Of a stretch of DNA of 64,000 nucleotides, positions 1-64,000 are shown one piece after another. The stretch is taken from positions 1,386 to 65,385 of the forward strand of contig DIRT01000018.1 in NCBI GenBank assembly GCA_002427605.1, in the 5' to 3' direction. The notes under the pieces were generated by a model. The model saw only the letters and a program-made list of their open reading frames with translations. It had not been told where the DNA came from and ran no database searches. The stretch comes from Bacteroidales bacterium UBA5429. GTDB taxonomy: Bacteria > Bacteroidota > Bacteroidia > Bacteroidales > WCHB1-69. Every line of letters begins with the position of its first letter. The first letter of the stretch is position 1. The position numbers were made by a program, and so were the translations under genes.

Positions 1-163
1 AATTAAGCTAAAATACTGATAATTATGGAGATAGAATGATTTGAGTTTCTTGATGAAATATTTTTTCTTTACAACTATAATTCCAAAAATGGAATATTCG
101 GATAAAAATGGGGGCGTAGTAGGGTGATTTTGAGTCATAAAGTGTAATGAATCAATAGCATGA

Positions 164-181
164 TTAACAATCGATTGTTAA
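164..181. promoter_or_regulatory. Perfect 18-bp palindrome TTAACAATCGATTGTTAA upstream of the ddl operon; candidate operator
   Basis: Read directly from the sequence; lies about 70 bp upstream of the likely ddl ATG. Confidence 0.35.
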
Positions 182-251
182 AAAAATAGGTTGAATTTGA
201 AAGAATAATCATACTATTCCAATATCTTTGTACGTTAAATCTTATTGTATT

Positions 252-1232
252 ATGATAAAAGTTGCAATTTTTGCCGGAGGAACCTCCGGAGAACATGACA
301 TATCAGTTAAAACAGGGTTAAATATTGAGGCAACACTGGATAAAAATCAATTTATTCCTTACCTGATTTATGTAGAGGGTATAGATTGGATCTATCGGGA
401 TCCCAATGGAAACCAGTATAAGATTGATAAGGACCGATTTTGTTTGACCACACAAACAGAAGTCGTGTTTTTTGATGTGGTTTTTAATGCTATCCATGGA
501 GATCCCGGAGAGAACGGGAAACTCCAGTCTTACTTTGAGATGATGAACATCAAATACACCGGATGTGACAGCTTTGTCTCTGCTTTGACATTCAACAAGT
601 ATTTTTGCAATAGCATTGTTTCACAATGGGGAGTACCTATTGGCAAATCGTGTCATTTTTATCAGGGAGAGGAAATAGATTATGACGCGGTAGTTGAACA
701 ATGCGGTATGCCCTGTTTTGTGAAGCCTTGTAATTCAGGCTCCAGTGTGGGGGTGAATAAAGCTCATGACATAGAAGAACTCAAGCAATTTATTGAATTG
801 GCGTTCGAAGTAGATCATCAAATTATGATTGAGCAGTTTCTTCCGGGAAGAGAGATGACATGCGGAGTGACATTGTATCAAGAGAAGATCAGTGCTTTGG
901 CGGTATCTGAAATTCTTTCCAAAAAGGAATTTTATGACTTTGAAGCCAAATATACTCCCGGCTTTTTAGAGGTAGTAACACCGGCTGAGATAGATATTGA
1001 ATTAGAAAAAAAGATCAAAGAATATTCAGAATTGATTTATAAACGATTAGGATGTAAGGGTGTTGTGAGAATGGATTATATTGTTACACAGGATGGAACT
1101 CCCTATTTTTTAGAGATCAATACCATTCCGGGTCAGACAGCGGTAAGTTTAATTCCACGGCAATTGAAATATAATGGAATCGATTTGACCGATTTTTATG
1201 GATCTTTAATTATGGAAGCATTACATTCTTAA
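252..1232 (+). CDS. ddl: D-alanine--D-alanine ligase
   Basis: GGTSGEHDIS N-terminus, HGDPGENG, GSSVGV, FYDFEAKY omega loop, LEINTIPG. ATG at 252 preferred over the TTG at 228. Confidence 0.95.
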   Translation: MIKVAIFAGGTSGEHDISVKTGLNIEATLDKNQFIPYLIYVEGIDWIYRDPNGNQYKIDKDRFCLTTQTEVVFFDVVFNAIHGDPGENGKLQSYFEMMNIKYTGCDSFVSALTFNKYFCNSIVSQWGVPIGKSCHFYQGEEIDYDAVVEQCGMPCFVKPCNSGSSVGVNKAHDIEELKQFIELAFEVDHQIMIEQFLPGREMTCGVTLYQEKISALAVSEILSKKEFYDFEAKYTPGFLEVVTPAEIDIELEKKIKEYSELIYKRLGCKGVVRMDYIVTQDGTPYFLEINTIPGQTAVSLIPRQLKYNGIDLTDFYGSLIMEALHS

Positions 1233-1246
1233 TAAGTTTTTATAGT

Positions 1247-2284
1247 ATGAAGAGAGTAGTAGTTGTTGTTTTATTATTGTCGAATTTTTTTGTTACCTTT
1301 GCTCAGTATACAGAACAAGATATTAGAAACTATATTGAACAATATCAGGAATTGGCTATTCGCAAAATGTACGAATATCAGATCCCTGCCAGTATAACAA
1401 TGGCACAGGGTGTTTTTGAAAGTGCTTGTGGTACTAGTCGATTAGCCCGGGAAGGGAACAATCACTTTGGTATAAAATGTCACAAAGAGTGGGTTGGCGA
1501 TACCATCAAGGTTGATGACGATGCACTGCAAGAGTGTTTTAGAAGGTATGAAAAGGTTGAGGATTCCTACAATGATCATTCGCTTTTTTTAACCAGCAGA
1601 CCACGCTATGCCAATTTATTCACGCTGGATGTTATGGACTACAAAGCCTGGGCGAGAGGTCTAAAAGAAGCAGGTTATGCTACCAATCCTCAGTATGCAG
1701 ATCGATTAATCAGTTTAATTGAAAGATTCAATCTGGCCAGATTGGATACTTTGTATCAGGAAAGAAATGAAATAGGTTGGTTTGAACTTCATCAGGTGGA
1801 GGTGGATGATGAAGTAGATGATGGTCATGATGAGGTTTTAGAACAGGGAGAGGATCAGGTTATCCGATTCAGTGTGTATATTCCAAGAATTTCCAGATAT
1901 AAACAAGTAAGGTATCCTTTTTCAACCAGACCGGTGTATGAAAATAACAGAGTACTGTTCGTTGTCGCAAAAAAGGGAGATACTTATGCATCCATAGCTG
2001 CAGATATTCAAAGTGATGAACAACGGATACGTTACTATAATGATGTGCCGATAACCAAAGGTTTAGAGCCGGGTGAAATCGTTTATATTGAGCAAAAAAG
2101 AACTCGTGCCGGTCAGGCGACACATCGGGTTAATCCGGGTGAAACCCTGCATTTTATTTCTCAAAGATATGGAGTCAGGATTGCTTCTTTGATGAAATTG
2201 AACTCATTTTCAGAAAAAACGGTATTGGAACCCGGAATGATAGTGAATTTAAAAAAAGAGAGGTTTTCTATCTTTAAAAAATAG
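1247..2284 (+). CDS. GH73 glucosaminidase (peptidoglycan hydrolase) with C-terminal LysM domains
   Basis: Signal peptide; AQGVFESACG (catalytic Glu), NNHFGIKC, GYATNPQYA; LysM-like HRVNPGETLHFISQRYG. Confidence 0.9.
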   Translation: MKRVVVVVLLLSNFFVTFAQYTEQDIRNYIEQYQELAIRKMYEYQIPASITMAQGVFESACGTSRLAREGNNHFGIKCHKEWVGDTIKVDDDALQECFRRYEKVEDSYNDHSLFLTSRPRYANLFTLDVMDYKAWARGLKEAGYATNPQYADRLISLIERFNLARLDTLYQERNEIGWFELHQVEVDDEVDDGHDEVLEQGEDQVIRFSVYIPRISRYKQVRYPFSTRPVYENNRVLFVVAKKGDTYASIAADIQSDEQRIRYYNDVPITKGLEPGEIVYIEQKRTRAGQATHRVNPGETLHFISQRYGVRIASLMKLNSFSEKTVLEPGMIVNLKKERFSIFKK

Positions 2285-2301
2285 TAATAAAAAAGTGAGT
2301 T

Positions 2302-3444
2302 ATGAAAAGAATAATATTGTCTTTATTTGTATTGATTTTTATTCAATTCGGATTAATTGCTCAGCCGTTGAATCCTGAAGCTGTTCAATCCTATGTTGAT
2401 CAGTACTCAACAATTGCTATCGAAACCGGTAGAGATCATCATATTCCTTCCAGTATTTTATTGGCTCAGGCTATGATTTATACTCAAGCGGGGACCAATC
2501 ACCTGGCTCAGGTTGCCAATAATCATTTGGCGGTAACCTGTACAGCCGGAGATGTGGGTAATCGTTACCATCAGGACAATAACACACAAAATGTTTGTTT
2601 TCGTAAGTATGATCTGGTGAAAGATTCTTATACCGACTATGCATTAAGAATAAAAAAAAACAGCTTATATGATCCTCTTTTTGCATTATCGGAAACCGAT
2701 TACAGAGGATGGGCAGAGGGTTTACAACGAATCGGACACTCGCAACGGGCACAATATGGTGCTTCATTAATCTCTTTAATTGAAACATATCATTTGTATC
2801 GCTTTGATAAAGGTTATGAGCCGGTGGTGGAAGAAATGGAGACCAAAACTAAAGTGGAACAAAAGCAGAATCGAGAGGGGTTAAAAAATGACCAGGGAGG
2901 TGAGGCTGTCCTGCCCCCTGATTTTATTTCTTCAAAAAAAGAAGAACCAAAAGAAGTTGAAATGCAGATTCAAGTCGTGATTGACGATGAATTAATTCAA
3001 GAATATCAATTGGAAACGGTAGATACACCAAGTCAGAAACCGGTTCAGGCAAAAGTGTACACCATCACAGATCCCAGTGATTTAAAGGAGGTTTATTATC
3101 CCTATTCTGACCGTAAAGTGTATTCTAAAGATGGCTTAAAGTTCGTAATTGCCATCAAGGGAGATTCTTTTGCCAAGATTTCCAAGTCGGTACAGCTTCC
3201 GGAAACGCATTTGAGATTGTATAATGATATTTACGACTATAAATACCAACCGGTTGAGGGAGAAGTAGTTTACATTCAAAAAAAGAAAAAAAAGTGCAAA
3301 GTTGAGTTTCACACGATTGAATATGGGGAGTCATTGCGCTATATTTCTCAGTTGTACGGCATCAGATTGGAGAAAATATTGGATAAAAATGAAAGTAGCA
3401 ACATTGGTGTTGGCTATATTTTATGTATTTCTTGTAAAAAATAA
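2302..3444 (+). CDS. GH73-LysM paralog with degenerate catalytic motifs
   Basis: Same architecture as the upstream gene, but AQAMIYTQAG (Glu replaced by Tyr) and GHSQRAQY replace the catalytic motifs. Confidence 0.8.
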   Translation: MKRIILSLFVLIFIQFGLIAQPLNPEAVQSYVDQYSTIAIETGRDHHIPSSILLAQAMIYTQAGTNHLAQVANNHLAVTCTAGDVGNRYHQDNNTQNVCFRKYDLVKDSYTDYALRIKKNSLYDPLFALSETDYRGWAEGLQRIGHSQRAQYGASLISLIETYHLYRFDKGYEPVVEEMETKTKVEQKQNREGLKNDQGGEAVLPPDFISSKKEEPKEVEMQIQVVIDDELIQEYQLETVDTPSQKPVQAKVYTITDPSDLKEVYYPYSDRKVYSKDGLKFVIAIKGDSFAKISKSVQLPETHLRLYNDIYDYKYQPVEGEVVYIQKKKKKCKVEFHTIEYGESLRYISQLYGIRLEKILDKNESSNIGVGYILCISCKK

Positions 3445-3447
3445 AGT

Positions 3448-4410
3448 ATGGCAAAAACTTTCTATTATTTTAATCCATCAACACTTTCCTTTGAAAAAGC
3501 GGAGTTTAAGTTCAAAGATTTCATCAAAAGAACCCTTTGGCTAATTGCTACTGCGCTCGCTTTTGCATTGGTGTTTGTTTGGATCTCTTTTTATGTCATC
3601 GACTCACCCAAAGAGAGGATGCTGCAAAGAGAAAATAATGAGTTAAAGCAACAGTTAAAACAAACTGCCAAAAAAATAAATATGCTTGAAATTGTTCTTC
3701 AGGATATTCAAGACCGTGATGATCAAGTATATAGATCAATTTTTGAGGCGGAACCGGTACCGATTGAGCTCCGTAATCCTGTATTGAGTCAAAACAGGAA
3801 ATATGAATATATTGCTGAGGAAGAAACCATCGAATTGCTGAATATTATTTCGGAAAAGGTCGATTTATTGACGCTTCAAGTTGCTTTGGAGAAAAAGTCC
3901 TTGGATACGGTCATGTCGATGGTTAAGAATAAAAGTGACATGTTGCAGGCGATACCTGCAATTCGTCCGATTAAGAATATGTACAATGTAACATCCGGTT
4001 TTGGAAGACGTTTTCACCCTATTTTAAAGATACTCCGAATGCATACCGGAATTGATATTGCAGCACCACGGGGTACGCCGGTGTATGCCACGGCAGATGG
4101 TGTGGTTTCGAGAGAAGCAGCAGGTTCGGGGTATGGGATTACAGTGATCTTGAATCACGGCTACTCCTACAAAACAGTATATGCACACTTGTCTAAAAGA
4201 GCAGTGAGACCGGGACAAAAAGTAAAAAGGGGGGAAATCATTGGCTATGTTGGAAATACGGGTCTCTCTATGGGTTCTCACTTGCATTATGAGGTTTTGA
4301 AAGGTGGAGTTCCCGTTAATCCGGTTCACTATTTCTTCAGCGATATTACCCCTCAGGAGTATGAAGCGATATTAGAATCATCCAAAAAAATTAATCAAGC
4401 ACTTTCTTAA
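3448..4410 (+). CDS. M23 family metallopeptidase
   Basis: N-terminal TM helix and coiled coil; HTGID and HLHYE zinc motifs. Confidence 0.92.
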   Translation: MAKTFYYFNPSTLSFEKAEFKFKDFIKRTLWLIATALAFALVFVWISFYVIDSPKERMLQRENNELKQQLKQTAKKINMLEIVLQDIQDRDDQVYRSIFEAEPVPIELRNPVLSQNRKYEYIAEEETIELLNIISEKVDLLTLQVALEKKSLDTVMSMVKNKSDMLQAIPAIRPIKNMYNVTSGFGRRFHPILKILRMHTGIDIAAPRGTPVYATADGVVSREAAGSGYGITVILNHGYSYKTVYAHLSKRAVRPGQKVKRGEIIGYVGNTGLSMGSHLHYEVLKGGVPVNPVHYFFSDITPQEYEAILESSKKINQALS

Positions 4411-4419
4411 ATTGGGATT

Positions 4420-5322
4420 ATGAAATTTAGATTTAGACATATCAAGAAAGCCTGGGGTGCTATAAGAAGGAATTGGAAAGTCAATCATAGATTGGTCATT
4501 TTGGATGAATCGACACATGCACGTGTGTTTGATTTTAAACTGAATCCCAGAACTCTTTTCGTTGTAGTCATATTGGCAGCGTTTTTTTTGATTTCTTTAA
4601 CTACAGTGCTGATTGCTTTTACACCATTGCGAGTGTATGTTCCGGGGTATACCAATCCCGATGAGTATAGAACCTACAAGAAAATGGCATATCGTGTTGA
4701 TTCTTTGGAGATCCTTTTGCGACAAAATCAGCTATACCTTGACAATTTCGTTAATGTCATGAATGATCATGTTGATGTGGTTGAAGTTGAAGAGGAAGCG
4801 GAAAAAGTAGAACCACATTTGAAAGTTTCTCAAAAACAGCTGGACAAAGCATCGGCTCAATTGGAACAGGAAGTTGAGCAGATACTCATGGAAATCAGTG
4901 ACAAAAGTACAAGATCATCTATTCCAATCAGTCAAAAGGCTTCGATTGCTTCTTTGATGATCAGTCCACCCTCTATGGGAGTTGTCACAAGACCTTATTC
5001 GCCTACAGAGGAACATTATGGGATAGATATTTACAATACGGTAGGAACGATCATCAGTTCAGTGGCAGATGGTAAAGTATTGCTCACCGGTTATTCTCCG
5101 GAGGATGGATACTATATCATAATTCAACATCCGGGAGAGATTATTTCGATTTACAAAAGTGTAGAATCCATTTTAAAACGAAGAGGGGATCCTGTAACTA
5201 TCGGCGAACCTATCGCTTTAATGGGGAAGAGCGGACCGGAATCCAAAATGCCCCATTTGCACTTCGAACTGTGGTTTCATGGAGTTCCCATTAATCCTTT
5301 GGAGTATTTATCGATCAATTAA
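4420..5322 (+). CDS. M23 family metallopeptidase
   Basis: TM helix; HYGID and HLHFE motifs; C-terminal PINP. Confidence 0.88.
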   Translation: MKFRFRHIKKAWGAIRRNWKVNHRLVILDESTHARVFDFKLNPRTLFVVVILAAFFLISLTTVLIAFTPLRVYVPGYTNPDEYRTYKKMAYRVDSLEILLRQNQLYLDNFVNVMNDHVDVVEVEEEAEKVEPHLKVSQKQLDKASAQLEQEVEQILMEISDKSTRSSIPISQKASIASLMISPPSMGVVTRPYSPTEEHYGIDIYNTVGTIISSVADGKVLLTGYSPEDGYYIIIQHPGEIISIYKSVESILKRRGDPVTIGEPIALMGKSGPESKMPHLHFELWFHGVPINPLEYLSIN

Positions 5323-5330
5323 AATAGATT

Positions 5331-6305
5331 ATGGAAAAAACAATCATTATAGATCCAACCATTGTATTGAGTATTTTCGGCAGAAACAATGCTCATATTA
5401 ATCTATTATCCGCAATCTATCCCAAAATTAAGATTACCGCTCGCGGTAATGAAATCAAATTGATCGGCGAGGAGAAAGAGATTGAAAATGTCGAAAAGAA
5501 GATTGAACTGTTGATCATTCATTTTGAAAAATTTGGAACCATTAACGAGAATGATATTCTCAATATCACTTCATCAGATGAGTACGCTTTTTATCAATTT
5601 GACAAAAATAGTATTGTTGACGACGTGATTTTACACGGAAGGGAAGGAAGATTAATCAAGGCGATTACGCCCAATCAGAAAAGAATGGTTGAGAGTTCTC
5701 AAGTTAATGACATTGTTTTTGCGATTGGTCCTGCCGGTACGGGAAAGACCTATACTGCTGTAGCATTGGCAGTTAGGGCATTGAAAAACAAGCAGATTCG
5801 CAGAATTATTCTAACCCGTCCCGCAGTGGAAGCAGGAGAAAATCTGGGATTTTTGCCCGGCGATTTGAGAGATAAGTTAGACCCTTACTTACAACCTTTG
5901 TATGATGCTTTGTGGGATATGATGCCCATGTCCAAACTGTTGAGTTATATAGAAGACAAAACCATTGAGATTGCGCCGTTGGCCTTTATGCGCGGTAGAA
6001 CCCTGGATAATGCCTATGTAATTCTTGATGAAGCACAAAATGCGACAGAAGGGCAGATCAAGATGTTCTTAACGAGAATGGGAAAAAATGCCAAGTTGTT
6101 CATTACCGGGGACTTAACCCAAATAGACCTTCCAAGAAATCAACAATCCGGTTTGGTGAAAGCTTGTAAAATATTGGAAAACATCAAGGGAATCGATTTT
6201 ATATTTATGAAAAAAGTGGATGTAGTGAGACACCCGCTGGTGACAAAAATTATTGATGCTTTTGAAGAATGGTCACACAAAGAGGAGAAAAAGGAAGATC
6301 AATGA
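5331..6305 (+). CDS. phoH: PhoH family ATPase
   Basis: GPAGTGKT, RPAVEAGENLGFLPG, FMRGRT, DEAQN, GDLTQIDLP. Confidence 0.95.
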   Translation: MEKTIIIDPTIVLSIFGRNNAHINLLSAIYPKIKITARGNEIKLIGEEKEIENVEKKIELLIIHFEKFGTINENDILNITSSDEYAFYQFDKNSIVDDVILHGREGRLIKAITPNQKRMVESSQVNDIVFAIGPAGTGKTYTAVALAVRALKNKQIRRIILTRPAVEAGENLGFLPGDLRDKLDPYLQPLYDALWDMMPMSKLLSYIEDKTIEIAPLAFMRGRTLDNAYVILDEAQNATEGQIKMFLTRMGKNAKLFITGDLTQIDLPRNQQSGLVKACKILENIKGIDFIFMKKVDVVRHPLVTKIIDAFEEWSHKEEKKEDQ

Positions 6306-7357
6306 GAGGGAGACGGTTATTATTGCCTTTTAGCTGGATATACGCTGCAATTGTAGGAATTCGACGTTGGTTATACCGAAAGGGATGGATCTCATCCGCT
6401 TCATTTCCGGTTACAACCATTTGTGTAGGGAATTTAAAAGTTGGGGGAACCGGAAAAACCCCTCTGATTGAATATTTAGTGAAACTCACTTCTCCACATT
6501 ATAAAATTGCCATTTTGAGCAGAGGATATAGAAGGAAAAGTAAAGGGTATAATTTGTCCAATCAGCTGGCAGAAAATGAAAAGAATAGCGATATGTTGGG
6601 GGATGAACCTTTGCAATATGTTACTAAATTTACTTCTATACCGGTAGCGGTATCGGAAAAGAGAGCTGTTGGAATTCAAAGATTGCTGGAAACCTATCCG
6701 GACCTGGATCTTATTTTGCTGGATGATGCATTTCAGCATCTGGCAGTGAACTATTCCCATAAAATTCTCTTAACTGAGTACGATGACCTTTATATCAACG
6801 ATGTTCCGTTTCCTGCCGGAAATTTGAGAGAATCACGAAGGGCTGCCCGCCATGCGGATATGGTGGTGGTAACCAAATCTCCACAAAATATGGATAAAGT
6901 ACAAGCATCGGTGGTTGAAGAGAAATTGAAACTCAAATCGAATCAGTTGTTGTTCTTTTCAACTATTCAATATAACCCGTTAATTCCTTTAACAGAGAGT
7001 GCCGATAATGTAAAAATGGATACGATTAAGGAAGTGGTTGTTGTAACAGGTATCGCCAATTCAAGAAACTTATTGAAATACCTGGAAAATTCATTTTCAA
7101 AAATCGTATTGTTTGATTTTCCGGATCACTACATATACACCGAAAAGGATCTGGAAAAGATCTGTAATTTCTACCAAAAATCATGCAATAAAAACGCAAT
7201 TATCGTCACAACTGAGAAAGATTGGATGAGGTTGAAGGGAATTCAACAAAATTGTTTATCTTTGCTCCCGCTCTTTTTACAGCCGATAGAGGTTAAGATT
7301 GTGTACGAAGAGGAACTATTTAAATCAAAAATTGAAGAATATGTACGAAAAAATTAA
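6302..7357 (+). CDS. lpxK: Tetraacyldisaccharide 4'-kinase
   Basis: VGNLKVGGTGKTP, LSRGY, GDEP, LDDAFQH, TTEKD; ATGA overlap with the phoH stop. Confidence 0.93.
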   Translation: MRGRRLLLPFSWIYAAIVGIRRWLYRKGWISSASFPVTTICVGNLKVGGTGKTPLIEYLVKLTSPHYKIAILSRGYRRKSKGYNLSNQLAENEKNSDMLGDEPLQYVTKFTSIPVAVSEKRAVGIQRLLETYPDLDLILLDDAFQHLAVNYSHKILLTEYDDLYINDVPFPAGNLRESRRAARHADMVVVTKSPQNMDKVQASVVEEKLKLKSNQLLFFSTIQYNPLIPLTESADNVKMDTIKEVVVVTGIANSRNLLKYLENSFSKIVLFDFPDHYIYTEKDLEKICNFYQKSCNKNAIIVTTEKDWMRLKGIQQNCLSLLPLFLQPIEVKIVYEEELFKSKIEEYVRKN

Positions 7358-8153
7358 AGAAAGTGTAAGTTTTTTAAAACCACAATATCATACTCATCCC
7401 AAGATTGCAATTATTTTAGGTTCAGGATTGGGCGGTTTGGTTGATCATCTTGATATCGAAGTGGAGATTCCCTACGCTGAAATTCCACATTTTCCGGTGT
7501 CCACTGTCAAAGGGCACAGAGGCAGTTTGGTTTTTGGAAAAATGAACGGAGTGGATATTGTTGTGCTTTCCGGTAGATTTCACTACTACGAAGGCTATAC
7601 TATGAAAGAGGTAACATATCCCATCCAGGTTTTGAAAGAGATGGGCGTTGAAATATTGATTCTGTCCAATGCTGCCGGAGGAATGAATCCTTCTTTCAAG
7701 GTGGGCGATATCATGATTATTAAAGATCATATCAACATGATGGGTGATAATCCTCTCTTAGGTCCTAACGATGACCGCATGGGAGTTCGTTTTCTGGATA
7801 TGAGTGAACCCTATTCGAAAAGAATCCAAAAAATTGCATTTGAAACCGGACAAACGCTACAACTCCATCTACAACAGGGCGTTTATGTAGGAGTTTCAGG
7901 TCCTTGTTTTGAAACGCCTGCCGAGTATAAAGCTTTTTATATTTTAGGAGGAGATGCAGTCGGCATGTCCACCGTTCCGGAAGCTATAGTTGCCCGTCAC
8001 AGAAAGATGGAAGTGTTTGCTTTGTCTGTAATTACCGATTTGGGTGTTGTGGGACAAGTAGAAAAAGTATCCCATGAAGAGGTGTTAATAGCCGCCAAAG
8101 AAGCCGGACCCAGAATGGTTGATTTGGTGTATAATATGTTGCCTCAATTATAG
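7341..8153 (+). CDS. punA: Purine nucleoside phosphorylase (trimeric type)
   Basis: LGSGLGG, GRFHYYEG, SNAAGG, GPCFETPAE, VGMSTVPE. Confidence 0.93.
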   Translation: MYEKIKESVSFLKPQYHTHPKIAIILGSGLGGLVDHLDIEVEIPYAEIPHFPVSTVKGHRGSLVFGKMNGVDIVVLSGRFHYYEGYTMKEVTYPIQVLKEMGVEILILSNAAGGMNPSFKVGDIMIIKDHINMMGDNPLLGPNDDRMGVRFLDMSEPYSKRIQKIAFETGQTLQLHLQQGVYVGVSGPCFETPAEYKAFYILGGDAVGMSTVPEAIVARHRKMEVFALSVITDLGVVGQVEKVSHEEVLIAAKEAGPRMVDLVYNMLPQL

Positions 8154-8563
8154 ATTCGCAATCGAAAACCATCAAAGGCTGTACGATAAGTATATAACGG
8201 ATTGACTGCCGGTCCGTTGACTATATTTCCGTCCAAAATATTGAATCGGGAGCCACAAAGTGTACATTGAAGGGTGAGTCCGCTCTCTTCAACCCAAATC
8301 CATGAATCCGGATGCCTCCAGTCGTGGGGACAAGCCCTGTCATAACATACGAACCAATCCTCCGAAACCCGGTAAACCACCAATCCATTCACCCCTCCGG
8401 TCAAATAAACGTAACCCCCGTAATTGAGCAGGTTTTGATACCGAATATCATCGAGGTAAATATAAAAATCGACCTTTCGCGTTGGAATTGTGGGATGAAC
8501 ATACTCTCCACAAGAGTTCAAAAGGAACAAAAAAGCGAAAAAAGGCAGCAATTTTTTCATCAT
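8144..8563 (-). CDS. Rieske-like lipoprotein (CxH...CxxC)
   Basis: Lipobox LLNSC; DRACPH and CTLCGSRF; GPA..PL..Y tail typical of the Rieske fold. Confidence 0.7.
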   Translation of the reverse strand: MMKKLLPFFAFLFLLNSCGEYVHPTIPTRKVDFYIYLDDIRYQNLLNYGGYVYLTGGVNGLVVYRVSEDWFVCYDRACPHDWRHPDSWIWVEESGLTLQCTLCGSRFNILDGNIVNGPAVNPLYTYRTAFDGFRLRIYN

Positions 8564-8670
8564 CAAAAGGATTATCCAATTATAACGTGTTTCGTTCAAC
8601 TTTTATTTTCTTTTTTGGCCGAATCTATCGAAAATAGTTATATCTTTGAGAGTTGATTTTTTAGTTGTTT

Positions 8671-8797
8671 TTTTTGGAAATAAAAAAATTAGGGGGCAGA
8701 GGGTTCACTACGCTGTAGATGTTTTTTCACCCCACTCGGAAACATTAAACGCTTTGGATATGCAGGATCAATTACGAATTACGAATTACGAATTACG
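8671..8797 (+). repeat. Dispersed G-run/C-run element, copy A, ending in (AATTACG)x4
   Basis: TTTGGAAATAAAAAAATTAGGGGGCAG...CACCCCACTCGGAAAC...GATCAATTACG repeats; homologous to copies B-F. Confidence 0.8.
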
Positions 8798-8825
8798 GAA
8801 TCGGGATTAATTAGAAACAAACGAC

Positions 8826-9791
8826 ATGAAAAGAGTTTTATTTATAGCAGCATTGATTCTTTCATCATTGAGTTTGTTGAGTCAAACTTATATGCCGTTT
8901 TTTGCGGATACCAATAAATATAATCTTGTTCATGCCATAACTTCTAAAAATGATCTGACGGGAGATCCTTTTACAGGCAGTATAGCGACTTATGTTTACA
9001 CTATTACAAAAACAAATCAACTTACTTTTAATGAAAAAACTTATTATGTGGTACAATCCAGCTATACTCCGGGATATTTGGATGATGAGGTTTTAATAGT
9101 AAGAGAGGATACCACAGGTAAAATTTTTCGTTATTATCCTTCCATTGAGGATGAGATTTTGATTTGTGATATGTCATTAAATCAGGGAGATACTTTTCAA
9201 TTACCTACTTTGGGAGAATGGACATCCATGGAGACTTATTATGTTGAAGAAGGCTATATACTTGTTGTTGATAGTGTAACTTATGAGGATGGAAGAAAAA
9301 TCATTCACTTTCCTGATATTGATTTTAGTATCGGGTTCTCTTTTTTTTATATCGGACTTTTTTCTGACTATAATGTTGGTTTGAAATTTATTGAAGGGAT
9401 AGGTCCGACTTATGGTCCATTCGGCTATATCACTATGTCGGAGAATTTTTTACCATTACTTCTTTGCTCCACTCAAAATGGGCAATTGGAATATATGCTT
9501 CATGATAGTCTGGGTTGCTATCAGGACAATCATGTTGGCATACCGGATGTAGAGAACATAAAATTCACTTTATATCCCAACCCTTCCGATGGATTCATAC
9601 ATCTCGATTTGGAGGAAAATTGCACAGATTATTATGTAGAGGTGTTTAATCTGTTGGGCGTTTCAGTCTATTCAACAACAATTTCCGAAAGCATGACCAT
9701 TGATTTGTCGAATAATCCTGCAGGAATCTATTTTTTGTCGCTCCGAAACAAAGAAGCGGTGTTAGGGGTTAAGAAGGTGATAATCAAGTGA
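8826..9791 (+). CDS. Secreted protein with T9SS C-terminal sorting domain
   Basis: Signal peptide; C-terminal LYPNPS...GIYFL...KKVIIK; IEGIG motif. Confidence 0.85.
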   Translation: MKRVLFIAALILSSLSLLSQTYMPFFADTNKYNLVHAITSKNDLTGDPFTGSIATYVYTITKTNQLTFNEKTYYVVQSSYTPGYLDDEVLIVREDTTGKIFRYYPSIEDEILICDMSLNQGDTFQLPTLGEWTSMETYYVEEGYILVVDSVTYEDGRKIIHFPDIDFSIGFSFFYIGLFSDYNVGLKFIEGIGPTYGPFGYITMSENFLPLLLCSTQNGQLEYMLHDSLGCYQDNHVGIPDVENIKFTLYPNPSDGFIHLDLEENCTDYYVEVFNLLGVSVYSTTISESMTIDLSNNPAGIYFLSLRNKEAVLGVKKVIIK

Positions 9792-10020
9792 TTTTTTCAA
9801 TTACGAATTACGGATTACGATTTTACAAGGTAGAAGGTAGAGGGTAGAAGGTAGAATGATTTTGTATTTATTTGAATATCAGAAAGATATGATAAATGGT
9901 TTTCAATTCTCAATTTTCAATACTTTTGCCTTCCGACTTTCGACTTTTTCTCATTCCGCTTTCCCCCTTCAACCTTCCGCCTTTAATTCTATCTTCTACC
10001 TTCTTATTTCTACCTTCAAA

Positions 10021-10125
10021 TAATGGGGGGCAGCATAGATTTTCCTCCTTTGTTATTTTAACTCCCCTCCTCGGGGAAGGAGGGGAGCCCGAAGGGCGGG
10101 GTGGTTATTCCCCACTCTGGAATGT
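10021..10125 (+). repeat. Dispersed element copy B, with a nested REP-like hairpin insert
   Basis: TAATGGGGGGCAG...TTTGTTATTTTA[insert 10061-10103]TTATTCCCCACTCTGGAATGT. Confidence 0.75.
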
Positions 10126-10144
10126 TGTTCCTTGTGGGAAAATG

Positions 10145-10240
10145 GTGGAACGGTTTTCAGGTTGGAGAAGTGGCTGATTTATAATTACTTACTTTTAATT
10201 TAGTACTAAACTTGCCATTTTGCCAAACTGCTTGTTGTGC
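10145..10240 (-). mobile_element. Solitary integron attC-like site
   Basis: Minus strand GCACAAC-AAGCAG-TTTGG-CAAAA-TGGC...GCCA-CTTCT-CCAA-C-CTG-AAAACC-GTT: an imperfect palindrome bounded by an AAC box and a GTT box, starting 2 nt after a TGA. Confidence 0.6.
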
Positions 10241-10242
10241 GG

Positions 10243-10329
10243 TCACCCTTTTTTATCGTCAATTATTTCTTTTACTTTTTCTTCTAACTGTCTCTGGTCA
10301 GGCAAATACAATTGATTATTAGATATTAT
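10243..10329 (-). pseudogene. C-terminal remnant resembling YhcG/DUF1016 PD-(D/E)xK nuclease
   Basis: My translation, IISNNQLYLPDQRQLEEKVKEIIDDKKG*, recalls the SKYQLYLP..EL tail of DUF1016; no start codon; abuts the attC-like site. Confidence 0.4.
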
Positions 10330-10437
10330 TTAAGGTTTCTTTTTCTTTACAAAGATTTTTTTGTAAATATAAGAACCTACTGCTCCACCTACCAAACCAG
10401 AAATTATTATGATAAGCATATCACATAAAGTTGCCAT
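10330..10437 (-). CDS. 35-aa single-TM small protein
   Basis: My translation: MATLCDMLIIIISGLVGGAVGSYIYKKIFVKKKKP*; hydrophobic GxxxG helix and basic tail; below the ORF-track size cutoff. Confidence 0.45.
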   Translation of the reverse strand: MATLCDMLIIIISGLVGGAVGSYIYKKIFVKKKKP

Positions 10438-10585
10438 AATTTTAAAATAATTTACTAATCCATTTACCTAATTTACCAACAACACCAGTAGAGCCAGTAA
10501 TTGCTCCTATAACAGCGGGTAGTGCATAAGTTCGATACTGTCAACTAGGGCAAGGAACTGTTTCATATCTTTGAATTCTTTTTTG

Positions 10586-10593
10586 CAAAGATA
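10586..10593 (-). promoter_or_regulatory. Bacteroidota primary-sigma -7 element (TATCTTTG)
   Basis: Matches the TAnnTTTG consensus; points toward the small ORFs. Confidence 0.55.
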
Positions 10594-10848
10594 TAATATG
10601 TATTTTTAATAATACAATATGTTTTCATTTTTGTATTCTCTAAAATACATTTTTCGGTTTATAAGTCTTTTAAGAAATCAGAAATATGAAATAGATCTAT
10701 TTAAAAATGTAAATACTTGATATTCAAATATTTCTAAATTCTAAACTCTAAATTCTAAATTTATTCATTCCGCCTTCCGCCTTCAACCTTCCGCCTTCGA
10801 GATAACCCCGAAGGGGTGGCATTATTACTAATACAATGTGTTTTGGTC

Positions 10849-11403
10849 TTAATCAGTTGGAATAAAACAACCTCCTTTGATGTTTGGTGAATGCACTATA
10901 CGTGTTTTTTCGTGTTTTTTGTCGATGAACACAGAATCACCATCGAAAAAAATTTCAACTAAAGAGTTCCAAGGTATCCTTATAGCAAAGTCTTCATTTT
11001 CAAAGTAATAAATGGTCATATAATAGGATTTATTGATCTCCAATTTATCATCGCAAGAGTCTGTTGCATATTCAGAAATAATTGTCCAATCCCAATTATC
11101 TAAGTGATCAGTTATTGCTATCAGATTGTACTTTTTATCGTTAAAATTTACGAAACTATCAATATTGAGTACTTTATATAATCTTTTTATCGAATCAATC
11201 TTAAGCGTAATAAAAGTATCTATTATTTCTTTCGTAGAATCATACAATGCAATTGCACGATCCGGATTATCTGCGTACAAATACCTATATTCCCGATATT
11301 CTTCTCCTATTTTCAAACTATCAACCGGTTCCTGGCAAAATAGATTTCCGCTCGTACTGATCATACACAAAATAGAGACTAAAAGTTTTATTAGATTTTT
11401 CAT
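10849..11403 (-). CDS. Hypothetical secreted protein
   Basis: Signal-peptide-like N-terminus; ATG lies 2 nt after the stop of the upstream gene; no family recognised. Confidence 0.75.
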   Translation of the reverse strand: MKNLIKLLVSILCMISTSGNLFCQEPVDSLKIGEEYREYRYLYADNPDRAIALYDSTKEIIDTFITLKIDSIKRLYKVLNIDSFVNFNDKKYNLIAITDHLDNWDWTIISEYATDSCDDKLEINKSYYMTIYYFENEDFAIRIPWNSLVEIFFDGDSVFIDKKHEKTRIVHSPNIKGGCFIPTD

Positions 11404-11405
11404 TT

Positions 11406-12041
11406 TCAATTACTTTTTATTGTGAGTGATCCATCTTCATTGATCAGATAGTAGAAGTAATCTCGTTCTGCTTTTAAATCCCCATAAGAATTTGTACTTC
11501 TAAATAGTGATATTTCTATATGTGATTCATCTATCTTACACAAAGTTTGTTTATAGATATCTTGTGGGTTATCTTCAATCGTTGGATCCTCAGTTACCAA
11601 GACTTGAGAAAAAACTTCCTTCCCGGAGGAATCTAAAACAGCATAAACAAGGGAACGACTCAGATCCCATGATCCCTTAATATAAAATAAGAGAACGAAA
11701 TTTGATGTTCCCGGCCTTTTAAATGCTCGTAATTTATTAATAGCATAAGAACTTCCAACAATATTCCCATCAACATAAACTAAGAATTTTGATAACTTTG
11801 AAATTGCAGATATGTTTACCAAAAAATTCATTTGTAATTCAAAGTTTGTTGGCTCCAGTTCATCCGTATTATCTCCATAATCCAGATCCGTACAATACAA
11901 CGGAAAATCTGTTCTACAATAAGGTTCTATTAATTGCAAAAATGTAGAATCATTTTCACTTCTTACTTCTTGATTATTAATTGAATGCACATTTTGTTGA
12001 ATGCAAAAAAATAATAAAATTGTCAATAGTTGATATTTCAT
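11406..12041 (-). CDS. Hypothetical secreted protein
   Basis: Signal peptide MKYQLLTILLFFC; 211-aa ORF in very AT-rich DNA; no family recognised. Confidence 0.75.
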   Translation of the reverse strand: MKYQLLTILLFFCIQQNVHSINNQEVRSENDSTFLQLIEPYCRTDFPLYCTDLDYGDNTDELEPTNFELQMNFLVNISAISKLSKFLVYVDGNIVGSSYAINKLRAFKRPGTSNFVLLFYIKGSWDLSRSLVYAVLDSSGKEVFSQVLVTEDPTIEDNPQDIYKQTLCKIDESHIEISLFRSTNSYGDLKAERDYFYYLINEDGSLTIKSN

Positions 12042-12194
12042 CTTATCTGTTGTTTTTGATTCATTTTTGTAAAAATATTCTATATTTTTAAAGGATTATG
12101 CATCGATAAAATATCTTTTCCATCTCGAACAAAGGATTTTAAACTCCAAATATAATTATCCTTAAATTCTAACCCCAAATGGGATTTGATACTG

Positions 12195-12202
12195 CAAAGA
12201 TA
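12195..12202 (-). promoter_or_regulatory. -7 element (TATCTTTG) for the two secreted-protein genes
   Basis: TAnnTTTG consensus on the minus strand. Confidence 0.55.
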
Positions 12203-12507
12203 ATAAAAAAGTCGAAAGTTTTTATTATAAATTGAAAATTGAAAGTTGAGAATTGAAAATGGTCAAACATCTATCGTATCTCATTGATATTCATATCAAT
12301 AGCCATGTCCTTTAGGGCATGGTTGGGAATTAACCCCCAAGATATCAAGGGCATTAGCCCAAATTTATTATAATGTTATCTCTATGGGGTTATTAAAAAG
12401 TCGAAAGTCGAAAGACGAAAGGCGAAAGTTTTTATTATAAATTGAGAATTGAAAATTGAGAATTGAAAATGGCATTTATCTTGCTGATATTCAAATAATT
12501 CAACTCT

Positions 12508-12620
12508 CGTAATTCGTAATTGATCACACATGTCCAAAAAGGTCAAACATTCTAGAGTGGGGTGATGGATTAACAAAAAAGACACCCCAAATCCTGCCCC
12601 CCATTTATTTTAAATTCCAA
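12508..12620 (-). repeat. Dispersed element copy C (inverted relative to A and B)
   Basis: 12554-12602 matches 46600-46648 at 48 of 49 positions; the left arm closely matches copy D. Confidence 0.9.
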
Positions 12621-12715
12621 ATAAGAAATATGAAGTAAGAAGTAATTTTGAAGTCGGAAGGCGGAGGGCGGAAGGCGGAATGAAAAAAATCCGAAATCCG
12701 AAATCCGAAATCTTT

Positions 12716-13525
12716 TTAGTTTTTCTTTTCTCTTTCGGCGTAAATTTCGTCGGTCATCATTTGTTTGAGGACTGAGGGGGAGATGTTTCTGGTGAGTTTT
12801 CCGCCTTTACACCAGGAGATGTGACCGGTTTGTTCTGAAACAATGACGGAGATGGCATCGGTATGGGTGGTTGCTCCGATGGCGGAACGGTGTCGTAAAC
12901 CTAAGTCGGAAGGGATTGATTCATCCTCCGATACCGGCAAAATACATCGTGCAGCGGCGATACGGTGGTTAGCAATAATGACAGCCCCATCGTGAAGCGG
13001 TGAGTTTTTATAGAAGAGATTTTCTAACAATTCCTGGGATACCACAGCGTCAATTTCTTGTCCGGTAGCTAAAAACTCATCCAGTGGATTTTTTCTTGCA
13101 AACACCATTAAAGCACCGGTTCTGCTTGCTGACATTCTTTCACAAGCACGTGTAATAGCTTCCACATCTTCTGCATAGTCTGCGGGAATATTTTTCCCTT
13201 TGATGTAGAAACGTGCCCATTTCAAGACTTCAGTATTGCCCAGATAGAGTAAAAACTTCCTCAATTCCGGCTGGAACACCACAATCAACAGAATCACCCC
13301 GACACTCAGAAACTGTTCGAGGATCACGTTCAGCATATTCAACTGGAAGAGAGAGACTGCTTTCCAAATCACAAAAAGGATCATCAATCCGATAAAAATT
13401 CTCACGGCAGCGGTTCCTTTCAGCCATTTGTAAAACTGAAAAAGAATAAACGCAACCAGAAGAATATCAATCAGGTCGGTGATTTTGAATTGAATAAAAC
13501 TTAAAACGTTCAAATAGAGAGTCAT
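12716..13525 (-). CDS. cdaA: Diadenylate cyclase CdaA
   Basis: Three N-terminal TM helices, FQPELR, HDGAVII, GLRHRSA. Confidence 0.93.
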   Translation of the reverse strand: MTLYLNVLSFIQFKITDLIDILLVAFILFQFYKWLKGTAAVRIFIGLMILFVIWKAVSLFQLNMLNVILEQFLSVGVILLIVVFQPELRKFLLYLGNTEVLKWARFYIKGKNIPADYAEDVEAITRACERMSASRTGALMVFARKNPLDEFLATGQEIDAVVSQELLENLFYKNSPLHDGAVIIANHRIAAARCILPVSEDESIPSDLGLRHRSAIGATTHTDAISVIVSEQTGHISWCKGGKLTRNISPSVLKQMMTDEIYAEREKKN

Positions 13526-13565
13526 TGCAGTTTCCTAAAACGGCTGCAAAGGTACAAAAAAAGAT

Positions 13566-14150
13566 TTAATTTTTAGTTGCAGCGTGGTAACATTTCCGAC
13601 AAAGTGGTTCGTACGCTTCGGTTTCTCCCAGTAGAATCTGTTTATCGTTTTCAATAGTTCTGAAAGAGAAAGAAGCCAGGTTGCCGCATCGAACGCAGAT
13701 GGCATGCACTTTGGTAACATATTCGGCAATCGCCATCAGTCCGGGCATGGGTCCGAAGGGTCTGCCGAGAAAGTCCATATCAAGACCGGAGAGAATGACA
13801 CGAACTCCCTGATTCGCCAGGGTGCGACACACTTCAATGAGTCCATCATCAAAAAATTGAGCCTCATCAATACCTACGACATCCACATCTTCGCTGTTGA
13901 CATAGAGCAGAATTTCAGCGGAATTGACTACAGGTGTTGCCTCTTCTGCTTTTTTGTCGTGGGAAACCATCTCCGAATCCGCATAACGCGTATCGATACT
14001 GGGTTTAAAAAGTTCTACTTTTTGTTTTGCAAAACGAGCTCTTTTAATGCGTCGAATCAGCTCTTCCGTTTTTCCGGAAAACATGGAACCGGTGATTACT
14101 TCAATCCACCCTTGCTTTAGTTTTTTATCGGCTTTATTTTCAAGAAACAT
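13566..14150 (-). CDS. tdk: Thymidine kinase
   Basis: [29 protein letters not shown]...CRKC zinc site. Confidence 0.96.
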
Positions 14151-14279
14151 CTGTAATATAAATGATATTTTTTTTGTATTTTTGACGTTTGATTATGAAA
14201 GAACAAAATTACATTTTTTTTTGATATCTTTTTTCAATAATTGATAAAAATTCAAACCATTAAAAATTGTCGGTTCATT

Positions 14280-15377
14280 ATGGAAAAGCCTACCCGTTTA
14301 ATTGCAAAAGTTATTGAAACACTGAGTGTTATTAATGAAGCTGATGTTCCCTATACTCCTATTGAGAAGGAGATCATCCTACATTATATTCGTGCAGCCT
14401 ACATTCAATTGATTAATGTTCCGGTCTCAGATGAGCTTCCCAATGAGGTCAGATTTTCGTTGGATGCGGAACCGAATGGGGCATCTCAGCAGTTGGAGCA
14501 AGAGTTCAAAGCACAGATTGAGTCGTTAACCAAACAGTTGGAAGAATTGCAGCAAGCAGGTACTGCTTCTCAGGAAGAGGTTGTAGATTTGCGTAATCAG
14601 TTAGAAATAAAAAATGAGGGGGAGAAAAGCCTCACCACTCAACTTCAGCAATTGCAATCGGAAGTGAATCGCTCCAAGGAAGAGCATCAGCAGATGATGG
14701 ATGCACTACAGCAGAAGAATGACACTATTTCGCAATTGCAAACCGAAATAGAGAGCTTGAAAAAAGAAGCGGCTGCTACTTCAGAACCGGTGAGCGAACA
14801 GGTGTCCCCAGAGCGGGAGGAAATGCGGGAGGATCCCCCCAAAATTATTGAAATCCCAAAAGAAACAGAAAAACCTACTGCTACTGAAACTCCTAAAGAG
14901 GAAACAAAAGAAGTAGCACCACAACCACAACCCGGCTTACAGACAGATCTTTTCATGGAAGACGATATTGTGGAGTTTATTCGTCAGGATGATCCGAAAG
15001 AAACGCAACCTGTGTCGCCAAAACCGCAAACTATTCCCTATTTTGAACAGAAAGAGGAACCCAAGAAAGAGAAAAGATCATTGCATGATCTGCTTTCCGA
15101 TAAGAAAGAGGACAACTCAGTGGTGTCTCATTTCCAACAGTCCAAAATTCATGATTTGACCAAAGCGATTACGATTAATGATAAGTTTCTATTTATCAAG
15201 GAGTTATTTAAAGGAAAAGGGGAGGAGTTCAGCAGTGCAATCCAGAAAATCAACAATAGCAGCAATATGGATGAAGCGTTTGGACATATTGATGAGATGA
15301 AAAATTATTATTTCTGGGATACGACAGCGCCTGCTTATTTAACATTTTGTGACTTGGTAAGAAGAAAATTTATATAA
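14280..15377 (+). CDS. Hypothetical protein: coiled coil, acidic linker, conserved C-terminal domain
   Basis: Heptad Q/E/L-rich segment; C-terminal AITINDKFLFIKELF motif seen in Bacteroidota hypotheticals. Confidence 0.8.
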   Translation: MEKPTRLIAKVIETLSVINEADVPYTPIEKEIILHYIRAAYIQLINVPVSDELPNEVRFSLDAEPNGASQQLEQEFKAQIESLTKQLEELQQAGTASQEEVVDLRNQLEIKNEGEKSLTTQLQQLQSEVNRSKEEHQQMMDALQQKNDTISQLQTEIESLKKEAAATSEPVSEQVSPEREEMREDPPKIIEIPKETEKPTATETPKEETKEVAPQPQPGLQTDLFMEDDIVEFIRQDDPKETQPVSPKPQTIPYFEQKEEPKKEKRSLHDLLSDKKEDNSVVSHFQQSKIHDLTKAITINDKFLFIKELFKGKGEEFSSAIQKINNSSNMDEAFGHIDEMKNYYFWDTTAPAYLTFCDLVRRKFI

Positions 15378-15412
15378 ATATTTATTAAAAATTATAAAAA
15401 GATTATTTAATT

Positions 15413-16615
15413 ATGAATAAAAAATTATTATTACTCCTTTTATCAGGGATTATTTTGTTTTCATTTCAACCTCTGTTTGCTCAAGAAAAAGAGGAGGGTT
15501 ATATTTTTACAACACAGAAATCGATTCCGGTTACTTCGGTTAAGGATCAAAACCGATCCGGTACCTGCTGGAGTTTTTCCGGTTTGGGCTTTTTGGAAGC
15601 TGAATTGATTCGGATGGGTAAGGGTGAGTATGACTTGTCGGAGATGTTTATTGTCAACAGAACTTATTTGCACAAAGCAGATATTTACGTTAGAATGCAC
15701 GGTAATTTTAACTTTGGTGGCGGTGGTGCCTTTTTTGATGTATTCAATATGATAAAAATGTATGGTATTGTTCCGGAATCTGCTTATACCGGTTTGTTTG
15801 ATGAGGAAGCCGGACACGTACATGGTGAGTTGGATGCATTAACCAAAGCGTATGTGGATGTGATTGTAAAAAATCCTCAAAAGAAACTTTCTCCACAATG
15901 GAGAAAAGGATTTGAAGCGGTTGTAAACACCTATTTGGGTGAAATTCCATCCGAATTTGAGTATGAAGGCAAAAAATATACACCGGAATCTTTTAGAAAA
16001 GAGTTGGGTTTGAACATGGATGATTATATCAGCATCACCTCCTTCACACACCATCCTTTTTACACCAAATTTGCGATTGAGATTCCCGATAATTGGGCAT
16101 TGGAACAATCCTACAATGTACCTTTGGATGAGATGATGGTTATCATGGAAAATGCAATCAACAATGGATATACTATTGCCTGGGGTGCCGATGTGAGTCA
16201 CAAAGGATTTAACTGGAGAAAAGGGGTTGCCATTATTCCGGAAAAAGATTTTACTTCTACATCAGGATCAGATCGTGCAAGATGGGAAAATTTATCTCAA
16301 AATGAGAGAGATAAAGAGCTTTACACATTTGATAAACCCGGTAAAGAGCAAGAGATTACTCAAGAGATGAGACAGATCGCTTTTGATAATTATACCACTA
16401 CTGATGATCATGGTATGGTTTTAACCGGTATCGCGACAGATCAAGCCGGGAATAAATATTTTATCGTAAAAAATTCATGGGGATTGAAATCGAGCAATCC
16501 TTACGATGGTTATTTTTATGCTTCTTTCCCATTTGTTGAAATGCAAACCATTAACATTATAGTTCATAAAGATGCGATACCTAAAGATATTCGTAAAAAA
16601 TTAAATATTAAATAA
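15413..16615 (+). CDS. C1 family cysteine aminopeptidase (PepC/bleomycin hydrolase-like)
   Basis: [21 protein letters not shown] catalytic motifs; signal peptide. Confidence 0.92.
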
Positions 16616-16638
16616 CACTAAAAATTAAGACAAGAAAG

Positions 16639-17853
16639 ATGAAAAAACAACTTATAGATCGTTTTACAAAATATATCTCCTTTGACACGAAGGCAGATCC
16701 TACTTCAGAAACATATCCTTCTACTCATGGACAGTTGGTTTTCGGAGATTATCTCGTTGAAGAGTTAAAACAAATCGGTTTGCAAGAGGTTCGCAAAGAT
16801 GAACATGGTTATGTAACCGCTTTGCTTCCGGCGAATTGTGATGAGAAAGCGCCAACGATTGGCTTTTTGGCTCACATGGATACAGCTCCCGATATGCCGG
16901 GGATTGAGAAACCGGTAATCATTGAAAACTATGATGGGAAAGATATCGTACTTGATAAAGAGAGCAATACTGTCTTATCGGTAGAAGATTTTCCGGAACT
17001 GCTTGATTATGTGGGACAAACCCTGCTGACTACCGATGGCAAAACATTGTTGGGAGCAGATGACAAAGCGGGTATTGCGGAAATCGTAACTGCGATGGAG
17101 TATCTGGTGAAGCATCCTGAGATTAAGCATGGACCAATCAAGGTAGGTTTTACTTTAGATGAAGAGATTGGAAAGGGAGTGATCCATTTTGATGTCGCTT
17201 CTTTTGGTGCTGACTTCGCTTATACCATGGATGGCGGTGGAATTGGAGAGTTGGAGTTTGAAAACTTCAATGCTGCGGGAGCTAAGGTGTTTTTCCAGGG
17301 AAGAAATGTTCACCCCGGTTATGCTAAGAATAAAATGGTGAATGCACAGCTTTTGGCGATGGAGTTCAACGCATTACTTCCGGAATTTGAGAGACCTCAA
17401 TACACTCAGGATTACGAAGGATTTTACTTGTTGATTAGTATGAAGGGAGAGGTGGAAGAGGCTGAATTGCAATATATTATCAGAGATCATGATCAAACGC
17501 TTTTTGAAAACAAGAAGCAGTACTTACTTGATGTGATGAAGTTTATGAATAAAAAATATGGCGAGGGAAGAGTGAGAGTGGAGATCAAAGATCAATACTT
17601 TAACATGAGAAAAATGGTTGAGCCGGTGTATCACATTGTGGAAAGAGCGGAAAAAGCGATGGTTGATGCGGGCGTGAAACCGATTGTAAAACCGATCAGA
17701 GGGGGTACAGACGGAGCCAACCTTTCTTTCAAAGGATTACCTTGTCCCAACATCTTTGCCGGAGGACACAATTTCCACGGGAAATATGAGTTTATTCCTG
17801 TAGAATCAATGGTGAAGGCGGTAGAAGTGATTGTCAATATTGTTAAAATCTAA
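16639..17853 (+). CDS. pepT: Peptidase T
   Basis: [32 protein letters not shown]. Confidence 0.96.
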
Positions 17854-17868
17854 GAGATTATTGCACTA

Positions 17869-18465
17869 ATGCGGCAAATAAAAGTTCTGTTGTTGGGGGT
17901 TTGCATTGCTCTCCTTGCTGTTTCTTGTGTTAAGAAAGGGGATCCCAATTCTGCTAAACCTAAGGGTTACTTCAGGATTGAGATTCCGGAACCTCAATAT
18001 AAAATTTTTGACTCTGTAATCCCCTTTCAATTTGAGAAAAATGAGCTGGCGAAGCTGAAAATTAGTAAAAAAGAACAGGATAATATGTGGATAGACATAG
18101 ATTATCCTTTGTTGAATGCCACTTTTAAGATGACCTCAATCAAGTTTCATAACAATCTGCGCGATTTGATGTATAATGAGGATAAGATGTTGATGTTTCA
18201 TGTGGAGAATCGTAAAGCGGATGATATTCAATATTCGGTCATTGAGGATTCGGAAGCCAGACTGTTTGGTTATATCTATGATATTGAGGGAAAAGGAGCA
18301 GCTACGCCACTCCGATTTTGGGTTACTGACAGTACTTCTCATTTTGTCAGAGGATCACTCTATTTCAACTTTGTTCCCAACAATGACTCTTTACAGCCCG
18401 TAATCCAATATTTAAGAAATGATCTTTTACAAATGATTGAAACCTGGAAATGGAACAAAAAATAA
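17869..18465 (+). CDS. gldD: Gliding motility lipoprotein GldD
   Basis: Lipobox AVSC; KPKGYFRI, ATPLRFWVTDS..HFVRGSLYF, NDSLQP. Confidence 0.88.
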   Translation: MRQIKVLLLGVCIALLAVSCVKKGDPNSAKPKGYFRIEIPEPQYKIFDSVIPFQFEKNELAKLKISKKEQDNMWIDIDYPLLNATFKMTSIKFHNNLRDLMYNEDKMLMFHVENRKADDIQYSVIEDSEARLFGYIYDIEGKGAATPLRFWVTDSTSHFVRGSLYFNFVPNNDSLQPVIQYLRNDLLQMIETWKWNKK

Positions 18466-19517
18466 AAAACAGAAAAAGGTGGTATTGGATAGGGGCTGCT
18501 CTATTACTTGTTGGAATTGTAATAGGAGTAGTGTATCTCTTTTCTCCCCAATCAACAACTCCCAATATGGTGACGGAAAGGGAGGCAAAAAAGATTGAAA
18601 AGCAGATTTCTGTGACCATTTTACGCTATGAACAGGACCTTTTCGGGATCGATTTCAATCATTTTGATGAGGAGATCACGAAGTTAACAGAAAAATATCC
18701 TCCCTATCTGATAGATAAAAAATATGCTCAGGATCCGGAAGTAAAAAAAATGTTACAAGGTTATCTTGATGACCGTTTTATCAAAGATTTGTATTCTAAA
18801 ACTCAAACTTTATTTGCTGATATTGAGCCCTTAAAAGAGGAGTTAAAACAAGCATTTTCGTACTACTTAAACTATTTCCCGGAAGATTCTGTTCCAACGA
18901 TAATCACTATTGTTCCGGGTTTGGATCTTCAGATGCCTTCAGTTTATATTTTTGATCAAATTTTGTACATTAATCTGGATCAATATTTGGGAGCCGGGTA
19001 CACTTATTACACAAAAATGGGAATTCCCAAATATATTACCGAACGGATGGATGCAAAATATATTCCTGTTGATATTTTTAAAAAAGCAATAGTTTATCGA
19101 CATCTTCCTGATAAAGAGCCTGTTACATTATTGGATTGGATGGTTCAAGAGGGTAAAAAGCTCTATTTTACAGAAATGATGTTACCTCAACTACCTAAAA
19201 ACTTAATTATTGGCTATACAGAAGAAAAATTTAAGTGGGCGGAAACTTACTATCCTAATGTATGGGGGCATTTAATAGAACAAAATCAGGTTTTTTCTAA
19301 AAGCGACGATGTGGTGCGCAACATGATAGAGGAATCTCCTTTTACTAAACCGTTTGGAAATGTTTCACCGGGAAGGATGGGACAGTTTATGGGATGGAAA
19401 ATTGTGAAAGAGTTCATGAAAAATAATCCCGAAGTGACACTTGAACAATTAATGAAAATGGAAAATGCTCAAAATATACTAGACAGATCCACATTTAAGC
19501 CCATTATAAAAAAATAA
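18450..19517 (+). CDS. gldB: GldB-like protein
   Basis: YINLDQYLG, EGK.LY, ESPFTK, SPGRMGQFMGW. Confidence 0.75.
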   Translation: MEQKIKNRKRWYWIGAALLLVGIVIGVVYLFSPQSTTPNMVTEREAKKIEKQISVTILRYEQDLFGIDFNHFDEEITKLTEKYPPYLIDKKYAQDPEVKKMLQGYLDDRFIKDLYSKTQTLFADIEPLKEELKQAFSYYLNYFPEDSVPTIITIVPGLDLQMPSVYIFDQILYINLDQYLGAGYTYYTKMGIPKYITERMDAKYIPVDIFKKAIVYRHLPDKEPVTLLDWMVQEGKKLYFTEMMLPQLPKNLIIGYTEEKFKWAETYYPNVWGHLIEQNQVFSKSDDVVRNMIEESPFTKPFGNVSPGRMGQFMGWKIVKEFMKNNPEVTLEQLMKMENAQNILDRSTFKPIIKK

Positions 19518-19524
19518 AAATTTA

Positions 19525-19556
19525 TTTGGCTATTTGAAAATTTTATTCTATCTTTG
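19525..19556 (+). promoter_or_regulatory. ssb promoter (TTTG-N20-TATCTTTG)
   Basis: Both -33 and -7 elements present, with canonical spacing. Confidence 0.7.
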
Positions 19557-19579
19557 CTGTGTACTAAAAACTAACTACT

Positions 19580-20014
19580 ATGTCTGGAATTAACAAAGTG
19601 ATTTTGATTGGCCGACTCGGAAGAGATCCTGAAGTCAGAGCCTTCGAAGGAGGATTAAAGAGAGCTTCCTTCTCATTAGCAACCTCTGAAGTGTACAAGA
19701 ACAAAGAGGGGAACAAAGTGGAACACACAGAGTGGCACAACATTGTGTGTTGGCGTTTTTTGGCAGAGATTGCTGAAAAATATCTAACCAAGGGGAAACA
19801 GATCTATCTTGAAGGTAGATTAAGAACACGCTCTTGGGAGGATAATGGAATTAAGAAGTATACAACTGAAATTGAGGCAACTACTTTCACCATGTTGGGA
19901 ACTAAAGATGATGGAGTTAAACCTACAGCGGAAAAAGTAATTCAAGCACCTCAAGCGGAAGTGGGACCCGCCACGACAGATGAGGATTTTGTAACGGATG
20001 ATTTACCCTTTTAA
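19580..20014 (+). CDS. ssb: Single-stranded DNA-binding protein
   Basis: NKVILIGRLGRDPE, EWHNIV, C-terminal DDLPF. Confidence 0.97.
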   Translation: MSGINKVILIGRLGRDPEVRAFEGGLKRASFSLATSEVYKNKEGNKVEHTEWHNIVCWRFLAEIAEKYLTKGKQIYLEGRLRTRSWEDNGIKKYTTEIEATTFTMLGTKDDGVKPTAEKVIQAPQAEVGPATTDEDFVTDDLPF

Positions 20015-20021
20015 TAGGACC

Positions 20022-20053
20022 AAAAAGAGGAGGTCAAACTCCTCTTTTTTTTT
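20022..20053 (+). terminator. Intrinsic terminator after ssb
   Basis: AAAAAGAGGAG-GTCAAA-CTCCTCTTTTTTTT. Confidence 0.85.
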
Positions 20054-20070
20054 GTAATTTTTTAAAGCAT

Positions 20071-21363
20071 ATGATGTTTAGACGAATCTCTTTTTTTGTT
20101 TTCTTTTTTATTTTTGTTGTATCGAAACATGCTGTATTGATGGCAGATACGATAAAAGTAATGCATTATAACTTACTCTACTATACCACATCGGTACCTT
20201 CAGGATGTCAAGTTTCAGCTCAATACCTGGATGAGAAAGATCTTTATCTCCGAAAAATCATACAATATGAAAAACCGGATGTTTTTACAGTCAATGAGAT
20301 TGGAAGTCAGTCGGTTTACGTGGACCGGATTTTGAATCAGGTTTTGAATAGCAACGGAGTAGATTATTACCGAAGTTGTCCCTTAACCAACTTTTCAGGG
20401 GGTACTATCGCGAATATGCTTTACTATGACTCTAGAAAGTTGGTTTATCATTCCCATTTTTATATTTCAACATCGGTTCGGGATATTAACGGCTATAAAA
20501 TGTACTACAAGACGCCACAATTAAGTCAAGGAGACACCATTTTTACAACTTTTATTGTAGCGCATCTCAAGGCAGGATACTATGATTCCGATAAGCAGCT
20601 TAGATTAACACAAGTACAAGCTCTTATGAATAAGCTGGAGCAGATCTCTTTGGTTGACAATTTTGTTTTTTCGGGTGATTTTAATCTCTACTCCTCTTCA
20701 GAACCGGCCTATCAGCATTTAATTAACTATTCCAACACACTATTCAGATTGTATGATCCGATCAATAAGCCGGGGGAATGGAATAATAACAGTCAGTTTG
20801 CTCCATATCATACTCAATCTACTCATACTTATTCTTCTAATGGATGTTATGCATCAGGGGGGATGGATGATCGTTTCGACTTTATTTTGGTTTCCCCTTA
20901 TGTTTATTATGGTAGCAAAAAGGTAAAATCGATTAATGAGAGTTATCGTGCTGTCGGACAAGATGGACAGCGCTTCAATGGAACTATTATTTCACCCACC
21001 AATAGTGTTGTACCCGATTCAATTGCACAAGCATTGTACCAGGTTTCTGATCACTTGCCTGTAGTATTGAAACTGGATGTGAATGCAACAATTAATTCGA
21101 TTGAAGCATTTCCTGCTTTGAATTGCTGGATAATGAACCCGATTGAAGATCGAATAATTATGGAGATTGGTCCGGAGCAAGCAGAAGAGGCAGAACTTCA
21201 GATTTGGGGAATCGACGGTAAGTTGCTTAGCTCAAAACGGATCTCACTAGAGGCAGGGAGTAATCGGATAGAATTTCCTTTTGAATATAGTTCAGGGTTT
21301 TATCTGGTGAGAATTAAAACCCAAAAGGGTCAATATGTTACTAAAAAAATGATAAAAAAATAG
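20071..21363 (+). CDS. Secreted endonuclease/exonuclease/phosphatase with T9SS-type C-terminal domain
   Basis: HYNLL, VNEI, AHLK, GDFN, SDHLP motifs; C-terminal GFYLVRIK...KKMIKK. Confidence 0.88.
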   Translation: MMFRRISFFVFFFIFVVSKHAVLMADTIKVMHYNLLYYTTSVPSGCQVSAQYLDEKDLYLRKIIQYEKPDVFTVNEIGSQSVYVDRILNQVLNSNGVDYYRSCPLTNFSGGTIANMLYYDSRKLVYHSHFYISTSVRDINGYKMYYKTPQLSQGDTIFTTFIVAHLKAGYYDSDKQLRLTQVQALMNKLEQISLVDNFVFSGDFNLYSSSEPAYQHLINYSNTLFRLYDPINKPGEWNNNSQFAPYHTQSTHTYSSNGCYASGGMDDRFDFILVSPYVYYGSKKVKSINESYRAVGQDGQRFNGTIISPTNSVVPDSIAQALYQVSDHLPVVLKLDVNATINSIEAFPALNCWIMNPIEDRIIMEIGPEQAEEAELQIWGIDGKLLSSKRISLEAGSNRIEFPFEYSSGFYLVRIKTQKGQYVTKKMIKK

Positions 21364-21389
21364 TTTATATTTAATATCGTTTTTTTTAC

Positions 21390-21397
21390 TATATTTG
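21390..21397 (+). promoter_or_regulatory. -7 element of the EF-G paralog gene
   Basis: TATATTTG. Confidence 0.55.
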
Positions 21398-21455
21398 CCA
21401 CCTCAATTTTAGAATCAAAATTCAAATAAAAATTTAGAATAATTTTAATACTGCA

Positions 21456-23585
21456 ATGAAAGTTTATCAAACCAAAGAAATTAGAAACGTGGCCCTCATA
21501 GGGGGGAATAGAGTAGGTAAAACAACACTAGCCGAGACCATGGCTTTTCATGGAAAAGTGATTGGCAGAAGAGGTTCAGTTGAAGACAAAAATACACTAT
21601 CGGATTATCGTGATATTGAATTAGAAAGACAACAATCGATACAGGCAACAGTAATGTATACTGAGTATGCAGGGATTAAAATCAATATGATCGATTGTCC
21701 GGGTTTTGATGACTTTATAGGAGAAGTAATCGGATCGTTGAGAGTAGCTGATACTGCTTTGATGGTAATCAATGCTCAAAACGGAGTTGATGTGGGTGCA
21801 GAAATTCAATGGAGATGGACTGCAAAAATGGATACTCCTGTTATGTTTGCAGTAAATCAATTGGATCATGAAAAAGCAAACTTTGAAGAAACGCTTCGTC
21901 AGTTAAAACAATACTTTGGGAATAATGTAGTTCCTTTCCAATATCCTGTTAATGCCGGAATCGGTTTTGACAGTGTGATTGACCTGTTGAAAATGAAATT
22001 GATGAAATTTCCTGTGGGTGGTGGAGCTCCTGTTATCGAAGAGATTCCTGCAAGTGAAAAAGACAAAGCAGAAGAGTTGCACAATGCGTTAATTGAAGCT
22101 GCAGCTGAAAATGACGAAGCATTGATGGATAAATTCTTTGAAGAAGGATCATTGACTGAAGAGGAGATGGCTCATGGATTGAAATTGGGAATCATCAGTA
22201 GAGGAACTTTCCCTGTTGTTTGTATTGCTACTAAAACAGATCAGGGAGTAACCAGATTGATGGAGATTATCAAAGATAGCTGTCCTTCACCTGATGAAAT
22301 GCCCGGCGTTGAAACTGAATCCGGAAATAAGCTAACATGTAAAGCTTCTGATCCAACAGCAGCTTACGTATTCAAAACTTCAATAGAGCAACATATTGGT
22401 GAGCTTGCGATTATGAAGATCTATGGCGGGGAAATTACTGAAGCTATGGATTTAGTAAATACTACAACCGGAGCTAAAGAAAGAATATCACAAGTTTTGT
22501 GTGTTGCCGGAAAAAATAAAGAAAAAGTAGAAAAAGCAGTTGCCGGAGATATTATTGCAACAATCAAATTAAAAGGAACTCAATCTTCACACACTCTAGT
22601 TAGATCAGGTTCAGAAAAAATCGTTCCAACAGAATATCCGGAACCCAAATTTAGAACAGCAATTAGAGCAAAAAATAGCTCAGATGATGAAAAATTGGGA
22701 GCTGTATTGAATGAGATTCGTAAATCAGACTTAACATTCTTATCTGAACAATCCAAAGAGTTAAAACAGTTGATTATTTCCGGTCAGGGAGAACAACACT
22801 TGAATATCATCAAGTTTATGATCGAGAAATATAACAAGATTGAGGTTGAATATTATGCTCCAAAAATTCCTTATCGTGAGACAATTACCAAGTCGTCAGA
22901 GGCGATGTACAGACATAAAAAACAATCTGGTGGAGCAGGACAATTTGGTGAGGTTCACATGTTAATAGAACCTTACTATGATGGAATGCCAAACCAAACT
23001 AAATATCCTATCAGAGGAACAGAAACATATGACTTGCCTTGGGGTGGAAAATTGATCTTTAATAACTGTATTGTAGGAGGTGCTATCGATGCTCGTTTTA
23101 TGCCTGCTATTCTAAAAGGGATTAATGAGAGAATTGAAGAGGGACCACTAACAGGTTCTTATGCACGTGATATCGTTGTAAATATTTATGACGGTAAAAT
23201 GCACCCCGTTGACTCTAATGAAATGGCGTTTAAATTGGCAGGAAGAAATGCGTTTAGAGAAGCATTTAAAAATGCAGGTCCTAAGATTCTTGAACCGATT
23301 TATGATGTTGAAATTTTTGTTCCTTCAGAAAGAATGGGTGATGTGATGACTGACCTTCAAGGAAGAAGAGGTGTTGTAATGGGTATGGATAGTGAAGGAG
23401 AATTCCAAAAGATTAGAGCGAAAGTTCCATTGGCAGAAATGAATAAATATTCAACTACATTGAGTTCAATCACTTCAGGTCGTGCTTCTTACGGAATGAA
23501 ATTTGCTGAATATCAACAAGTTCCTGCTGATGTTCAAAACGAAATTATTAAAAAATACGAAGAAGAAATGGAAGAAGAAGACTAA
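21456..23585 (+). CDS. Elongation factor G paralog (EF-G2-like)
   Basis: Five-domain EF-G layout (KKQSGGAGQFG, HPVDS, LEPIYDV) with divergent G motifs GNRVGKT, DCPGF and NQLD. Confidence 0.92.
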   Translation: MKVYQTKEIRNVALIGGNRVGKTTLAETMAFHGKVIGRRGSVEDKNTLSDYRDIELERQQSIQATVMYTEYAGIKINMIDCPGFDDFIGEVIGSLRVADTALMVINAQNGVDVGAEIQWRWTAKMDTPVMFAVNQLDHEKANFEETLRQLKQYFGNNVVPFQYPVNAGIGFDSVIDLLKMKLMKFPVGGGAPVIEEIPASEKDKAEELHNALIEAAAENDEALMDKFFEEGSLTEEEMAHGLKLGIISRGTFPVVCIATKTDQGVTRLMEIIKDSCPSPDEMPGVETESGNKLTCKASDPTAAYVFKTSIEQHIGELAIMKIYGGEITEAMDLVNTTTGAKERISQVLCVAGKNKEKVEKAVAGDIIATIKLKGTQSSHTLVRSGSEKIVPTEYPEPKFRTAIRAKNSSDDEKLGAVLNEIRKSDLTFLSEQSKELKQLIISGQGEQHLNIIKFMIEKYNKIEVEYYAPKIPYRETITKSSEAMYRHKKQSGGAGQFGEVHMLIEPYYDGMPNQTKYPIRGTETYDLPWGGKLIFNNCIVGGAIDARFMPAILKGINERIEEGPLTGSYARDIVVNIYDGKMHPVDSNEMAFKLAGRNAFREAFKNAGPKILEPIYDVEIFVPSERMGDVMTDLQGRRGVVMGMDSEGEFQKIRAKVPLAEMNKYSTTLSSITSGRASYGMKFAEYQQVPADVQNEIIKKYEEEMEEED

Positions 23586-23620
23586 TCTTCAATTTTCGTA
23601 TTGCAAACTGTATAAAGATC

Positions 23621-23650
23621 AAGGCAGAGTCAAACGATTCTGCCTTTTTT
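23621..23650 (+). terminator. Intrinsic terminator after the EF-G paralog
   Basis: AAGGCAGAGTC-AAAC-GATTCTGCCTT-TTTT. Confidence 0.85.
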
Positions 23651-23655
23651 CGTGC

Positions 23656-24048
23656 TTACCCCAGCATATTGATTCCGGAGTAGCGTAACTCTTCCTTTTC
23701 TTTGCTAATAATGGTTCTGCAGATTTCGATTTGTTGAGTGCAGGAGAAATTCATCATTTCGAGCAGCTCCACCAGGTATGTTTCCTCGGCAACAGCTCCT
23801 TCTAATAGCGTATTTTGAACTTGATAAGAAAATTTATTTTCCTTTTTTTTGTCAATTTGATCTTTCGTTTTTTCCTCTTTCACTTTTCTGAGAAAGCGTC
23901 TGGCATTGGCTAACAGATAACCGGTGCGATAATGAATGGCACCCAATTGGGAGATTTTTTCAACACAAAGGTTCATTTCAGTTGGGATGGGTTGTGCAAG
24001 TTGTTTTTGATATTTGGCAATTTCTGCCTTAAATTGATCAATATTCAT
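23656..24048 (-). CDS. Hypothetical all-helical protein
   Basis: 130-aa ORF from MNIDQF, downstream of the OMP gene in the lpdA operon. Confidence 0.7.
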   Translation of the reverse strand: MNIDQFKAEIAKYQKQLAQPIPTEMNLCVEKISQLGAIHYRTGYLLANARRFLRKVKEEKTKDQIDKKKENKFSYQVQNTLLEGAVAEETYLVELLEMMNFSCTQQIEICRTIISKEKEELRYSGINMLG

Positions 24049-24135
24049 AGTAAAAATGGAAGAAAAGTGAGTAAAAATAGATAGAGCATCACCTGGTTTT
24101 GAACTCAAAACCAGGAACGACAAATATATAAAAAA

Positions 24136-25032
24136 CTAATGACTAAAATAGAGGTCGCTCATGACCAAACGAATCATGATACCATAGTTAAAGGTAAATC
24201 CTTGATCATATCCGATTAAGTTGTCGGAATGTCCCATAGAACTGATGGAGAAATAGGCGACCGGATCCAACGAAAAGATCTGGTTGAAAATAATTTTGAC
24301 TCCTCCGGAAAAAGAGAGTCCATATCCCGGGGCAGCCCAATTGCGGTAGTTGGGTGTAGTTTGTTGTCCGGGTACATAAGGAGTTGATACAGAGTAAAGT
24401 AAGTTAAAGGGTTGATCTTCAATAATGGCTTCAAAACTTCTCACTTTAATGTAGTTAAATTGCAATCCCATTTCAAGAAATGGTCTTAATGTTGGGTGTA
24501 CGTGAAAAGTGTGGGTTATTCCGATATCAAAAAAAGAACGTTCCTCTACTGCTTTAAGGTATTCCATGGCGTAATCATTTCTGATATTTCCGGAAGGCTG
24601 AGGAAAACGGATCAGGAAAACATCTGAGGCGGTCAACCTGATATGGGAATAATTGATCATAAATCCCCAGTTTTTATGAAACTGATATTTCATTCCCAAT
24701 CCCAAACTCATTCCCAGGCTGTATTTCATTTTTTGTGGCAGGTCAACCGGATCAAACCAGATAGAGTCTACATAGGGATAGTTATTTATGATCAATTGTG
24801 TGATCTCATCATAACGATATTTGTTGTCAAAGAGTAATCCTAGGTTTACTTCACGGCTGGGGTCACCATTATAATATTGTGCTGTTTTGGAATCTGCGAA
24901 GTAGATTCCGCCCCCTATATGAAAATCAAACCCCAACCCACTCCATCTGTCAACTGTAACAGGTTCTTTTTTTTGAGCAAACCCGACAGTTAGAAGGAGC
25001 AGGATGAGGTTGAGTAGGATTGTTCTTTTCAT
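24136..25032 (-). CDS. Putative outer-membrane beta-barrel protein
   Basis: Signal peptide; alternating aromatic/Gly strands. Confidence 0.7.
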   Translation of the reverse strand: MKRTILLNLILLLLTVGFAQKKEPVTVDRWSGLGFDFHIGGGIYFADSKTAQYYNGDPSREVNLGLLFDNKYRYDEITQLIINNYPYVDSIWFDPVDLPQKMKYSLGMSLGLGMKYQFHKNWGFMINYSHIRLTASDVFLIRFPQPSGNIRNDYAMEYLKAVEERSFFDIGITHTFHVHPTLRPFLEMGLQFNYIKVRSFEAIIEDQPFNLLYSVSTPYVPGQQTTPNYRNWAAPGYGLSFSGGVKIIFNQIFSLDPVAYFSISSMGHSDNLIGYDQGFTFNYGIMIRLVMSDLYFSH

Positions 25033-25040
25033 TTAATTTT

Positions 25041-26432
25041 CTATAGGTGGATCACTTTATCGTATGCGGCAGCGGTAGCTTCCATGATCGCTTCAGAGAG
25101 TGTTGGGTGGGGGTGAACTGCTTCCAGAATATCTTGTCCGGTTACTTTTTTACTCATTGCCAATACAGCACCGGAGATCATTTCAGTAACATTGTCCCCA
25201 ATTAAGTGACAGCCGATCCATTCGTTGCTATTTTTGTCAAAAATCACTTTCACCATACCATCACGACTACCGGCGGCTGTTGCCTTACCGGATGCAGTAA
25301 ATGGAAATTTACCGACTAAAATTTCTCTACCTTCTTGAACACAAGCTTGTTCTGTTAATCCAACAGATGCGATTTCGGGGGTAGTATAGGTGCAACCGGG
25401 AATGAGACCATAGTTGATAGGTTCAGGATTAAGTCCGGCAATTTTTTCAACACAAACATGGGCTTCAGCGGAAGCAACGTGAGCCAAAGCAGGTCCGTGT
25501 ACTACGTCGCCAATAGCATAAATTCCTTCACAGTTGGTGCGGTAATAGGGGTCAACGATAATTTTGGTTCTTTCAACTTCCACTCCATATTCTTCCAGAC
25601 CAATTCCTTCAATATTGGTAGTTACTCCCACAGCAGAAAGCACGATATCACAGCTGATTTCAGTAATTTTATCTTTAGAATCTTTGATTTTCACCAGACA
25701 TTGATCTTGGGAAAGATCCACTTCTTCAACAGCTGCTCCGGTCATCACTTTAATACCCATTTTACGGAAAGCTCTACCCAATTGTGCCGAAATTTCGTCA
25801 TCTTCAATGGGTACCAGTTTAGGCAAGAATTCCACAATGGTTACTTTTGTTCCCATGGAAGCGTAGAAGAAAGCAAATTCACTGCCAATTGCTCCCGATC
25901 CCATGACAACCATAGATTCAGGACGAGTTGGGAGGGTTAATGCTTCACGATATCCGATCACCCTTTTCCCATCTTGAGGAATATGAGGTAGTTCTCTGGA
26001 TCTGGCACCGGTTGCAATAATGATGTGGTTTGCCTGATAATCGGTTACAGTTCCATCAGCAGCAGTAACTTCGACGGTTTTCTCTTTTTTTAATTTTCCG
26101 AATCCTTCGATAACTGTAATGTTGTTCTTTTTCAACAAGAACTGTATTCCTTTACTCATCATATCTGAAACTCCTCTGCTTCTGGAAATTACCTGATCCC
26201 ACTGAGGAGTAGCCTCTCCAACTTGAATACCGTACTGTGTAGCAGTTTTAATATAATTATATACTTGTGCAGATTTTAATAAAGCTTTGGTTGGAATACA
26301 TCCCCAATTGAGGCAGATTCCACCTAATTCAGCTCTTTCAACAATGGCTACTTTCATTTGTAGCTGACTGGCTCTAATGGCTGCAACATAACCACCAGGA
26401 CCACTTCCGATCACGATTAAATCAAAATTCAT
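25041..26432 (-). CDS. lpdA: Dihydrolipoyl dehydrogenase
   Basis: GSGPGG, GGICLNWGCIP, GSGAIG, HPHPTLSE. Confidence 0.96.
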   Translation of the reverse strand: MNFDLIVIGSGPGGYVAAIRASQLQMKVAIVERAELGGICLNWGCIPTKALLKSAQVYNYIKTATQYGIQVGEATPQWDQVISRSRGVSDMMSKGIQFLLKKNNITVIEGFGKLKKEKTVEVTAADGTVTDYQANHIIIATGARSRELPHIPQDGKRVIGYREALTLPTRPESMVVMGSGAIGSEFAFFYASMGTKVTIVEFLPKLVPIEDDEISAQLGRAFRKMGIKVMTGAAVEEVDLSQDQCLVKIKDSKDKITEISCDIVLSAVGVTTNIEGIGLEEYGVEVERTKIIVDPYYRTNCEGIYAIGDVVHGPALAHVASAEAHVCVEKIAGLNPEPINYGLIPGCTYTTPEIASVGLTEQACVQEGREILVGKFPFTASGKATAAGSRDGMVKVIFDKNSNEWIGCHLIGDNVTEMISGAVLAMSKKVTGQDILEAVHPHPTLSEAIMEATAAAYDKVIHL

Positions 26433-26466
26433 ACTTTATTCTGTATAATTAAGTTAGTACAACCTG

Positions 26467-26518
26467 CAAAGGTAATAAAAAATATTGTGATATGATAATA
26501 TATTTTTCTCTATCTTTG
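26467..26518. promoter_or_regulatory. Divergent promoter pair for lpdA and the M6 protease gene
   Basis: TACCTTTG on minus (26474-26467) and TATCTTTG on plus (26511-26518). Confidence 0.6.
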
Positions 26519-26537
26519 CAGGTTAATTTCTAATAAT

Positions 26538-28352
26538 ATGAGGAAGGTAGCACTATTAATTACAAATGTTTTTTTATGGATTACTGCTCTTCAGGCTGCA
26601 TATTTGGAGAAAGTTCCGGTTGTTTTACTTCAACCTAACGGGGATACACTTCACTGTTTTGCTACGGGAGATGATTATTACCAATGGTTGCATGATAAGG
26701 ATAATTACACTATCATATTGGATGAAACTACCGGTTTTTATGTTTATGCCAATGTGGAAAGAGGTTGGTTGGTTCCTACTGACTTGATTCCGGGGGTTGA
26801 TTCTCCGAAAGAAGTATTGAGTCCCGGGTTGAATATTTCTACCCAAAAAATGAGATTATTGCGAGAAAAAATGGAGGAAGGCACGCGGGTGGCTCCCCCC
26901 AAAAATAATTTTCGCAATATAGGGAGTATGAATAATATTGTGATTTTTATTCAGCTGGCAGATGCAGAAAGCTTTACTAAACCTGTTTCATATTTTAATT
27001 CAATTTTCAATAATTCTACATCAGAAACTGCTAATTCAGTCCATAATTACATAAAAAAAACCTCCTATCAGCAGATGTTTGTAACCTCTCACTTTTATCC
27101 TGCACCCAAAACAGATACTGTTATTGCTTATAGAGACATTTATCCCATTCAATACTATATGCCATATAGTGAAGAAAATAGTATAGGATATCTGCAAAAT
27201 GACACTATCTCGCAAAGAACAGAAAGGGAGCATGCACTCTTGAAAAGAGCGGTTGAGTTTGCCGCAAGCTCAATACCGGCATCGATGAATTTGGATTTCA
27301 ATGAGGATGGGTATGTGGATAATATCAGTTTTATTATTCAGGGAGAACTAGGGGCTTGGGCATCGCTATTGTGGCCTCACCGTTGGTCACTCTTTTCAGA
27401 AGAGGTTTATATTCACGGGTTAAGAGTATGGGATTATAATTTTCTGATGACACATCCCACTTATTTGAATACTTCTGTATTATCCCATGAGTTGATGCAC
27501 ACCTTTGGGTTTCCGGATTTGTACCGTTATTCTTATGAAGGAACACCAGTTGGATCCTGGGATATTATGGCAGGTAATGGGAATCCTCCTCAACAAACCG
27601 GCGCCTATCTCAAATGGAAATATGGAGGATGGATTGATGAGATTCCGGAAATAACAGAAGCCGGTTTTTATACCCTGTATTCTAATCAGAATCATAAAGA
27701 GGGTTCTGTATATAAGATCGCATCTCCTGATCCGAATCAATTTTTTGTACTTGAATATCGTAAAAAGGAACCTCCTTTTGATTCAACAATTCCTTCTTCA
27801 GGTGTTATTATATCAAGAATCAATCAGCTTTATGACGGCAATGCAGGAACAGATTTTATAAACTATTTTGATGAGGTTTATATTTACCGTTATGGGGGAA
27901 CTATGGAGGATGATGGTTATCCTGATGTGGCAGCATTCCATCATTATTCTACTCTGTTAAATCAGTTTAACCCCTGGACTAATCCCAACACTTTTTTAAC
28001 TGATGGTACTGTTTGTTTTTTCGAACTCAATCAGTTTGGAGCTTTATTACAAGATAGTATTACCTTTTACTATTCTCCGGAACCGGTGGGTGTTCGGGAA
28101 AATATTATTGAAGCAGGTTCGGTTAAATTATTTCCCAATCCGGCACAAGATCAGATTACGATCTGGGTTGATGCTGAAGATGGAGAGACAATTGATTATC
28201 AGTTGATTGATATTCAAGGGAGAATGGTTCATGCCGGAGGATTACAAGTTCAGAATAATTATATAGATATTTCGCAATTATCACCGGGAATCTATTTTGC
28301 AAAAATCAGACAAGGTGAAACCGAAAATAGAATTAAATTTATAAAACAGTAA
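26538..28352 (+). CDS. M6 (immune inhibitor A-like) metalloprotease with T9SS C-terminal domain
   Basis: HELMHTFGFPDLY, WDIM, LFPNPA...GIYF...KFIK. Confidence 0.9.
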   Translation: MRKVALLITNVFLWITALQAAYLEKVPVVLLQPNGDTLHCFATGDDYYQWLHDKDNYTIILDETTGFYVYANVERGWLVPTDLIPGVDSPKEVLSPGLNISTQKMRLLREKMEEGTRVAPPKNNFRNIGSMNNIVIFIQLADAESFTKPVSYFNSIFNNSTSETANSVHNYIKKTSYQQMFVTSHFYPAPKTDTVIAYRDIYPIQYYMPYSEENSIGYLQNDTISQRTEREHALLKRAVEFAASSIPASMNLDFNEDGYVDNISFIIQGELGAWASLLWPHRWSLFSEEVYIHGLRVWDYNFLMTHPTYLNTSVLSHELMHTFGFPDLYRYSYEGTPVGSWDIMAGNGNPPQQTGAYLKWKYGGWIDEIPEITEAGFYTLYSNQNHKEGSVYKIASPDPNQFFVLEYRKKEPPFDSTIPSSGVIISRINQLYDGNAGTDFINYFDEVYIYRYGGTMEDDGYPDVAAFHHYSTLLNQFNPWTNPNTFLTDGTVCFFELNQFGALLQDSITFYYSPEPVGVRENIIEAGSVKLFPNPAQDQITIWVDAEDGETIDYQLIDIQGRMVHAGGLQVQNNYIDISQLSPGIYFAKIRQGETENRIKFIKQ

Positions 28353-28356
28353 GGGT

Positions 28357-28782
28357 ATGACGATAGAAGAACGTGAAAAAGAGTTATTGGCAGAGTTTGA
28401 ACTCTTTGAAGATTGGATGGATAAATATAGTTATATCATTGAGTTAGGGAAAGAGTTACCCCTCATTGATGAAAAATATAAAACAGAGCAATATTTGATC
28501 TCCGGATGTCAATCTCGAGTGTGGCTTCATGCCGAGTTTAAAGATGGGAAGGTGATCTATACAGCAGATAGTGATGCAATTATCACTAAAGGAATTGTAA
28601 GTTTATTGATCAGAGTATTATCTGATGCCCCACCTAAAGCTATTATAGATGCTTCATTGGGGTTTGTTGATCAAATTGGATTGACTCGACATCTTTCTCC
28701 AACACGTTCCAATGGACTTACATCGATGATTAAACAGATGAAGATGTACGCTGTTGCTTTTGAAATGAAAAAAGAAATATAA
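28357..28782 (+). CDS. sufE: SufE family Fe-S metabolism protein
   Basis: ISGCQSRVW, DSDAIITKG, LSPTRSNG. Confidence 0.93.
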   Translation: MTIEEREKELLAEFELFEDWMDKYSYIIELGKELPLIDEKYKTEQYLISGCQSRVWLHAEFKDGKVIYTADSDAIITKGIVSLLIRVLSDAPPKAIIDASLGFVDQIGLTRHLSPTRSNGLTSMIKQMKMYAVAFEMKKEI

Positions 28783-28783
28783 T

Positions 28784-30028
28784 ATGGCGATTCCTTTCTC
28801 CAGACATATTTTATCAAACGGACTTACTTTATTGATTCATGAGGATCATTCTACACCTTTAGTCGCATATCATATGATATACAAGGTGGGTTCTAAAAAT
28901 GAGGATCCTTCTTTAACCGGTTTAGCTCACTTATTGGAACATTCTATGTTTGATGGATCAGTGAATGTTCCTAATATTGATGTCCATATTCAAAACATCG
29001 GAGCAACTTGCAATGCCTACACAACGAAAGATATAACAGGATATCATGCACTATTACCTGCTCAAAACCTGGAAACCATACTTTGGCTAGAGTCGGATCG
29101 TATGTCGGGATTAGCTTTTGATGAGGAGAAATTTGCTGTGCAGAAAAAAGTAGTTTTGGAAGAGTTCAATGAGCGTTATTTGAATAAACAGTACGGAGAT
29201 CTGTCACATCAAATATCCCAGTTGGTATACCAAAACCATCCTTATCAGTGGCCACCTATTGGGAAAGAACGATCTCATATTGAAAAGATTACGATGAATG
29301 ATCTAAAGCAGTTTTACGATCGTTTTTATACTCCTTCCAATGCAGTCATTGCCATTGCAGGTCATGTTAAAGTAGACGAAGTTATTTGCTTGGTAGAGAA
29401 ATGGTTTGGATCCATCCCTTCAGAGAAACAACCTTTAATCCAATTACCTCAGGAACCTGAACAAACAGAACCCAGGTTTTCAAGGTTACATCGAGATGTT
29501 CCAACATCTATAGTTTATAAAATATGGAGAATACCGCATAGTCTTGAAAAAGACTATTATTCATTAGTTTTTTTATCTACATTTTGGGGTAGTGGCGAAT
29601 CTGCCTATCTTTATGAGGAGTTAGTTCACAAACAGAAGCTGTGTGTTGATGCATTTACTTCTATAACCAATCATGTTGAATCAGCGATTTTATTTGTAGC
29701 CGGAGTGCCCAATGATAATGTCAGTTTAGAACAGGTAAACCAAGCATTGAATGATTTGGTGTACTCTTATCAAGGGGGAGAGCAATTATCGTATAATTTG
29801 CAAAGAGCAAAAAATAAGACTGAGTCAAATATATTGCAAGATCAGATCCTGATTCAAGACAAAAGTTATTGGTTGGCCGTATGGGAAACAGCAGCGAGTG
29901 TGGAACAGTACGAAAATGAAATAGAACGCTATCTTGCTGTTTCTGAAGAAGATATATTGAGAGTCCGTCAAGAATGGATCGTACCTCACCGGGAGAATAC
30001 CCTTTTTTATGGCAATTTTAATAAATAA
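28784..30028 (+). CDS. M16 (pitrilysin) family peptidase
   Basis: YKVGS, AHLLEH (HxxEH), NAYT, VVLEE. Confidence 0.9.
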   Translation: MAIPFSRHILSNGLTLLIHEDHSTPLVAYHMIYKVGSKNEDPSLTGLAHLLEHSMFDGSVNVPNIDVHIQNIGATCNAYTTKDITGYHALLPAQNLETILWLESDRMSGLAFDEEKFAVQKKVVLEEFNERYLNKQYGDLSHQISQLVYQNHPYQWPPIGKERSHIEKITMNDLKQFYDRFYTPSNAVIAIAGHVKVDEVICLVEKWFGSIPSEKQPLIQLPQEPEQTEPRFSRLHRDVPTSIVYKIWRIPHSLEKDYYSLVFLSTFWGSGESAYLYEELVHKQKLCVDAFTSITNHVESAILFVAGVPNDNVSLEQVNQALNDLVYSYQGGEQLSYNLQRAKNKTESNILQDQILIQDKSYWLAVWETAASVEQYENEIERYLAVSEEDILRVRQEWIVPHRENTLFYGNFNK

Positions 30029-30044
30029 AGTTAATTTTATAAAT

Positions 30045-32324
30045 ATGAAGTATATCCATATCGTTTTACTTCTTGTTACTTTGTCTTTGACACCTGTTTT
30101 GAGTAACGCACAATCCGGAACAATTAAAGGATTTGTATATGATGATGAGAATGGAGAGCCTATTTCTTACTGTATGATGCAGTTAAAAGGGACTCAGTTG
30201 GGAGCTATGACAGAGCGTAGCGGGGCTTTTATTATCACCAGAATTCCGGAAGGAACTTATGTGTTATCAGTTAAATATTTTGGATATACTACAATAGAGG
30301 ATACCATTGTGGTCGGTCGGTCAACAATTACAAAGCGCTACTTATTGAAAAAATCAAATACCATGCTGGATGAGTTTGAGGTTACTGCTGATGCACAACG
30401 CAGAGTACAAGAAACTCGTACGTCAGTAATTAGCATAACTCCCAAAGAGATTGCCAAAATGCCCTCTATTGGAGGACAACCCGACTTTGCGCAATATTTG
30501 CAGGTATTACCAGGTGTAATTTCAACCGGAGACCAAGGGGGACAACTCTATGTGAGAGGGGGAACACCAATTCAGAATATGCTGCTCATCGACGGAATGT
30601 TGCTTTATAATCCATTTCACTCCATTGGCTTGTTTTCCGTTTTTGATACAGAAATTATCAATACCGCTGATGTTTATACCGGAGGATATGGAGCAGAATT
30701 TGGGGGTAGAATATCATCAGTAATGGATATAAAAACACGGGATGGAAATAAAAAGAGAACTTCTGGTAAAATAGATCTAAATAGTTTTGGTGCTAAATTA
30801 TTGTTGGAGGGACCGTTAGTGAAACTAAAAGAGGAGAAGGGGACATCCCTTTCTTATATCGCATCGATTAAAGGATCCTATCTGGAGAAATCATCGAAAC
30901 TATTGTATCCCTATTTGGGTGAAGTGGGCTTGCCTTATAACTATGTTGACTTGTACGGTAAACTCTCTTTAACCACTACAGAAGGATCTAAAGTGAGCAT
31001 TTTTGGATTTAGATTTGATGATCAGGTTAATTTTCCTGATATCGCACAGTATGGTTGGAATAATTGGGGGGCAGGAACCCAGTTTCTCGTTGTTCCCGGA
31101 AATGAACCCACAACTATATCAGGAACTATCTCGTACAGTAATTATAGTTCTCAACTGATTGATCCTGCATTTTACCCCAAGGAGAGCTCAATTGGCGGAT
31201 TTTTAGCTAATATGGCTTTTAATTTCTATATGGGTAAAAATTATTTTACTGCCGGATTTGATTTAACAGGATATAAGGCGTATTATAAATATTTTACCAG
31301 ATCCGGAATGATGGAAGAGGAGGTAGATTATACCACTGATGTGGCGTTATTTGCTAAATATAAGTACAATTACCAGGATCGCTTAATTATCGAACCCGGA
31401 ATTAGACTGCAATATTATGCTTCGATGAGTGCGGCTGTGCCCGAACCCAGACTAGCGATGAAATATAATCTATCTAGAAAAGTTCGACTAAAACTTTCAG
31501 CAGGACTCTTTTCGCAAAATTTCACTACAATCACCTCCGATAGAGATGTGGTTTCCCTGTTTTCCGGTTTTTTGTCGAGTCCGGACCGTCTTCCCTACGA
31601 ATTTGATGGAAAAGAAATGAAAGATAACCTGCAAAAAGCAGCACACTTGATTTTGGGAGTGGAGTTGGATCTTGTTAAGAATGTGGTAATCAATGTGGAA
31701 GGATATTATAAGAGATTTACACAATTGACTACTATTAATCGATATAAAATGTTCGAAATTAATCCCGATTTTATTTGGGAAAAAGGATCTGCTTATGGAG
31801 GGGATATTTCATTGAAATATGATCATAAGAACCTCTATATATGGGCGGTTTATTCGCTGGGATTTGTAGATCGTTATGATGGGAAAATCAATTATCATCC
31901 CCATTTTGACAGAAGACATAATGTTAACTTGCTTGTTTCTTACGCTTTTGGGAAACAGGTTCGTAAGGTTTGGCAAACCGATTTACGCTGGAATTATGGT
32001 TCCGGCTTCCCCTTCTCTCAAACTCAAGCAATCTATCCTCATGTCACTATGGGAGGAACCTTTTCAGGTGATTACGTGCGAGAAAATGAAGAAATCTATT
32101 ATCTGTTGGCTGAACTCAATACGGGCAGATTACCGGCATACCATCGTTTAGATTTTAGTATAAAGAGAAAATTTTATTTTGGTGAGCGAAATTTAGTTGA
32201 GATAACAGGTTCAGTTACAAATCTATACAATTACAAAAACATCTTTTACGTTGATCGTGTAACCGCTGAAATTATCTATCAAATGCCACTTCTATATTCA
32301 TTTGGAGTAACCTGGAGTTTTTAG
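30045..32324 (+). CDS. TonB-dependent receptor with N-terminal carboxypeptidase-regulatory-like domain
   Basis: Signal peptide, plug motif LPGV...VRGG, C-terminal YSFGVTWSF. Confidence 0.88.
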   Translation: MKYIHIVLLLVTLSLTPVLSNAQSGTIKGFVYDDENGEPISYCMMQLKGTQLGAMTERSGAFIITRIPEGTYVLSVKYFGYTTIEDTIVVGRSTITKRYLLKKSNTMLDEFEVTADAQRRVQETRTSVISITPKEIAKMPSIGGQPDFAQYLQVLPGVISTGDQGGQLYVRGGTPIQNMLLIDGMLLYNPFHSIGLFSVFDTEIINTADVYTGGYGAEFGGRISSVMDIKTRDGNKKRTSGKIDLNSFGAKLLLEGPLVKLKEEKGTSLSYIASIKGSYLEKSSKLLYPYLGEVGLPYNYVDLYGKLSLTTTEGSKVSIFGFRFDDQVNFPDIAQYGWNNWGAGTQFLVVPGNEPTTISGTISYSNYSSQLIDPAFYPKESSIGGFLANMAFNFYMGKNYFTAGFDLTGYKAYYKYFTRSGMMEEEVDYTTDVALFAKYKYNYQDRLIIEPGIRLQYYASMSAAVPEPRLAMKYNLSRKVRLKLSAGLFSQNFTTITSDRDVVSLFSGFLSSPDRLPYEFDGKEMKDNLQKAAHLILGVELDLVKNVVINVEGYYKRFTQLTTINRYKMFEINPDFIWEKGSAYGGDISLKYDHKNLYIWAVYSLGFVDRYDGKINYHPHFDRRHNVNLLVSYAFGKQVRKVWQTDLRWNYGSGFPFSQTQAIYPHVTMGGTFSGDYVRENEEIYYLLAELNTGRLPAYHRLDFSIKRKFYFGERNLVEITGSVTNLYNYKNIFYVDRVTAEIIYQMPLLYSFGVTWSF

Positions 32325-32339
32325 GGGGCAAATGACTTA

Positions 32340-33368
32340 TTGAGTATGAATACAGCAAAAACAGTGCATGGGTCTGCTCATGAAAACATAAAATTGAAAG
32401 TCCAAAGAGTGATTGCTATAGGATCAGTTTTGATCTTTGTAGGAAAACTCCTGGCTTATTTCCTGACCCATTCGGTGAGTATTATGACCGATGCTCTGGA
32501 AAGTATCGTCAATGTGATTACCGGACTTATCACGCTTTATGCTGTTTACTTATCCTGTCAACCCAAAGATGAAAATCACCCGTTTGGACATGGAAAGGCG
32601 GAGTTCCTTTCCGCTTCTATTGAAGGGTTTTTGATTATTATTGCCGGACTCGTGATCATTTTTGAAGCGGTAAAACGTTTCTTTATTCCGGTTCCGATTC
32701 TAAAAATGGATATTGGGATTATTATTGTTGCTATTGCGGGTGCTTTAAACTATTTGTTGGGCTGGTACAGTATCAGAATGGGAAAAAAACATAACTCTAT
32801 CGCACTCATTTCAGGAGGAAAACACTTACATTCAGATACTTACTCATCCATTGGGTTATTGATAGGATTGCTATTGATCTATTTCACTAAACTCGTATGG
32901 TTGGATAGTCTCGTTGCGCTGTTATTTGGTACCATTATCATCGTAACCGGTGTGAAAATTCTAAGAGAAACTATTTCCCATTTGATGGATAAAGCCGATT
33001 TTGTACTAATAGAGAAAATCGGTAAAATGATAGATCAAAACAAGTCGGATTTGTGGATTGACATTCACAATTTTAAATTGGTCAAGTATGGCAACGGATA
33101 CCATATCGATTGTGATTTAGTATTACCACGGAATTTGTACCTATTTGAAGCTCACGAAGAGGGAGAGAAGTTGCGGGAGCTATTGGTTTCTAACTTTTCA
33201 GAAGATATCACTTTCAACCTGCACACCGATGAGTGTTTTAGAAACTATTGCAAGCATTGTAAAAGAGAAAATTGCACTGAACGGACCCACGAGTTTGAAT
33301 CCCAAATCAGTTTTGATATCGACCGATTTACCAAGGAAATTTCAGAAAAAGACGCAGATTTGGTTTAA
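32340..33368 (+). CDS. Cation diffusion facilitator transporter
   Basis: DALES, HPFGHGKAE, HLHSD, six TM helices. Confidence 0.92.
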   Translation: MSMNTAKTVHGSAHENIKLKVQRVIAIGSVLIFVGKLLAYFLTHSVSIMTDALESIVNVITGLITLYAVYLSCQPKDENHPFGHGKAEFLSASIEGFLIIIAGLVIIFEAVKRFFIPVPILKMDIGIIIVAIAGALNYLLGWYSIRMGKKHNSIALISGGKHLHSDTYSSIGLLIGLLLIYFTKLVWLDSLVALLFGTIIIVTGVKILRETISHLMDKADFVLIEKIGKMIDQNKSDLWIDIHNFKLVKYGNGYHIDCDLVLPRNLYLFEAHEEGEKLRELLVSNFSEDITFNLHTDECFRNYCKHCKRENCTERTHEFESQISFDIDRFTKEISEKDADLV

Positions 33369-33452
33369 ATCTTATTCCCCTTTCGGTCATTGAGCGAAGT
33401 CGAAATGTCCGCCTTTTATTTCTATTTTTTACTTCTTATTTCATACTTCTTA

Positions 33453-33520
33453 TTTGGAATTTAAAATAATTGGGGGGCAGGATGTGTCTTCCTTTTTAGT
33501 TATCCTATTTCCCCACTCTC
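33453..33520 (+). repeat. Dispersed element copy D (solo, between convergent genes)
   Basis: TTTGGAATTTAAAATAATTGGGGGGCAGGAT...TTTTTAGTTATCCTATTTCCCCACTCTC; left half resembles C, right half resembles E. Confidence 0.85.
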
Positions 33521-33584
33521 CAATATGAAAGCTTATTATTTATATCGTGAACCTGACAGTACAATCTATCTCAAAAATCGTTTA

Positions 33585-34430
33585 TTACTCCACCACAAAA
33601 CTCCTCAAAAGAGCAATCTCTTCTGCCCAAAGTGTAGGATCAGGAGTTTCTAAAATGATAGGAATGTGGTTAAAACGGGGATCATTCATAAAGCGTTTAA
33701 AGAAATCAATACCCAAGAATCCTTTGCCGATACTGTCGTGTCTGTCCACTCTGCTGCCAAACTCTTTTTTGGTGTCATTTAAGTGGATCGCTTTCAGATA
33801 GTTAGCTCCGATAATTTCATCAAACTGACGGAAAGTTTCCGCATAGCCTGCTTCTGTTTTTAAGTCATAGCCGGCAGAGTAGGAGTGACAAGAGTCAATA
33901 CAAACCCCGACACGCGTTTTATCCTCTACCTGGTCAATAATTTGGGCAATCTGTTCAAAAGTGTGTCCAAGATTGGTTCCTTGTCCTGCTGTATTTTCAA
34001 TAATGGCAGAAACCCCTTTGGTCTTGTCCAAAGCGATGTTGATTGACTCGGCAATAGTTGCCAGACACTCATCAATAGAGTGTTGATTCAGGTGACTTCC
34101 CGGGTGGAAATTGAGCAACTGTAATCCCAATTGCTCACAGCGTTGCATCTCATCTAAAAAGGCATTACGTGATTTTTCCAACCCTTCCTTTTCGGGGTGT
34201 CCCAAATTGATTAAATAACTATCATGGGGGAGGATATGCTCCGCTTTGATTCCATATTTTTCACAATTTTCTTTGAATAGCTCTATGCTTTTTTTTGTCA
34301 AAGGGGGTGATACCCATCTTCTTTGATTTTTTGTAAAAAAAGCAAAGGCATTGGCTCCAATTTCATGGGCTCTGATGGGTGCATTTTCAACGCCACCTTC
34401 AGCGCTGACATGGGCTCCAATATATTTCAT
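33585..34430 (-). CDS. nfo: Endonuclease IV
   Basis: [40 protein letters not shown]. Confidence 0.96.
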
Positions 34431-34440
34431 ATTTCAATAC

Positions 34441-36201
34441 TTATTTTTTAATTATTCTTCCGTATCTTCTTCTTCGGATCAATATGAGTACTACTCCCAT
34501 TACCAAAATCATAACGAGAGGAATAATGATATTGATTACCGCATAAAAGGTACCGTTTTCTCTTATTTTTTGTGGATCCAATGTTCCAATTTTAAAACTT
34601 TTTGAACGCACTTGAAGGAGATCATCATCAGCACAGAGATAGTTGACACAGTTTAAAATAAAGTCAGTATTGTCGTACAGGGTTCGCGTATAAATATCAT
34701 ACCCGGCAGGGTAAGGTTGGTTGGACTTGGAGTCGAAATAGTTGCGAATCACATCTCCATCCGCAACGAAGATTTGTCTGGTATGAGGACTCTGATCTTT
34801 GAATCCCAATTCTTTAATCGTATCAAACTCAACAGGAAGAATACCACTATAAGCAGAGTTAAACTCCCCTTCTACCAATACTGCCAAGGGTAGATATTTA
34901 AAGGCATACTCTTCCATAATCGGTTTGGATTTGACTACTCCCAATGAAACGATAGCCGGTGTGGGCACCATTTTTGTGCGTTCGGATGTAGTTACTAAAA
35001 CAGTCTTTCTGAGATCTCCCGAAGAACCTATAAAATCAACAGTACCGGTGAAATCCATCTTTAGATTCTTGAGTTTTCTGGTAATCGGATGCGAGGAAAA
35101 GTTCACAGCATTAACGATATAGGGGAAAGCCCAAAATTTGAATTGTGGTTGATCGCCGATATATCCTGAGGGGATAGGTACGGAGAGACAGGTTAAATCT
35201 TGTATCAGATTAGGATTGATACGGACTCCATATTTAAAAAAGAGCGTATTCAGTCCCAAAGGGCGTTCCACTGCGAAGAACTCGGGAGCAGTCTGTAAGC
35301 TGTCTATGGAAGCGTTGGAAGCATCGATGAGCCACAAAACTTTCCCCCCCCTCATGATATGTTGGTCAATCAAATACTTATTGATATCATCAAAGGGTTC
35401 TGTGGGTTGTGCAACAATCAAAACATCATATTTATTACCCAAGTCTTTAATGGTTTGTTTTACAGAATCTTCAATAGCAATACTCCTCAAAGTGTTGATT
35501 CTACCATCTAAGGTAACCCGTTCTACACTATAAAAGCGCTTTAGCTGGTACATCATCCAGGAGGTACTCATAAAGTCCAGCTCACCATGTCCATCCGTAA
35601 AGGCAATTTTGGCAGTTCTGGGTGCTACCAATTGACGGATTGTAGCCACTAAATTATACTCCAGCTCCTGAACTGAATAGTCGAGCCAACTGCTGCTGTT
35701 GTTGGGATCGGAAACCACCAAAGTAGCGGGTGCTTCCTTAACTTTGTACGAAATCATGGCTCCCGGTACTACGTAGTGCGTAGAGAAGCCTGTAGCATCC
35801 TGTTTACTGATGGGAATCGGATGCAATCCTTTTTTATAAAATTCACCGAAGATCGCTTTGCTCTCATCAGCAGATTTACCGGCAATAGGATCTACAAATT
35901 CAAAATAGATATTTTTGGAATAGCGACGAAACTCTTGAAGAATGTCCTCTGTTTTCTTTGCAAATAGTTCATAATCAGCAGGTTGATTTTTTCCTTTTAG
36001 ATACACCTTGATATATATCTTTTCATCCAGTGATTTGAGTAGTTCAATCGTGGTTTTGGAAAGTGAATTACGCTTGTCTTGAGTAAGGTCAATTCTAAAA
36101 AATAGGTACGAGAAAACGATATTCAAGGTAACCAAAATGACTATCGCTACGAGCAAACTCGTTAAGGCCGTTTTTTTATATTTTTTGCTATTATTCATCA
36201 T
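34441..36201 (-). CDS. gldG: Gliding motility-associated ABC transporter substrate-binding protein GldG
   Basis: RIDLTQDKRNSLS, FTDGHGE, YLIDQHIMRGG, ADGD. Confidence 0.88.
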   Translation of the reverse strand: MMNNSKKYKKTALTSLLVAIVILVTLNIVFSYLFFRIDLTQDKRNSLSKTTIELLKSLDEKIYIKVYLKGKNQPADYELFAKKTEDILQEFRRYSKNIYFEFVDPIAGKSADESKAIFGEFYKKGLHPIPISKQDATGFSTHYVVPGAMISYKVKEAPATLVVSDPNNSSSWLDYSVQELEYNLVATIRQLVAPRTAKIAFTDGHGELDFMSTSWMMYQLKRFYSVERVTLDGRINTLRSIAIEDSVKQTIKDLGNKYDVLIVAQPTEPFDDINKYLIDQHIMRGGKVLWLIDASNASIDSLQTAPEFFAVERPLGLNTLFFKYGVRINPNLIQDLTCLSVPIPSGYIGDQPQFKFWAFPYIVNAVNFSSHPITRKLKNLKMDFTGTVDFIGSSGDLRKTVLVTTSERTKMVPTPAIVSLGVVKSKPIMEEYAFKYLPLAVLVEGEFNSAYSGILPVEFDTIKELGFKDQSPHTRQIFVADGDVIRNYFDSKSNQPYPAGYDIYTRTLYDNTDFILNCVNYLCADDDLLQVRSKSFKIGTLDPQKIRENGTFYAVINIIIPLVMILVMGVVLILIRRRRYGRIIKK

Positions 36202-36217
36202 TACTAAAGTTAACAGA

Positions 36218-36949
36218 TTACCATTTTCTACTGATCAAAACAATACGTGTAGCAATTAAAAAGAGGAAAATCATACTAAAAAAGTAGAGGAGATCCCGCG
36301 AATCAATCACCCCTTTACTAATCGAAGCGTAATGGTGGTCGATTCCTATGGTTTTAATCAAATATCCTACAGAGCCCAAAGCTTCAAAAGAGTAAATAAA
36401 CTCGAATCCAAAATAGAAAATAAAACAGAGTGGTGCAGCCACAATAAAGGCGATAATTTGGTTGGTAGTCAGCGCCGAAGCAAAAATCCCGATACTGATA
36501 AAAGTAGATCCCAGCAAAACCAATCCTAAATAGGAACCCCATGTACTACCCATATCAATATTGCCCGGAGGCGAGCCTAAATTGTACACTGTAATGATGT
36601 AGATTAACGTAGGTAACAGCGCAATAATGAGCAGGACAACGCTGGCAAAAAACTTAGCCAGGATAATCTGAGTGTCCGATAACGGCTTGGTCAACAGCAA
36701 TTCAATGGTACCACTTCGTCTCTCTTCCGCAAAAGAACGCATGGTAATAGCAGGTACCAGAAACAGAAAGAGGAATTTGGAGATATTGAAAAGACCTTGC
36801 AAATCAGCATAGCCGGAGTAAAGAACGTTGTTAATATTGGGGAAAACCCACAGAAAAAGAGCTGCAATAATCAGGAAAACACCGATAAAAATATAACCCA
36901 AAATCGAGCTCAGATAAGATTTCAATTCCTTCAAGAAAAGCGTGTACAT
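36218..36949 (-). CDS. gldF: Gliding motility-associated ABC permease GldF
   Basis: PAITMRSFAEERRSGTIELLLTKP, GVIDSRDLLYF. Confidence 0.9.
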   Translation of the reverse strand: MYTLFLKELKSYLSSILGYIFIGVFLIIAALFLWVFPNINNVLYSGYADLQGLFNISKFLFLFLVPAITMRSFAEERRSGTIELLLTKPLSDTQIILAKFFASVVLLIIALLPTLIYIITVYNLGSPPGNIDMGSTWGSYLGLVLLGSTFISIGIFASALTTNQIIAFIVAAPLCFIFYFGFEFIYSFEALGSVGYLIKTIGIDHHYASISKGVIDSRDLLYFFSMIFLFLIATRIVLISRKW

Positions 36950-36983
36950 AGTTTATGCATTTAACCTGCAAAGATACAATGAA

Positions 36984-37012
36984 ATTTCGGATTTCGGATT
37001 TCGGATTTCGGA
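36984..37012. repeat. (TTTCGGA)x4 heptamer array
   Basis: Read directly, next to the gldF -7 element. Confidence 0.85.
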
Positions 37013-37222
37013 ATTTGAATACTGAGCAATTTTATAATATAATTTACTGATATAGAATTCTATATATTTTATTATCAACCAGATATAAAACTGCGACAAC
37101 TTGTCGCAGCTTTTCTATAGTTTTTAAAAATCCAGCAAAAATTCCATAAAACTAATCTTATAATCCTATCAATCCAATAAATCCTAATCTAAATAGTGTA
37201 TATTTGCACTCTATTTTTCTTC

Positions 37223-39647
37223 ATGATGAGACGTTTACTATTGATATTTTGTATTCCTCTATTTCTTTTTTCCTGCAGTACGGTGAAAAGAGACTCGCAA
37301 CAGGTTTTGCAGTTGTACTACGACAAGCCGGCGAATCGTTGGGAGGAAACGCTTCCTTTGGGAAATGGAAGAATAGGAATGATGATAGATGGAGGAATTG
37401 AGCAGGAGGAGATCGTTTTAAACGACATCACAATGTGGTCGGGGAGTATTGACCCGGAAACGATCAATCCCGATGCCCGGGAGCAGCTTCCTGTGATTCG
37501 TCAGCTTTTGCTTGAAGGGAAGAATGAGCAGGCGCAGGAGTTGGTGTATCGCTATTTCAAATGTGGTGGCAAAGGTTCCCATTTTGGAAATGGTAAAGAT
37601 GCTCCTTACGGATCTTTTCAACTGCTTGGAAATCTGAAAGTTAAACATCTTTATCCCGATCAGTCCGAAGTGACGGAGTATCGCCGGACGCTCTCTTTGA
37701 ACGATGCTGTCGCCACTACGCAGTTTCAGAAAGGAAAGGTGACTTACCAACGACACTATTTTGCGTCCCATACGGATGATCTGCTGGTGGCTCACTACAC
37801 TGCGGATCAGCGGGGTGCGTTGTCGATGGAGATTGCGTTGGAGCGTCCCGAAAGAGTGCAAATCAGTGTTCATTCGGATGAAATTGTGATGCAGGGGCAA
37901 CTGAATGACGGTTTTGATGGCGATCAGGGAGTTCGTTATTTTTTTACTTTGAAAATAAAAAAAAAGGGGGGGGACGCATACCTCTACAGATAGTTCTTTG
38001 ATTATTAGCCAAGCCTCTGAGGTTACGATACTGATGTGTACCTCTACGAACATGCTGGAGAAGAACCACATTCAAACCGTTCAAGACAACTTAAGTCATG
38101 CTGAAAAGTACAGTTTCCGGCAGCTGAAAAAGCGTCACATGAAAGTTTATCGCGAAAAGTTTGATCGGGTGGAACTGGATTTAGGTCCGCAAAATTTGGA
38201 TATTCCCACAGATCAACGGCTGCTCCAATTTCAGTCGGATGAAGATCCTGCTTTGGTAGCACTCTATTTTCAGTATGGTCGCTACTTGATGATCAGCGGG
38301 ACGCGAGAAAACAGCTTACCGTTGAATCTGCAAGGACTTTGGACAAATCAGGTGCAGACGCCCTGGAATGGAGACTACCATTTGAATATCAACGTTCAGA
38401 TGAACTATTGGCTGGCTGAGGTGGGGAATCTGGCGGAACTTCACCTTCCTTTGGTCAGATTGACTGAGTCGTTGCAATCGTCAGGGGAGAGGACGGCAAA
38501 AGGGTTTTATCAGGCAGAGGGTTGGGTGGCTCACATGATGACCAATCCGTGGCATTTTACCGCTCCGGGAGAGCATGCTTCCTGGGGAGCAACCAATACC
38601 GGTGGAGCCTGGCTCTGTGCACACCTTTGGGAGCATTATCAGTACGGATTGGATACGGCTTATTTACGATCTGTTTACCCGATTATTCGGGGTGCGGCTC
38701 AATTTTTCCTATCCGCTATGATTGAGGAACCCCGCCATAATTATTGGGTTACAGCGCCCTCTTCTTCTCCGGAGAATGGCTTTAAAATACCCGGTTCGGA
38801 TCAGACAATCTACGTCTGTCTTGGTCCTACTATGGATGCACAGATTATCCGCGAGCTCTTCACTAATCTCCTTTCGGCGGCGCAGATATTGGGTAGCAGC
38901 GATGAGGTAACGGAAGCGGTTGAACAGGCGCTATTCCGCCTCCCCCAAAATAATATTAGTCCAAAAGGATATTTAATGGAATGGCTGGAAGATTATGAGG
39001 AAGTGGATATCCAACACCGGCACGTGTCTCATTTGTATGGATTGTACCCATCCAATCAGATTTCTCCGGACTTTACGCCGGAATGGGCTCAGGCGGCGAA
39101 AGTAACGCTCAATCGGCGAGGTGACGAGGGTACCGGATGGTCAAGAGCGTGGAAAATCAATTTTTGGGCAAGATTGAAGGATGGAAACCGGGCGTACAGC
39201 TTGTTGAAAAAACTACTGGAACCTGCCTGGAATCCGGAAAATAAAGAGGAGCAGCGGGCAGGAACTTATCCGAACCTCTTTTGTGCGCATCCTCCTTTTC
39301 AGATTGATGGCAATTTTGGAGGGAGTGCAGGGATTGCCGAAATGCTGATCCAGAGTCAGCACGGGTTTATTGAGTTGCTTCCCGCACTGCCCGATCGATG
39401 GGAGAAGGGTAGTCTCAAAGGAGTTTGCGTTCGGGGAGCCGGAGAGGTGGATCTTATTTGGGAAAATCATCAGGTTCAGGAGGTTACGCTCAGAGCCAAA
39501 GCAGATCATCAATATCGGATCAAAATACCCGACTATGTTAAAACCGTGAAATGGGATCGCAATAAAGTGGATAGAGCAGATACTCCTTTTGTGGAAATTA
39601 ACTTGAAGAAGGGGGAAGAAGTTACATTGCAATTGATTCCTTTCTAA
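37223..39647 (+). pseudogene. GH95 alpha-L-fucosidase split by a one-base frameshift at an A9G8 run
   Basis: ORF1 has lipobox LFSC and WEETLPLGNG; ORF2 has YFQYGRYL, HRHVSHLYG and FQIDGNFG; removing one base of the run at about 37957-37973 joins them (KKGGTHTSTDSSLII). Confidence 0.85.
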
Positions 39648-39691
39648 ATCATTTATTTTATCGTATCTTTGCCATGAAAAATAGTTTCAGC

Positions 39692-40177
39692 ATGAAAAAA
39701 TGGATCATTATTCCTTTGCTTTTTATAGTTTTCTGTTCATTTCATATACAGCACGGTATGGTTAAAGTGTATCATAAAGATTCCCGCTACTCCTCCGATC
39801 AGATTTGCAACCTTCGGGACGGAAAAGTGTACAAAAAAAGTTCCTCATACTCTTCCGATATTGTTTGTCGGATCGAGGGCAATAAGATTTATAAAAACAA
39901 CTCGACATACAGCACCGATATCATCTATACCATAAAAGAAAACAAGGTTTATAGGGGCAACTCCACCTATTCCAGTGACCAGGTTTACACAATCAAGGAT
40001 GGCAAGGTGTACAAGGGAAACTCCACTTACAGCAGCGATCTTCTTTACACCATCAAGGACAACAAAGTGTACAAAGGCAACTCAACCTACAGCAGTGATT
40101 TGTATTTCAGCTACGATAACTACGTCACCATTGAAGAGTTTGTTGCTATTTTACATGTGGTGAGATATACTTTTTAG
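39692..40177 (+). CDS. Secreted protein with six 20-aa tandem repeats
   Basis: KVYKGNSTYSSDxxYTIKD/E repeats with 60-bp DNA periodicity; the -7 element overlaps the first ATG, so the second Met is preferred. Confidence 0.85.
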   Translation: MKKWIIIPLLFIVFCSFHIQHGMVKVYHKDSRYSSDQICNLRDGKVYKKSSSYSSDIVCRIEGNKIYKNNSTYSTDIIYTIKENKVYRGNSTYSSDQVYTIKDGKVYKGNSTYSSDLLYTIKDNKVYKGNSTYSSDLYFSYDNYVTIEEFVAILHVVRYTF

Positions 40178-40377
40178 ATTTTGGATAATTCGGTATACTT
40201 TTGTTTCAAATAATCATATTCCGATTGATAGCGTTTCAATCTGTCGAGGTCTTTTTGGGTGGGAGCAGATAGGCGTGTTAAGTCCATATTGTTCTGCAGA
40301 TCATACAATTTTACGGTTGTTGCCAGCAACTGTTCTCCTATGGCAGCGGCACTTATAAACACATTGTAGTTTGTCAT
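40174..40377 (-). CDS. Small hypothetical protein (67 aa)
   Basis: Follows prsW on the same strand; helical C-terminus; stop overlaps the convergent gene's stop by 4 nt. Confidence 0.5.
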   Translation of the reverse strand: MTNYNVFISAAAIGEQLLATTVKLYDLQNNMDLTRLSAPTQKDLDRLKRYQSEYDYLKQKYTELSKI

Positions 40378-40401
40378 AAATTGATCGGAATATTCTTTAT
40401 T

Positions 40402-41115
40402 TTAATAATTTATTGTCTCTTTTTTTCTTATATCTCTTGCATAATGACGCTTAATGCTTTTGATACCCATTTTCCACATAAAAATATCGAAAGCGATAAA
40501 AGCAACAAATATTAATGACATCATCAATTCACTTTCAACATGAGCATTATACATCAATAAAAAATTGAATGTTCCATGGAAAAGAAAAGGAACAAAGAAG
40601 CTTAAGAATAAATATATTTGTCTCTTATAATCATTTGAAAATTTCGCCAAGGCATAAAAATATCCCATCATAATCCCAAATAATCCGTGACCGGGAACAG
40701 ATAAGAGCCCCCTAAAAATAGAAACAACAAAACCATGCTCCGATACGTACATAATATTTTCGACCATGGCAAAACCCAATGATACAAATACGGCATAAAC
40801 TATACCATCATAACTTTGATTGAATGCTTTATTTCTCCATGTTACTTTTTTAAGAAAAAAGAATTTTGTACCCTCTTCCACCAGGGCAGCCACAATAAAA
40901 GCACGATATAAAGAGTGCAACAAGGGAGAATTGATTGAGTTACTATACGAATTCAAGAGAAGCTCAATCAAAAAAACAGGTATAATACTAAGGGCACCAA
41001 ATAAAAAGCATTTAGCTAAAAGTTTTTTCGGCTCTTTTTCAGAATCTTTTCTGTAAATAAAGGATAAGAAAACTATTACAGGTAAGATGGCTGAAATGAT
41101 AAGTGAGATATTCAT
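40402..41115 (-). CDS. prsW: PrsW family intramembrane metalloprotease
   Basis: AALVEEGTK, GFAMVEN, VPGH, FHG motifs; multi-TM. Confidence 0.88.
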   Translation of the reverse strand: MNISLIISAILPVIVFLSFIYRKDSEKEPKKLLAKCFLFGALSIIPVFLIELLLNSYSNSINSPLLHSLYRAFIVAALVEEGTKFFFLKKVTWRNKAFNQSYDGIVYAVFVSLGFAMVENIMYVSEHGFVVSIFRGLLSVPGHGLFGIMMGYFYALAKFSNDYKRQIYLFLSFFVPFLFHGTFNFLLMYNAHVESELMMSLIFVAFIAFDIFMWKMGIKSIKRHYARDIRKKETINY

Positions 41116-41161
41116 ACTGTTATTTTTCTATTTTGTTGATTTAAAAAGTGGTATGTGGTTT

Positions 41162-42328
41162 TTAAAAAATATCGTTATTCCATAACATTTTTAGAAATTC
41201 TAACGCCGGGTAAACCTCTATATTATTCATTCGGCGGGGGTATTTATCCAATGAAACAACAATAAGCCGACAATCGGGGAACTCTTCAGAAAAAGCTTTT
41301 AATCCTTTGGTATGGTGCGATTGTACTTCATCGGTAGATTTAATTTCGATGGCCACCTCGGCATTTCCGATAATGGCATCCACTTCGTATCCCGATGATG
41401 TGCGCCAATAAGAAAGATTTTGCAACGGTCTGAAATAGCCGATATAGGCGATAATTTCTTGTAAGATAAAATGCTCGAAAGCATGTCCAAACTCAGGCGA
41501 ACCCGGAATAAGGTTAGTCCTTTTCAAGAGAAAATTAGCAACACCCACATCGAAATAGTAAAATTTAGGAGATTGAATAACGCGGCGCTTTACATTTCGG
41601 GTAAATGCAGGAATGACGTAGCCGATTAGCGTTTCTTCCAAAATGGAAAAATACTCTTTCACGGTAGGAGCACTTATGCCACATTCCGAGGCGATGTTAT
41701 TATAGTTCAAAATTTCACCATTGCTTAGCGCAGCAACCTCCATAAATCGGGTAAAAGTATTTAAGTTTCGGGTCAGTGCTTCAGCCTTGATTTCCTGTTG
41801 AAGATAATCGCCAACATAAGCGTGGAGTCGGTTTGTAGCATTTTCCACTAAATAATGGGGTGGAAGCATTCCGTTATTGCAGGCTTTGATCAGGTCGAAT
41901 TCGAGAATTTCAGCACTTACAAAAGGATAGAGCTGTTTTCTGATAGCTCTGCCACCCAACAGGTTTACGCCGCTGCGACGTAGTTTGCGTGCACTGGAAC
42001 CACTCAAAATAAAACGAAGATGATGGTTGCTTATCAGCCAATGCACTTCGTCAAGCAAAGCAGGGATTTTTTGAATTTCGTCGATAATCACTAATTCATT
42101 CTCGGGAAGTAAACTTAGCTCTTCACGTAAAAGTGCCGGACGACGATTATAACGTGCAAATTCATCAGATTTTAATAAATCGATATAACGAACATCCGGG
42201 AATAGCATTTTGAGCAGTGTACTTTTACCGGTTTGACGAGCACCCCAAAGGAAAACACTCTCATTTTCAGCATCTTGAAAGTGTATTTTCCGTGATAACA
42301 TATTCAATGATTTCATAAATTGATCCAT
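41162..42328 (-). CDS. AAA_14 ATPase with DUF4143 domain
   Basis: GARQTGKST, IIDEIQK, LSGSS, PKFYYFDVG, YWRT...EVD, EIK; exact start uncertain. Confidence 0.9.
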   Translation of the reverse strand: MDQFMKSLNMLSRKIHFQDAENESVFLWGARQTGKSTLLKMLFPDVRYIDLLKSDEFARYNRRPALLREELSLLPENELVIIDEIQKIPALLDEVHWLISNHHLRFILSGSSARKLRRSGVNLLGGRAIRKQLYPFVSAEILEFDLIKACNNGMLPPHYLVENATNRLHAYVGDYLQQEIKAEALTRNLNTFTRFMEVAALSNGEILNYNNIASECGISAPTVKEYFSILEETLIGYVIPAFTRNVKRRVIQSPKFYYFDVGVANFLLKRTNLIPGSPEFGHAFEHFILQEIIAYIGYFRPLQNLSYWRTSSGYEVDAIIGNAEVAIEIKSTDEVQSHHTKGLKAFSEEFPDCRLIVVSLDKYPRRMNNIEVYPALEFLKMLWNNDIF

Positions 42329-42364
42329 TTTCATCGCGCAAAGATACAAAATTTTCGTGTAAAT

Positions 42365-42433
42365 CTAAAGTATAACTTTATTTTTACATGTATTTCTAAA
42401 GTTTGGCTTTATTTTTACATGTATTTCTAAAGT
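42365..42433. repeat. 31-bp direct tandem repeat (about 2.2 units) in the divergent promoter region
   Basis: CTAAAGT-nnnn-CTTTATTTTTACATGTATTT units start at 42365, 42396 and 42427. Confidence 0.85.
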
Positions 42434-42504
42434 ACTAACAGGTTGCGACCTGTCACTATTTGGATAAAAACTCATATCTTTGCAGATTATCAATTTTGTC
42501 ATTT

Positions 42505-43119
42505 ATGGATTTGCAGATTTTTCAATATGGGCAGGAAGAGATCGATTTTCTGAAAGCGCGGGATGAGCGGTTAGCTAAGGTCATAGAACGGTACGGAAAG
42601 ATTGAGCGGCGGGTGAATCCGGATCTGTTTTCGGCGTTGGTGGATATTATTGTCGGACAGCAGATCTCTACCAAAGCGCACCGTACCATTCGGGGACGAT
42701 TTTTGACGGAATTTGGGGCTATTACACCGGAAAGGATGGCACATTCCTCTGTTGAGCAGATCCAAAAAATGGGAATTTCATTCAGAAAAGCGGGAAATAT
42801 CAAAAAGTTGACAGATAAGGTGGTAAACCGGGAGCTTGACCTGGAGCAGTTGCATCACTCGTCGGATGAAGAGGTGTTGAAAGCATTGACCGGTCTGGAT
42901 GGAATCGGGATCTGGAGTGCAGAGATGCTGATGCTCTTTTCAATGCAACGTCCCAATATCCTGAGTTACGGAGACTTAGGGATTCATCGCGGATTGCAAA
43001 GAATATACGAGGTCCCCAAGGTGAGCAAGCAAGAGTTTATGCAGTACCATGAACGATACACCCCTTACGCCTCAGTGGCGAGCTTCTACCTGTGGGCTGT
43101 AGCGAGCGAACAGTCTTGA
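42505..43119 (+). CDS. alkA: DNA-3-methyladenine glycosylase (AlkA/HhH-GPD family)
   Basis: IVGQQIS, HhH LDGIGIWSAE, DLG, PYASVASFYLW. Confidence 0.88.
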   Translation: MDLQIFQYGQEEIDFLKARDERLAKVIERYGKIERRVNPDLFSALVDIIVGQQISTKAHRTIRGRFLTEFGAITPERMAHSSVEQIQKMGISFRKAGNIKKLTDKVVNRELDLEQLHHSSDEEVLKALTGLDGIGIWSAEMLMLFSMQRPNILSYGDLGIHRGLQRIYEVPKVSKQEFMQYHERYTPYASVASFYLWAVASEQS

Positions 43120-43201
43120 AAAGTCGAAAGTCGAAAGTAAATTTAGGATTAACAATCTGACACTCAAATTCGCACTATTTCGGATTTTATTTTATTTTTT
43201 C

Positions 43202-43320
43202 TTTTGGAAATAAAAAAAAAGGGGGGCAGACAAGGCTTTCCTTTTTAGTTATTTTATTTCCCCACTCTGGAATGTAAACCTTTTTGAATATGAGTGATCA
43301 ATTACGAATTACGAATTACG
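43202..43320 (+). repeat. Dispersed element copy E, ending in (AATTACG)x3
   Basis: TTTTGGAAATA9GGGGGGCAG...TTTCCCCACTCTGGAATGTAAACCTTTTTG...GATCAATTACG. Confidence 0.88.
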
Positions 43321-43533
43321 TTTTGAACTGTCATGGAATCAATTCTATATCCTAATTTCTAAATTTACAATCATGTCACCCCTACGGGGTTATTGAAAAG
43401 TCGAAAGTTTTTGCTATAAATTGAAAATGGTTAAATATCTAATGTATTTCATTGATATTCAAATAATTCCGAAATCCGAAATCCGAAATTATGTTGATTT
43501 CGATTTCCGCCTTTTTTTACTCCCGAAATCTGT

Positions 43534-46413
43534 CTATCTCTTTCTCCTTTTCGGTTTCTCTTTCGTAAACAGATCCGCGGTATATTTTTCGTAAAGATCG
43601 AAAAGATAAACCATTCTGTTAGCTTCGCCGGTGAATGGTTGCGGACGATATGCCAAATCTACTGCTTTGTCCAGTTCGTTGTGTGCTTTAACCAATGCAG
43701 GAGGCATCGTCAAAGGATCGTAAAGGTCTGCCAAAGTGCTGTTTGGAAATTCCAGACGAGTATCTAAAACCTTTTGCGCTGCTTCTTCTATGGCTTTTAT
43801 TTGCTTTTCGGTTGGATTTTCAGGCCAAGGATAATTTGTATAAACTATTTCGTTTGAATATCTTAATCTACTTTCTAATCTTCCACAAACTGACTTTACC
43901 CAAGCCATATGCATTGTTGACATTAATATACCAAAATGAAAAAGACCACCATTGGGAATTATATGGCAACTATTATTTGCAATATCATCTTTTCCAAAAA
44001 ATCCCATCGGAATATACTTTCTGTTTTCAGAAGTCGTACTTGGAATTAAAACATAATCACTTTCGGGATGTCTGTCTTCGCCAAATAAGGTTGGAAAAGC
44101 TGCAAGTTTTTGTGTTGTTTGTCTTGAGCTTTTAGCTCTTAATTTTCTTACATTTTCGATTCGTTCTGTAATAAATTTTGCATTTTTTAATTCACTTGGA
44201 TCAGCATTTTTAAGCCATAAACACCAACGTTTGCGACCATTTAGAAATTCGTATGCCGAAATAAGGGGTTTAAAAAATTTTTCTGAGATTGGTTCTTTTG
44301 TTACAAACTCCTTTTTTTCTTCGTCTGTAAACAAAAAATTGCCGCCATCATTGGGCATACTTCCAAATGACATTTCAGGCACGTTGCAAATAGGTTTTTT
44401 GCGTTTATCAATAAAAATGTCCTTTGTATCAACTAAGTAAGGATTGATATTCTTAACTTTTATTTCGTGTGCTTCTCCTCTAATATCTTCATACTCAAAA
44501 ATGCTCTTGTTGTTGGTATCATAATTAGCGAAACCAATTATGATACAATAAACTGCTGCATTTCCTTTAGCTTCATTAATCCATTTAAAAGTACGATGAG
44601 CAAAATGAATTTTGATATTGTAATAATTGAATAACAAGTTCCATAAAATACCCACTTGTTCTCCCTGAGTAATAGAATTGGTGGAAACAAAAGCAACTTT
44701 GGTTGGAGTGTTTGCAATGAGTTGAGCAGCTTTCATATACCATGCAGCTACGTAATCCAGTACACCGAAACCTTTTACTCCCGAAAATACTCGTTGCATA
44801 TCCAACTTTTGCTCCATGTTTTGCTCTTTCTTACCCACGAAAGGAGGATTGCCGAGAACATAATCGAAATGGATTTTTCCTGAAAAAGTTTTAGGATAAG
44901 TCCCCTCGAAAATCTGCACTTTTTTACTGAAAATATTTACGGTATCGTATTGAACTTCAGGCTCATTGACCATAATTATATTGGTAGTATTGGCTTTTAT
45001 ATCAACTTCCGCATTTTTAGTCAGTGCCGACCAATCCATTTGAAGTGCATTTCCTACTGTTATATGTGCCGATTTATTCAATGGTAAACGAGCGTAATAT
45101 TGTCCAAACTCATGGCTAATCCGCATATTCATCTGGTGATCAATCAGCCACATCGCTACTTCGGCAATTCGTGCAGGAAACTCTTCGTACTCAATACCGT
45201 AAAATTGATCAACATCAATAAGAATAATGCTACTGATATCAAGCACTCGTTGTCCGGATTTGTACAACTCCCGTAAAACTTCTAATTCCAGCAATCGCAA
45301 TTCCCGATAGGTGATTACCAGGAAGTTACCGCATCCGCAGGCTGGGTCAAGAAATTTAAGCGTGCTTAACTTTTTATGAAATTCTGTAAGTCTGTTTTTA
45401 TTGCCTTTGATATTTTCAAACTCTTTCCAAAGATCATCCAGGAAAAGTGGTTTGATCAGTTTTAAGATATTGGTTTCGCTTGTATAGTGTGCTCCAAGAT
45501 TTCTGCGTTCCTTCGGATTCATTACACTTTGGAACATGGACCCAAAAATAGCAGGGGAAATCTTACTCCAGTCGATGTGGGTACAATTCAAAAGAGCCTG
45601 ACGCATTTTGCTGTCGAAACTTGCCGTGGGCAGAATCTCTTCAAACAACTTTCCGTTAACATACGGAAATTCAGCCAATTGCTCATCCAGATTTTTAAAT
45701 CTTTGCTCTTTTGGCGTGTTGAGCACCTGAAAAAGTTCTTGCAGTTTCGCTGCCAGGTCACTCCCGTCAACATGGGTACGATGTTCGATATATTCCTGAA
45801 ACTGTTGTTTCTCAAAAATGGTGGTATCTTCAGCAAACAGACAGAAAAGCAAACGCACCAAATAGACTTCCAAAGGGTGTCCGGTATAGCCAATCTCTTT
45901 CAGTCTGTCGTGCAGTTTCCCCATTAACTCGGCTGCTTCTATATTCGCCGGATCCTCTTCTTTGTAAACCTTTTTTTGATAGCCCAATAAGTATCCGAAA
46001 TGCTGAACGTTGTTGATCAAGTCGTTTAGTTTGAACTCTACAAGAGATTCATCTTCAAGGTCATAAAGACGAAAGTTTTCAAAATCGGATACCAGAATAT
46101 ATTTCGGCAATTCATGTTGTTCAAGACCATGAGTGTACTCAATCGCCTGTTGATATGCTCTATCCAGGTTTTTCCCGCGACTTTTCATTTCAATCAAAAT
46201 CGTACCCTTCCAAAGCATGTCGATATAGCCATCTGAGTCGTCCAGCTTTTTAACTCTATGTTCAAAAGTACCAACCCTTTTCCTGCTGATACCAAACACA
46301 TTAAAAAACTCCACCAAAAACGGCTTCGCATCCGCCTCTTCACTCGCGGCATCCGCCCACTCCTTCGAAAACTTCAGCGCCCTATCCTTTATCTCATTCC
46401 AGCTTAATGGCAT
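43534..46413 (-). CDS. MmeI-like type IIL restriction-modification enzyme (endonuclease + N6-adenine MTase + TRD)
   Basis: MPLSWNEI start, YID...IEMKSRG, GAHYTSE, DPACGCGNF (motif I), GNPPF (motif IV), C-terminal LADLYDP..MP. Confidence 0.93.
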   Translation of the reverse strand: MPLSWNEIKDRALKFSKEWADAASEEADAKPFLVEFFNVFGISRKRVGTFEHRVKKLDDSDGYIDMLWKGTILIEMKSRGKNLDRAYQQAIEYTHGLEQHELPKYILVSDFENFRLYDLEDESLVEFKLNDLINNVQHFGYLLGYQKKVYKEEDPANIEAAELMGKLHDRLKEIGYTGHPLEVYLVRLLFCLFAEDTTIFEKQQFQEYIEHRTHVDGSDLAAKLQELFQVLNTPKEQRFKNLDEQLAEFPYVNGKLFEEILPTASFDSKMRQALLNCTHIDWSKISPAIFGSMFQSVMNPKERRNLGAHYTSETNILKLIKPLFLDDLWKEFENIKGNKNRLTEFHKKLSTLKFLDPACGCGNFLVITYRELRLLELEVLRELYKSGQRVLDISSIILIDVDQFYGIEYEEFPARIAEVAMWLIDHQMNMRISHEFGQYYARLPLNKSAHITVGNALQMDWSALTKNAEVDIKANTTNIIMVNEPEVQYDTVNIFSKKVQIFEGTYPKTFSGKIHFDYVLGNPPFVGKKEQNMEQKLDMQRVFSGVKGFGVLDYVAAWYMKAAQLIANTPTKVAFVSTNSITQGEQVGILWNLLFNYYNIKIHFAHRTFKWINEAKGNAAVYCIIIGFANYDTNNKSIFEYEDIRGEAHEIKVKNINPYLVDTKDIFIDKRKKPICNVPEMSFGSMPNDGGNFLFTDEEKKEFVTKEPISEKFFKPLISAYEFLNGRKRWCLWLKNADPSELKNAKFITERIENVRKLRAKSSRQTTQKLAAFPTLFGEDRHPESDYVLIPSTTSENRKYIPMGFFGKDDIANNSCHIIPNGGLFHFGILMSTMHMAWVKSVCGRLESRLRYSNEIVYTNYPWPENPTEKQIKAIEEAAQKVLDTRLEFPNSTLADLYDPLTMPPALVKAHNELDKAVDLAYRPQPFTGEANRMVYLFDLYEKYTADLFTKEKPKRRKR

Positions 46414-46548
46414 AATTTAATTTTGTAATTCAAGCTACAAATGTACAACAAAAACCTTAATTAGGATTAATAGGATTAAAAGATTTTAGGATTAAAAAAA
46501 GGCGGAAAGCGGAAGTCGAAAGTCGAAAGTTTTTTCATTTCTAAGTCC

Positions 46549-46670
46549 CGTAATTTGTAATTCGTAATTCGTGTCATTTTCTAAAAGGTATTATATTCCA
46601 GAGTGGGGTGATGGATTAACAAAAAAGACACCTCAAATCCTGCCCCCCTTTTATTTTTATTTCCAAAAAA
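46549..46670 (-). repeat. Dispersed element copy F (inverted relative to E)
   Basis: Near-identical core to copy C; immediately downstream of the murG stop. Confidence 0.9.
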
Positions 46671-46675
46671 AGAGT

Positions 46676-47785
46676 CTACTTTTTAAGATTCAAAATCGCA
46701 TTGACAATATCCTCAATCGCATTGGGGAAGGAGAATTGTTTCATTTTTTCACCCATTTGGATGGCGCGTTCCTCATCTTCCAGTAATGCCGTTAGGTTCG
46801 GGATTAATTGGCTATGTACCTCACTATCAGGGATCATAATGGCTGCACCATGGGTTGACAGCGCGGACGCGTTCATGGTTTGGTGATCTTCCGCCGCATA
46901 AGGGAACGGAATCAGGATTGTGGGCGTTCCAATCAGGGTGAGCTCCGCAATCGCCAACGCGCCGGCACGGGAAACAATCAGATCGGCAACGCTGTAAGCA
47001 TGGTCCATCCGCTGAATAAAGGGCACAATCTTGATATTTTCACTTTGGATTTGAATCCAATGGGGGGGAAGCGTTTTGTAAAACAGCTCGCCCGTTTGCC
47101 AAATCAGTTGTAGCTGAGGATTATTAAAGGTGTCCATATTGGAAGCAATGGTCTGGTTGATAGAGCGTGCTCCCAGACTGCCGCCCATCACTAAAATGGT
47201 CTTTTTATTGGGATCCAATCCGAAATATTCGAATGCTTCCTCTCTTTTTTTGACTACCTGACTGATCTCCGCACGGACGGGATTACCGGTTAATACAATC
47301 TTCTCTTTGGGGAAATATTTCTCCAATCCTTCATAAGCGACAAAGATTTTTTGCACTTTTTTAGCAACCCAGCGGTTGGTCATGCCGGGATAGGAGTTTT
47401 GCTCCTGGATTACAGCAGGAATTTTGAGCGCAGTGGCAGCCCGAAGGGCAGGACCGCTGGCAAAACCACCCACACCAATAACTACATCCGGATTGAAAAA
47501 GCGAATGATCTTTTTCGCTTTGTTGTACGCCTTGAGTAGCACAAAAGGAAGCTTGAGATTGCTCATGATTCCCTTGAGGTTAAAATCTCTGCTTACTCCG
47601 TAAATTTTCAATCCTTCGATAGGATAACCGGCATCGGGAACCCTTTTCATCTCCATCTTATTTTCAGCACCAATAAAGAGAATGTCAGCATCCGGAACCT
47701 CTTTTTTGATCTGGTTGGCAATCGCTAAGGCGGGGAAAATGTGTCCTCCGGTTCCCCCTCCGGAGATGATAAAACGTTTATTCAT
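46676..47785 (-). CDS. murG: Undecaprenyldiphospho-muramoylpentapeptide beta-N-acetylglucosaminyltransferase
   Basis: GGGTGGHIFP, GVGGFAS, EQN, GNPVR, GGSLGA, SRAGA, DHQ..NA. Confidence 0.96.
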   Translation of the reverse strand: MNKRFIISGGGTGGHIFPALAIANQIKKEVPDADILFIGAENKMEMKRVPDAGYPIEGLKIYGVSRDFNLKGIMSNLKLPFVLLKAYNKAKKIIRFFNPDVVIGVGGFASGPALRAATALKIPAVIQEQNSYPGMTNRWVAKKVQKIFVAYEGLEKYFPKEKIVLTGNPVRAEISQVVKKREEAFEYFGLDPNKKTILVMGGSLGARSINQTIASNMDTFNNPQLQLIWQTGELFYKTLPPHWIQIQSENIKIVPFIQRMDHAYSVADLIVSRAGALAIAELTLIGTPTILIPFPYAAEDHQTMNASALSTHGAAIMIPDSEVHSQLIPNLTALLEDEERAIQMGEKMKQFSFPNAIEDIVNAILNLKK

Positions 47786-47808
47786 GGTGATTCATTTTTT
47801 ATTTCATA

Positions 47809-48831
47809 TCAGGAGTAAATTATTTTGAGATCGCGGATGAAGAGCTCAATATCCTCGGGAGTAGTGTCCCAGGAGGTGACTAACCGAATCTCGTTGTTGG
47901 CTTCATCCCACACGTAAAAGAAGTGGTTTTCCAGCAATTGATCTATTTTTTCTCGGTCCATCTTGACAATGATGATATTGCCTTGTGTGGGATAAGTAAA
48001 CTCAAAAGGATGGATGAGGCTCATCTCCTTTCTGAGCAGTTGTGCCATTTGGTTGGCGTGTGTGGCATTGGTAAGCCATAGATTATCAGCAAGATAAGCC
48101 ATAAATTGTGCTGACGCAAATCGCATCTTGGAAAAGAGTTGAGTTGATTGCTTGCGTATCAACTTCATATTTTCAGCCAGTTCCGGGCGCAGTGTAATCA
48201 CGGCTTCACCCATCATCATCCCATTTTTGGTTCCCCCGAAACTGAGGATATCAACCCCTACATCGGTAGTCATCTCTTTGAAGCTGCATTGCAATGTTGC
48301 AGCGGCATTGGCAATCCGGGCGCCATCCATGTGCAAATACATGTTGTTTTGGTGCAACAGATTGGCGAGAGTTTGGATCTCAGCAGGTGTGTAGAGGGTT
48401 CCCAGTTCCGTTAATTGAGAGATATAGAGCACTTTAGGTTGGGAGTGGTGTTCAAAACCAATCAGGTGGAGCATTGATTCAACCATCGCGGGAGTAACCT
48501 TACCATCGAGAGTTTTAAAACTCTTGAGTGCAGCTCCGGTGAGCCATTCGGGTGCACCACACTCATCAATATAGATATGTCCCGTTTCGGCAGTGAGTAT
48601 GGCGTTGAACGGTTGCGTGCAGGCGCGCAAAGCACAGATATTGGCGCCGGTACCGTTGAAAACAGGAAAAAAGTCAGCCTGCTCTCCAAAATATTTCCGA
48701 ATGAGTTGGGCTGCTTCTGCGGTGTAGCTGTCATCACCATAAGCTAATTGATGATTACGGTTTGCACTAAGCAATGCATCCATAATTTTGGGATGCACTC
48801 CGGAATGATTATCACTACCAAAACTTCGCAT
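47809..48831 (-). CDS. ltaE: Low-specificity L-threonine aldolase
   Basis: FGSDN, GTGAN, HMDGAR, SFGGTKNG, RLVTSW. Confidence 0.9.
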   Translation of the reverse strand: MRSFGSDNHSGVHPKIMDALLSANRNHQLAYGDDSYTAEAAQLIRKYFGEQADFFPVFNGTGANICALRACTQPFNAILTAETGHIYIDECGAPEWLTGAALKSFKTLDGKVTPAMVESMLHLIGFEHHSQPKVLYISQLTELGTLYTPAEIQTLANLLHQNNMYLHMDGARIANAAATLQCSFKEMTTDVGVDILSFGGTKNGMMMGEAVITLRPELAENMKLIRKQSTQLFSKMRFASAQFMAYLADNLWLTNATHANQMAQLLRKEMSLIHPFEFTYPTQGNIIIVKMDREKIDQLLENHFFYVWDEANNEIRLVTSWDTTPEDIELFIRDLKIIYS

Positions 48832-48942
48832 AAAAGAAACTTTAAAACAATCAACAAAAATAGTAAAATTTAATGAAACAGCTCCCCTGAATTTGAATTG
48901 TTAAAATATCTTAATGAACTGGAAAAATCCTCTGTTTTTCGG

Positions 48943-48950
48943 TACCTTTG
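48943..48950 (+). promoter_or_regulatory. -7 element of ackA
   Basis: TACCTTTG. Confidence 0.55.
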
Positions 48951-48995
48951 CACCGTTTTTTCAAATAACCCTATAAAATATATTATTACCTGATT

Positions 48996-50192
48996 ATGAA
49001 CATTTTAGTATTAAATTGTGGAAGCTCATCAATCAAATATCAATTGATTTCTATGAATGACACCACTGAGTTGAAGGCAAAAGGCTTGGTTGAACGTATT
49101 GGTTTAGAGGTAGGAGAGTTTACTCATCGCCCTACCGGTAAAGATAAATATTCAGTTCAAACTCCAATTAAGGATCACAGCGTTGGAATTAAGTTGGTTT
49201 TGGACGCGTTGGTAGATCCTCAACATGGCGTTTTGTCATCCATTGATCAGATTAATGCGGTAGGACATCGTGTTGCTCATGGTGGTGAGTACTTCAAAAA
49301 GAGTGCTTTGATTGATAAGGAAGCGTTGGAATATATTAGAAAATGTTCAGAATTGGCTCCTATACATAATCCTGCTAATTTAATGGGTATCGAGGTGATG
49401 CAAAAGATGTTGCCTAACGTGAAACAAGTTGCAGTATTTGATACCTCTTTCCACCAAACTATGCCACCTGAAGCATTCTTGTACGCTATTCCTTATAAAT
49501 ACTATGAAGAAAATAAGGTTAGACGCTACGGATTCCATGGAACCAGTCACAAATTTGTAGCTCCTAAAGCAGCACAGATTTTAGGTAAGAAATATGAAGA
49601 TCTTAAAATTATCGTTTGTCACTTAGGAAACGGAGCTTCCATATGCGCTATCAAAAATGGTGAATCTGTAGACACATCTATGGGCTTTACTCCGGTTGAA
49701 GGATTGGTGATGGGTACCAGAGCTGGTGATCTAGACTCAGGAGCATTGCTTTATATCGCTGAAAAAGAGGGGTTGGACTATAAAGGAATGAACAAACTGG
49801 TAAACAAAGAATCCGGATTACTTGGAATTACAGGGAAAAGTTCCGATATGAGAGATATCAATGACGGTGTTGAAGCGGGTGACAAGCGCAGTATTTACGC
49901 TCATAAAGCATTCTGTTATAGAGTGAAAAAATATATCGGAGCTTACGCTGCCGCCATGGATGGTGTTGATTTGATCATATTAACCGGTGGAATTGGAGAA
50001 AATGCAATAGAACAAAGAGAAGAGATTTTGAAAGATCTCAAGTTCTTTGGTGTTGATTTTGATCCGGTTGCTAACCAAACCAGAGGAAAAGATGCAGTGA
50101 TTACCAAACCCGGAAGCAAAACCACAGTGATGGTTGTTACCACCGACGAAGAATTGGTGATTGCAACAGATACTTATAACCTTACAAAGTAA
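48996..50192 (+). CDS. ackA: Acetate kinase
   Basis: LNCGSSSIK, GHRVAHGG, RRYGFHGTSH, HLGNGAS, TGGIGEN, TDEE. Confidence 0.96.
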   Translation: MNILVLNCGSSSIKYQLISMNDTTELKAKGLVERIGLEVGEFTHRPTGKDKYSVQTPIKDHSVGIKLVLDALVDPQHGVLSSIDQINAVGHRVAHGGEYFKKSALIDKEALEYIRKCSELAPIHNPANLMGIEVMQKMLPNVKQVAVFDTSFHQTMPPEAFLYAIPYKYYEENKVRRYGFHGTSHKFVAPKAAQILGKKYEDLKIIVCHLGNGASICAIKNGESVDTSMGFTPVEGLVMGTRAGDLDSGALLYIAEKEGLDYKGMNKLVNKESGLLGITGKSSDMRDINDGVEAGDKRSIYAHKAFCYRVKKYIGAYAAAMDGVDLIILTGGIGENAIEQREEILKDLKFFGVDFDPVANQTRGKDAVITKPGSKTTVMVVTTDEELVIATDTYNLTK

Positions 50193-50321
50193 GGTTAGAG
50201 GTCATTGTAAAGCAATAACTTTTTGAGCAAAGCGAAGAAAACTTATAGAAACTATTCAATACGATACCGCTATCATTTATCTTTTTTTGTAAGTTTGTGA
50301 TTTATTTATTCAGAGAATTTT

Positions 50322-51140
50322 ATGGCAAAAGGGAGAATACTACAAGTAAAAGAATCCGAAATAACGGTTATTAGTCAGCAGAATACCGATTATATCAGTC
50401 TTACGGATATGACCGTTAATTTTCGAGAAGGTAGCGGACTGATAGGCAAATGGATAACCAACAAAAACACGATAGAATATCTCGGCGTTTGGGAGAGAGT
50501 AAATAATCCCGATTTTAATTACCCCGAATTCGGGGTAATTGGACAGGAAGCGGGTACGAACAGATTTATGATGTCAGTTGGTCAATGGATTGAAAGGACG
50601 AAAGCCGTTGGAATGCTCGTAAAAGCCGGGAGATACGGTGGAACTTATGCACATAAAGATATCGCATTTCACTTTGCAATGTGGTTGAGTCCCGAATTTC
50701 AAATCTACTTGGTTAATGAGTTTCAACGTCTTAAAGACGAAGAGAATAACCGTTTGAAATTAGAGTGGAATTTGCAACGGACTCTTGCTAAAATAAACTA
50801 CCAAATTCACACCGACGCAATCAAGGAAAACCTTATTCCACAAGAAATCACAAAACAGCAAGCTAATATTGTTTATGCCAACGAAGCCGATTTGCTAAAT
50901 GTTGCTCTTTTTGGAATTACAGCGAAAGAATGGCGAGATAGCAACCCCGATAAGGCGGGAAACATAAGAGATTATGCCACTTTAGAACAGCTTGTTGTGT
51001 AGAGCAATATGGAGAGCGTAAATGCATTGTTAATTCAACAAGGTTTATCACAAAGTGAAAGACTTCTACAACTCAATAAAGTAGCTATTACACAAATGAA
51101 ATCGCTACTTGCAAGCAGCACAATGAAAAAGCTGAAATAG
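50322..51140 (+). pseudogene. KilA-N domain protein interrupted by an in-frame TAG at 51000-51002
   Basis: DYISLTDM, GRYGGTYAH; past the TAG the frame continues as SNMESVNALLIQQGLSQSERLLQLNKVAITQMKSLL, the expected family C-terminus, to a TAG at 51140. Confidence 0.8.
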
Positions 51141-51183
51141 GAAAACAACGAACTGCTATAAGTCAAGTCATATTCCTTTGTGA

Positions 51184-51816
51184 CTAAGGAATATTCATAA
51201 ATTTATGGCTTTGGAGTGATATTCTCCATTGAGGATGATCCAGAGCGTACTGTACAATATGAGGTAACATTTTGGGAGAATTACTCCATTCCGGCTGTAG
51301 AAACCGGAGAGTATGACTCCCAATTTTTTTTGCATTCTCTTCAGCCCATTTAAAGTCGTCATGATCATAAATAATCACTTTCAGTTCATTGGCTATCTGA
51401 AAATAGATATCCAATGGCGGGTGATTTCTCTTAGGCGACAAGCAGATCCAATCCCACTCGCCACTGAGCGGTTCCGATCCGGAGGTTTCCAAAAAGAGCT
51501 CAATATTGTGTTTGTGGAGTTCCCGGCAAAGATAGCTGAGGTCATACAGCATCGGTTCGCCGCCGGTAATCACTACCGCTTTGGCAGGATTTTCGAGAAT
51601 TCTTGCAATCGCCTCATCTGTACTGACTAAACTATGTTTGGACGCATCCCACGACTCTTTCACATCGCAAAAGAAACAACCCACATCACAGCCGCCAATG
51701 CGTAAAAAGTAAGCAGGCTTGCCCGTGTGGAAGCCCTCACCTTGTAGGGAATAAAACTCTTCCATAATTGGTAATAGGTAGGGAGAAGGGGTCTGATTCG
51801 AGTTAAAATGGGCCAT
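51184..51816 (-). CDS. queE: 7-carboxy-7-deazaguanine synthase (radical SAM)
   Basis: FYSLQGEG, GCDVGCFFCD, TGGEP, ETSG, LSPK, SLQSHK. Confidence 0.92.
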   Translation of the reverse strand: MAHFNSNQTPSPYLLPIMEEFYSLQGEGFHTGKPAYFLRIGGCDVGCFFCDVKESWDASKHSLVSTDEAIARILENPAKAVVITGGEPMLYDLSYLCRELHKHNIELFLETSGSEPLSGEWDWICLSPKRNHPPLDIYFQIANELKVIIYDHDDFKWAEENAKKIGSHTLRFLQPEWSNSPKMLPHIVQYALDHPQWRISLQSHKFMNIP

Positions 51817-51883
51817 GCTATTCGGTTCGTTTAAAATTTTTACAAAAATAAGAAAAAGGATCGGAATAGTGAAAAAAAAGATG

Positions 51884-51891
51884 TATCTTTG
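51884..51891 (+). promoter_or_regulatory. -7 element of dnaX
   Basis: TATCTTTG, 33 nt before the ATG at 51924. Confidence 0.6.
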
Positions 51892-51923
51892 CAAGTTATG
51901 TTGTGATCAGAATCTTAAAAAGT

Positions 51924-53057
51924 ATGGATAACTTTATTGTATCAGCTCGAAAATATCGTCCTAACACATTCAACACGGTGGTTGGACAAGATTCCATCGT
52001 TGCCACCTTAAAAAATGCAATTAAAACCAATCAGGTTGCTCAGGCATTTTTATTTTGCGGTCCTCGTGGAGTAGGAAAAACCACCTGTGCCAGAATCCTG
52101 GCTAAAGCGCTCAACTGCACTAACTTAACTACAGAACATGAGCCTTGTAATGAGTGTCCCTCTTGTCAATCTTTCAACCAATCTGCCTCTTTCAACGTCT
52201 ATGAATTGGACGCTGCTTCCAACAACTCTGTGGAGGATATCCGTTCGTTGGTAGAGCAGGTGAGGATCAGTCCGCAGGGGGCTAAATATAAGGTTTATAT
52301 TATCGATGAGGTGCACATGCTTTCCAATCAGGCGTTCAATGCCTTTTTGAAAACATTGGAAGAACCGCCATCTTATGCGAAATTCATTCTGGCTACAACC
52401 GAGAAACACAAGATTATTCCTACCATCCTTTCGCGTTGCCAAGTGTATGATTTTAAGCGAATTACAGATAATGATATTGCCAAACATCTTGAATATGTGG
52501 CTAAGCAGGAGGGAGTAACCATTGAGCAGGAGGCGTTGCGTGTCATTGCTTCCAAGGCGGATGGTGCTTTGAGGGATGCCCTTTCCATTTTTGACCAGTT
52601 GGTGAGCTCTTCAGGCAATCAGATCAGCTATAAAACAACGATTCACCATCTCAATGTGCTGGATGTGGATCATTACTTTAAAATGACGGAACATCTTTTC
52701 AGTGAGGATGTTACGACTGCATTGTTGCTTTTTGATGAGATATTGGCGCAAGGTTTTGATGGTCAGCATTTTATTGCGGGGTTGGCGACTCATTTCCGCA
52801 ATTTGTTGTTGGCACAAACTCCGGGAACAGTGAAATTGATGGAGAGTTCAGATGCCGTAAAGCAGAAATATATCCAACAAGTACAAGGAATTGACAGGAT
52901 GTTGCTGGTTCGGGCGATGGAGTTGGCGAATCAGTGCGATTTCAACTATAAAATGTCAAATAACAAGCGTTTATCCGTTGAAATTTGCTTATTGCAGATC
53001 AATGGCAACTACGTGTATAAGCTAAAAAGCAGCGTCAGGCAATCACGGGAGGGATAA
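51924..53057 (+). CDS. dnaX: DNA polymerase III subunit gamma/tau, domains I-III
   Basis: ARKYRP, GPRGVGKT, CNECPSC, IIDEVHML, ILSRCQ; ends just after NKRLSVEICLLQ. Confidence 0.95.
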   Translation: MDNFIVSARKYRPNTFNTVVGQDSIVATLKNAIKTNQVAQAFLFCGPRGVGKTTCARILAKALNCTNLTTEHEPCNECPSCQSFNQSASFNVYELDAASNNSVEDIRSLVEQVRISPQGAKYKVYIIDEVHMLSNQAFNAFLKTLEEPPSYAKFILATTEKHKIIPTILSRCQVYDFKRITDNDIAKHLEYVAKQEGVTIEQEALRVIASKADGALRDALSIFDQLVSSSGNQISYKTTIHHLNVLDVDHYFKMTEHLFSEDVTTALLLFDEILAQGFDGQHFIAGLATHFRNLLLAQTPGTVKLMESSDAVKQKYIQQVQGIDRMLLVRAMELANQCDFNYKMSNNKRLSVEICLLQINGNYVYKLKSSVRQSREG

Positions 53058-53085
53058 TATAGAAAAACAACCCACTCCGGGGGCG

Positions 53086-53724
53086 ATGACCGCTCAGACT
53101 GTGACTGCTGTGCCTCAGCAATCGACCCGTTCTTTTGTGGCACCGACAGGTGTTCCGATTAAAAAGACAGTTCCTATTTCCGATCTTTTGGAAAAAGAAA
53201 TAAAGGGGGGAAGCGAAACTATCGCTCCACCCGTGGAAACAGCAAAAGAAGAACAAGCTGTCTCACTCGCTACTGCCGAGCCACAGATAACCGAGGGGGG
53301 TGACTCAGATACCGAAGAGAAAGAAATATGCTGCCCCCCAAATATTGAAGATCCAAAAGAAGAAAAAAAAAACTTAACCTTTGCAGAGCATTGGAAGATC
53401 ATTTTTGCACAAGTTTTCGAAAAAATACCCCTTATTTTACACCCTTTGGATGGGTATATTCCTGAAATTAAGGATAATATAATTACCGTAAAATTAAAAA
53501 ACGATTTTCAGAAAGATTATTTTGGGCCGGAAATCAGGCATCTGCTGAGTTATTTGAGAAACCAATATGATGACCGGATTGAGGATATCCAATTGGTGGT
53601 GGATGAGTCGGTAGAAACGAAAAAAATCATTTATGATTTGGTTGACAAAATGGATGATTTGAAAAAGGAAAACCCTGAGTTTGAGAACTTTATATCTATT
53701 TTGAAATTGCACGCTAACGATTAA
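53086..53724 (+). CDS. Probable DnaX (tau) linker and C-terminal region, in the +1 frame
   Basis: P/E/T-rich linker, then a folded domain ending K..DL..ENP...L.L as in Bacteroidota DnaX; frame open from 53026. Confidence 0.65.
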   Translation: MTAQTVTAVPQQSTRSFVAPTGVPIKKTVPISDLLEKEIKGGSETIAPPVETAKEEQAVSLATAEPQITEGGDSDTEEKEICCPPNIEDPKEEKKNLTFAEHWKIIFAQVFEKIPLILHPLDGYIPEIKDNIITVKLKNDFQKDYFGPEIRHLLSYLRNQYDDRIEDIQLVVDESVETKKIIYDLVDKMDDLKKENPEFENFISILKLHAND

Positions 53725-53728
53725 AACG

Positions 53729-55627
53729 ATGAAAAAATTAGGATTAATTCTATGCTTATTCTGCTTATTGTCAGGACTTAATGCGCAAGTATTTGAAATT
53801 CAAGGGAAAGAATTGCATCGCGCAATTCCGGATGCTACAGTGGATAGTGTTTGGAGTGGGATCGGGTTGCCCTGGGGAATGACCGGAAAAGATATCATCA
53901 TCGGCTTTACTGACTGGGGATTTGACTACACGCATCCTGTTTTTTATGATACCTCCATGACTCGTTACCGGGTGTTGAGAGCCTGGGATCAGTTCAAAAA
54001 AGAGGGTCCTACGCCTGCCGGGTTTGATTATGGGCGGGAATATGTTGGCGAAGCTCAGTTGCTGGCTGCTCAGTGTGATACTTTTAATGTGTATCAATAT
54101 GCTTATCATGGTACGCATGTAGCTTCTATTGCAGCCGGAGCAGGAGCCGGAACGATTTACAGGGGAGTGGCTTACGAAGCGGATCTGCTGTTTGCTACTT
54201 TTTTGGTGGATGAACAGGCAGTGGTGGATGCGTTTCAGTGGATGTACAATGTAGCTCAACAGGAGGGAAAACGATTGGTGATCAATATGAGTTGGGGATT
54301 ATATTATATTGACAATTATACCGGAACCGGGAAAATCGGTCAAAAAATGGAGGAGTTGTCGCAATTGGGCGTTGTGTTTGTGACCAGTGCGGGGAATAAT
54401 GGGGATGTGAACTTCCATATCGATCAGGATTTTGATAGTGACAATGGGATTGATACTTTGCGGACTATTGTTCATTTTGCGGGAGGTTCTTCCTACCAAT
54501 ATGGACAATCGATTACGATGACCAATTCACCTAATACCACTTTTTCTTTTGCATTGCAATTGTTAACCAATACCTATCAACCTCTGATCATGACTCCTTT
54601 TTATAATACCGCAGATAGTTCAGGCTATTTTGAGTCCTATATGGTGTATGAAACGGATACGATTCATTACACGGTGGAGATTGATCAGGAGGATTTGAAT
54701 AATCATCGTCCCGAGGTTAGAGTGAGAGTTAAGAAACCGCAATCTATTTACAGAATCGGACTTCATGTAACAGCACCATCGGGTTATTTTCATGCCTGGA
54801 ATGTGATAGAACTGACTAATGATGTAGGTAATTGGGGTGGCTCATTTGTAGGACCATCTTCATTACCGGGGTGGAAATCAGGGAATCCTCACTTCGGATT
54901 GGGAGCACCGGCCAATGTTGAGTGTGCTATTGCAGTGGCAGCACATAAGTCGAAAGTAGTGACACCAAACTATATTATCGGGGGTGAGATTGCTTCTTTT
55001 TCCAGCTATGGACCTACTATTGATTATCAAACCAAGCCGGAGATTTCAGCTCCCGGAAATAATATTGTGGCAGCATTGTCCAGTTATACTAACACTTATA
55101 CCGGGTCTTATGTAAGAAAAATAGAGTTTCAGGGTAGAGAGTATCAATTTGTGTCGCTATCCGGAACCTCTATGGCTTCCCCATTAGCGGCCGGAGTAGT
55201 GGCGTTGATGTTGGAAGCTAACCGTTGGCTTACTCCAGAGCAAGTGAAAGAGGTGTTGACTGAGACAGCGCGTAACGATGAATTTACTGCTGAAAGCGGT
55301 GTGGAGCGTTTTGGTTATGGAAAAGTAGATGCCTATCATGCAGTTTTAGCAGCTGTGGATTTGGTGGGAGTACAGGAAAATGAAATTCAACAATTCAGCA
55401 GTTATTTGTTCCCAAATCCTTCAGATGGCACACTTTTTGTTGGTATAGAGTCAGAGGAATCAGGTGCATTGATGGAAGTTTTTAGCCTGGAAGGAAAAAG
55501 AGTTTTTGTTCAATCTTTGGTTTCTGGATTGCAACAGTTGAATCTGACAGAACTTCCTGCAGGATGCTATTTAATAAAACTCACTGCACAAAATAGACAT
55601 GAAATCCATAAATGGATTAAATTTTAA
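53729..55627 (+). CDS. S8 subtilisin-like serine protease with T9SS C-terminal domain
   Basis: DWGFD, HGTHVA, SAGN, SGTSMASP; LFPNPS...GCYLIK. Confidence 0.92.
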   Translation: MKKLGLILCLFCLLSGLNAQVFEIQGKELHRAIPDATVDSVWSGIGLPWGMTGKDIIIGFTDWGFDYTHPVFYDTSMTRYRVLRAWDQFKKEGPTPAGFDYGREYVGEAQLLAAQCDTFNVYQYAYHGTHVASIAAGAGAGTIYRGVAYEADLLFATFLVDEQAVVDAFQWMYNVAQQEGKRLVINMSWGLYYIDNYTGTGKIGQKMEELSQLGVVFVTSAGNNGDVNFHIDQDFDSDNGIDTLRTIVHFAGGSSYQYGQSITMTNSPNTTFSFALQLLTNTYQPLIMTPFYNTADSSGYFESYMVYETDTIHYTVEIDQEDLNNHRPEVRVRVKKPQSIYRIGLHVTAPSGYFHAWNVIELTNDVGNWGGSFVGPSSLPGWKSGNPHFGLGAPANVECAIAVAAHKSKVVTPNYIIGGEIASFSSYGPTIDYQTKPEISAPGNNIVAALSSYTNTYTGSYVRKIEFQGREYQFVSLSGTSMASPLAAGVVALMLEANRWLTPEQVKEVLTETARNDEFTAESGVERFGYGKVDAYHAVLAAVDLVGVQENEIQQFSSYLFPNPSDGTLFVGIESEESGALMEVFSLEGKRVFVQSLVSGLQQLNLTELPAGCYLIKLTAQNRHEIHKWIKF

Positions 55628-55658
55628 TTAAAAATTAATTAAATTCGGACAAAAAGAT

Positions 55659-57899
55659 ATGATGAATACTTATATTCCTAATGAACGATTAGAGAAGGTT
55701 ACTATCTTAAAGAAGTACAGAGTGTTGAGGAGTTCTTTGAAAGATACAACGTCTGAAGAGAGTAAAAAGTTGTTTCGCAAAGCTTTTAGCCTGGCTGTTG
55801 ATGCGCATAAGGATATGAGGAGAAAGAGTGGAGAACCATACGTATATCATCCTATTGCTGTTGCAGAGATTGTTGCTAAAGAGATCAAATTGGGGACCAC
55901 CTCCATGATTGCTGCTTTATTGCATGATGTGGTTGAAGACACAGATTATACGATCGAAGATATTCGCGATATGTTTGGTGAAGAGGTAGCCAATATCGTG
56001 TATGGTTTGACCAAGATTGATGATATTGTGATGGATGAAAATCAATCCATACAAGCTGAAAATTTCAGAAAAATCTTGCTTTACACTGTGGACGATATTC
56101 GTGTTATTTTGATTAAGTTGGCTGACCGACTACACAACATGAGAACACTCAGTTCCATGATTCCGGAGAAGCAGTGGAAGATCTCTTCTGAAACACAATA
56201 TTTCTTTGTTCCGATAGCACACCGCCTGGGGTTATATTCCATTAAGAGTGAGTTGGAAGATTTGGCGATGAAATATAATGACCCGATTACTTATGCTAAT
56301 ATTTCTCATCGATTAAAATCAAGCTATAGTTTACGTCAAAACTTAATTGAGGATTTTACAAAACCGATTATTGAAAAACTCGAACAAGCCGGGATTGAGG
56401 CGGAGATGACCAGTCGTGAAAAGTCGATTTATTCCATCTATCAGAAAATGAAACGCAAAAATATCGATTTTGATGATATTTACGACATTTTTGCAGTTCG
56501 GTTTGTATTTGACTCTCCTCCGGAACTGGAAAAAGATATTTGCTGGAGGATCCATACGATTATTACCAGTTTATATAAGACTAATGAAAGTCGTGAAAGA
56601 AACTATTTGACTAATCCTAAAGCAAACGGCTACCAATCGCTGCACGTTACTGCGATGAGTAATGCCGGTAAGTGGATTGAGGTACAGATTCGTTCCAAGA
56701 GAATGGATGAGATTGCTGAGAGAGGGTTTGCTGCGCATTATAGATATAAAGAGGAGAATAGAACACCTGTCGAGTACGAAAACAGAGTAGAGGATTGGTT
56801 GGAAAGAGTGCGGGAAATGCTTAAAAGTGAGGATACCAATGCGCTTGAGTTCTTGAATGAAGTCAAGATGAATCTGGACTTGAAAGAGGTCGTGATTTTT
56901 ACCCCCAAGGGAGACAGAAAACTGCTTCCCAAAGGAGGTACGGTTCTTGACTTTGCATATACACTCCATACCACTATCGGAGATCAATGTATTGGCGCCA
57001 AGGTGAATTATAATATAGTATCCATTGAGCATGTATTGCAAAGCGGAGATCAGGTAGAGGTAATTACCTCCAAGAAGCAGTTTCCTAAAACAGAATGGCT
57101 TTCGATTGTCAAAACGGCACATGCGCGTGAGAATATCAAAGATGCGATCAGATCAGAACAAAAAAAGCAGGTTAGTGCCGGGAAAGAGCAACTCAGACAG
57201 ATTTTTTCCGAGTTGGATATCCCGTACAGTAAGGATAATATCGGAAGGATTCAGGCGGACACACGAATCGCTTCTGTTGCTGAGTTTTGGAGCCATATCG
57301 CTCAAGGAGTGATCTCTTTCGATAGAATTAAAAGTATTTTTAAGGGCAAAGGGGAATATAGGGATGTCCAAAAAAAGATTGCAGAAGGGTTGAAAGAGAA
57401 ATCGTTGGATAAATTGATATATGAACAATTGGAAGAGAAGCCTGAAGTGTTCTTTTTGGACGAAACATCGGATAGTATCAGGCATATTATTGCCGGTTGT
57501 TGTAGTCCGCTTCCGGGTGATCAAATAGTTGGTTTTCAGATATCTAACGAGCTGATCGAAGTGCATATGACAAACTGTCCCAAGGCGATTGAACAGATGT
57601 CTAAATTTGGGAACAGGATTATTAAAGCGAAGTGGTATAATGATCAGGATATTGGATTCCTTTCCGGGTTAAGTCTGACCGGTTTTGACCGTAAGGGGAT
57701 TATTAAAGAGATTGTAGATATTGTTACCCAGCAGTTGGATTTGAATATCAGAACGATCGAAATGTCTTCCAAAAATGACATATTCACAGGCAAGCTGATT
57801 TTATACATCAAAAATGTTAAGGCGCTGAATGAATTAATTGAAAAATTATTAACGATTGAGCAAATAGAGCAAATCGAACGTATTGCGCCCGGAGTTTAA
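55659..57899 (+). CDS. spoT: Long RSH (p)ppGpp synthetase/hydrolase
   Basis: ALLHDVVED (HD domain), KLADRLHN, YQSLH, EVQIR, FTPKG (TGS), C-terminal ACT domain. Confidence 0.93.
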   Translation: MMNTYIPNERLEKVTILKKYRVLRSSLKDTTSEESKKLFRKAFSLAVDAHKDMRRKSGEPYVYHPIAVAEIVAKEIKLGTTSMIAALLHDVVEDTDYTIEDIRDMFGEEVANIVYGLTKIDDIVMDENQSIQAENFRKILLYTVDDIRVILIKLADRLHNMRTLSSMIPEKQWKISSETQYFFVPIAHRLGLYSIKSELEDLAMKYNDPITYANISHRLKSSYSLRQNLIEDFTKPIIEKLEQAGIEAEMTSREKSIYSIYQKMKRKNIDFDDIYDIFAVRFVFDSPPELEKDICWRIHTIITSLYKTNESRERNYLTNPKANGYQSLHVTAMSNAGKWIEVQIRSKRMDEIAERGFAAHYRYKEENRTPVEYENRVEDWLERVREMLKSEDTNALEFLNEVKMNLDLKEVVIFTPKGDRKLLPKGGTVLDFAYTLHTTIGDQCIGAKVNYNIVSIEHVLQSGDQVEVITSKKQFPKTEWLSIVKTAHARENIKDAIRSEQKKQVSAGKEQLRQIFSELDIPYSKDNIGRIQADTRIASVAEFWSHIAQGVISFDRIKSIFKGKGEYRDVQKKIAEGLKEKSLDKLIYEQLEEKPEVFFLDETSDSIRHIIAGCCSPLPGDQIVGFQISNELIEVHMTNCPKAIEQMSKFGNRIIKAKWYNDQDIGFLSGLSLTGFDRKGIIKEIVDIVTQQLDLNIRTIEMSSKNDIFTGKLILYIKNVKALNELIEKLLTIEQIEQIERIAPGV

Positions 57900-57907
57900 G
57901 GTTGTTC

Positions 57908-57936
57908 TTTTTTTGAAAAAAATAAAAAAGGGGGGA
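57908..57936 (+). repeat. Partial (left-arm) copy G of the dispersed element
   Basis: TTTTTTTGAAAAAAATAAAAAAGGGGGGA directly after the RSH stop; low complexity. Confidence 0.35.
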
Positions 57937-58083
57937 AGGAAATTCAAAACTGTTAATGTTTGTTAAATTTTAATAACCTCATTATCAGTATTCTATCAAG
58001 TAAGTGATTAATATTTTAAAATATATTAACAAATTGTCAAAAAAAAGTAGTACTTTTGCAACTCAATTAAAAATGAAATAACT

Positions 58084-58317
58084 ATGTCAGAAATTATTGA
58101 AAGAGTACAAGGAATTATTGCTGAGAAATTAAGTGTTAATCCTGCTGATGTAACTCCAGAGAAAAGTTTTACTAACGATTTAGGAGCTGACTCATTGGAT
58201 ACAGTTGAGCTCATTATGGAATTTGAAAAAGAATTTGGAATTTCTATTCCGGATGACGAAGCTGAAAAGATTGCAACAGTTGGGGACGCAATTTCCTACA
58301 TTGAAAAAAACGTTTAA
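58084..58317 (+). CDS. acpP: Acyl carrier protein
   Basis: [11 protein letters not shown] phosphopantetheine motif. Confidence 0.97.
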
Positions 58318-58371
58318 TAAACGAAATTTCAATCTGATTGCTTTTTAGAAGCATAAAGTGCTTTTGCACTT

Positions 58372-58420
58372 AGAACTTGATTCGTTTTCTATTACAGAGG
58401 ACGGATCAAGTTCTTTTTTT
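58372..58420 (+). terminator. Long-stem intrinsic terminator after acpP
   Basis: AGAACTTGATTCGT pairs with ACGGATCAAGTTCT (14 bp, one G:U), followed by a T run. Confidence 0.75.
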
Positions 58421-58532
58421 AATTGAAAGTTGAAAATGGAGAATGAATCAAATAATGCAATCATTACCTATTTAAGCAATAATTGAAAAAATTGCTTATT
58501 TAAGTAATAAAGTTAATTATTGTCTACATTGT

Positions 58533-58616
58533 TTATAAATAAAAATATTAGTCATTTGACTTATAAATAAAAATATTAGCCATTTGTCTTATAATTAAAA
58601 ATATTAGCTATTTTGA
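58533..58616. repeat. Three 28-bp direct tandem repeats upstream of the AbiE pair
   Basis: TTATAAATAAAAATATTAG(T/C)CATTTG.C units at 58533, 58561 and 58589. Confidence 0.85.
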
Positions 58617-58769
58617 GAAATGTTTTATATATTTGCATTTCAATTTATTAAATAAAAGTATAGCTGTGTACAAATTAATTTTACTTGTACCAAAAAAAAT
58701 CCATGAAAACTTAATAAATGAAGTTTTTAATTCTATTTTTATGTAATTTTGCAAAAAAATAGAAGTGAA

Positions 58770-59396
58770 ATGAATTTTTGGCAATTTAGAAACCAATTTT
58801 ACGATTTAGTCTGTTTTAATATTAATCAGGTTTATGCATGGGAACCCAATTTTGAGAAAACCAATCTCACTCGTTGGATAAAGCAGAATTTGATAGTAAA
58901 ATTGCGAAATTCCTGGTATAGTTTTCCCGAATATCTGAAAACTCCTAATATTCAATGCTTTATATCTAACAAGATATATGCTCCATCCTACATTAGTTTA
59001 CATTCTGCATTGGCATTTTATAATATTATTCCGGAGGCAATAGTACAGACAACAGCGGTTAGCTCGTTAAAGAAAACGAATTTTGAGAATAGATTCGGAT
59101 TCTTTTCATATCAGCAAATTTTACCTGAATTAATGTTTGGGACTGAACAAAAGAAGTTTTTAAAGAAACATACTTTAGTTTTTGCTATTCCTGAAAAAGC
59201 AATTTTAGACTTGTTCTATCTTTATCCACAATATAATAATGAACAAGAAATTAGAGAACTACGATTTGATGAAGTGTTTATTCAGGAAGAGTTGAATTTA
59301 GAGTTGATGGGTCAATTTACAGAAAGGATGCAATCAAAGGTAGTTCGGAATAGAGTAAATTTACTTTTAAAAAGTTATAATTTATGTTTAATATAG
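58770..59396 (+). CDS. Type IV TA antitoxin, AbiEi-like
   Basis: wHTH-like N-terminus, PSYISLHSAL..Y.IIPE, PEKAILD; overlaps the toxin start. Confidence 0.8.
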   Translation: MNFWQFRNQFYDLVCFNINQVYAWEPNFEKTNLTRWIKQNLIVKLRNSWYSFPEYLKTPNIQCFISNKIYAPSYISLHSALAFYNIIPEAIVQTTAVSSLKKTNFENRFGFFSYQQILPELMFGTEQKKFLKKHTLVFAIPEKAILDLFYLYPQYNNEQEIRELRFDEVFIQEELNLELMGQFTERMQSKVVRNRVNLLLKSYNLCLI

Positions 59397-60169
59397 AACA
59401 AATAAAAAATTATTTCCCGCTACAAATCAGAGAAAATCCGGCTCATCAAAAATATATGGTGAAAGAATATATTCAGCTGATGATTTTAGATTTTTTAGCA
59501 ACTTCAAAATTTGTAAAAAAAATTGTTTTTATTGGAGGTACAAATTTGCGGTTGGTAAAAGGAATTGATCGGTTTTCAGAAGATTTAGATTTTGATTGTA
59601 AAAATTTATCTGCTGAAGATTTTTCAGACTTGTCGCAATCGGTTTTAACTTTTCTGAATCGTTCGGGTATACGAGCCGAAGCGCGAGAAAAACAAAGCGA
59701 AAAATTAACAGCATATAGATCAAGGATCTATTTCCCTGAACTATTATTTGAATTGGGGATATCGGCATATAGAGAAGAACGATTTATGATAAAGATTGAA
59801 AGTCAAAATCAAGAATTTGAATATACACCCCAAATGGTTCATATTAGCAGTTGTGGTTTTTATATTTTGTTTCCTGTTCCATCGGATGATCTGCTTTGTG
59901 CAATGAAATTATCAGCTCTACTTTCGCGAGCAAAAGGACGTGATTTTTATGATGTTTTGTTTTTACTTTCTCAGACAAAACCCAACTATGAATATTTAGC
60001 TCAAAAGCAGGGTATACACGACGCAACAGAACTCAGAAAAAGATTAGCAGAAAAAATAGAAAACATTGATTTAGTGCATAAATCTAGAGATTTTGAACAT
60101 TTGTTATTCAACAGAAGGAATAAAGATAAAATTTTGAATTTTGGGGAATTCATTAAAATGATAAATTAA
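59384..60169 (+). CDS. Type IV TA toxin, AbiEii/AbiGii nucleotidyltransferase
   Basis: FIGGTNLR, RFSEDLDF, K..A...R.KGRDFYD. Confidence 0.9.
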   Translation: MFNIEQIKNYFPLQIRENPAHQKYMVKEYIQLMILDFLATSKFVKKIVFIGGTNLRLVKGIDRFSEDLDFDCKNLSAEDFSDLSQSVLTFLNRSGIRAEAREKQSEKLTAYRSRIYFPELLFELGISAYREERFMIKIESQNQEFEYTPQMVHISSCGFYILFPVPSDDLLCAMKLSALLSRAKGRDFYDVLFLLSQTKPNYEYLAQKQGIHDATELRKRLAEKIENIDLVHKSRDFEHLLFNRRNKDKILNFGEFIKMIN

Positions 60170-60409
60170 ATTTAGATAACAAATATCATTTATTATACAA
60201 ATGTTTGACTTCTAATTTTATGTAAATATGCAGAAAAACAGAAGTAAAATATAATCTCTTACTAATTTAGTAACCATATTTACAATTTGGTCTATCGGAA
60301 AATCAAGAAAAAAATCTCAAAAAAAGGGATAATAAGCATTGCAGTAATCGGAAAAAATTATTACTTTTGAAAACTTTTTTTCACTGATTAAAAATTTAAC
60401 TTTACGACA

Positions 60410-61576
60410 ATGAATAAGAAAATTTCAAATGTTTTTCCTTGGGTATTGATGATTTTAATGTCGTCGGTTACCTTTGTAGGGATTTTATCAGAGTTGATGC
60501 CTTCTGGCGTTTTACCACAAATTATGGATGACTTGGGTATTAACGAGGTGCAGGGTGGTAGATTGGTAGGCTTATATGCACTTGCATCAGCTATTTTTGG
60601 TATTCCGCTCATTTCTGCGACAATGCAATTTAACCGCAAGAACTTATTATTATGGTTATTGCTAGGATTTGCCGTTTGTAACATTGCGTCAGCTTTGGTA
60701 CACAATTATTATTTAGTTTTAGTGCTTCGTTTTCTCGGAGGTATCAGTGCCGGTGTAATGTGGCCTATGATTGCTGCATTCGGTATGCGATTGGTTGATC
60801 CTCATCATCAAGGGAAAGCAGTAGCGGTAATTATGGCGGGAAATACGCTAGGGATTAGCTTAGGTATGCCTCTGATGACCTCTATTGGTGAGAAATTTGG
60901 TTGGCGTACTGAGTTTATTGTTTTGGGATTGATTGTTGTTCTTATTGCTGTACTTTCTTTCTTTATGCTGCCATCTACTCCTGGCGAAAAACTCACAAGA
61001 AGCACATCTCCTTTTGCTATGCTGAAGAATAAAGCTATTTTATTAATTATTCTTCTCACTTTATTGGGAGTTAGTGCACATTACGGAGTTTACACCTATA
61101 TTACTCAGTTAGTAGCAGAAATCGATATTAAGGGCGGTATTGAAATGGCGTTGCTCGTATTTGGTATTGGCTCGTTGATATCTATTGTTATTGCAACGAA
61201 GTATATTGACAAGTATTTGCGTGAACTCACAGTATTAATGTTTGCTTTCATTGCTATCGCAATGGTGATGTTTTATTTCTTCAAAGGTGCAATGTTCATC
61301 TCTCATTTAGGTTTCTTCATGTGGGGATTGTCATTTGGTCCGTTGGTAACACTCTTCCAGGCAGCAGTCGGCAATCAAGTGGAAACTGCCAAAGACGTGG
61401 CCATGTCGGTACAGTCCTGTATGTTTAACCTCTCTATTATGCTTACTACCTGGGTAGCAGGTGTATTGTTAATGCATTACGGTGCATTAAATCTCACTTG
61501 GTATGCAGTAATATTGGCTGTTCCCGGAATCATCATTTCGATTTTTGCAAAACACACCCTTCGTCCGATGGGATAA
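60410..61576 (+). CDS. MFS transporter (DHA1/AraJ-like)
   Basis: SELMPSGVLP, 12 hydrophobic segments, G..LG motifs. Confidence 0.9.
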   Translation: MNKKISNVFPWVLMILMSSVTFVGILSELMPSGVLPQIMDDLGINEVQGGRLVGLYALASAIFGIPLISATMQFNRKNLLLWLLLGFAVCNIASALVHNYYLVLVLRFLGGISAGVMWPMIAAFGMRLVDPHHQGKAVAVIMAGNTLGISLGMPLMTSIGEKFGWRTEFIVLGLIVVLIAVLSFFMLPSTPGEKLTRSTSPFAMLKNKAILLIILLTLLGVSAHYGVYTYITQLVAEIDIKGGIEMALLVFGIGSLISIVIATKYIDKYLRELTVLMFAFIAIAMVMFYFFKGAMFISHLGFFMWGLSFGPLVTLFQAAVGNQVETAKDVAMSVQSCMFNLSIMLTTWVAGVLLMHYGALNLTWYAVILAVPGIIISIFAKHTLRPMG

Positions 61577-61583
61577 AAGAGAA

Positions 61584-62135
61584 ATGGAATTACAAACGAA
61601 CCGTCTAATTTTAAGGGCTTGGCAGGAAAGCGAAGCGGAAATATTTTATAAATATGCTAAAAATCCGAATGTAGCTCTTAAAGCCGGTTGGCAACCACAC
61701 ACCAATGTCGAGAGAAGTTGTGAAGTTATTAAAGCTTTTCTTTTAGTTTCTGAGGTTTACGCCATTGTTTTGAAAGAGATAGGTGAGCCTATTGGCACTA
61801 TAGGAATAGTTCCGAGATCTGAAATGAATAGTAATATAATAGGAGAAAATGAATGTGAGGTGGGTTGTTGGATTGGCGAGCCATTTTGGGGACAGGGCTT
61901 GATCCCGGAAGCTCTGAAAGCACTACTCAGGCATGCTTTTGAAACACTGAACTATACTGTCGTATGGTGTGGTTATTATGATGGAAATGAAAGATCAAAA
62001 CGGGTTCTGGAAAAATGCGGTTTTGTTTTTAGTCACACAGAATACAACAAACCTGCTCCATTGCCGAATGATTTTCGTACGGAACATTTTTTCAAACTCA
62101 CTTTTGAAAACTGGAAAAAAATAAAAGACAGATAA
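61584..62135 (+). CDS. GNAT N-acetyltransferase (RimJ/RimL family)
   Basis: LQTNRLILR, EVGCWIGEPFWGQGL, N.RSKRVLEKCGF. Confidence 0.9.
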   Translation: MELQTNRLILRAWQESEAEIFYKYAKNPNVALKAGWQPHTNVERSCEVIKAFLLVSEVYAIVLKEIGEPIGTIGIVPRSEMNSNIIGENECEVGCWIGEPFWGQGLIPEALKALLRHAFETLNYTVVWCGYYDGNERSKRVLEKCGFVFSHTEYNKPAPLPNDFRTEHFFKLTFENWKKIKDR

Positions 62136-62166
62136 AATATTATTGTCAATAATACTTTTCTATATC

Positions 62167-62200
62167 AAAAAAAAGCTACCCTTTTGAGGTAGCTTTTTTT
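62167..62200. terminator. Bidirectional intrinsic terminator
   Basis: A8-GCTACC-CTTTTGA-GGTAGC-T8 between convergent genes. Confidence 0.85.
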
Positions 62201-62217
62201 GTAATCAATTAAAAATC

Positions 62218-63465
62218 TTACATTTTGAATGGAATTTCAAATTCTGTTGGTTTCTTTTTGAATAGGAATTCCCCTTTTCTAACTGAAGCCAACACGCCAA
62301 CACGTCTGCGGATGCAATCCCACGCGCTATCACCGTCCAAAACAATAAAGTTTGCATCTTTGCCTACTTCCAAGCCGTATTCGTCATGAATATTCAAACA
62401 TCTGGCACCATTATAGGTAATTAAATCAAATGCAACCTCTACTTCCTGTGGACTGGCGAATTGAGTTAAGTGGATACCGTTATCCAACACATTCATCATA
62501 TTTCCACTTCCGAGAGGATACCATGGGTCGTTGATGGAGTCTTGTGCAAACGCAACATTGATCCCCATTTCCATAAATTCTTTAACTCTGGTCAAACCAC
62601 GACGTTTTGGATAAGTGTCTTGTCTTCCTTGCAGATATGCGTTTTCAGTAGGACAAGAAACAAAGTTCATTTTGCTTCTCTTGAACATATCAAACATTCT
62701 GTACGCGTATGAATCGTCAGCAGAACCAAATGAACAAGTGTGGCTCGCGGTTGTTCTTGCACCATAATCTTCAAAGTAAACTAACGCATTTAAGATTTCA
62801 ACGAATCTTGCCATAATGTCGTCTGTTTCGTCGCAGTGAACGTCAATTAACACATTGTATTTGATTGCAAGCTCTACAATATCGTGAATTGATTTTTCAC
62901 CAAACTCTCTGGCAGGTTCATAGTGTGGAATTCCACCAATCACATCAGCTCCCATTTTAAGTGCTTCTTCAACCAAATCTCTTCCACCTTTGTAAGTGTA
63001 CATCCCGTTTTGTGGGAAAGCAACCACCTGGATATCAACCAGATGTTTCATCTCTTCTTTCAGTTCCATGAGGGCTTTGAAGCCGATGAAATTGGGGTCA
63101 GTAACGTCAGTTTGAGCTCTAATGAACTGAACACCTTGTGAAACTTCATCTTCAATACCTTTTTTAGCTAAGTTTTTCACCCCTTCGATGGTCATTGTAG
63201 CCTTGTATTTAGGCCAGTTTTCAATTGCTTCAAAAAGAGTTCCCGATGCTGCACCGATGCCCTCCATTTCGCCTAAAGTGTAAACATAATCCAAGTGAAG
63301 GTGTGGGTCAACATAAGGAGGGAGAACAAATTTCCCTTTCAAATCGATCTCTTCGTCACATTTTGGAAGATTTACACCGATTTGAGTAATTTTCCCATTT
63401 TCAACAATAATTTCCGATGCGGAGACATTGCGATAGATTTTTGCATTAAAAAATTTTCTTTTCAT
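62218..63465 (-). CDS. codA: Cytosine deaminase-like amidohydrolase
   Basis: DPHLHLD, GTLFEAI, HCDE, SH, DS..DPWYPLG. Confidence 0.82.
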   Translation of the reverse strand: MKRKFFNAKIYRNVSASEIIVENGKITQIGVNLPKCDEEIDLKGKFVLPPYVDPHLHLDYVYTLGEMEGIGAASGTLFEAIENWPKYKATMTIEGVKNLAKKGIEDEVSQGVQFIRAQTDVTDPNFIGFKALMELKEEMKHLVDIQVVAFPQNGMYTYKGGRDLVEEALKMGADVIGGIPHYEPAREFGEKSIHDIVELAIKYNVLIDVHCDETDDIMARFVEILNALVYFEDYGARTTASHTCSFGSADDSYAYRMFDMFKRSKMNFVSCPTENAYLQGRQDTYPKRRGLTRVKEFMEMGINVAFAQDSINDPWYPLGSGNMMNVLDNGIHLTQFASPQEVEVAFDLITYNGARCLNIHDEYGLEVGKDANFIVLDGDSAWDCIRRRVGVLASVRKGEFLFKKKPTEFEIPFKM

Positions 63466-63678
63466 AAAAATATAGTTTAAATATTGACATGTAAAACAAC
63501 CCTCAAAGTTACGTATTTTTTTAAAACTAAACAATGCTTTTTGAGAAAATTTTTAGGTCGAAAAGCTTTTTTTTTTTTATTTTTTTATCCGGAATAAAAC
63601 TGTTATCTTTGCAAGCGATGAAGGTTATGATATAAACTTTTTTTTATAAATGCTCAAAAAAAGTATATTGGAGTAGTA

Positions 63679-64000
63679 ATGGGAAAGATAAAAATATTTA
63701 TCAGCAGTGTGCAGTCTGAGTTTGCTTTAGAGCGAAAGGCTTTAGCAGAATATATACGTGCGGATTCGTTACTTGGTAAATTTTTTGACCCTTTCATTTT
63801 TGAAGAGCTTCCGGCAGTCGATTTGACCGCTCCGAATCTCTATTTGAAAGAAGTTGGGAGATGTAATATCTATTTGGGGTTAATTGGAGCTAAGTATGGT
63901 TATCGTGATAGTGAAGGAGTATCGCCTACCGAGAGAGAATATAATAAAGCTACACAATTACAAAAGACTCGACTCATTTTTCTAACTTATCACGAGCCTG
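63679..64000 (+). CDS. DUF4062 (TIR-like) domain protein, runs off the window edge
   Basis: My translation: MGKIKIFISSVQSEFALERKAL...FEELPA...YLKEV..C.IYLGLIG..YG...SPTEREY..A; TATCTTTG element upstream. Confidence 0.8.
   Translation, partial: MGKIKIFISSVQSEFALERKALAEYIRADSLLGKFFDPFIFEELPAVDLTAPNLYLKEVGRCNIYLGLIGAKYGYRDSEGVSPTEREYNKATQLQKTRLIFLTYHEP

Follow-up and report, generated by a model that had tools for sequence, protein, structure and literature searches.

A lineage-restricted two-box intergenic repeat that edges mosaic and strain-variable DNA in an uncultured biogas-reactor Bacteroidota

Results

Copies of the repeat in the window

The stretch of DNA analysed here (the window, 64,000 nt) carries six full copies of a short repeat, A to F, and two segments framed by inverted copies, namely a strain-variable island between B and C and a restriction-modification (R-M) gene between E and F (Table 1). 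The unit is about 100 nt long and consists of a T/A-rich left arm, an invariant G-box (GGGGGCAG), a spacer, an invariant C-box (CCCCACTC) and, at its right end, one among several alternative right-hand modules. In copy A, the right arm runs into (AATTACG)4, and this copy is found with identical score in 8 strain-level contigs. The nested insert of copy B recurs in 2 other genomic copies, whereas the L199 version of copy B lacks it and differs in the spacer.

Table 1 Features of the window
Feature	Position	Strand	Remarks
Copy A	8659..8759	+	nhmmer; G-box at 8692, C-box ends 8737
Strain-variable island	9858..12657		2800 nt (2.8 kb), bounded by copies B (+) and C (-)
Copy B	9990..10139	+	nhmmer; nested GC-rich hairpin insert CTCCCCTCCTCGGGGAAGGAGGGGAGCCCGAAGGGCGGGGTGG splits core before C-box
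Island ORF	10849..11409		orphan, secreted
Island ORF	11406..12041		orphan, secreted
Copy C	12534..12640	-	nhmmer; inverted partner of B, left arm toward cdaA
Copy D	33435..33534	+	nhmmer; solo, between convergent genes, conserved context
Copy E	43187..43287	+	nhmmer; alkA on left-arm side, R-M gene on C-box side
MmeI-family R-M gene	43534..46413	-	cargo between E and F; all five MmeI domains (Pfam)
Copy F	46580..46675	-	nhmmer; inverted partner of E, murG on left-arm side
Partial item	57903..57946	+	left-arm-like A-run and G-run; nhmmer 18.6 bits, model positions 13-56

The initial annotation had located all six full copies, and its motif is real, but it under-counted the family. Its comparisons between copies also hold: the cores of C and F differ by one base, the right half of the mosaic copy D matches E, and the continuation ACCTTTT..GATCAATTACG is present in four copies, A (as aaacgctttggatatgcaggatcaattacg), C, E and F. 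The partial copy that it placed at 57908 on the plus strand fared less well. This item has only the left arm and a G-run and carries GGGGGGAAGG, with neither CAG nor a C-box, and it is probably not a family member.

Copy number, architecture and range

In the whole 2.1-Mb genome that carries the window (G000, 98% complete), the two-box motif GGGGGCAG-N27-32-CCCCACTC with its A-rich left arm occurs in 154 perfect copies, and only 13 copies have a single box mismatch. With nhmmer, 164 matches above 45 bits were obtained, which cover about 0.8% of the genome and are nearly all intergenic. The reversed pattern gave no match in the same genome, and the motif appeared 0 times in 100 shuffles of the window sequence, compared with 4-5 observed. 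The family comprises about 165-180 short non-coding copies. These repeats break short-read assemblies, and copies are found at many of the contig ends of the genome; gene-content differences at such places are therefore easily missed or mis-binned.

The spacer, 27-32 nt long, is variable except for a central C and a T-run, with a median difference between copies of 13/30 (43%). Mutual information falls with distance along the unit and coupling between left and right arm is absent, which points to modular assortment. At its outer side, the left arm passes gradually into arrays of 3-5 TTCNNNN heptamers (TRF). In the consensus, the left end (TTTGGAAAT, A-rich stretch, G-box) does not match the reverse complement of the right end (C-box, TCTGGAAT) beyond GGGG/CCCC, so that the unit has no terminal inverted repeats. 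A separate hairpin family, GTAGAGAC...GTCTCTAC, is located inside element pairs and looks like the true REP of the genome.

Among 152 genomes from 22 genera of the taxonomic family, the repeat is present in two, G000 and its sister species G005, which are about 90% identical and both uncultured biogas-reactor Bacteroidota. One further copy lies on a contig of G007, and its flank is 97% identical to G000. The IMG/VR search returned only a chance match in a GC-rich contig.

Folding of the unit

The invariant G-run and C-run are able to pair, and some left arms nearly match the Bacteroidota -7 box when read by eye, as might be expected of a small structured RNA gene or a cis-regulatory RNA. This explanation is highly improbable and is largely refuted by the following results. 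The whole window gave no Rfam match at gathering score, and a permissive search around two copies returned only chance-level scores (at most 21 bits against cut-offs of 40-127), in agreement with the initial annotation, which could assign no Rfam family. RNAalifold recovered only 4 pairs, all invariant G-C, with a covariation term of 0, and mutual information across copies contained no Watson-Crick signal. Folding energy (MFE) was not in excess of spacer-shuffled controls on either strand (z about 0), and fold z-scores spanned -1.4 to +1.4. The structured RNA proposed earlier is thereby contradicted, and so is its inner GGAT/ATCC helix, as the spacer has neither covariation nor excess folding energy. 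In addition, copies are oriented at random relative to genes, as described below.

Orientation and placement

All 19 of the 19 pairs of neighbouring copies at most 700 nt apart in G000 are in +/- arrangement with C-box facing C-box, and most loci in G005 show the same head-to-head order. REP hairpins and heptamers lie between the partners of tight pairs, and variable DNA is found on the C-box side of copies. Of the 103 solo copies, 69 have the left-arm side as the one closer to a gene (p = 7e-4), and the C-box side points toward a gene 3' end in 64 and a 5' end in 39 (p ~0.02, estimated by normal approximation). The claim that copies always lie in sense with an adjacent transcript did not survive genome-wide counting, since 54 solo copies are on the same strand as the upstream gene and 49 on the opposite strand, and all copies in co-directional gaps divide into 31 sense and 44 antisense; within the window, only 2 of the six copies were informative. 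Convergent gaps are enriched for copies (47/204, compared with 75/1233 co-directional gaps).

These placements could also be read as those of an outward-facing transcription insulator or terminator, with pairs that would stop transcripts leaving the mosaic or cargo and boxes that the host would keep for this purpose. On the reverse strand, the unit reads GAGUGGGG...CUGCCCCCC and then the U-rich complement of the left arm, so that the pair rule sets both U-rich arms outward. The bias of solo copies toward 3' ends, the enrichment in convergent gaps, the constraint on boxes at orthologous loci (see below) and a simple terminator scan, which found hairpin-plus-T sites inside copies D and E, are all consistent with such a role. 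However, the U-rich tract follows a hairpin whose conserved pairing is limited to 4 G-C pairs around a loop of about 34 nt, the folding energy is that of shuffled spacers on both strands, and an alternative A/G-C/T stem was no better than slid or shuffled controls. The 64 to 39 bias is weak, as is the co-directional bias (31 vs 21), and 18 of the solo copies are in divergent gaps, which need no terminator. Nor would such a role account for the fixed spacing or for CAG and ACTC, which are conserved but unpaired. We consider this role unlikely.

Strain-variable island and bracketed genes

The B-C island contains the two orphan ORFs, neither of which matched a Pfam family, together with heptamer arrays and hairpin modules. 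Three alleles are found among strains, which we describe as empty, cargo-1 and cargo-2. Strains L200 and L202 are the same as the window, and L199 has a B' copy, about 1 kb of different ORFs and then C. In L198, L201, L203 and L204, about 2 nt (31 nt in L203) replace the 2800 nt, and both B and C are absent. The cross-over between the two cargo alleles lies inside the spacer of B and in the right arm of C. The junction of the island lies inside heptamer arrays, where (AAGGTAG)n meets (GAAGGCG)n, 55-170 nt outside the boxes, and has no target duplication.

The MmeI R-M gene is absent from the E-F locus of G005, where 913 nt replace 3542 nt. In this species, the gene sits at C18:29026-32195, likewise between a + and a - copy, and thus each species has it at a different bracketed locus and keeps an 'empty' pair at the locus of the other. 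The two genes cannot be aligned over a stretch of the target-recognition domain (about 43936-44429), and their homology stops 110-260 nt short of the copies. Other bracketed cargo comprises a Fic-RhuM-SWIM set between one element pair in G005 and, on the contig of G007, an operon for type III-like R-M.

The initial annotation held that copies border accessory DNA and serve as landing or recombination sites for gene cassettes. The first part is borne out by the B-C island, the E-F R-M gene and 8 of the 18 indels (500 nt or longer) that distinguish G000 from G005, which have a copy at their border. The second is only partly supported: copies are enriched beside variable DNA, and yet they are not required, since the other 10 indels have no copy nearby and copies A and D lie in conserved contexts. 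The association itself is confounded, because copies occupy about 120 of the approximately 158 gaps longer than 300 nt in G000 (ORF-based gene calls of this analysis), that is, most long gaps of the genome already hold them.

A stronger form of this idea is a dedicated cassette-exchange or transposition site, at which a trans-acting enzyme would recognise the G-box/C-box pair, as duplex or single-strand hairpin, and move DNA between inverted sites, as in pdif modules, composite MITE pairs or foldback elements. Inverted pairs around three kinds of cargo, an R-M gene bracketed at different loci in two species, a whole B-cargo-C unit that is present or absent among strains, and invariant boxes at fixed spacing all speak for it. 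The search for machinery speaks against it. In G000, no Y1_Tnp/RAYT (PF01797) match and no transposase or IS were found, and its only recombinases are two Xer-like tyrosine enzymes that are common to element-free congeners. PF01797 is present in five congeners, four of which are element-free, and none of the Y1_Tnp loci of relatives (L152-L157) has the two-box pattern. Multicopy DNA of at least 400 nt was limited in G000 to paralogous genes and tandem duplications (G005 was partly sampled). Neither a target-site duplication nor a clean empty/filled site was found for any solo copy, and two candidate presence/absence sites turned out to be whole-gap replacements. Spread in trans, as proposed by the initial annotation, is accordingly putative. 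Together with the island junction outside the boxes, the R-M homology that ends before the copies, the copy-free indels and the identity of cores in close strains, these results make a dedicated exchange site quite improbable.

Exchange and constraint at orthologous copies

In 22 orthologous pairs from G000 and G005, identity is 83-86% over the upstream flank and left arm. Although the left arm matches at 32-40/40, only 9 spacers have at least 29/30 matching positions, and about 10 have 17-24/30. For example, copy A keeps arms and boxes in G005 with a spacer matching at only 21/35, copy D matches at 29/30 in its spacer, and at the site of copy F the murG-side left arm is kept and the core behind it replaced. 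Homology often ends directly after the C-box. In an unbiased G005 sample, in which the upstream flank was located for 12 G000 copies, both boxes were perfect in 11 of 12, and the 11 retained loci had no box change in 176 nt; the spacer was often replaced where both boxes were kept. Among close strains (3 + 3 strains), cores and spacers are identical, and exchange is therefore slow, on the scale of species divergence.

One may ask whether the family is simply what is left of an ancient MITE burst, in decay and without a role today, its regularities being by-products of the places where insertions were tolerated. The lack of an autonomous partner in G000, the range of two sister species, the intergenic placement with enrichment in convergent gaps and the stable cores among close strains would all suit a relic. 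In contrast, decay does not account for 0/176 box changes beside about 15% divergence of adjoining arms and flanks, for 154 perfect against 13 one-mismatch copies while spacers differ by 43%, or for the 19/19 head-to-head rule, and neither terminal inverted repeats nor target duplications were found. We regard a mere relic as very unlikely.

Discussion

On balance, the family is probably a lineage-restricted, non-coding and non-autonomous repeat of REP/BIME- or NIME-like type, which marks mosaic boundaries and provides passive, portable homology. The unit would act on the DNA level as a boundary module of BIME/NIME-like intergenic mosaics made of heptamer arrays, GTAG-type REP hairpins and other short modules. 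Its left arm is directed outward to the flanking gene and its C-box side inward to variable DNA, and copies that share a gap face each other. Host recombination could use the approximately 165 near-identical scattered boxes and arms as portable homology, and several observations would follow from this. First, spacers could be swapped between copies and right-hand modules exchanged. Second, the DNA framed by an inverted pair, whether or not it includes genes, could be replaced or lost. Third, one R-M gene could come to lie at different bracketed loci in two species. The architecture, copy number, taxonomic range, orientation rules, allelic states of the cargo and conservation of the boxes were observed directly; from them we infer that exchange proceeds via general recombination and not via a dedicated enzyme.

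Passive homology alone leaves the invariance of the 16 box positions and the 27-32-nt spacing unexplained. Were gene conversion the only process, mutations would persist at the unconverted loci, about half of the total. The boxes may be kept because they are recognised, either by a DNA-binding protein or by a factor that once spread the element. It is also conceivable, though distinctly unlikely in our judgement, that the boxes at fixed spacing are the recognition site of a putative factor and form the borders of exchangeable intergenic 'slots'. In one version, the factor would move DNA between two inward-facing sites, with no signature of integron, IS or Xer, and in the other a host-kept insulator would seal the slots off from neighbouring genes. 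If true, slots would be a form of accessory-DNA organisation that is new for Bacteroidota.

The family deserves attention for several reasons. About 165 copies of one unit of about 100 nt edge most long non-coding gaps of a small genome, and the host is an abundant biogas-reactor bacterium in which the unit brackets defence and other accessory genes, with differences among strains and between species. Particularly, 16 strictly kept bases with their spacing, set against freely replaced surroundings, offer a case for studying how short repeats shape the location of accessory DNA, and the same contrast is useful for asking what keeps short repeats intact.

Compared with the RAYT/REP systems of Enterobacteria and Pseudomonas (PMC2817692), the family shares with REP/BIME more than 100 extragenic copies, the alternating or inverted arrangement in mosaic clusters of several short motifs, the lineage specificity and the enrichment at gene 3' ends. 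Unlike REP, the unit is not a stable palindrome of 20-40 nt and has no GTAG head, and unlike REPIN-RAYT, there is no RAYT in G000 and the RAYT loci of relatives are copy-free. Of the marks of REP/REPIN-RAYT, copy number and inverted mosaic pairs fit, and the stable palindrome and the RAYT gene are missing. The known role of BIMEs is protein binding at the DNA level.

In Neisseria, NIMEs are RS units flanked by dRS3 repeats, which are 20 bp long and a phage or transposase target, and the ends of Correia elements are 26-bp inverted repeats, with duplication of TA. As in these systems, short conserved repeats frame variable intergenic segments, with rearrangement, strain-variable inserts and recombinational exchange. 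The sequences are unrelated, however, and our unit is built on two asymmetric boxes separated by 27-32 nt, with no terminal inverted repeats or duplication found. Of the marks of a MITE, these two features and, in G000, a related autonomous IS were likewise not found.

BOX of Streptococcus pneumoniae (boxA-boxB(n)-boxC) is modular and non-autonomous with about 100 intergenic copies, and resembles our family in its conserved end modules and variable middle. BOX folds stably and its middle varies by module number, whereas here the middle is of fixed length and replaceable, and no stable fold was detected. In the pdif modules of Acinetobacter plasmids, gene modules are bracketed by inverted 28-bp XerC-6-XerD sites. 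Here too, discrete cargo including defence or toxin-type genes lies between inverted short sites, with the same cargo in different contexts, but the two-box unit is without XerC-6-XerD architecture and the two Xer-like recombinases of G000 also occur in element-free congeners. An integron attC or cassette array does not fit, as only these two recombinases, common to all congeners, are present, the sites are inverted and not direct, and the boxes, by their letters, do not agree with RYYYAAC/GTTRRRY.

Finally, heptanucleotide arrays such as the cyanobacterial STRR, and TAACTGA in Beggiatoaceae, Cyanobacteria and a few Bacteroidetes, are reported as abundant intergenic repeats (PMC4679880). The left arm of our unit grades into comparable arrays. 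The published accounts deal with arrays only and mention no two-box core attached to them. What is new in the present family is the C-box-to-C-box pairing, the variable DNA on the C-box side, the bracketed and swappable cargo, and the constancy of the boxes despite replacement of the spacer between them.

Architecture and copy number of the two-box element

All six full copies described in the initial annotation (A to F) were found in place in the window, and each is a non-coding repeat of about 100 nt. The order of its parts is a T/A-rich left arm (e.g. TTATTTGGAAATAAAAATAAAA), GGGGG(G)CAG (G-box), a spacer, CCCCACTC (C-box) and a right arm, which in its commonest form reads TGGAAT...ACCTTTT...GATCAATTACG-heptamers. 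When the pattern GGGGGCAG-N27-32-CCCCACTC was searched, no match occurred in shuffled window sequence, and 154 occurrences were found in the window's own genome (G000; 2.11 Mb, 44 contigs, 37.6% GC), with none for a reversed-pattern control. Using a profile built from these copies, we obtained 237 matches in G000, 164 of them above 45 bits, or about 0.8% of the genome. Contigs of G000 often terminate in a copy, indicating that the repeat breaks assembly. An exact-protein search for murG led to one long contig with the same sequence as the window, besides short contigs that stop at the repeat, and the same search for the alkA product returned no record.

The distance from box to box is nearly fixed (44 nt in 110 copies, 45 in 31, 43 in 14 and 46 in 1). 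An alignment of 40 copies shows no variation in the G-box, the C-box, one A of the left arm and one mid-spacer C, which is followed by a T-run. Left and right arms are uncoupled and mutual information drops with distance; the modules of the element assort independently. The partial copy proposed at 57908 holds an A-run and a G-run only and is probably no member of the family, and two weak profile matches in coding sequence are look-alikes of the same A-run plus G-run kind.

Several further modules accompany the element (see table). The outer part of its left arm consists of tandem heptamer arrays of 3-5 units, which on one strand all fit TTCNNNN; the units are TTCGTAA, TTCGGAT, TTCGACT, TTCAATT, TTCCGCC, TTCTACC, TTCTAAA and TTCTTAT, and the arrays recur in fixed orders, such as (AATTACG)n-TTTTAC-(AAGGTAG)n-AATTAAA-(GGCGGAA)n. 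In three copies, a GC-rich hairpin module (CTCCCCTCCTC..GGAGGGG..CCCGAAGGGCGGGGTGG) is nested directly before the C-box; it is also found elsewhere in mosaics of the sister species G005. A separate family of GTAG-head hairpins (GTAGAGAC-GCAAYGCATTGC / AGGGCATGCCCT-GTCTCTAC), which resembles classical REP, is located inside tight pairs.

Coordinates of two-box copies, associated modules and variable segments (window positions unless a contig is named)
Feature	Location	Strand	Remark
Copy A	8659-8759	+	
Copy B	9990-10139	+	
Copy C	12534-12640	-	
Copy D	33435-33534	+	
Copy E	43187-43287	+	
Copy F	46580-46675	-	
Weak profile match	2872-2949		31-37 bits; GH73-LysM gene, coding
Weak profile match	53287-53373		31-37 bits; dnaX A-run region, coding
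Partial item	57903-57946		
Heptamer arrays	8770-8797; 9799-10017; 10732-10798; 12229-12712; 36984-37012; 43120-43138; 43300-43320; 43468-43489; 46505-46572		
Nested hairpin module	10068-10110; G000 C1:56850-56940; G000 C44:857-949		
GTAG-head hairpins	G000 C1:31900-31960; G000 C18:19640-19680; others		
B-C island, empty allele	L198, L201, L204 (~2 nt), L203 (31 nt)		replaces 9858-12657; without B and C
B-C island, cargo-1 allele	L199		B', different ORFs (~1 kb), C
B-C island, cargo-2 allele	L200, L202		as in window
MmeI R-M gene	43534-46413	-	between copies E and F
Non-alignable part of MmeI gene	43936-44429		~residues 661-826, Pfam MmeI_TRD
F-type spacer	46601-46647		murG side, inverted
F-type spacer in G005	G005 C40:106158-106203		alkA side
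'Empty' pair	G000 C17:16410/16750		
KilA-N gene	50322-51002		
Segment with KilA-N gene	50192-51182		990 nt
Gap with 4.1-kb insertion in G005	40175-40341		
Gap with 8.0-kb insertion in G005	42402-42466		
Small gene	58084-58317		
Replaced segment	58428-63577		~5.1 kb

Conservation of the boxes and exchange of the spacers

The sister species G005 (MAG 'Bacteroidota bacterium USPA_maxbin.052') carries 131 perfect copies and is about 90% identical to G000 in syntenic DNA; we compared about 424 kb of its contiguous DNA and 40 short loci. The box test was made without selection on the G005 boxes, on the 12 perfect G000 copies for which the contiguous sample contained the upstream flank. Both boxes are perfect in G005 at 11 of the 12 loci, with 0 changes in 176 nt; at the twelfth, copy F, the left arm is kept and the core is lost. 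Identity in the upstream flank and left arm is 83-86% over 22 orthologous pairs, from which about 13-26 box changes would be expected by chance, and the Poisson probability of zero changes is below 1e-5 by our own arithmetic. The boxes are thus constrained in place.

The spacers of the same 22 pairs fall into two groups. Nine match at 29/30 or better. In about ten others the identity is just 17-24/30, as low as between unrelated members of the family (which differ by a median of 13/30), and in these pairs the left arm agrees at 32-40/40. Homology between orthologues often stops directly past the C-box, with another right-hand module beyond. Cores are identical in closely related strains (3 + 3 samples, found via identical neighbouring proteins), which places spacer replacement on the scale of species divergence and not of strains. 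A-specific (DGR-like) spacer diversification was considered and rejected, as the differences are not base-specific.

Placement, orientation and tests for RNA structure

Genes were called from long ORFs in G000 (91% coding), and the following gap classes rest on these calls. Convergent gaps hold 47 copies (background 204 gaps), divergent gaps 21 (210 gaps), and co-directional gaps 31 in sense and 44 in antisense (1233 gaps, both senses together). By the same kind of calls, gaps longer than 300 nt number only about 158, and copies are present in about 120 gaps, so that the family with its attached mosaics makes up most of the long non-coding DNA. The element had been described as always in sense with an adjacent transcript; genome-wide, 54 of 103 solo copies share the strand of their upstream gene and 49 do not, and the apparent rule was therefore a small-sample accident, only C and F being informative among the window copies. 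The left-arm side is nearer to the gene in 69 of the 103 solo copies (p = 7e-4), and the element shows polarity toward variable DNA. Neighbouring pairs no more than 700 nt apart are all +/- (19/19), with left arms outward and C-boxes face to face, an arrangement also seen in most G005 pairs.

The suggestion of a structured RNA was not borne out. The Rfam search proposed in the initial annotation returned nothing at gathering or permissive thresholds; within the core, covariation and mutual information gave a neighbouring-column signal only and no Watson-Crick pairs; and RNAalifold gave four invariant G-C pairs only, with a covariation term of 0. Folding energies of the spacers equal those of shuffled spacers on either strand (z about 0), and ten folds (five window copies, two strands) gave inconsistent structures with non-significant z of -1.4 to +1.4. 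An alternative stem, pairing the A-run/G-run with the mid-spacer C/T-run, did not outperform slid or shuffled controls. These results bear on the best-fitting active alternative, an outward-facing insulator or terminator, which is supported by the head-to-head pair rule and by the bias of the C-box side toward gene 3' ends (64:39); a stable hairpin is lacking, however, and we consider this reading unlikely.

Variable DNA between copies

Alleles of the island between copies B and C could be read from eight strain-level contigs with 99% identical flanks, which carry an empty allele or one of two cargo alleles. The two cargo alleles cross over inside the spacer of B and in the right arm of C, and the junction between empty and filled states lies in heptamer arrays, without duplication. 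Two apparent solo presence/absence sites proved to be whole-gap replacements, not clean insertions.

In G005, the alkA-murG gap lacks an R-M gene and holds two copies, one + and one -, separated by about 450 nt. The G005 homologue of the R-M gene lies on contig C18 between another +/- pair, whose G000 counterpart is an 'empty' pair, and is 89-94% identical outside the recognition domain. The part of the MmeI gene that cannot be aligned with this homologue suggests that the target-recognition domain was swapped, giving the two species different specificities. The F-type spacer (GATTTGGGGTGTC...AATCCATCA) is found on opposite sides of the gap in the two species, and this hints that recombination between an inverted pair, which would invert the interior, may have produced the switch. 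A Fic-RhuM-SWIM-protease set in G005 is also bracketed by a pair.

The proposal that copies mark accessory-gene borders holds in part. The sampled G000/G005 synteny contains 18 indels of 500 nt or more, of which 8 are bordered by a copy and 10 are not; the baseline is a copy in about 7% of gaps, and the enrichment is confounded as copies fill most long gaps. Other variable segments were also observed. G005 lacks the segment with the KilA-N gene (junction of 1 nt), which also appears absent in strain contig L207 and has no two-box copy nearby, and the two large G005 insertions have borders without a copy. In G005, unrelated DNA of about 1.6 kb takes the place of a further window segment, whose left edge is found past a small gene, about 480 nt downstream from the partial item.

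Taxonomic distribution and candidate machinery

Of 152 genomes of the same bacterial family, spread over 22 genera, only G000 and its congener G005 carry the element. One further copy, on a 10-kb contig (C74; L001, L220) binned in another genus (G007), was rejected as an independent occurrence: its outer flank, followed by the copy, is 97% identical to G000 C12:42012-43304, which makes mis-binning or a recent transfer of the contig probable. On the contig, the C-box side faces an operon of type III-like R-M or defence genes, for which G000 gave no match. A bare-pattern scan of the genome collection gave, among the matches listed, mostly chance matches in GC-rich genomes, and IMG/VR viral contigs gave one chance match only, in a GC-rich phage.

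No Y1/RAYT transposase was found in G000; RAYT is present in its congeners, and no two-box copies occur at the relatives' RAYT loci. The only tyrosine recombinases in G000 are two Xer-like ones, common to all congeners. Multicopy IS-like DNA was not found in G000, and left/right arm covariation revealed no target duplication. A 1.5-kb repeat adjoining copies on C15, considered as a transposase, is a paralogous secreted-protein gene.

Discussion

The most likely mechanism of the two-box element is a passive one, in which host recombination would use the near-identical boxes and arms of many copies as portable homology. Through the copies, spacers could be swapped, modules exchanged and the DNA between inverted pairs replaced. 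Passive homology leaves the constraint on the boxes and their spacing unexplained, and this constraint points to recognition by some factor.

In conclusion, the two-box element differs from REP-RAYT, MITE and attC, whose defining tests it fails, and is best filed as a new member among the lineage-specific intergenic repeats of the REP/BIME, NIME and BOX kinds.

What the first reader, a model, noticed from the sequence alone, without database searches (positions are those of the whole stretch)
43202..46670. MmeI-like R-M gene bracketed by inverted copies of the element
Seen: between the convergent genes alkA and murG the order is copy E (+), REP and heptamer module, R-M gene (-, with its own TACATTTG promoter), heptamers, copy F (-). 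The outer ends are inverted (TTTTGGAAAT ... ATTTCCAAAA). At 33.4 kb one copy sits alone between convergent genes, which could be the empty state. Established: single-chain type IIL enzymes are self-sufficient defence units that are often mobile. Inference: a composite cassette mobilised or inverted between element copies. I found no target-site duplication.
Basis: partly seen in the sequence, partly recalled or inferred. Interest (0 to 1): 0.62.

Follow-up and report, generated by a model that had tools for sequence, protein, structure and literature searches.

The report
Restriction gene lodged inside a repeat doublet
An intact MmeI-type restriction-modification gene lies between two inverted copies of a short repeat, but that repeat occurs about 170 times in this genome and normally forms such inverted pairs, so the pair belongs to the site and is not the ends of a transposon carrying the gene.

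Summary
E (43198-43330, +) and F (46540-46671, -) are inverted copies, 83% alike. They bracket an intact 959-aa MmeI-family gene (43534-46413, -) between an alkA-like gene and murG.

The composite-cassette reading is only partly supported.
- The copies belong to a lineage-specific "two-box" repeat with 167 copies in 2.1 Mb.
- All 20 adjacent pairs of that repeat closer than 1 kb are inverted in the same way.
- E and F are no more alike than random family members.
- There is no target-site duplication, and no RAYT-type (Y1) transposase was found in this genome.

The closest relative (G005) has an alkA-murG junction without the gene. It keeps the E orthologue and a (-) copy there. It does not keep F in place, only F's 17-nt outer tip.

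G005 carries a homologue (86% aa, recognition domain replaced) inside another inverted pair elsewhere. That place holds an empty doublet in this genome.

About 80 homologues in other bacteria have no copies nearby.

Best reading: a solitary R-M gene that relocates among repeat-capped intergenic mosaics by recombination through their shared repeats.

The parts
42460..43119 (+). It is the left core gene of the convergent pair.
   Evidence: Pfam PF00730, E 3e-15. It is 96.8% aa identical in G005.
43121..43138 (+). AAGTCGA heptamer array that starts right at the alkA stop codon.
   Evidence: family D3. It is absent from G005 at this place.
43198..43330 (+). Copy E of the two-box repeat. It consists of an outer A/T arm, GGGGGGCAG, a 30-nt centre, CCCCACTCTGGAAT, an inner flank and 3 x AATTACG. 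The outer arm faces alkA, 81 nt from its stop.
   Evidence: nhmmer 73.6 bits and alignment with F. Its outer arm and heptamers are orthologous to G005 L013 10134-10260, but the centre differs.
43325..43533 (.). Mosaic module between E and the MmeI stop. It holds a REP-like hairpin (GTCACCCCTACGGGGT), AAGTCGA and AAATCCG heptamers, and TTCCGCC followed by T7.
   Evidence: A similar module lies in G005 next to murG (L013 10800-10993) and elsewhere (G005:C62, 91%), so it is itself a repeated module.
43534..46413 (-). Intact MmeI-family type IIL/IIG restriction-modification gene, 959 aa. It has a PD-ExK nuclease motif (IEMKSRGK), the SAM motif DPACGCGNFL, the catalytic NPPF motif, and a target recognition domain at about aa 640-865.
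   Evidence: Five MmeI Pfam domains, PDB 5HR4 at E = 0, PADLOC REase_MTase_IIG at 1228 bits. GC 38.1% and GC3 35.7% are typical of this genome.
46414..46480 (-). Leader and putative Bacteroidota-type promoter. TACATTTG lies at 46445-46438, 24 nt before the ATG.
   Evidence: About 66 nt upstream of the ATG are nearly identical in the G005 homologue's locus. The promoter assignment rests on the consensus only and was not tested.
46481..46548 (.). Heptamer mosaic upstream of the gene: TAGGATT units, then A7-GGCGGAA and AAGTCGA units. It forms the inner inverted repeat with 43498-43538.
   Evidence: (I2, 41 nt, 80%).
46549..46671 (-). Copy F of the two-box repeat, with 3 x CGTAATT on its inner side. 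Its outer arm ends 5 nt from the murG stop.
   Evidence: nhmmer 78.8 bits. It is 92-93% identical to copies on other contigs. At this position G005 has only the last 17 nt, TTTTATTTCCAAAAAAA.
43531..46654 (.). Block present in this genome and absent from the alkA-murG junction of G005. It comprises the MmeI ORF, its leader, the upstream mosaic and most of F.
   Evidence: blastn and MAFFT junction mapping. G005 has 9 nt (CGAAATCAC) in its place.
46676..47785 (-). murG, the right core gene of the convergent pair.
   Evidence: Pfam PF04101 and PF03033. It is 99.7-100% aa identical in G005.

Best explanation
The locus holds a solitary, intact MmeI-family (type IIL) restriction-modification gene with its own short leader and promoter. 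It sits in the interior of one of this lineage's many repeat-capped intergenic mosaics.

E and F are the caps of the alkA-murG intergenic region. In this family the A/T-rich outer arm of a copy faces the nearest gene. Two copies sharing one intergenic region are always inverted, with their inner ends facing each other.

The gene is accessory. In the closest relative the same junction lacks it. There a homologue with a replaced target recognition domain lies inside another such pair, at a place where this genome has an empty pair.

Shown: the anatomy, the family size and orientation rule, the empty and filled sites in the two genomes, and the absence of transposon hallmarks.

Inferred: the gene (with variable amounts of adjacent mosaic, here including F) was moved between mosaics by recombination or gap repair through the repeats that all mosaics share. 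These are the two-box copies and the heptamer arrays. It did not move by transposition of an E-gene-F unit.

The enzyme itself should act like MmeI, by homology and untested here. It would recognise an asymmetric site, methylate one adenine on one strand, and cut about 20 nt away.
For: Family size and distribution:
- 167 copies at E < 1e-5 in 2.11 Mb.
- The pattern GGGGGCAG-N26-38-CCCCACTC occurs 154 times here and 131 times in G005, but at most once in each of the 29 other relatives searched, including 5 of the same genus.

Orientation rules:
- All 20 adjacent pairs closer than 1 kb are (+,-). They cap intergenic regions of every gene-orientation type, and their interiors are mosaics of heptamers and REP-like hairpins.
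- The outer arm faces the nearer gene in 37 of 38 doublet members and in 66 of 97 solo copies, p = 5e-4. E and F follow this rule: 81 and 5 nt to alkA and murG, against 251 and 170 nt to MmeI.

E and F are not a special pair:
- E-F identity is 70.7%, at the 33rd percentile of 7875 family pairs. F is 92-93% identical to copies on four other contigs and to the copy at 12.5 kb in this window.
- Other (+,-) brackets enclose housekeeping-type genes that I recognised by eye from their sequences, without a family search: PPDK, a UDP-sugar dehydrogenase and an SDR.

Comparison with G005:
- The alkA-murG junction reads alkA, E orthologue (+), mosaic, (-) copy, mosaic, murG, with no MmeI.
- The MmeI homologue (86% aa) lies on G005:C18 between a (+) and a (-) copy. 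The (+) copy and about 100 nt interior to it are collinear with this genome's empty doublet at C17:16390-16815.
- Homology between the two MmeI loci is clear only for the ORF plus about 66 nt of leader.

Negative evidence for a transposon:
- 80 homologues (67-83% aa) in other bacteria have no copies in their loci (flanks up to 5 kb). In the four closest, homology stops at the ORF.
- No Y1/RAYT gene is present in this genome.
- There is no target-site duplication.
- Composition is native.

Control:
- A defence-candidate gene (PDC-S22) is a clean presence/absence difference 4 kb away, with no copies at its borders.
Against: - Both MmeI homologues of this lineage lie inside (+,-) pairs, although only about 0.2-0.6% of genes are so flanked. 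That hints at a tighter link than passive lodging.
- F is part of the block that G005 lacks at this site, so at least one copy may have travelled with the gene.
- The shared perfect homology between copies is short: an outer arm plus box of about 25 nt, and a second box of 8-14 nt. That is marginal for RecA-dependent exchange.
- All mosaic modules are repeated elsewhere. Orthology of individual pieces between the two genomes is therefore uncertain, and the direction of movement is unknown.
- The second site is also disturbed by a large inversion and an IS in this genome, so it has no clean empty state.
- Both genomes are metagenome assemblies. Misjoins at repeats cannot be fully excluded, although the window has no N runs and the G005 contig is collinear with this genome well into the doublet.
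Confidence: 0.6

Rival explanations
1. Composite, transposon-like cassette. E and F are terminal inverted repeats, and E-MmeI-F moves as one unit with the help of a transposase acting in trans.
For: - Inverted copies about 130 nt long bracket one self-sufficient gene.
- The G005 homologue is also bracketed by a (+,-) pair.
- F is absent from its position in G005.
- R-M genes flanked by inverted repeats with an 8-bp duplication are on record (PMC2853133).
Against: - There is no target-site duplication.
- The E orthologue is present at the empty site.
- The repeats are high-copy (167), and E and F are no more alike than random members.
- The inverted arrangement is the family default, 20 of 20.
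- The copy on the 5' side of the G005 gene is positionally orthologous to a copy of an empty doublet here, not to F.
- No Y1/RAYT transposase is present in this genome.
Confidence: 0.06
2. Site-specific cassette exchange. The two-box copies are recombination sites for an unidentified recombinase. Whatever lies between an inverted pair can be inverted or swapped with the content of another pair, as with recombinase-mediated cassette exchange or the pdif modules of Acinetobacter plasmids.
For: - The orientation rule for pairs is strict.
- The boxes GGGGGGCAG and CCCCACTC are invariant around a variable centre.
- Orthologous copies have near-identical flanks but a wholly different centre: window 8670-8749 against G005:C40:62330; E against E'; C17:16734 against L031 9028.
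- The breakpoints of the alkA-murG substitution fall just after box 1 of E and in the outer arm of F.
- The copy next to alkA in G005 carries an F-type centre, as an inversion would leave it.
- MmeI is filled or empty reciprocally in two doublets.
Against: - No candidate recombinase was identified.
- The F-type centre is a common subfamily (at least 5 near-identical copies), so that match may be coincidence.
- The centres flanking the two MmeI genes are not conserved: 7 of 30 and 10 of 31 mismatches against 97% identity in the gene.
- Which copy is resident and which travels differs between the two sites.
- Other insertions and deletions in the same window have no copies at their borders.
- No read evidence could be obtained.
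Confidence: 0.12
3. No link at all. The gene was inherited at one place and lost or rearranged in the other lineage. The repeats simply accumulate in any long, dispensable intergenic DNA, including the spacers created by an inserted gene.
For: - Outside the recognition domain the two homologues are as alike (93-100% aa) as core genes, and composition is native. This fits an old resident gene.
- Copies occur in all kinds of intergenic regions.
- The region differs between G000 and G005 by seven insertions or deletions in 64 kb.
Against: - It requires two independent coincidences of a rare (+,-) bracket.
- E and F have their outer arms towards alkA and murG and their inner ends towards MmeI. This is the geometry of one doublet split by an insert, not of copies added next to a resident gene.
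- Both places have an empty doublet in the other genome.
Confidence: 0.2

Closest known systems
MmeI and the MmeI family of type IIL (IIG) restriction-modification enzymes (PMC2731913; structure 5HR4, PMC4833311)
   Same: - One polypeptide of about 920-960 aa with the same five domains in the same order.
- Alignment to MmeI over nearly the whole chain.
- The PD-ExK, DPACGCGNFL and NPPF motifs are present.
- The specificity residues E806, R808 and R810 are kept, as ESRLR.
   Different: - It has about 50 extra residues at 465-517.
- S stands at the positions of MmeI E751 and A774, so the site may differ from TCCRAC.
- Activity and specificity are untested.
[quoted passage not shown]
   Same: - A single R-M gene lies between imperfect inverted repeats.
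- There is a filled and an empty site in close relatives.
- The recognition domain is replaced between close relatives.
   Different: - Here the repeats are high-copy and present at the empty site, and there is no duplication.
- It therefore falls in that paper's classes 'between repeated sequences' or 'substitution', not in its transposon-like class. That class required repeats absent from the empty site and from the rest of the genome.
REP/BIME mosaics and REPIN doublets (PMC3116915, PMC3337134)
   Same: - Short, high-copy, lineage-specific extragenic repeats.
- They are typically paired in inverted orientation and embedded in mosaics with other motifs.
   Different: - The pairs here are 200-800 bp apart with complex interiors, against about 100-bp hairpins for REPINs.
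- Partners are less alike than random members.
- No RAYT gene is present in this genome.
- Neither the single copies folded nor the family consensus form a stable hairpin.
pdif (dif) modules of Acinetobacter plasmids (PMC6449649, PMC13141974)
   Same: Accessory genes sit between inverted copies of a short site, and modules shuffle between locations that already carry the sites.
   Different: - Those sites are 28-bp XerC/XerD sites with a known recombinase.
- Here the sites would be about 80-nt two-box repeats in a chromosome, with no known enzyme.
- Exchange is inferred from only two genomes.

Membership tests
MmeI family (type IIL R-M) | Domain order: N-terminal nuclease, helical spacer, gamma-class N6-adenine methyltransferase, target recognition domain, C-terminal domain, all in one chain. 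| tested here: met
   PF20464, PF20465, PF20473, PF20466 and PF20467 all match far above their cut-offs and in this order. PADLOC REase_MTase_IIG matches at 1228 bits.
MmeI family (type IIL R-M) | Catalytic motifs: the PD-ExK nuclease motif (D...EMK), the SAM-binding motif, and NPPF/Y. | tested here: met
   The alignment to 5HR4 shows IEMKSRGK, DPACGCGNFLV and LGNPPFVGK conserved.
MmeI family (type IIL R-M) | Cleavage about 20/18 nt from an asymmetric site, and methylation of one strand only. | not testable with these tools
   This needs the enzyme or methylome data.
Transposon-like R-M unit with terminal inverted repeats (PMC2853133) | The inverted repeats are absent from the empty site of a relative. 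| tested here: not met
   The G005 alkA-murG junction keeps the E orthologue and a (-) copy. Only F itself is missing from its position.
Transposon-like R-M unit with terminal inverted repeats (PMC2853133) | The repeats are unique to the unit, not a high-copy family. | tested here: not met
   There are 167 copies in the genome. E-F identity is at the 33rd percentile of family pairs.
Transposon-like R-M unit with terminal inverted repeats (PMC2853133) | A short direct target-site duplication outside the repeats. | tested here: not met
   The flanks read ...TTATTTTTTC|E and F|AAAGAGTCTAC, with no direct repeat. The junction comparison with G005 shows none either.
REPIN/RAYT system | Inverted doublets of the repeat are the predominant arrangement. 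| tested here: met
   20 of 20 adjacent pairs closer than 1 kb are (+,-).
REPIN/RAYT system | A cognate RAYT (Y1 transposase) gene is present in the genome. | tested here: not met
   PF01797 has no match in this genome (98% complete). G005 has one full copy and two fragments.
REPIN/RAYT system | Each repeat unit is a short palindrome that forms a hairpin. | tested here: not met
   Folding z-scores range from 0.3 to -1.1. The consensus fold pairs only GGGG with CCCC, and no covarying pairs were found.
dif-module-like cassette exchange | Modules are bounded by inverted recombination sites and found in alternative locations that already carry such sites. | tested here: inconclusive
   Two reciprocal filled and empty doublets were seen in G000 and G005. 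The boundaries are not the same at the two places, and only two genomes carry the repeat.
dif-module-like cassette exchange | A recombinase that acts on the sites. | not tested
   No candidate was identified. Only Y1 transposases were screened.

The most novel reading that the evidence does not exclude
The two-box copies may be recombination sites of an undescribed chromosomal cassette-exchange system. DNA between an inverted pair could then be inverted or swapped with the content of any other pair. That DNA could be as small as the 30-nt centre of a single copy, or a whole interior carrying a gene such as MmeI. On this reading the roughly 170 copies would form a genome-wide set of landing pads for accessory and defence genes. 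The replaced centres of otherwise identical orthologous copies would be the footprints of that exchange.
Probability: 0.1. Interest if true: 0.75.

Novelty: new member of a known kind. Interest (0 to 1): 0.33.

Why it matters
The gene is an ordinary, probably active MmeI-type defence enzyme. The inverted repeats around it do not define a new mobile element.

The case is a warning. In genomes rich in REP/BIME-like repeats, a gene bracketed by inverted copies is expected now and then.

What remains of interest is that two close relatives carry the gene in different repeat pairs and with different recognition domains. This shows how such mosaics serve as flexible places for defence-gene turnover.

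The repeat family also has features that are not explained: a strict pairing rule, and centres replaced between invariant boxes. These could point to an active recombination process.

Tried and rejected
- **Rfam scan of the whole window:** no family matched.
- **RNA folding of E, F and the 33.4-kb copy on both strands:** no stable structure, z-scores 0.3 to -1.1. The consensus fold and mutual information over 126 copies showed only GGGG/CCCC and no covariation. Small-RNA and classical-terminator readings were therefore dropped. One terminator-like hairpin (A-tract plus G6 pairing with the pyrimidine tract) was found in E on the + strand, but such hits were no more frequent than in shuffled sequence.
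- **Gene-3'-end rule:** I first thought each copy follows a gene in the same sense. Genome-wide this holds for only 91 of 159 copies, so I replaced it with the 'outer arm faces the nearest gene' rule.
- **Cargo test:** other (+,-) brackets hold genes I recognised by eye as PPDK, a UDP-sugar dehydrogenase and an SDR, plus a secreted protein. Brackets are therefore not specific to mobile genes.
- **Foreign composition of the MmeI gene:** none.
- **RAYT search:** none in this genome.
- **Simple inversion between E and F to explain the G005 junction:** the F-like centre next to alkA fits. The orientation of the shared module next to murG does not, and the modules are repeated elsewhere. This is left open.
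- **Tracing the copy in G005 that has E's exact centre (G005:C62):** it led only to more shared mosaic modules.
- **Clean empty state of the G005 MmeI site in this genome:** blocked by a large inversion and an IS.
Full report
**1. What is at the locus**

The window is C19:1386-65385 of a 2.11-Mb, 44-contig assembly with about 37% G+C. Earlier notes call it an uncultured Bacteroidales bacterium, and the closest named homologues are also from Bacteroidales MAGs.

Two convergent genes flank the region: a 219-aa HhH-GPD glycosylase gene (42460-43119, +) and murG (46676-47785, -). Between them lie:
- copy E (43198-43330, +);
- a mosaic of a REP-like hairpin and heptamer arrays;
- a 959-aa ORF (43534-46413, -);
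- more heptamers;
- copy F (46540-46671, -).

E and F align as reverse complements at 83% over about 130 nt, including three AATTACG units on the inner side of each. A further inverted pair (43498-43538 / 46474-46514) lies against the ORF. The whole region is therefore a nested imperfect palindrome with the gene at its centre.

The ORF has all five MmeI domains. It aligns with MmeI (5HR4) over nearly the whole chain and keeps the nuclease, SAM and NPPF motifs. It is the best PADLOC match to type IIG enzymes.

**2. What E and F are**

A profile of the 83-nt core finds 167 copies at E < 1e-5 in the genome, about one per 12 kb. The core is an A/T-rich outer arm, GGGGGGCAG, a centre of about 30 nt, and CCCCACTCTGGAAT.

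The box pattern occurs 154 times here and 131 times in one close relative (G005). It occurs at most once in each of the 29 other relatives searched, five of them in the same genus.

New here:
- All 20 adjacent pairs closer than 1 kb are (+,-), with the outer arms pointing away from each other.
- These doublets fill whole intergenic regions of any gene orientation. Their interiors are mosaics of heptamers and REP-like hairpins.
- The outer arm faces the nearer gene in 37 of 38 doublet members and in 66 of 97 solo copies.
- E and F obey this rule with respect to alkA and murG, and they turn their inner ends to the MmeI gene.
- E and F are not a special pair. Their identity (70.7% over the core) is at the 33rd percentile of family pairs, and F has 92-93% matches on other contigs.
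- Ten of 1613 predicted genes have copies within 500 nt on both sides. Three of these are (+,-). The other two single-gene brackets hold a secreted protein and an SDR-like protein, and the PPDK-like and UDP-sugar-dehydrogenase-like genes sit together in a wider 4.4-kb bracket. These names are my reading of the sequences by eye, not family searches.
- The copies do not fold well, show no covariation and match no Rfam family.

**3. The relative's alkA-murG junction**

G005 has flanking genes 93-100% identical in protein. Its junction (L013 10094-11026) has no MmeI gene. It has:
- a (+) copy next to alkA, whose outer arm and AATTACG units are collinear with E but whose centre is different and F-like;
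- 410 nt of mosaic;
- a (-) copy;
- 230 nt of mosaic similar to window 43325-43530;
- then TTTTATTTCCAAAAAAAGAGTCTAC, which is the outer tip of F and the murG end.

Relative to G005, this genome has a 3.1-kb block (43531-46654): ORF, leader, upstream mosaic and most of F. G005 has 9 nt in its place. This genome in turn lacks 560 nt of G005 mosaic with its (-) copy. No direct repeat marks the junctions.

**4. The relative's own MmeI gene**

G005 has a homologue (86% aa) on another contig. It lies between a (+) copy (L031 9028-9110) and a (-) copy (12938-13008), together with a 194-aa ORF of unknown function.

The (+) copy, its inner flank, and the next 100 nt or so are collinear with the X-side half of this genome's empty doublet at C17:16390-16815. 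Each genome therefore has an empty doublet where the other has the gene.

The far side of that G005 site cannot be compared cleanly. The two genomes differ there by a reciprocal junction swap (mutase|X and Y|MnmG against X|Y and MnmG|mutase), which is a large inversion. This genome also has an IS transposase at the Y|MnmG junction.

Clear one-to-one homology between the two MmeI loci covers the ORF and about 66 nt of leader, including TACATTTG. Beyond that the architecture is similar, but the copies are not orthologous.

The two proteins are 93-100% identical over residues 1-600 and 880-959, but only 33-62% over 640-840, the recognition domain. By the published residue rules (PMC2731914):
- this enzyme keeps E806, R808 and R810 (position 6 C, position 4 purine);
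- the G005 enzyme has Q at R810 and K and G at E751 and N773, so a different site is expected.

This is an inference from homology.

**5. The gene elsewhere**

Two same-order genomes carry homologues (70% and 66%) among genes with housekeeping-type domains (RelA/SpoT, DUF58, TerC, TPR), with no copies nearby. A scan of species-representative genomes gave 80 loci with 67-83% identity across Bacteroidota and other phyla. None has a two-box copy. In the four closest, nucleotide homology stops within about 20 nt of the ORF.

The gene's G+C and GC3 are typical of the host genome.

**6. Other differences in the window**

Seven insertion/deletion differences separate the 64-kb window from G005. Two are associated with (+,-) brackets: this one, and 9795-12704, which holds two ORFs without known domains. 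In the second case G005 has a 480-nt mosaic without two-box copies.

The others have no copies at their borders. One is a clean 990-nt insertion of a PADLOC PDC-S22 candidate gene between convergent genes. Accessory-gene turnover here does not depend on the repeat.

**7. Reading**

The evidence fits a solitary R-M gene lodged in the interior of a pre-existing repeat-capped mosaic and relocated between such mosaics. The most economical mechanism is recombination or gap repair through sequences that all mosaics share. That step is inferred.

A transposon delimited by E and F is contradicted by several points:
- the empty site in G005;
- the copy number of the repeat;
- the ordinary similarity of E and F;
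- the lack of a target-site duplication;
- the absence of a RAYT-type (Y1) transposase.

A site-specific exchange system acting on the boxes is not excluded. Several observations would fit it:
- the strict pairing rule;
- breakpoints next to box 1 of E and in the arm of F;
- orthologous copies with near-identical flanks but a wholly different centre, for example window 8670-8749 against G005:C40:62330.

No enzyme is known for such a system, only two genomes carry the repeat, and the boundaries differ between the two MmeI sites.

**8. Comparison with what is known**

The enzyme is a new member of the MmeI family (PMC2731913, PMC4833311).

The arrangement belongs to the classes 'insertion between repeated sequences' or 'substitution' of Furuta et al. 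(PMC2853133). It does not belong to their transposon-like class, whose defining features were tested here and not met. The recognition-domain replacement between close relatives matches the allelic diversity they reported for type IIG genes.

The repeat family resembles REP/BIME and REPIN doublets (PMC3116915) but fails two of their defining features: a RAYT gene and a hairpin unit.

pdif modules (PMC6449649) are the closest model for the speculative exchange reading.

**Verdict**

The bracket is a property of the repeat family and of the site, and the cassette interpretation is only partly right. Interest is modest. The unexplained behaviour of the repeat family is the part worth following.

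Noticed in passing
window 8670-8749 vs G005:C40:62330-62404; also E vs L013 10134-10260; G000 C17:16734-16815 vs L031 9028-9110: Orthologous two-box copies in two close genomes keep 97-100% identical flanks and identical boxes, yet carry a completely different centre of about 30 nt, taken from another subfamily of the repeat. Other orthologous copies keep their centre; the 33.4-kb copy has 1 mismatch. This looks like patch replacement bounded by the boxes.
   Followed up: partly
whole genome (G000); examples C15:84899-85356 and C17:16390-16815: All 20 adjacent copy pairs closer than 1 kb are inverted with outer arms outward. Partners are less alike (mean 67%) than random family pairs (73%). 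The outer arm faces the nearer gene in 66 of 97 solo copies.
   Followed up: yes
window 50193-51181: A clean insertion of about 990 nt relative to G005, between convergent genes, carries a 226-aa gene (50322-51002) that matches the PADLOC defence candidate PDC-S22 at E 2e-112. No repeats lie at its borders.
   Followed up: partly
window 9795-12704: A second (+,-) bracket (copies at 10018-10130 and 12541-12623) encloses two overlapping ORFs (10849-11409 and 11406-12041, -) with no Pfam or PADLOC match. G005 has a 480-nt mosaic here without two-box copies, and the shared modules are in swapped order.
   Followed up: partly
window 40176-40340 and 42421-42465 (G005:C40:91292-95366 and 97448-105441): G005 has 4.1-kb and 8-kb insertions at these points, just left of alkA. 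They encode large secreted and TPR-repeat-like proteins (read by eye from the sequences; no family search was run). The neighbourhood is a variable region in both genomes.
   Followed up: no
G000 C17:14146-17541 and C43:22165-26645 vs G005:C18 and G005:C150: There is a reciprocal junction swap between the two genomes (mutase|X and Y|MnmG against X|Y and MnmG|mutase). This amounts to a large inversion with breakpoints in mosaic intergenic regions. G000 has an IS (DDE transposase, C43:23029-24519) at one breakpoint.
   Followed up: partly
window 43534-46413 (aa 640-840) vs L031 9324-12200: The recognition domain of the MmeI homologue is replaced between the two close genomes (33-62% identity against 93-100% elsewhere). 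A different recognition site is predicted.
   Followed up: partly
window 10060-10110: The copy at 10018-10130 carries an extra G+C-rich hairpin (CTCCCCTCCTCGGGGAAGGAGGGGAG...) inserted just before box 2. The same insert occurs in a copy on C44 (about 900-960).
   Followed up: no
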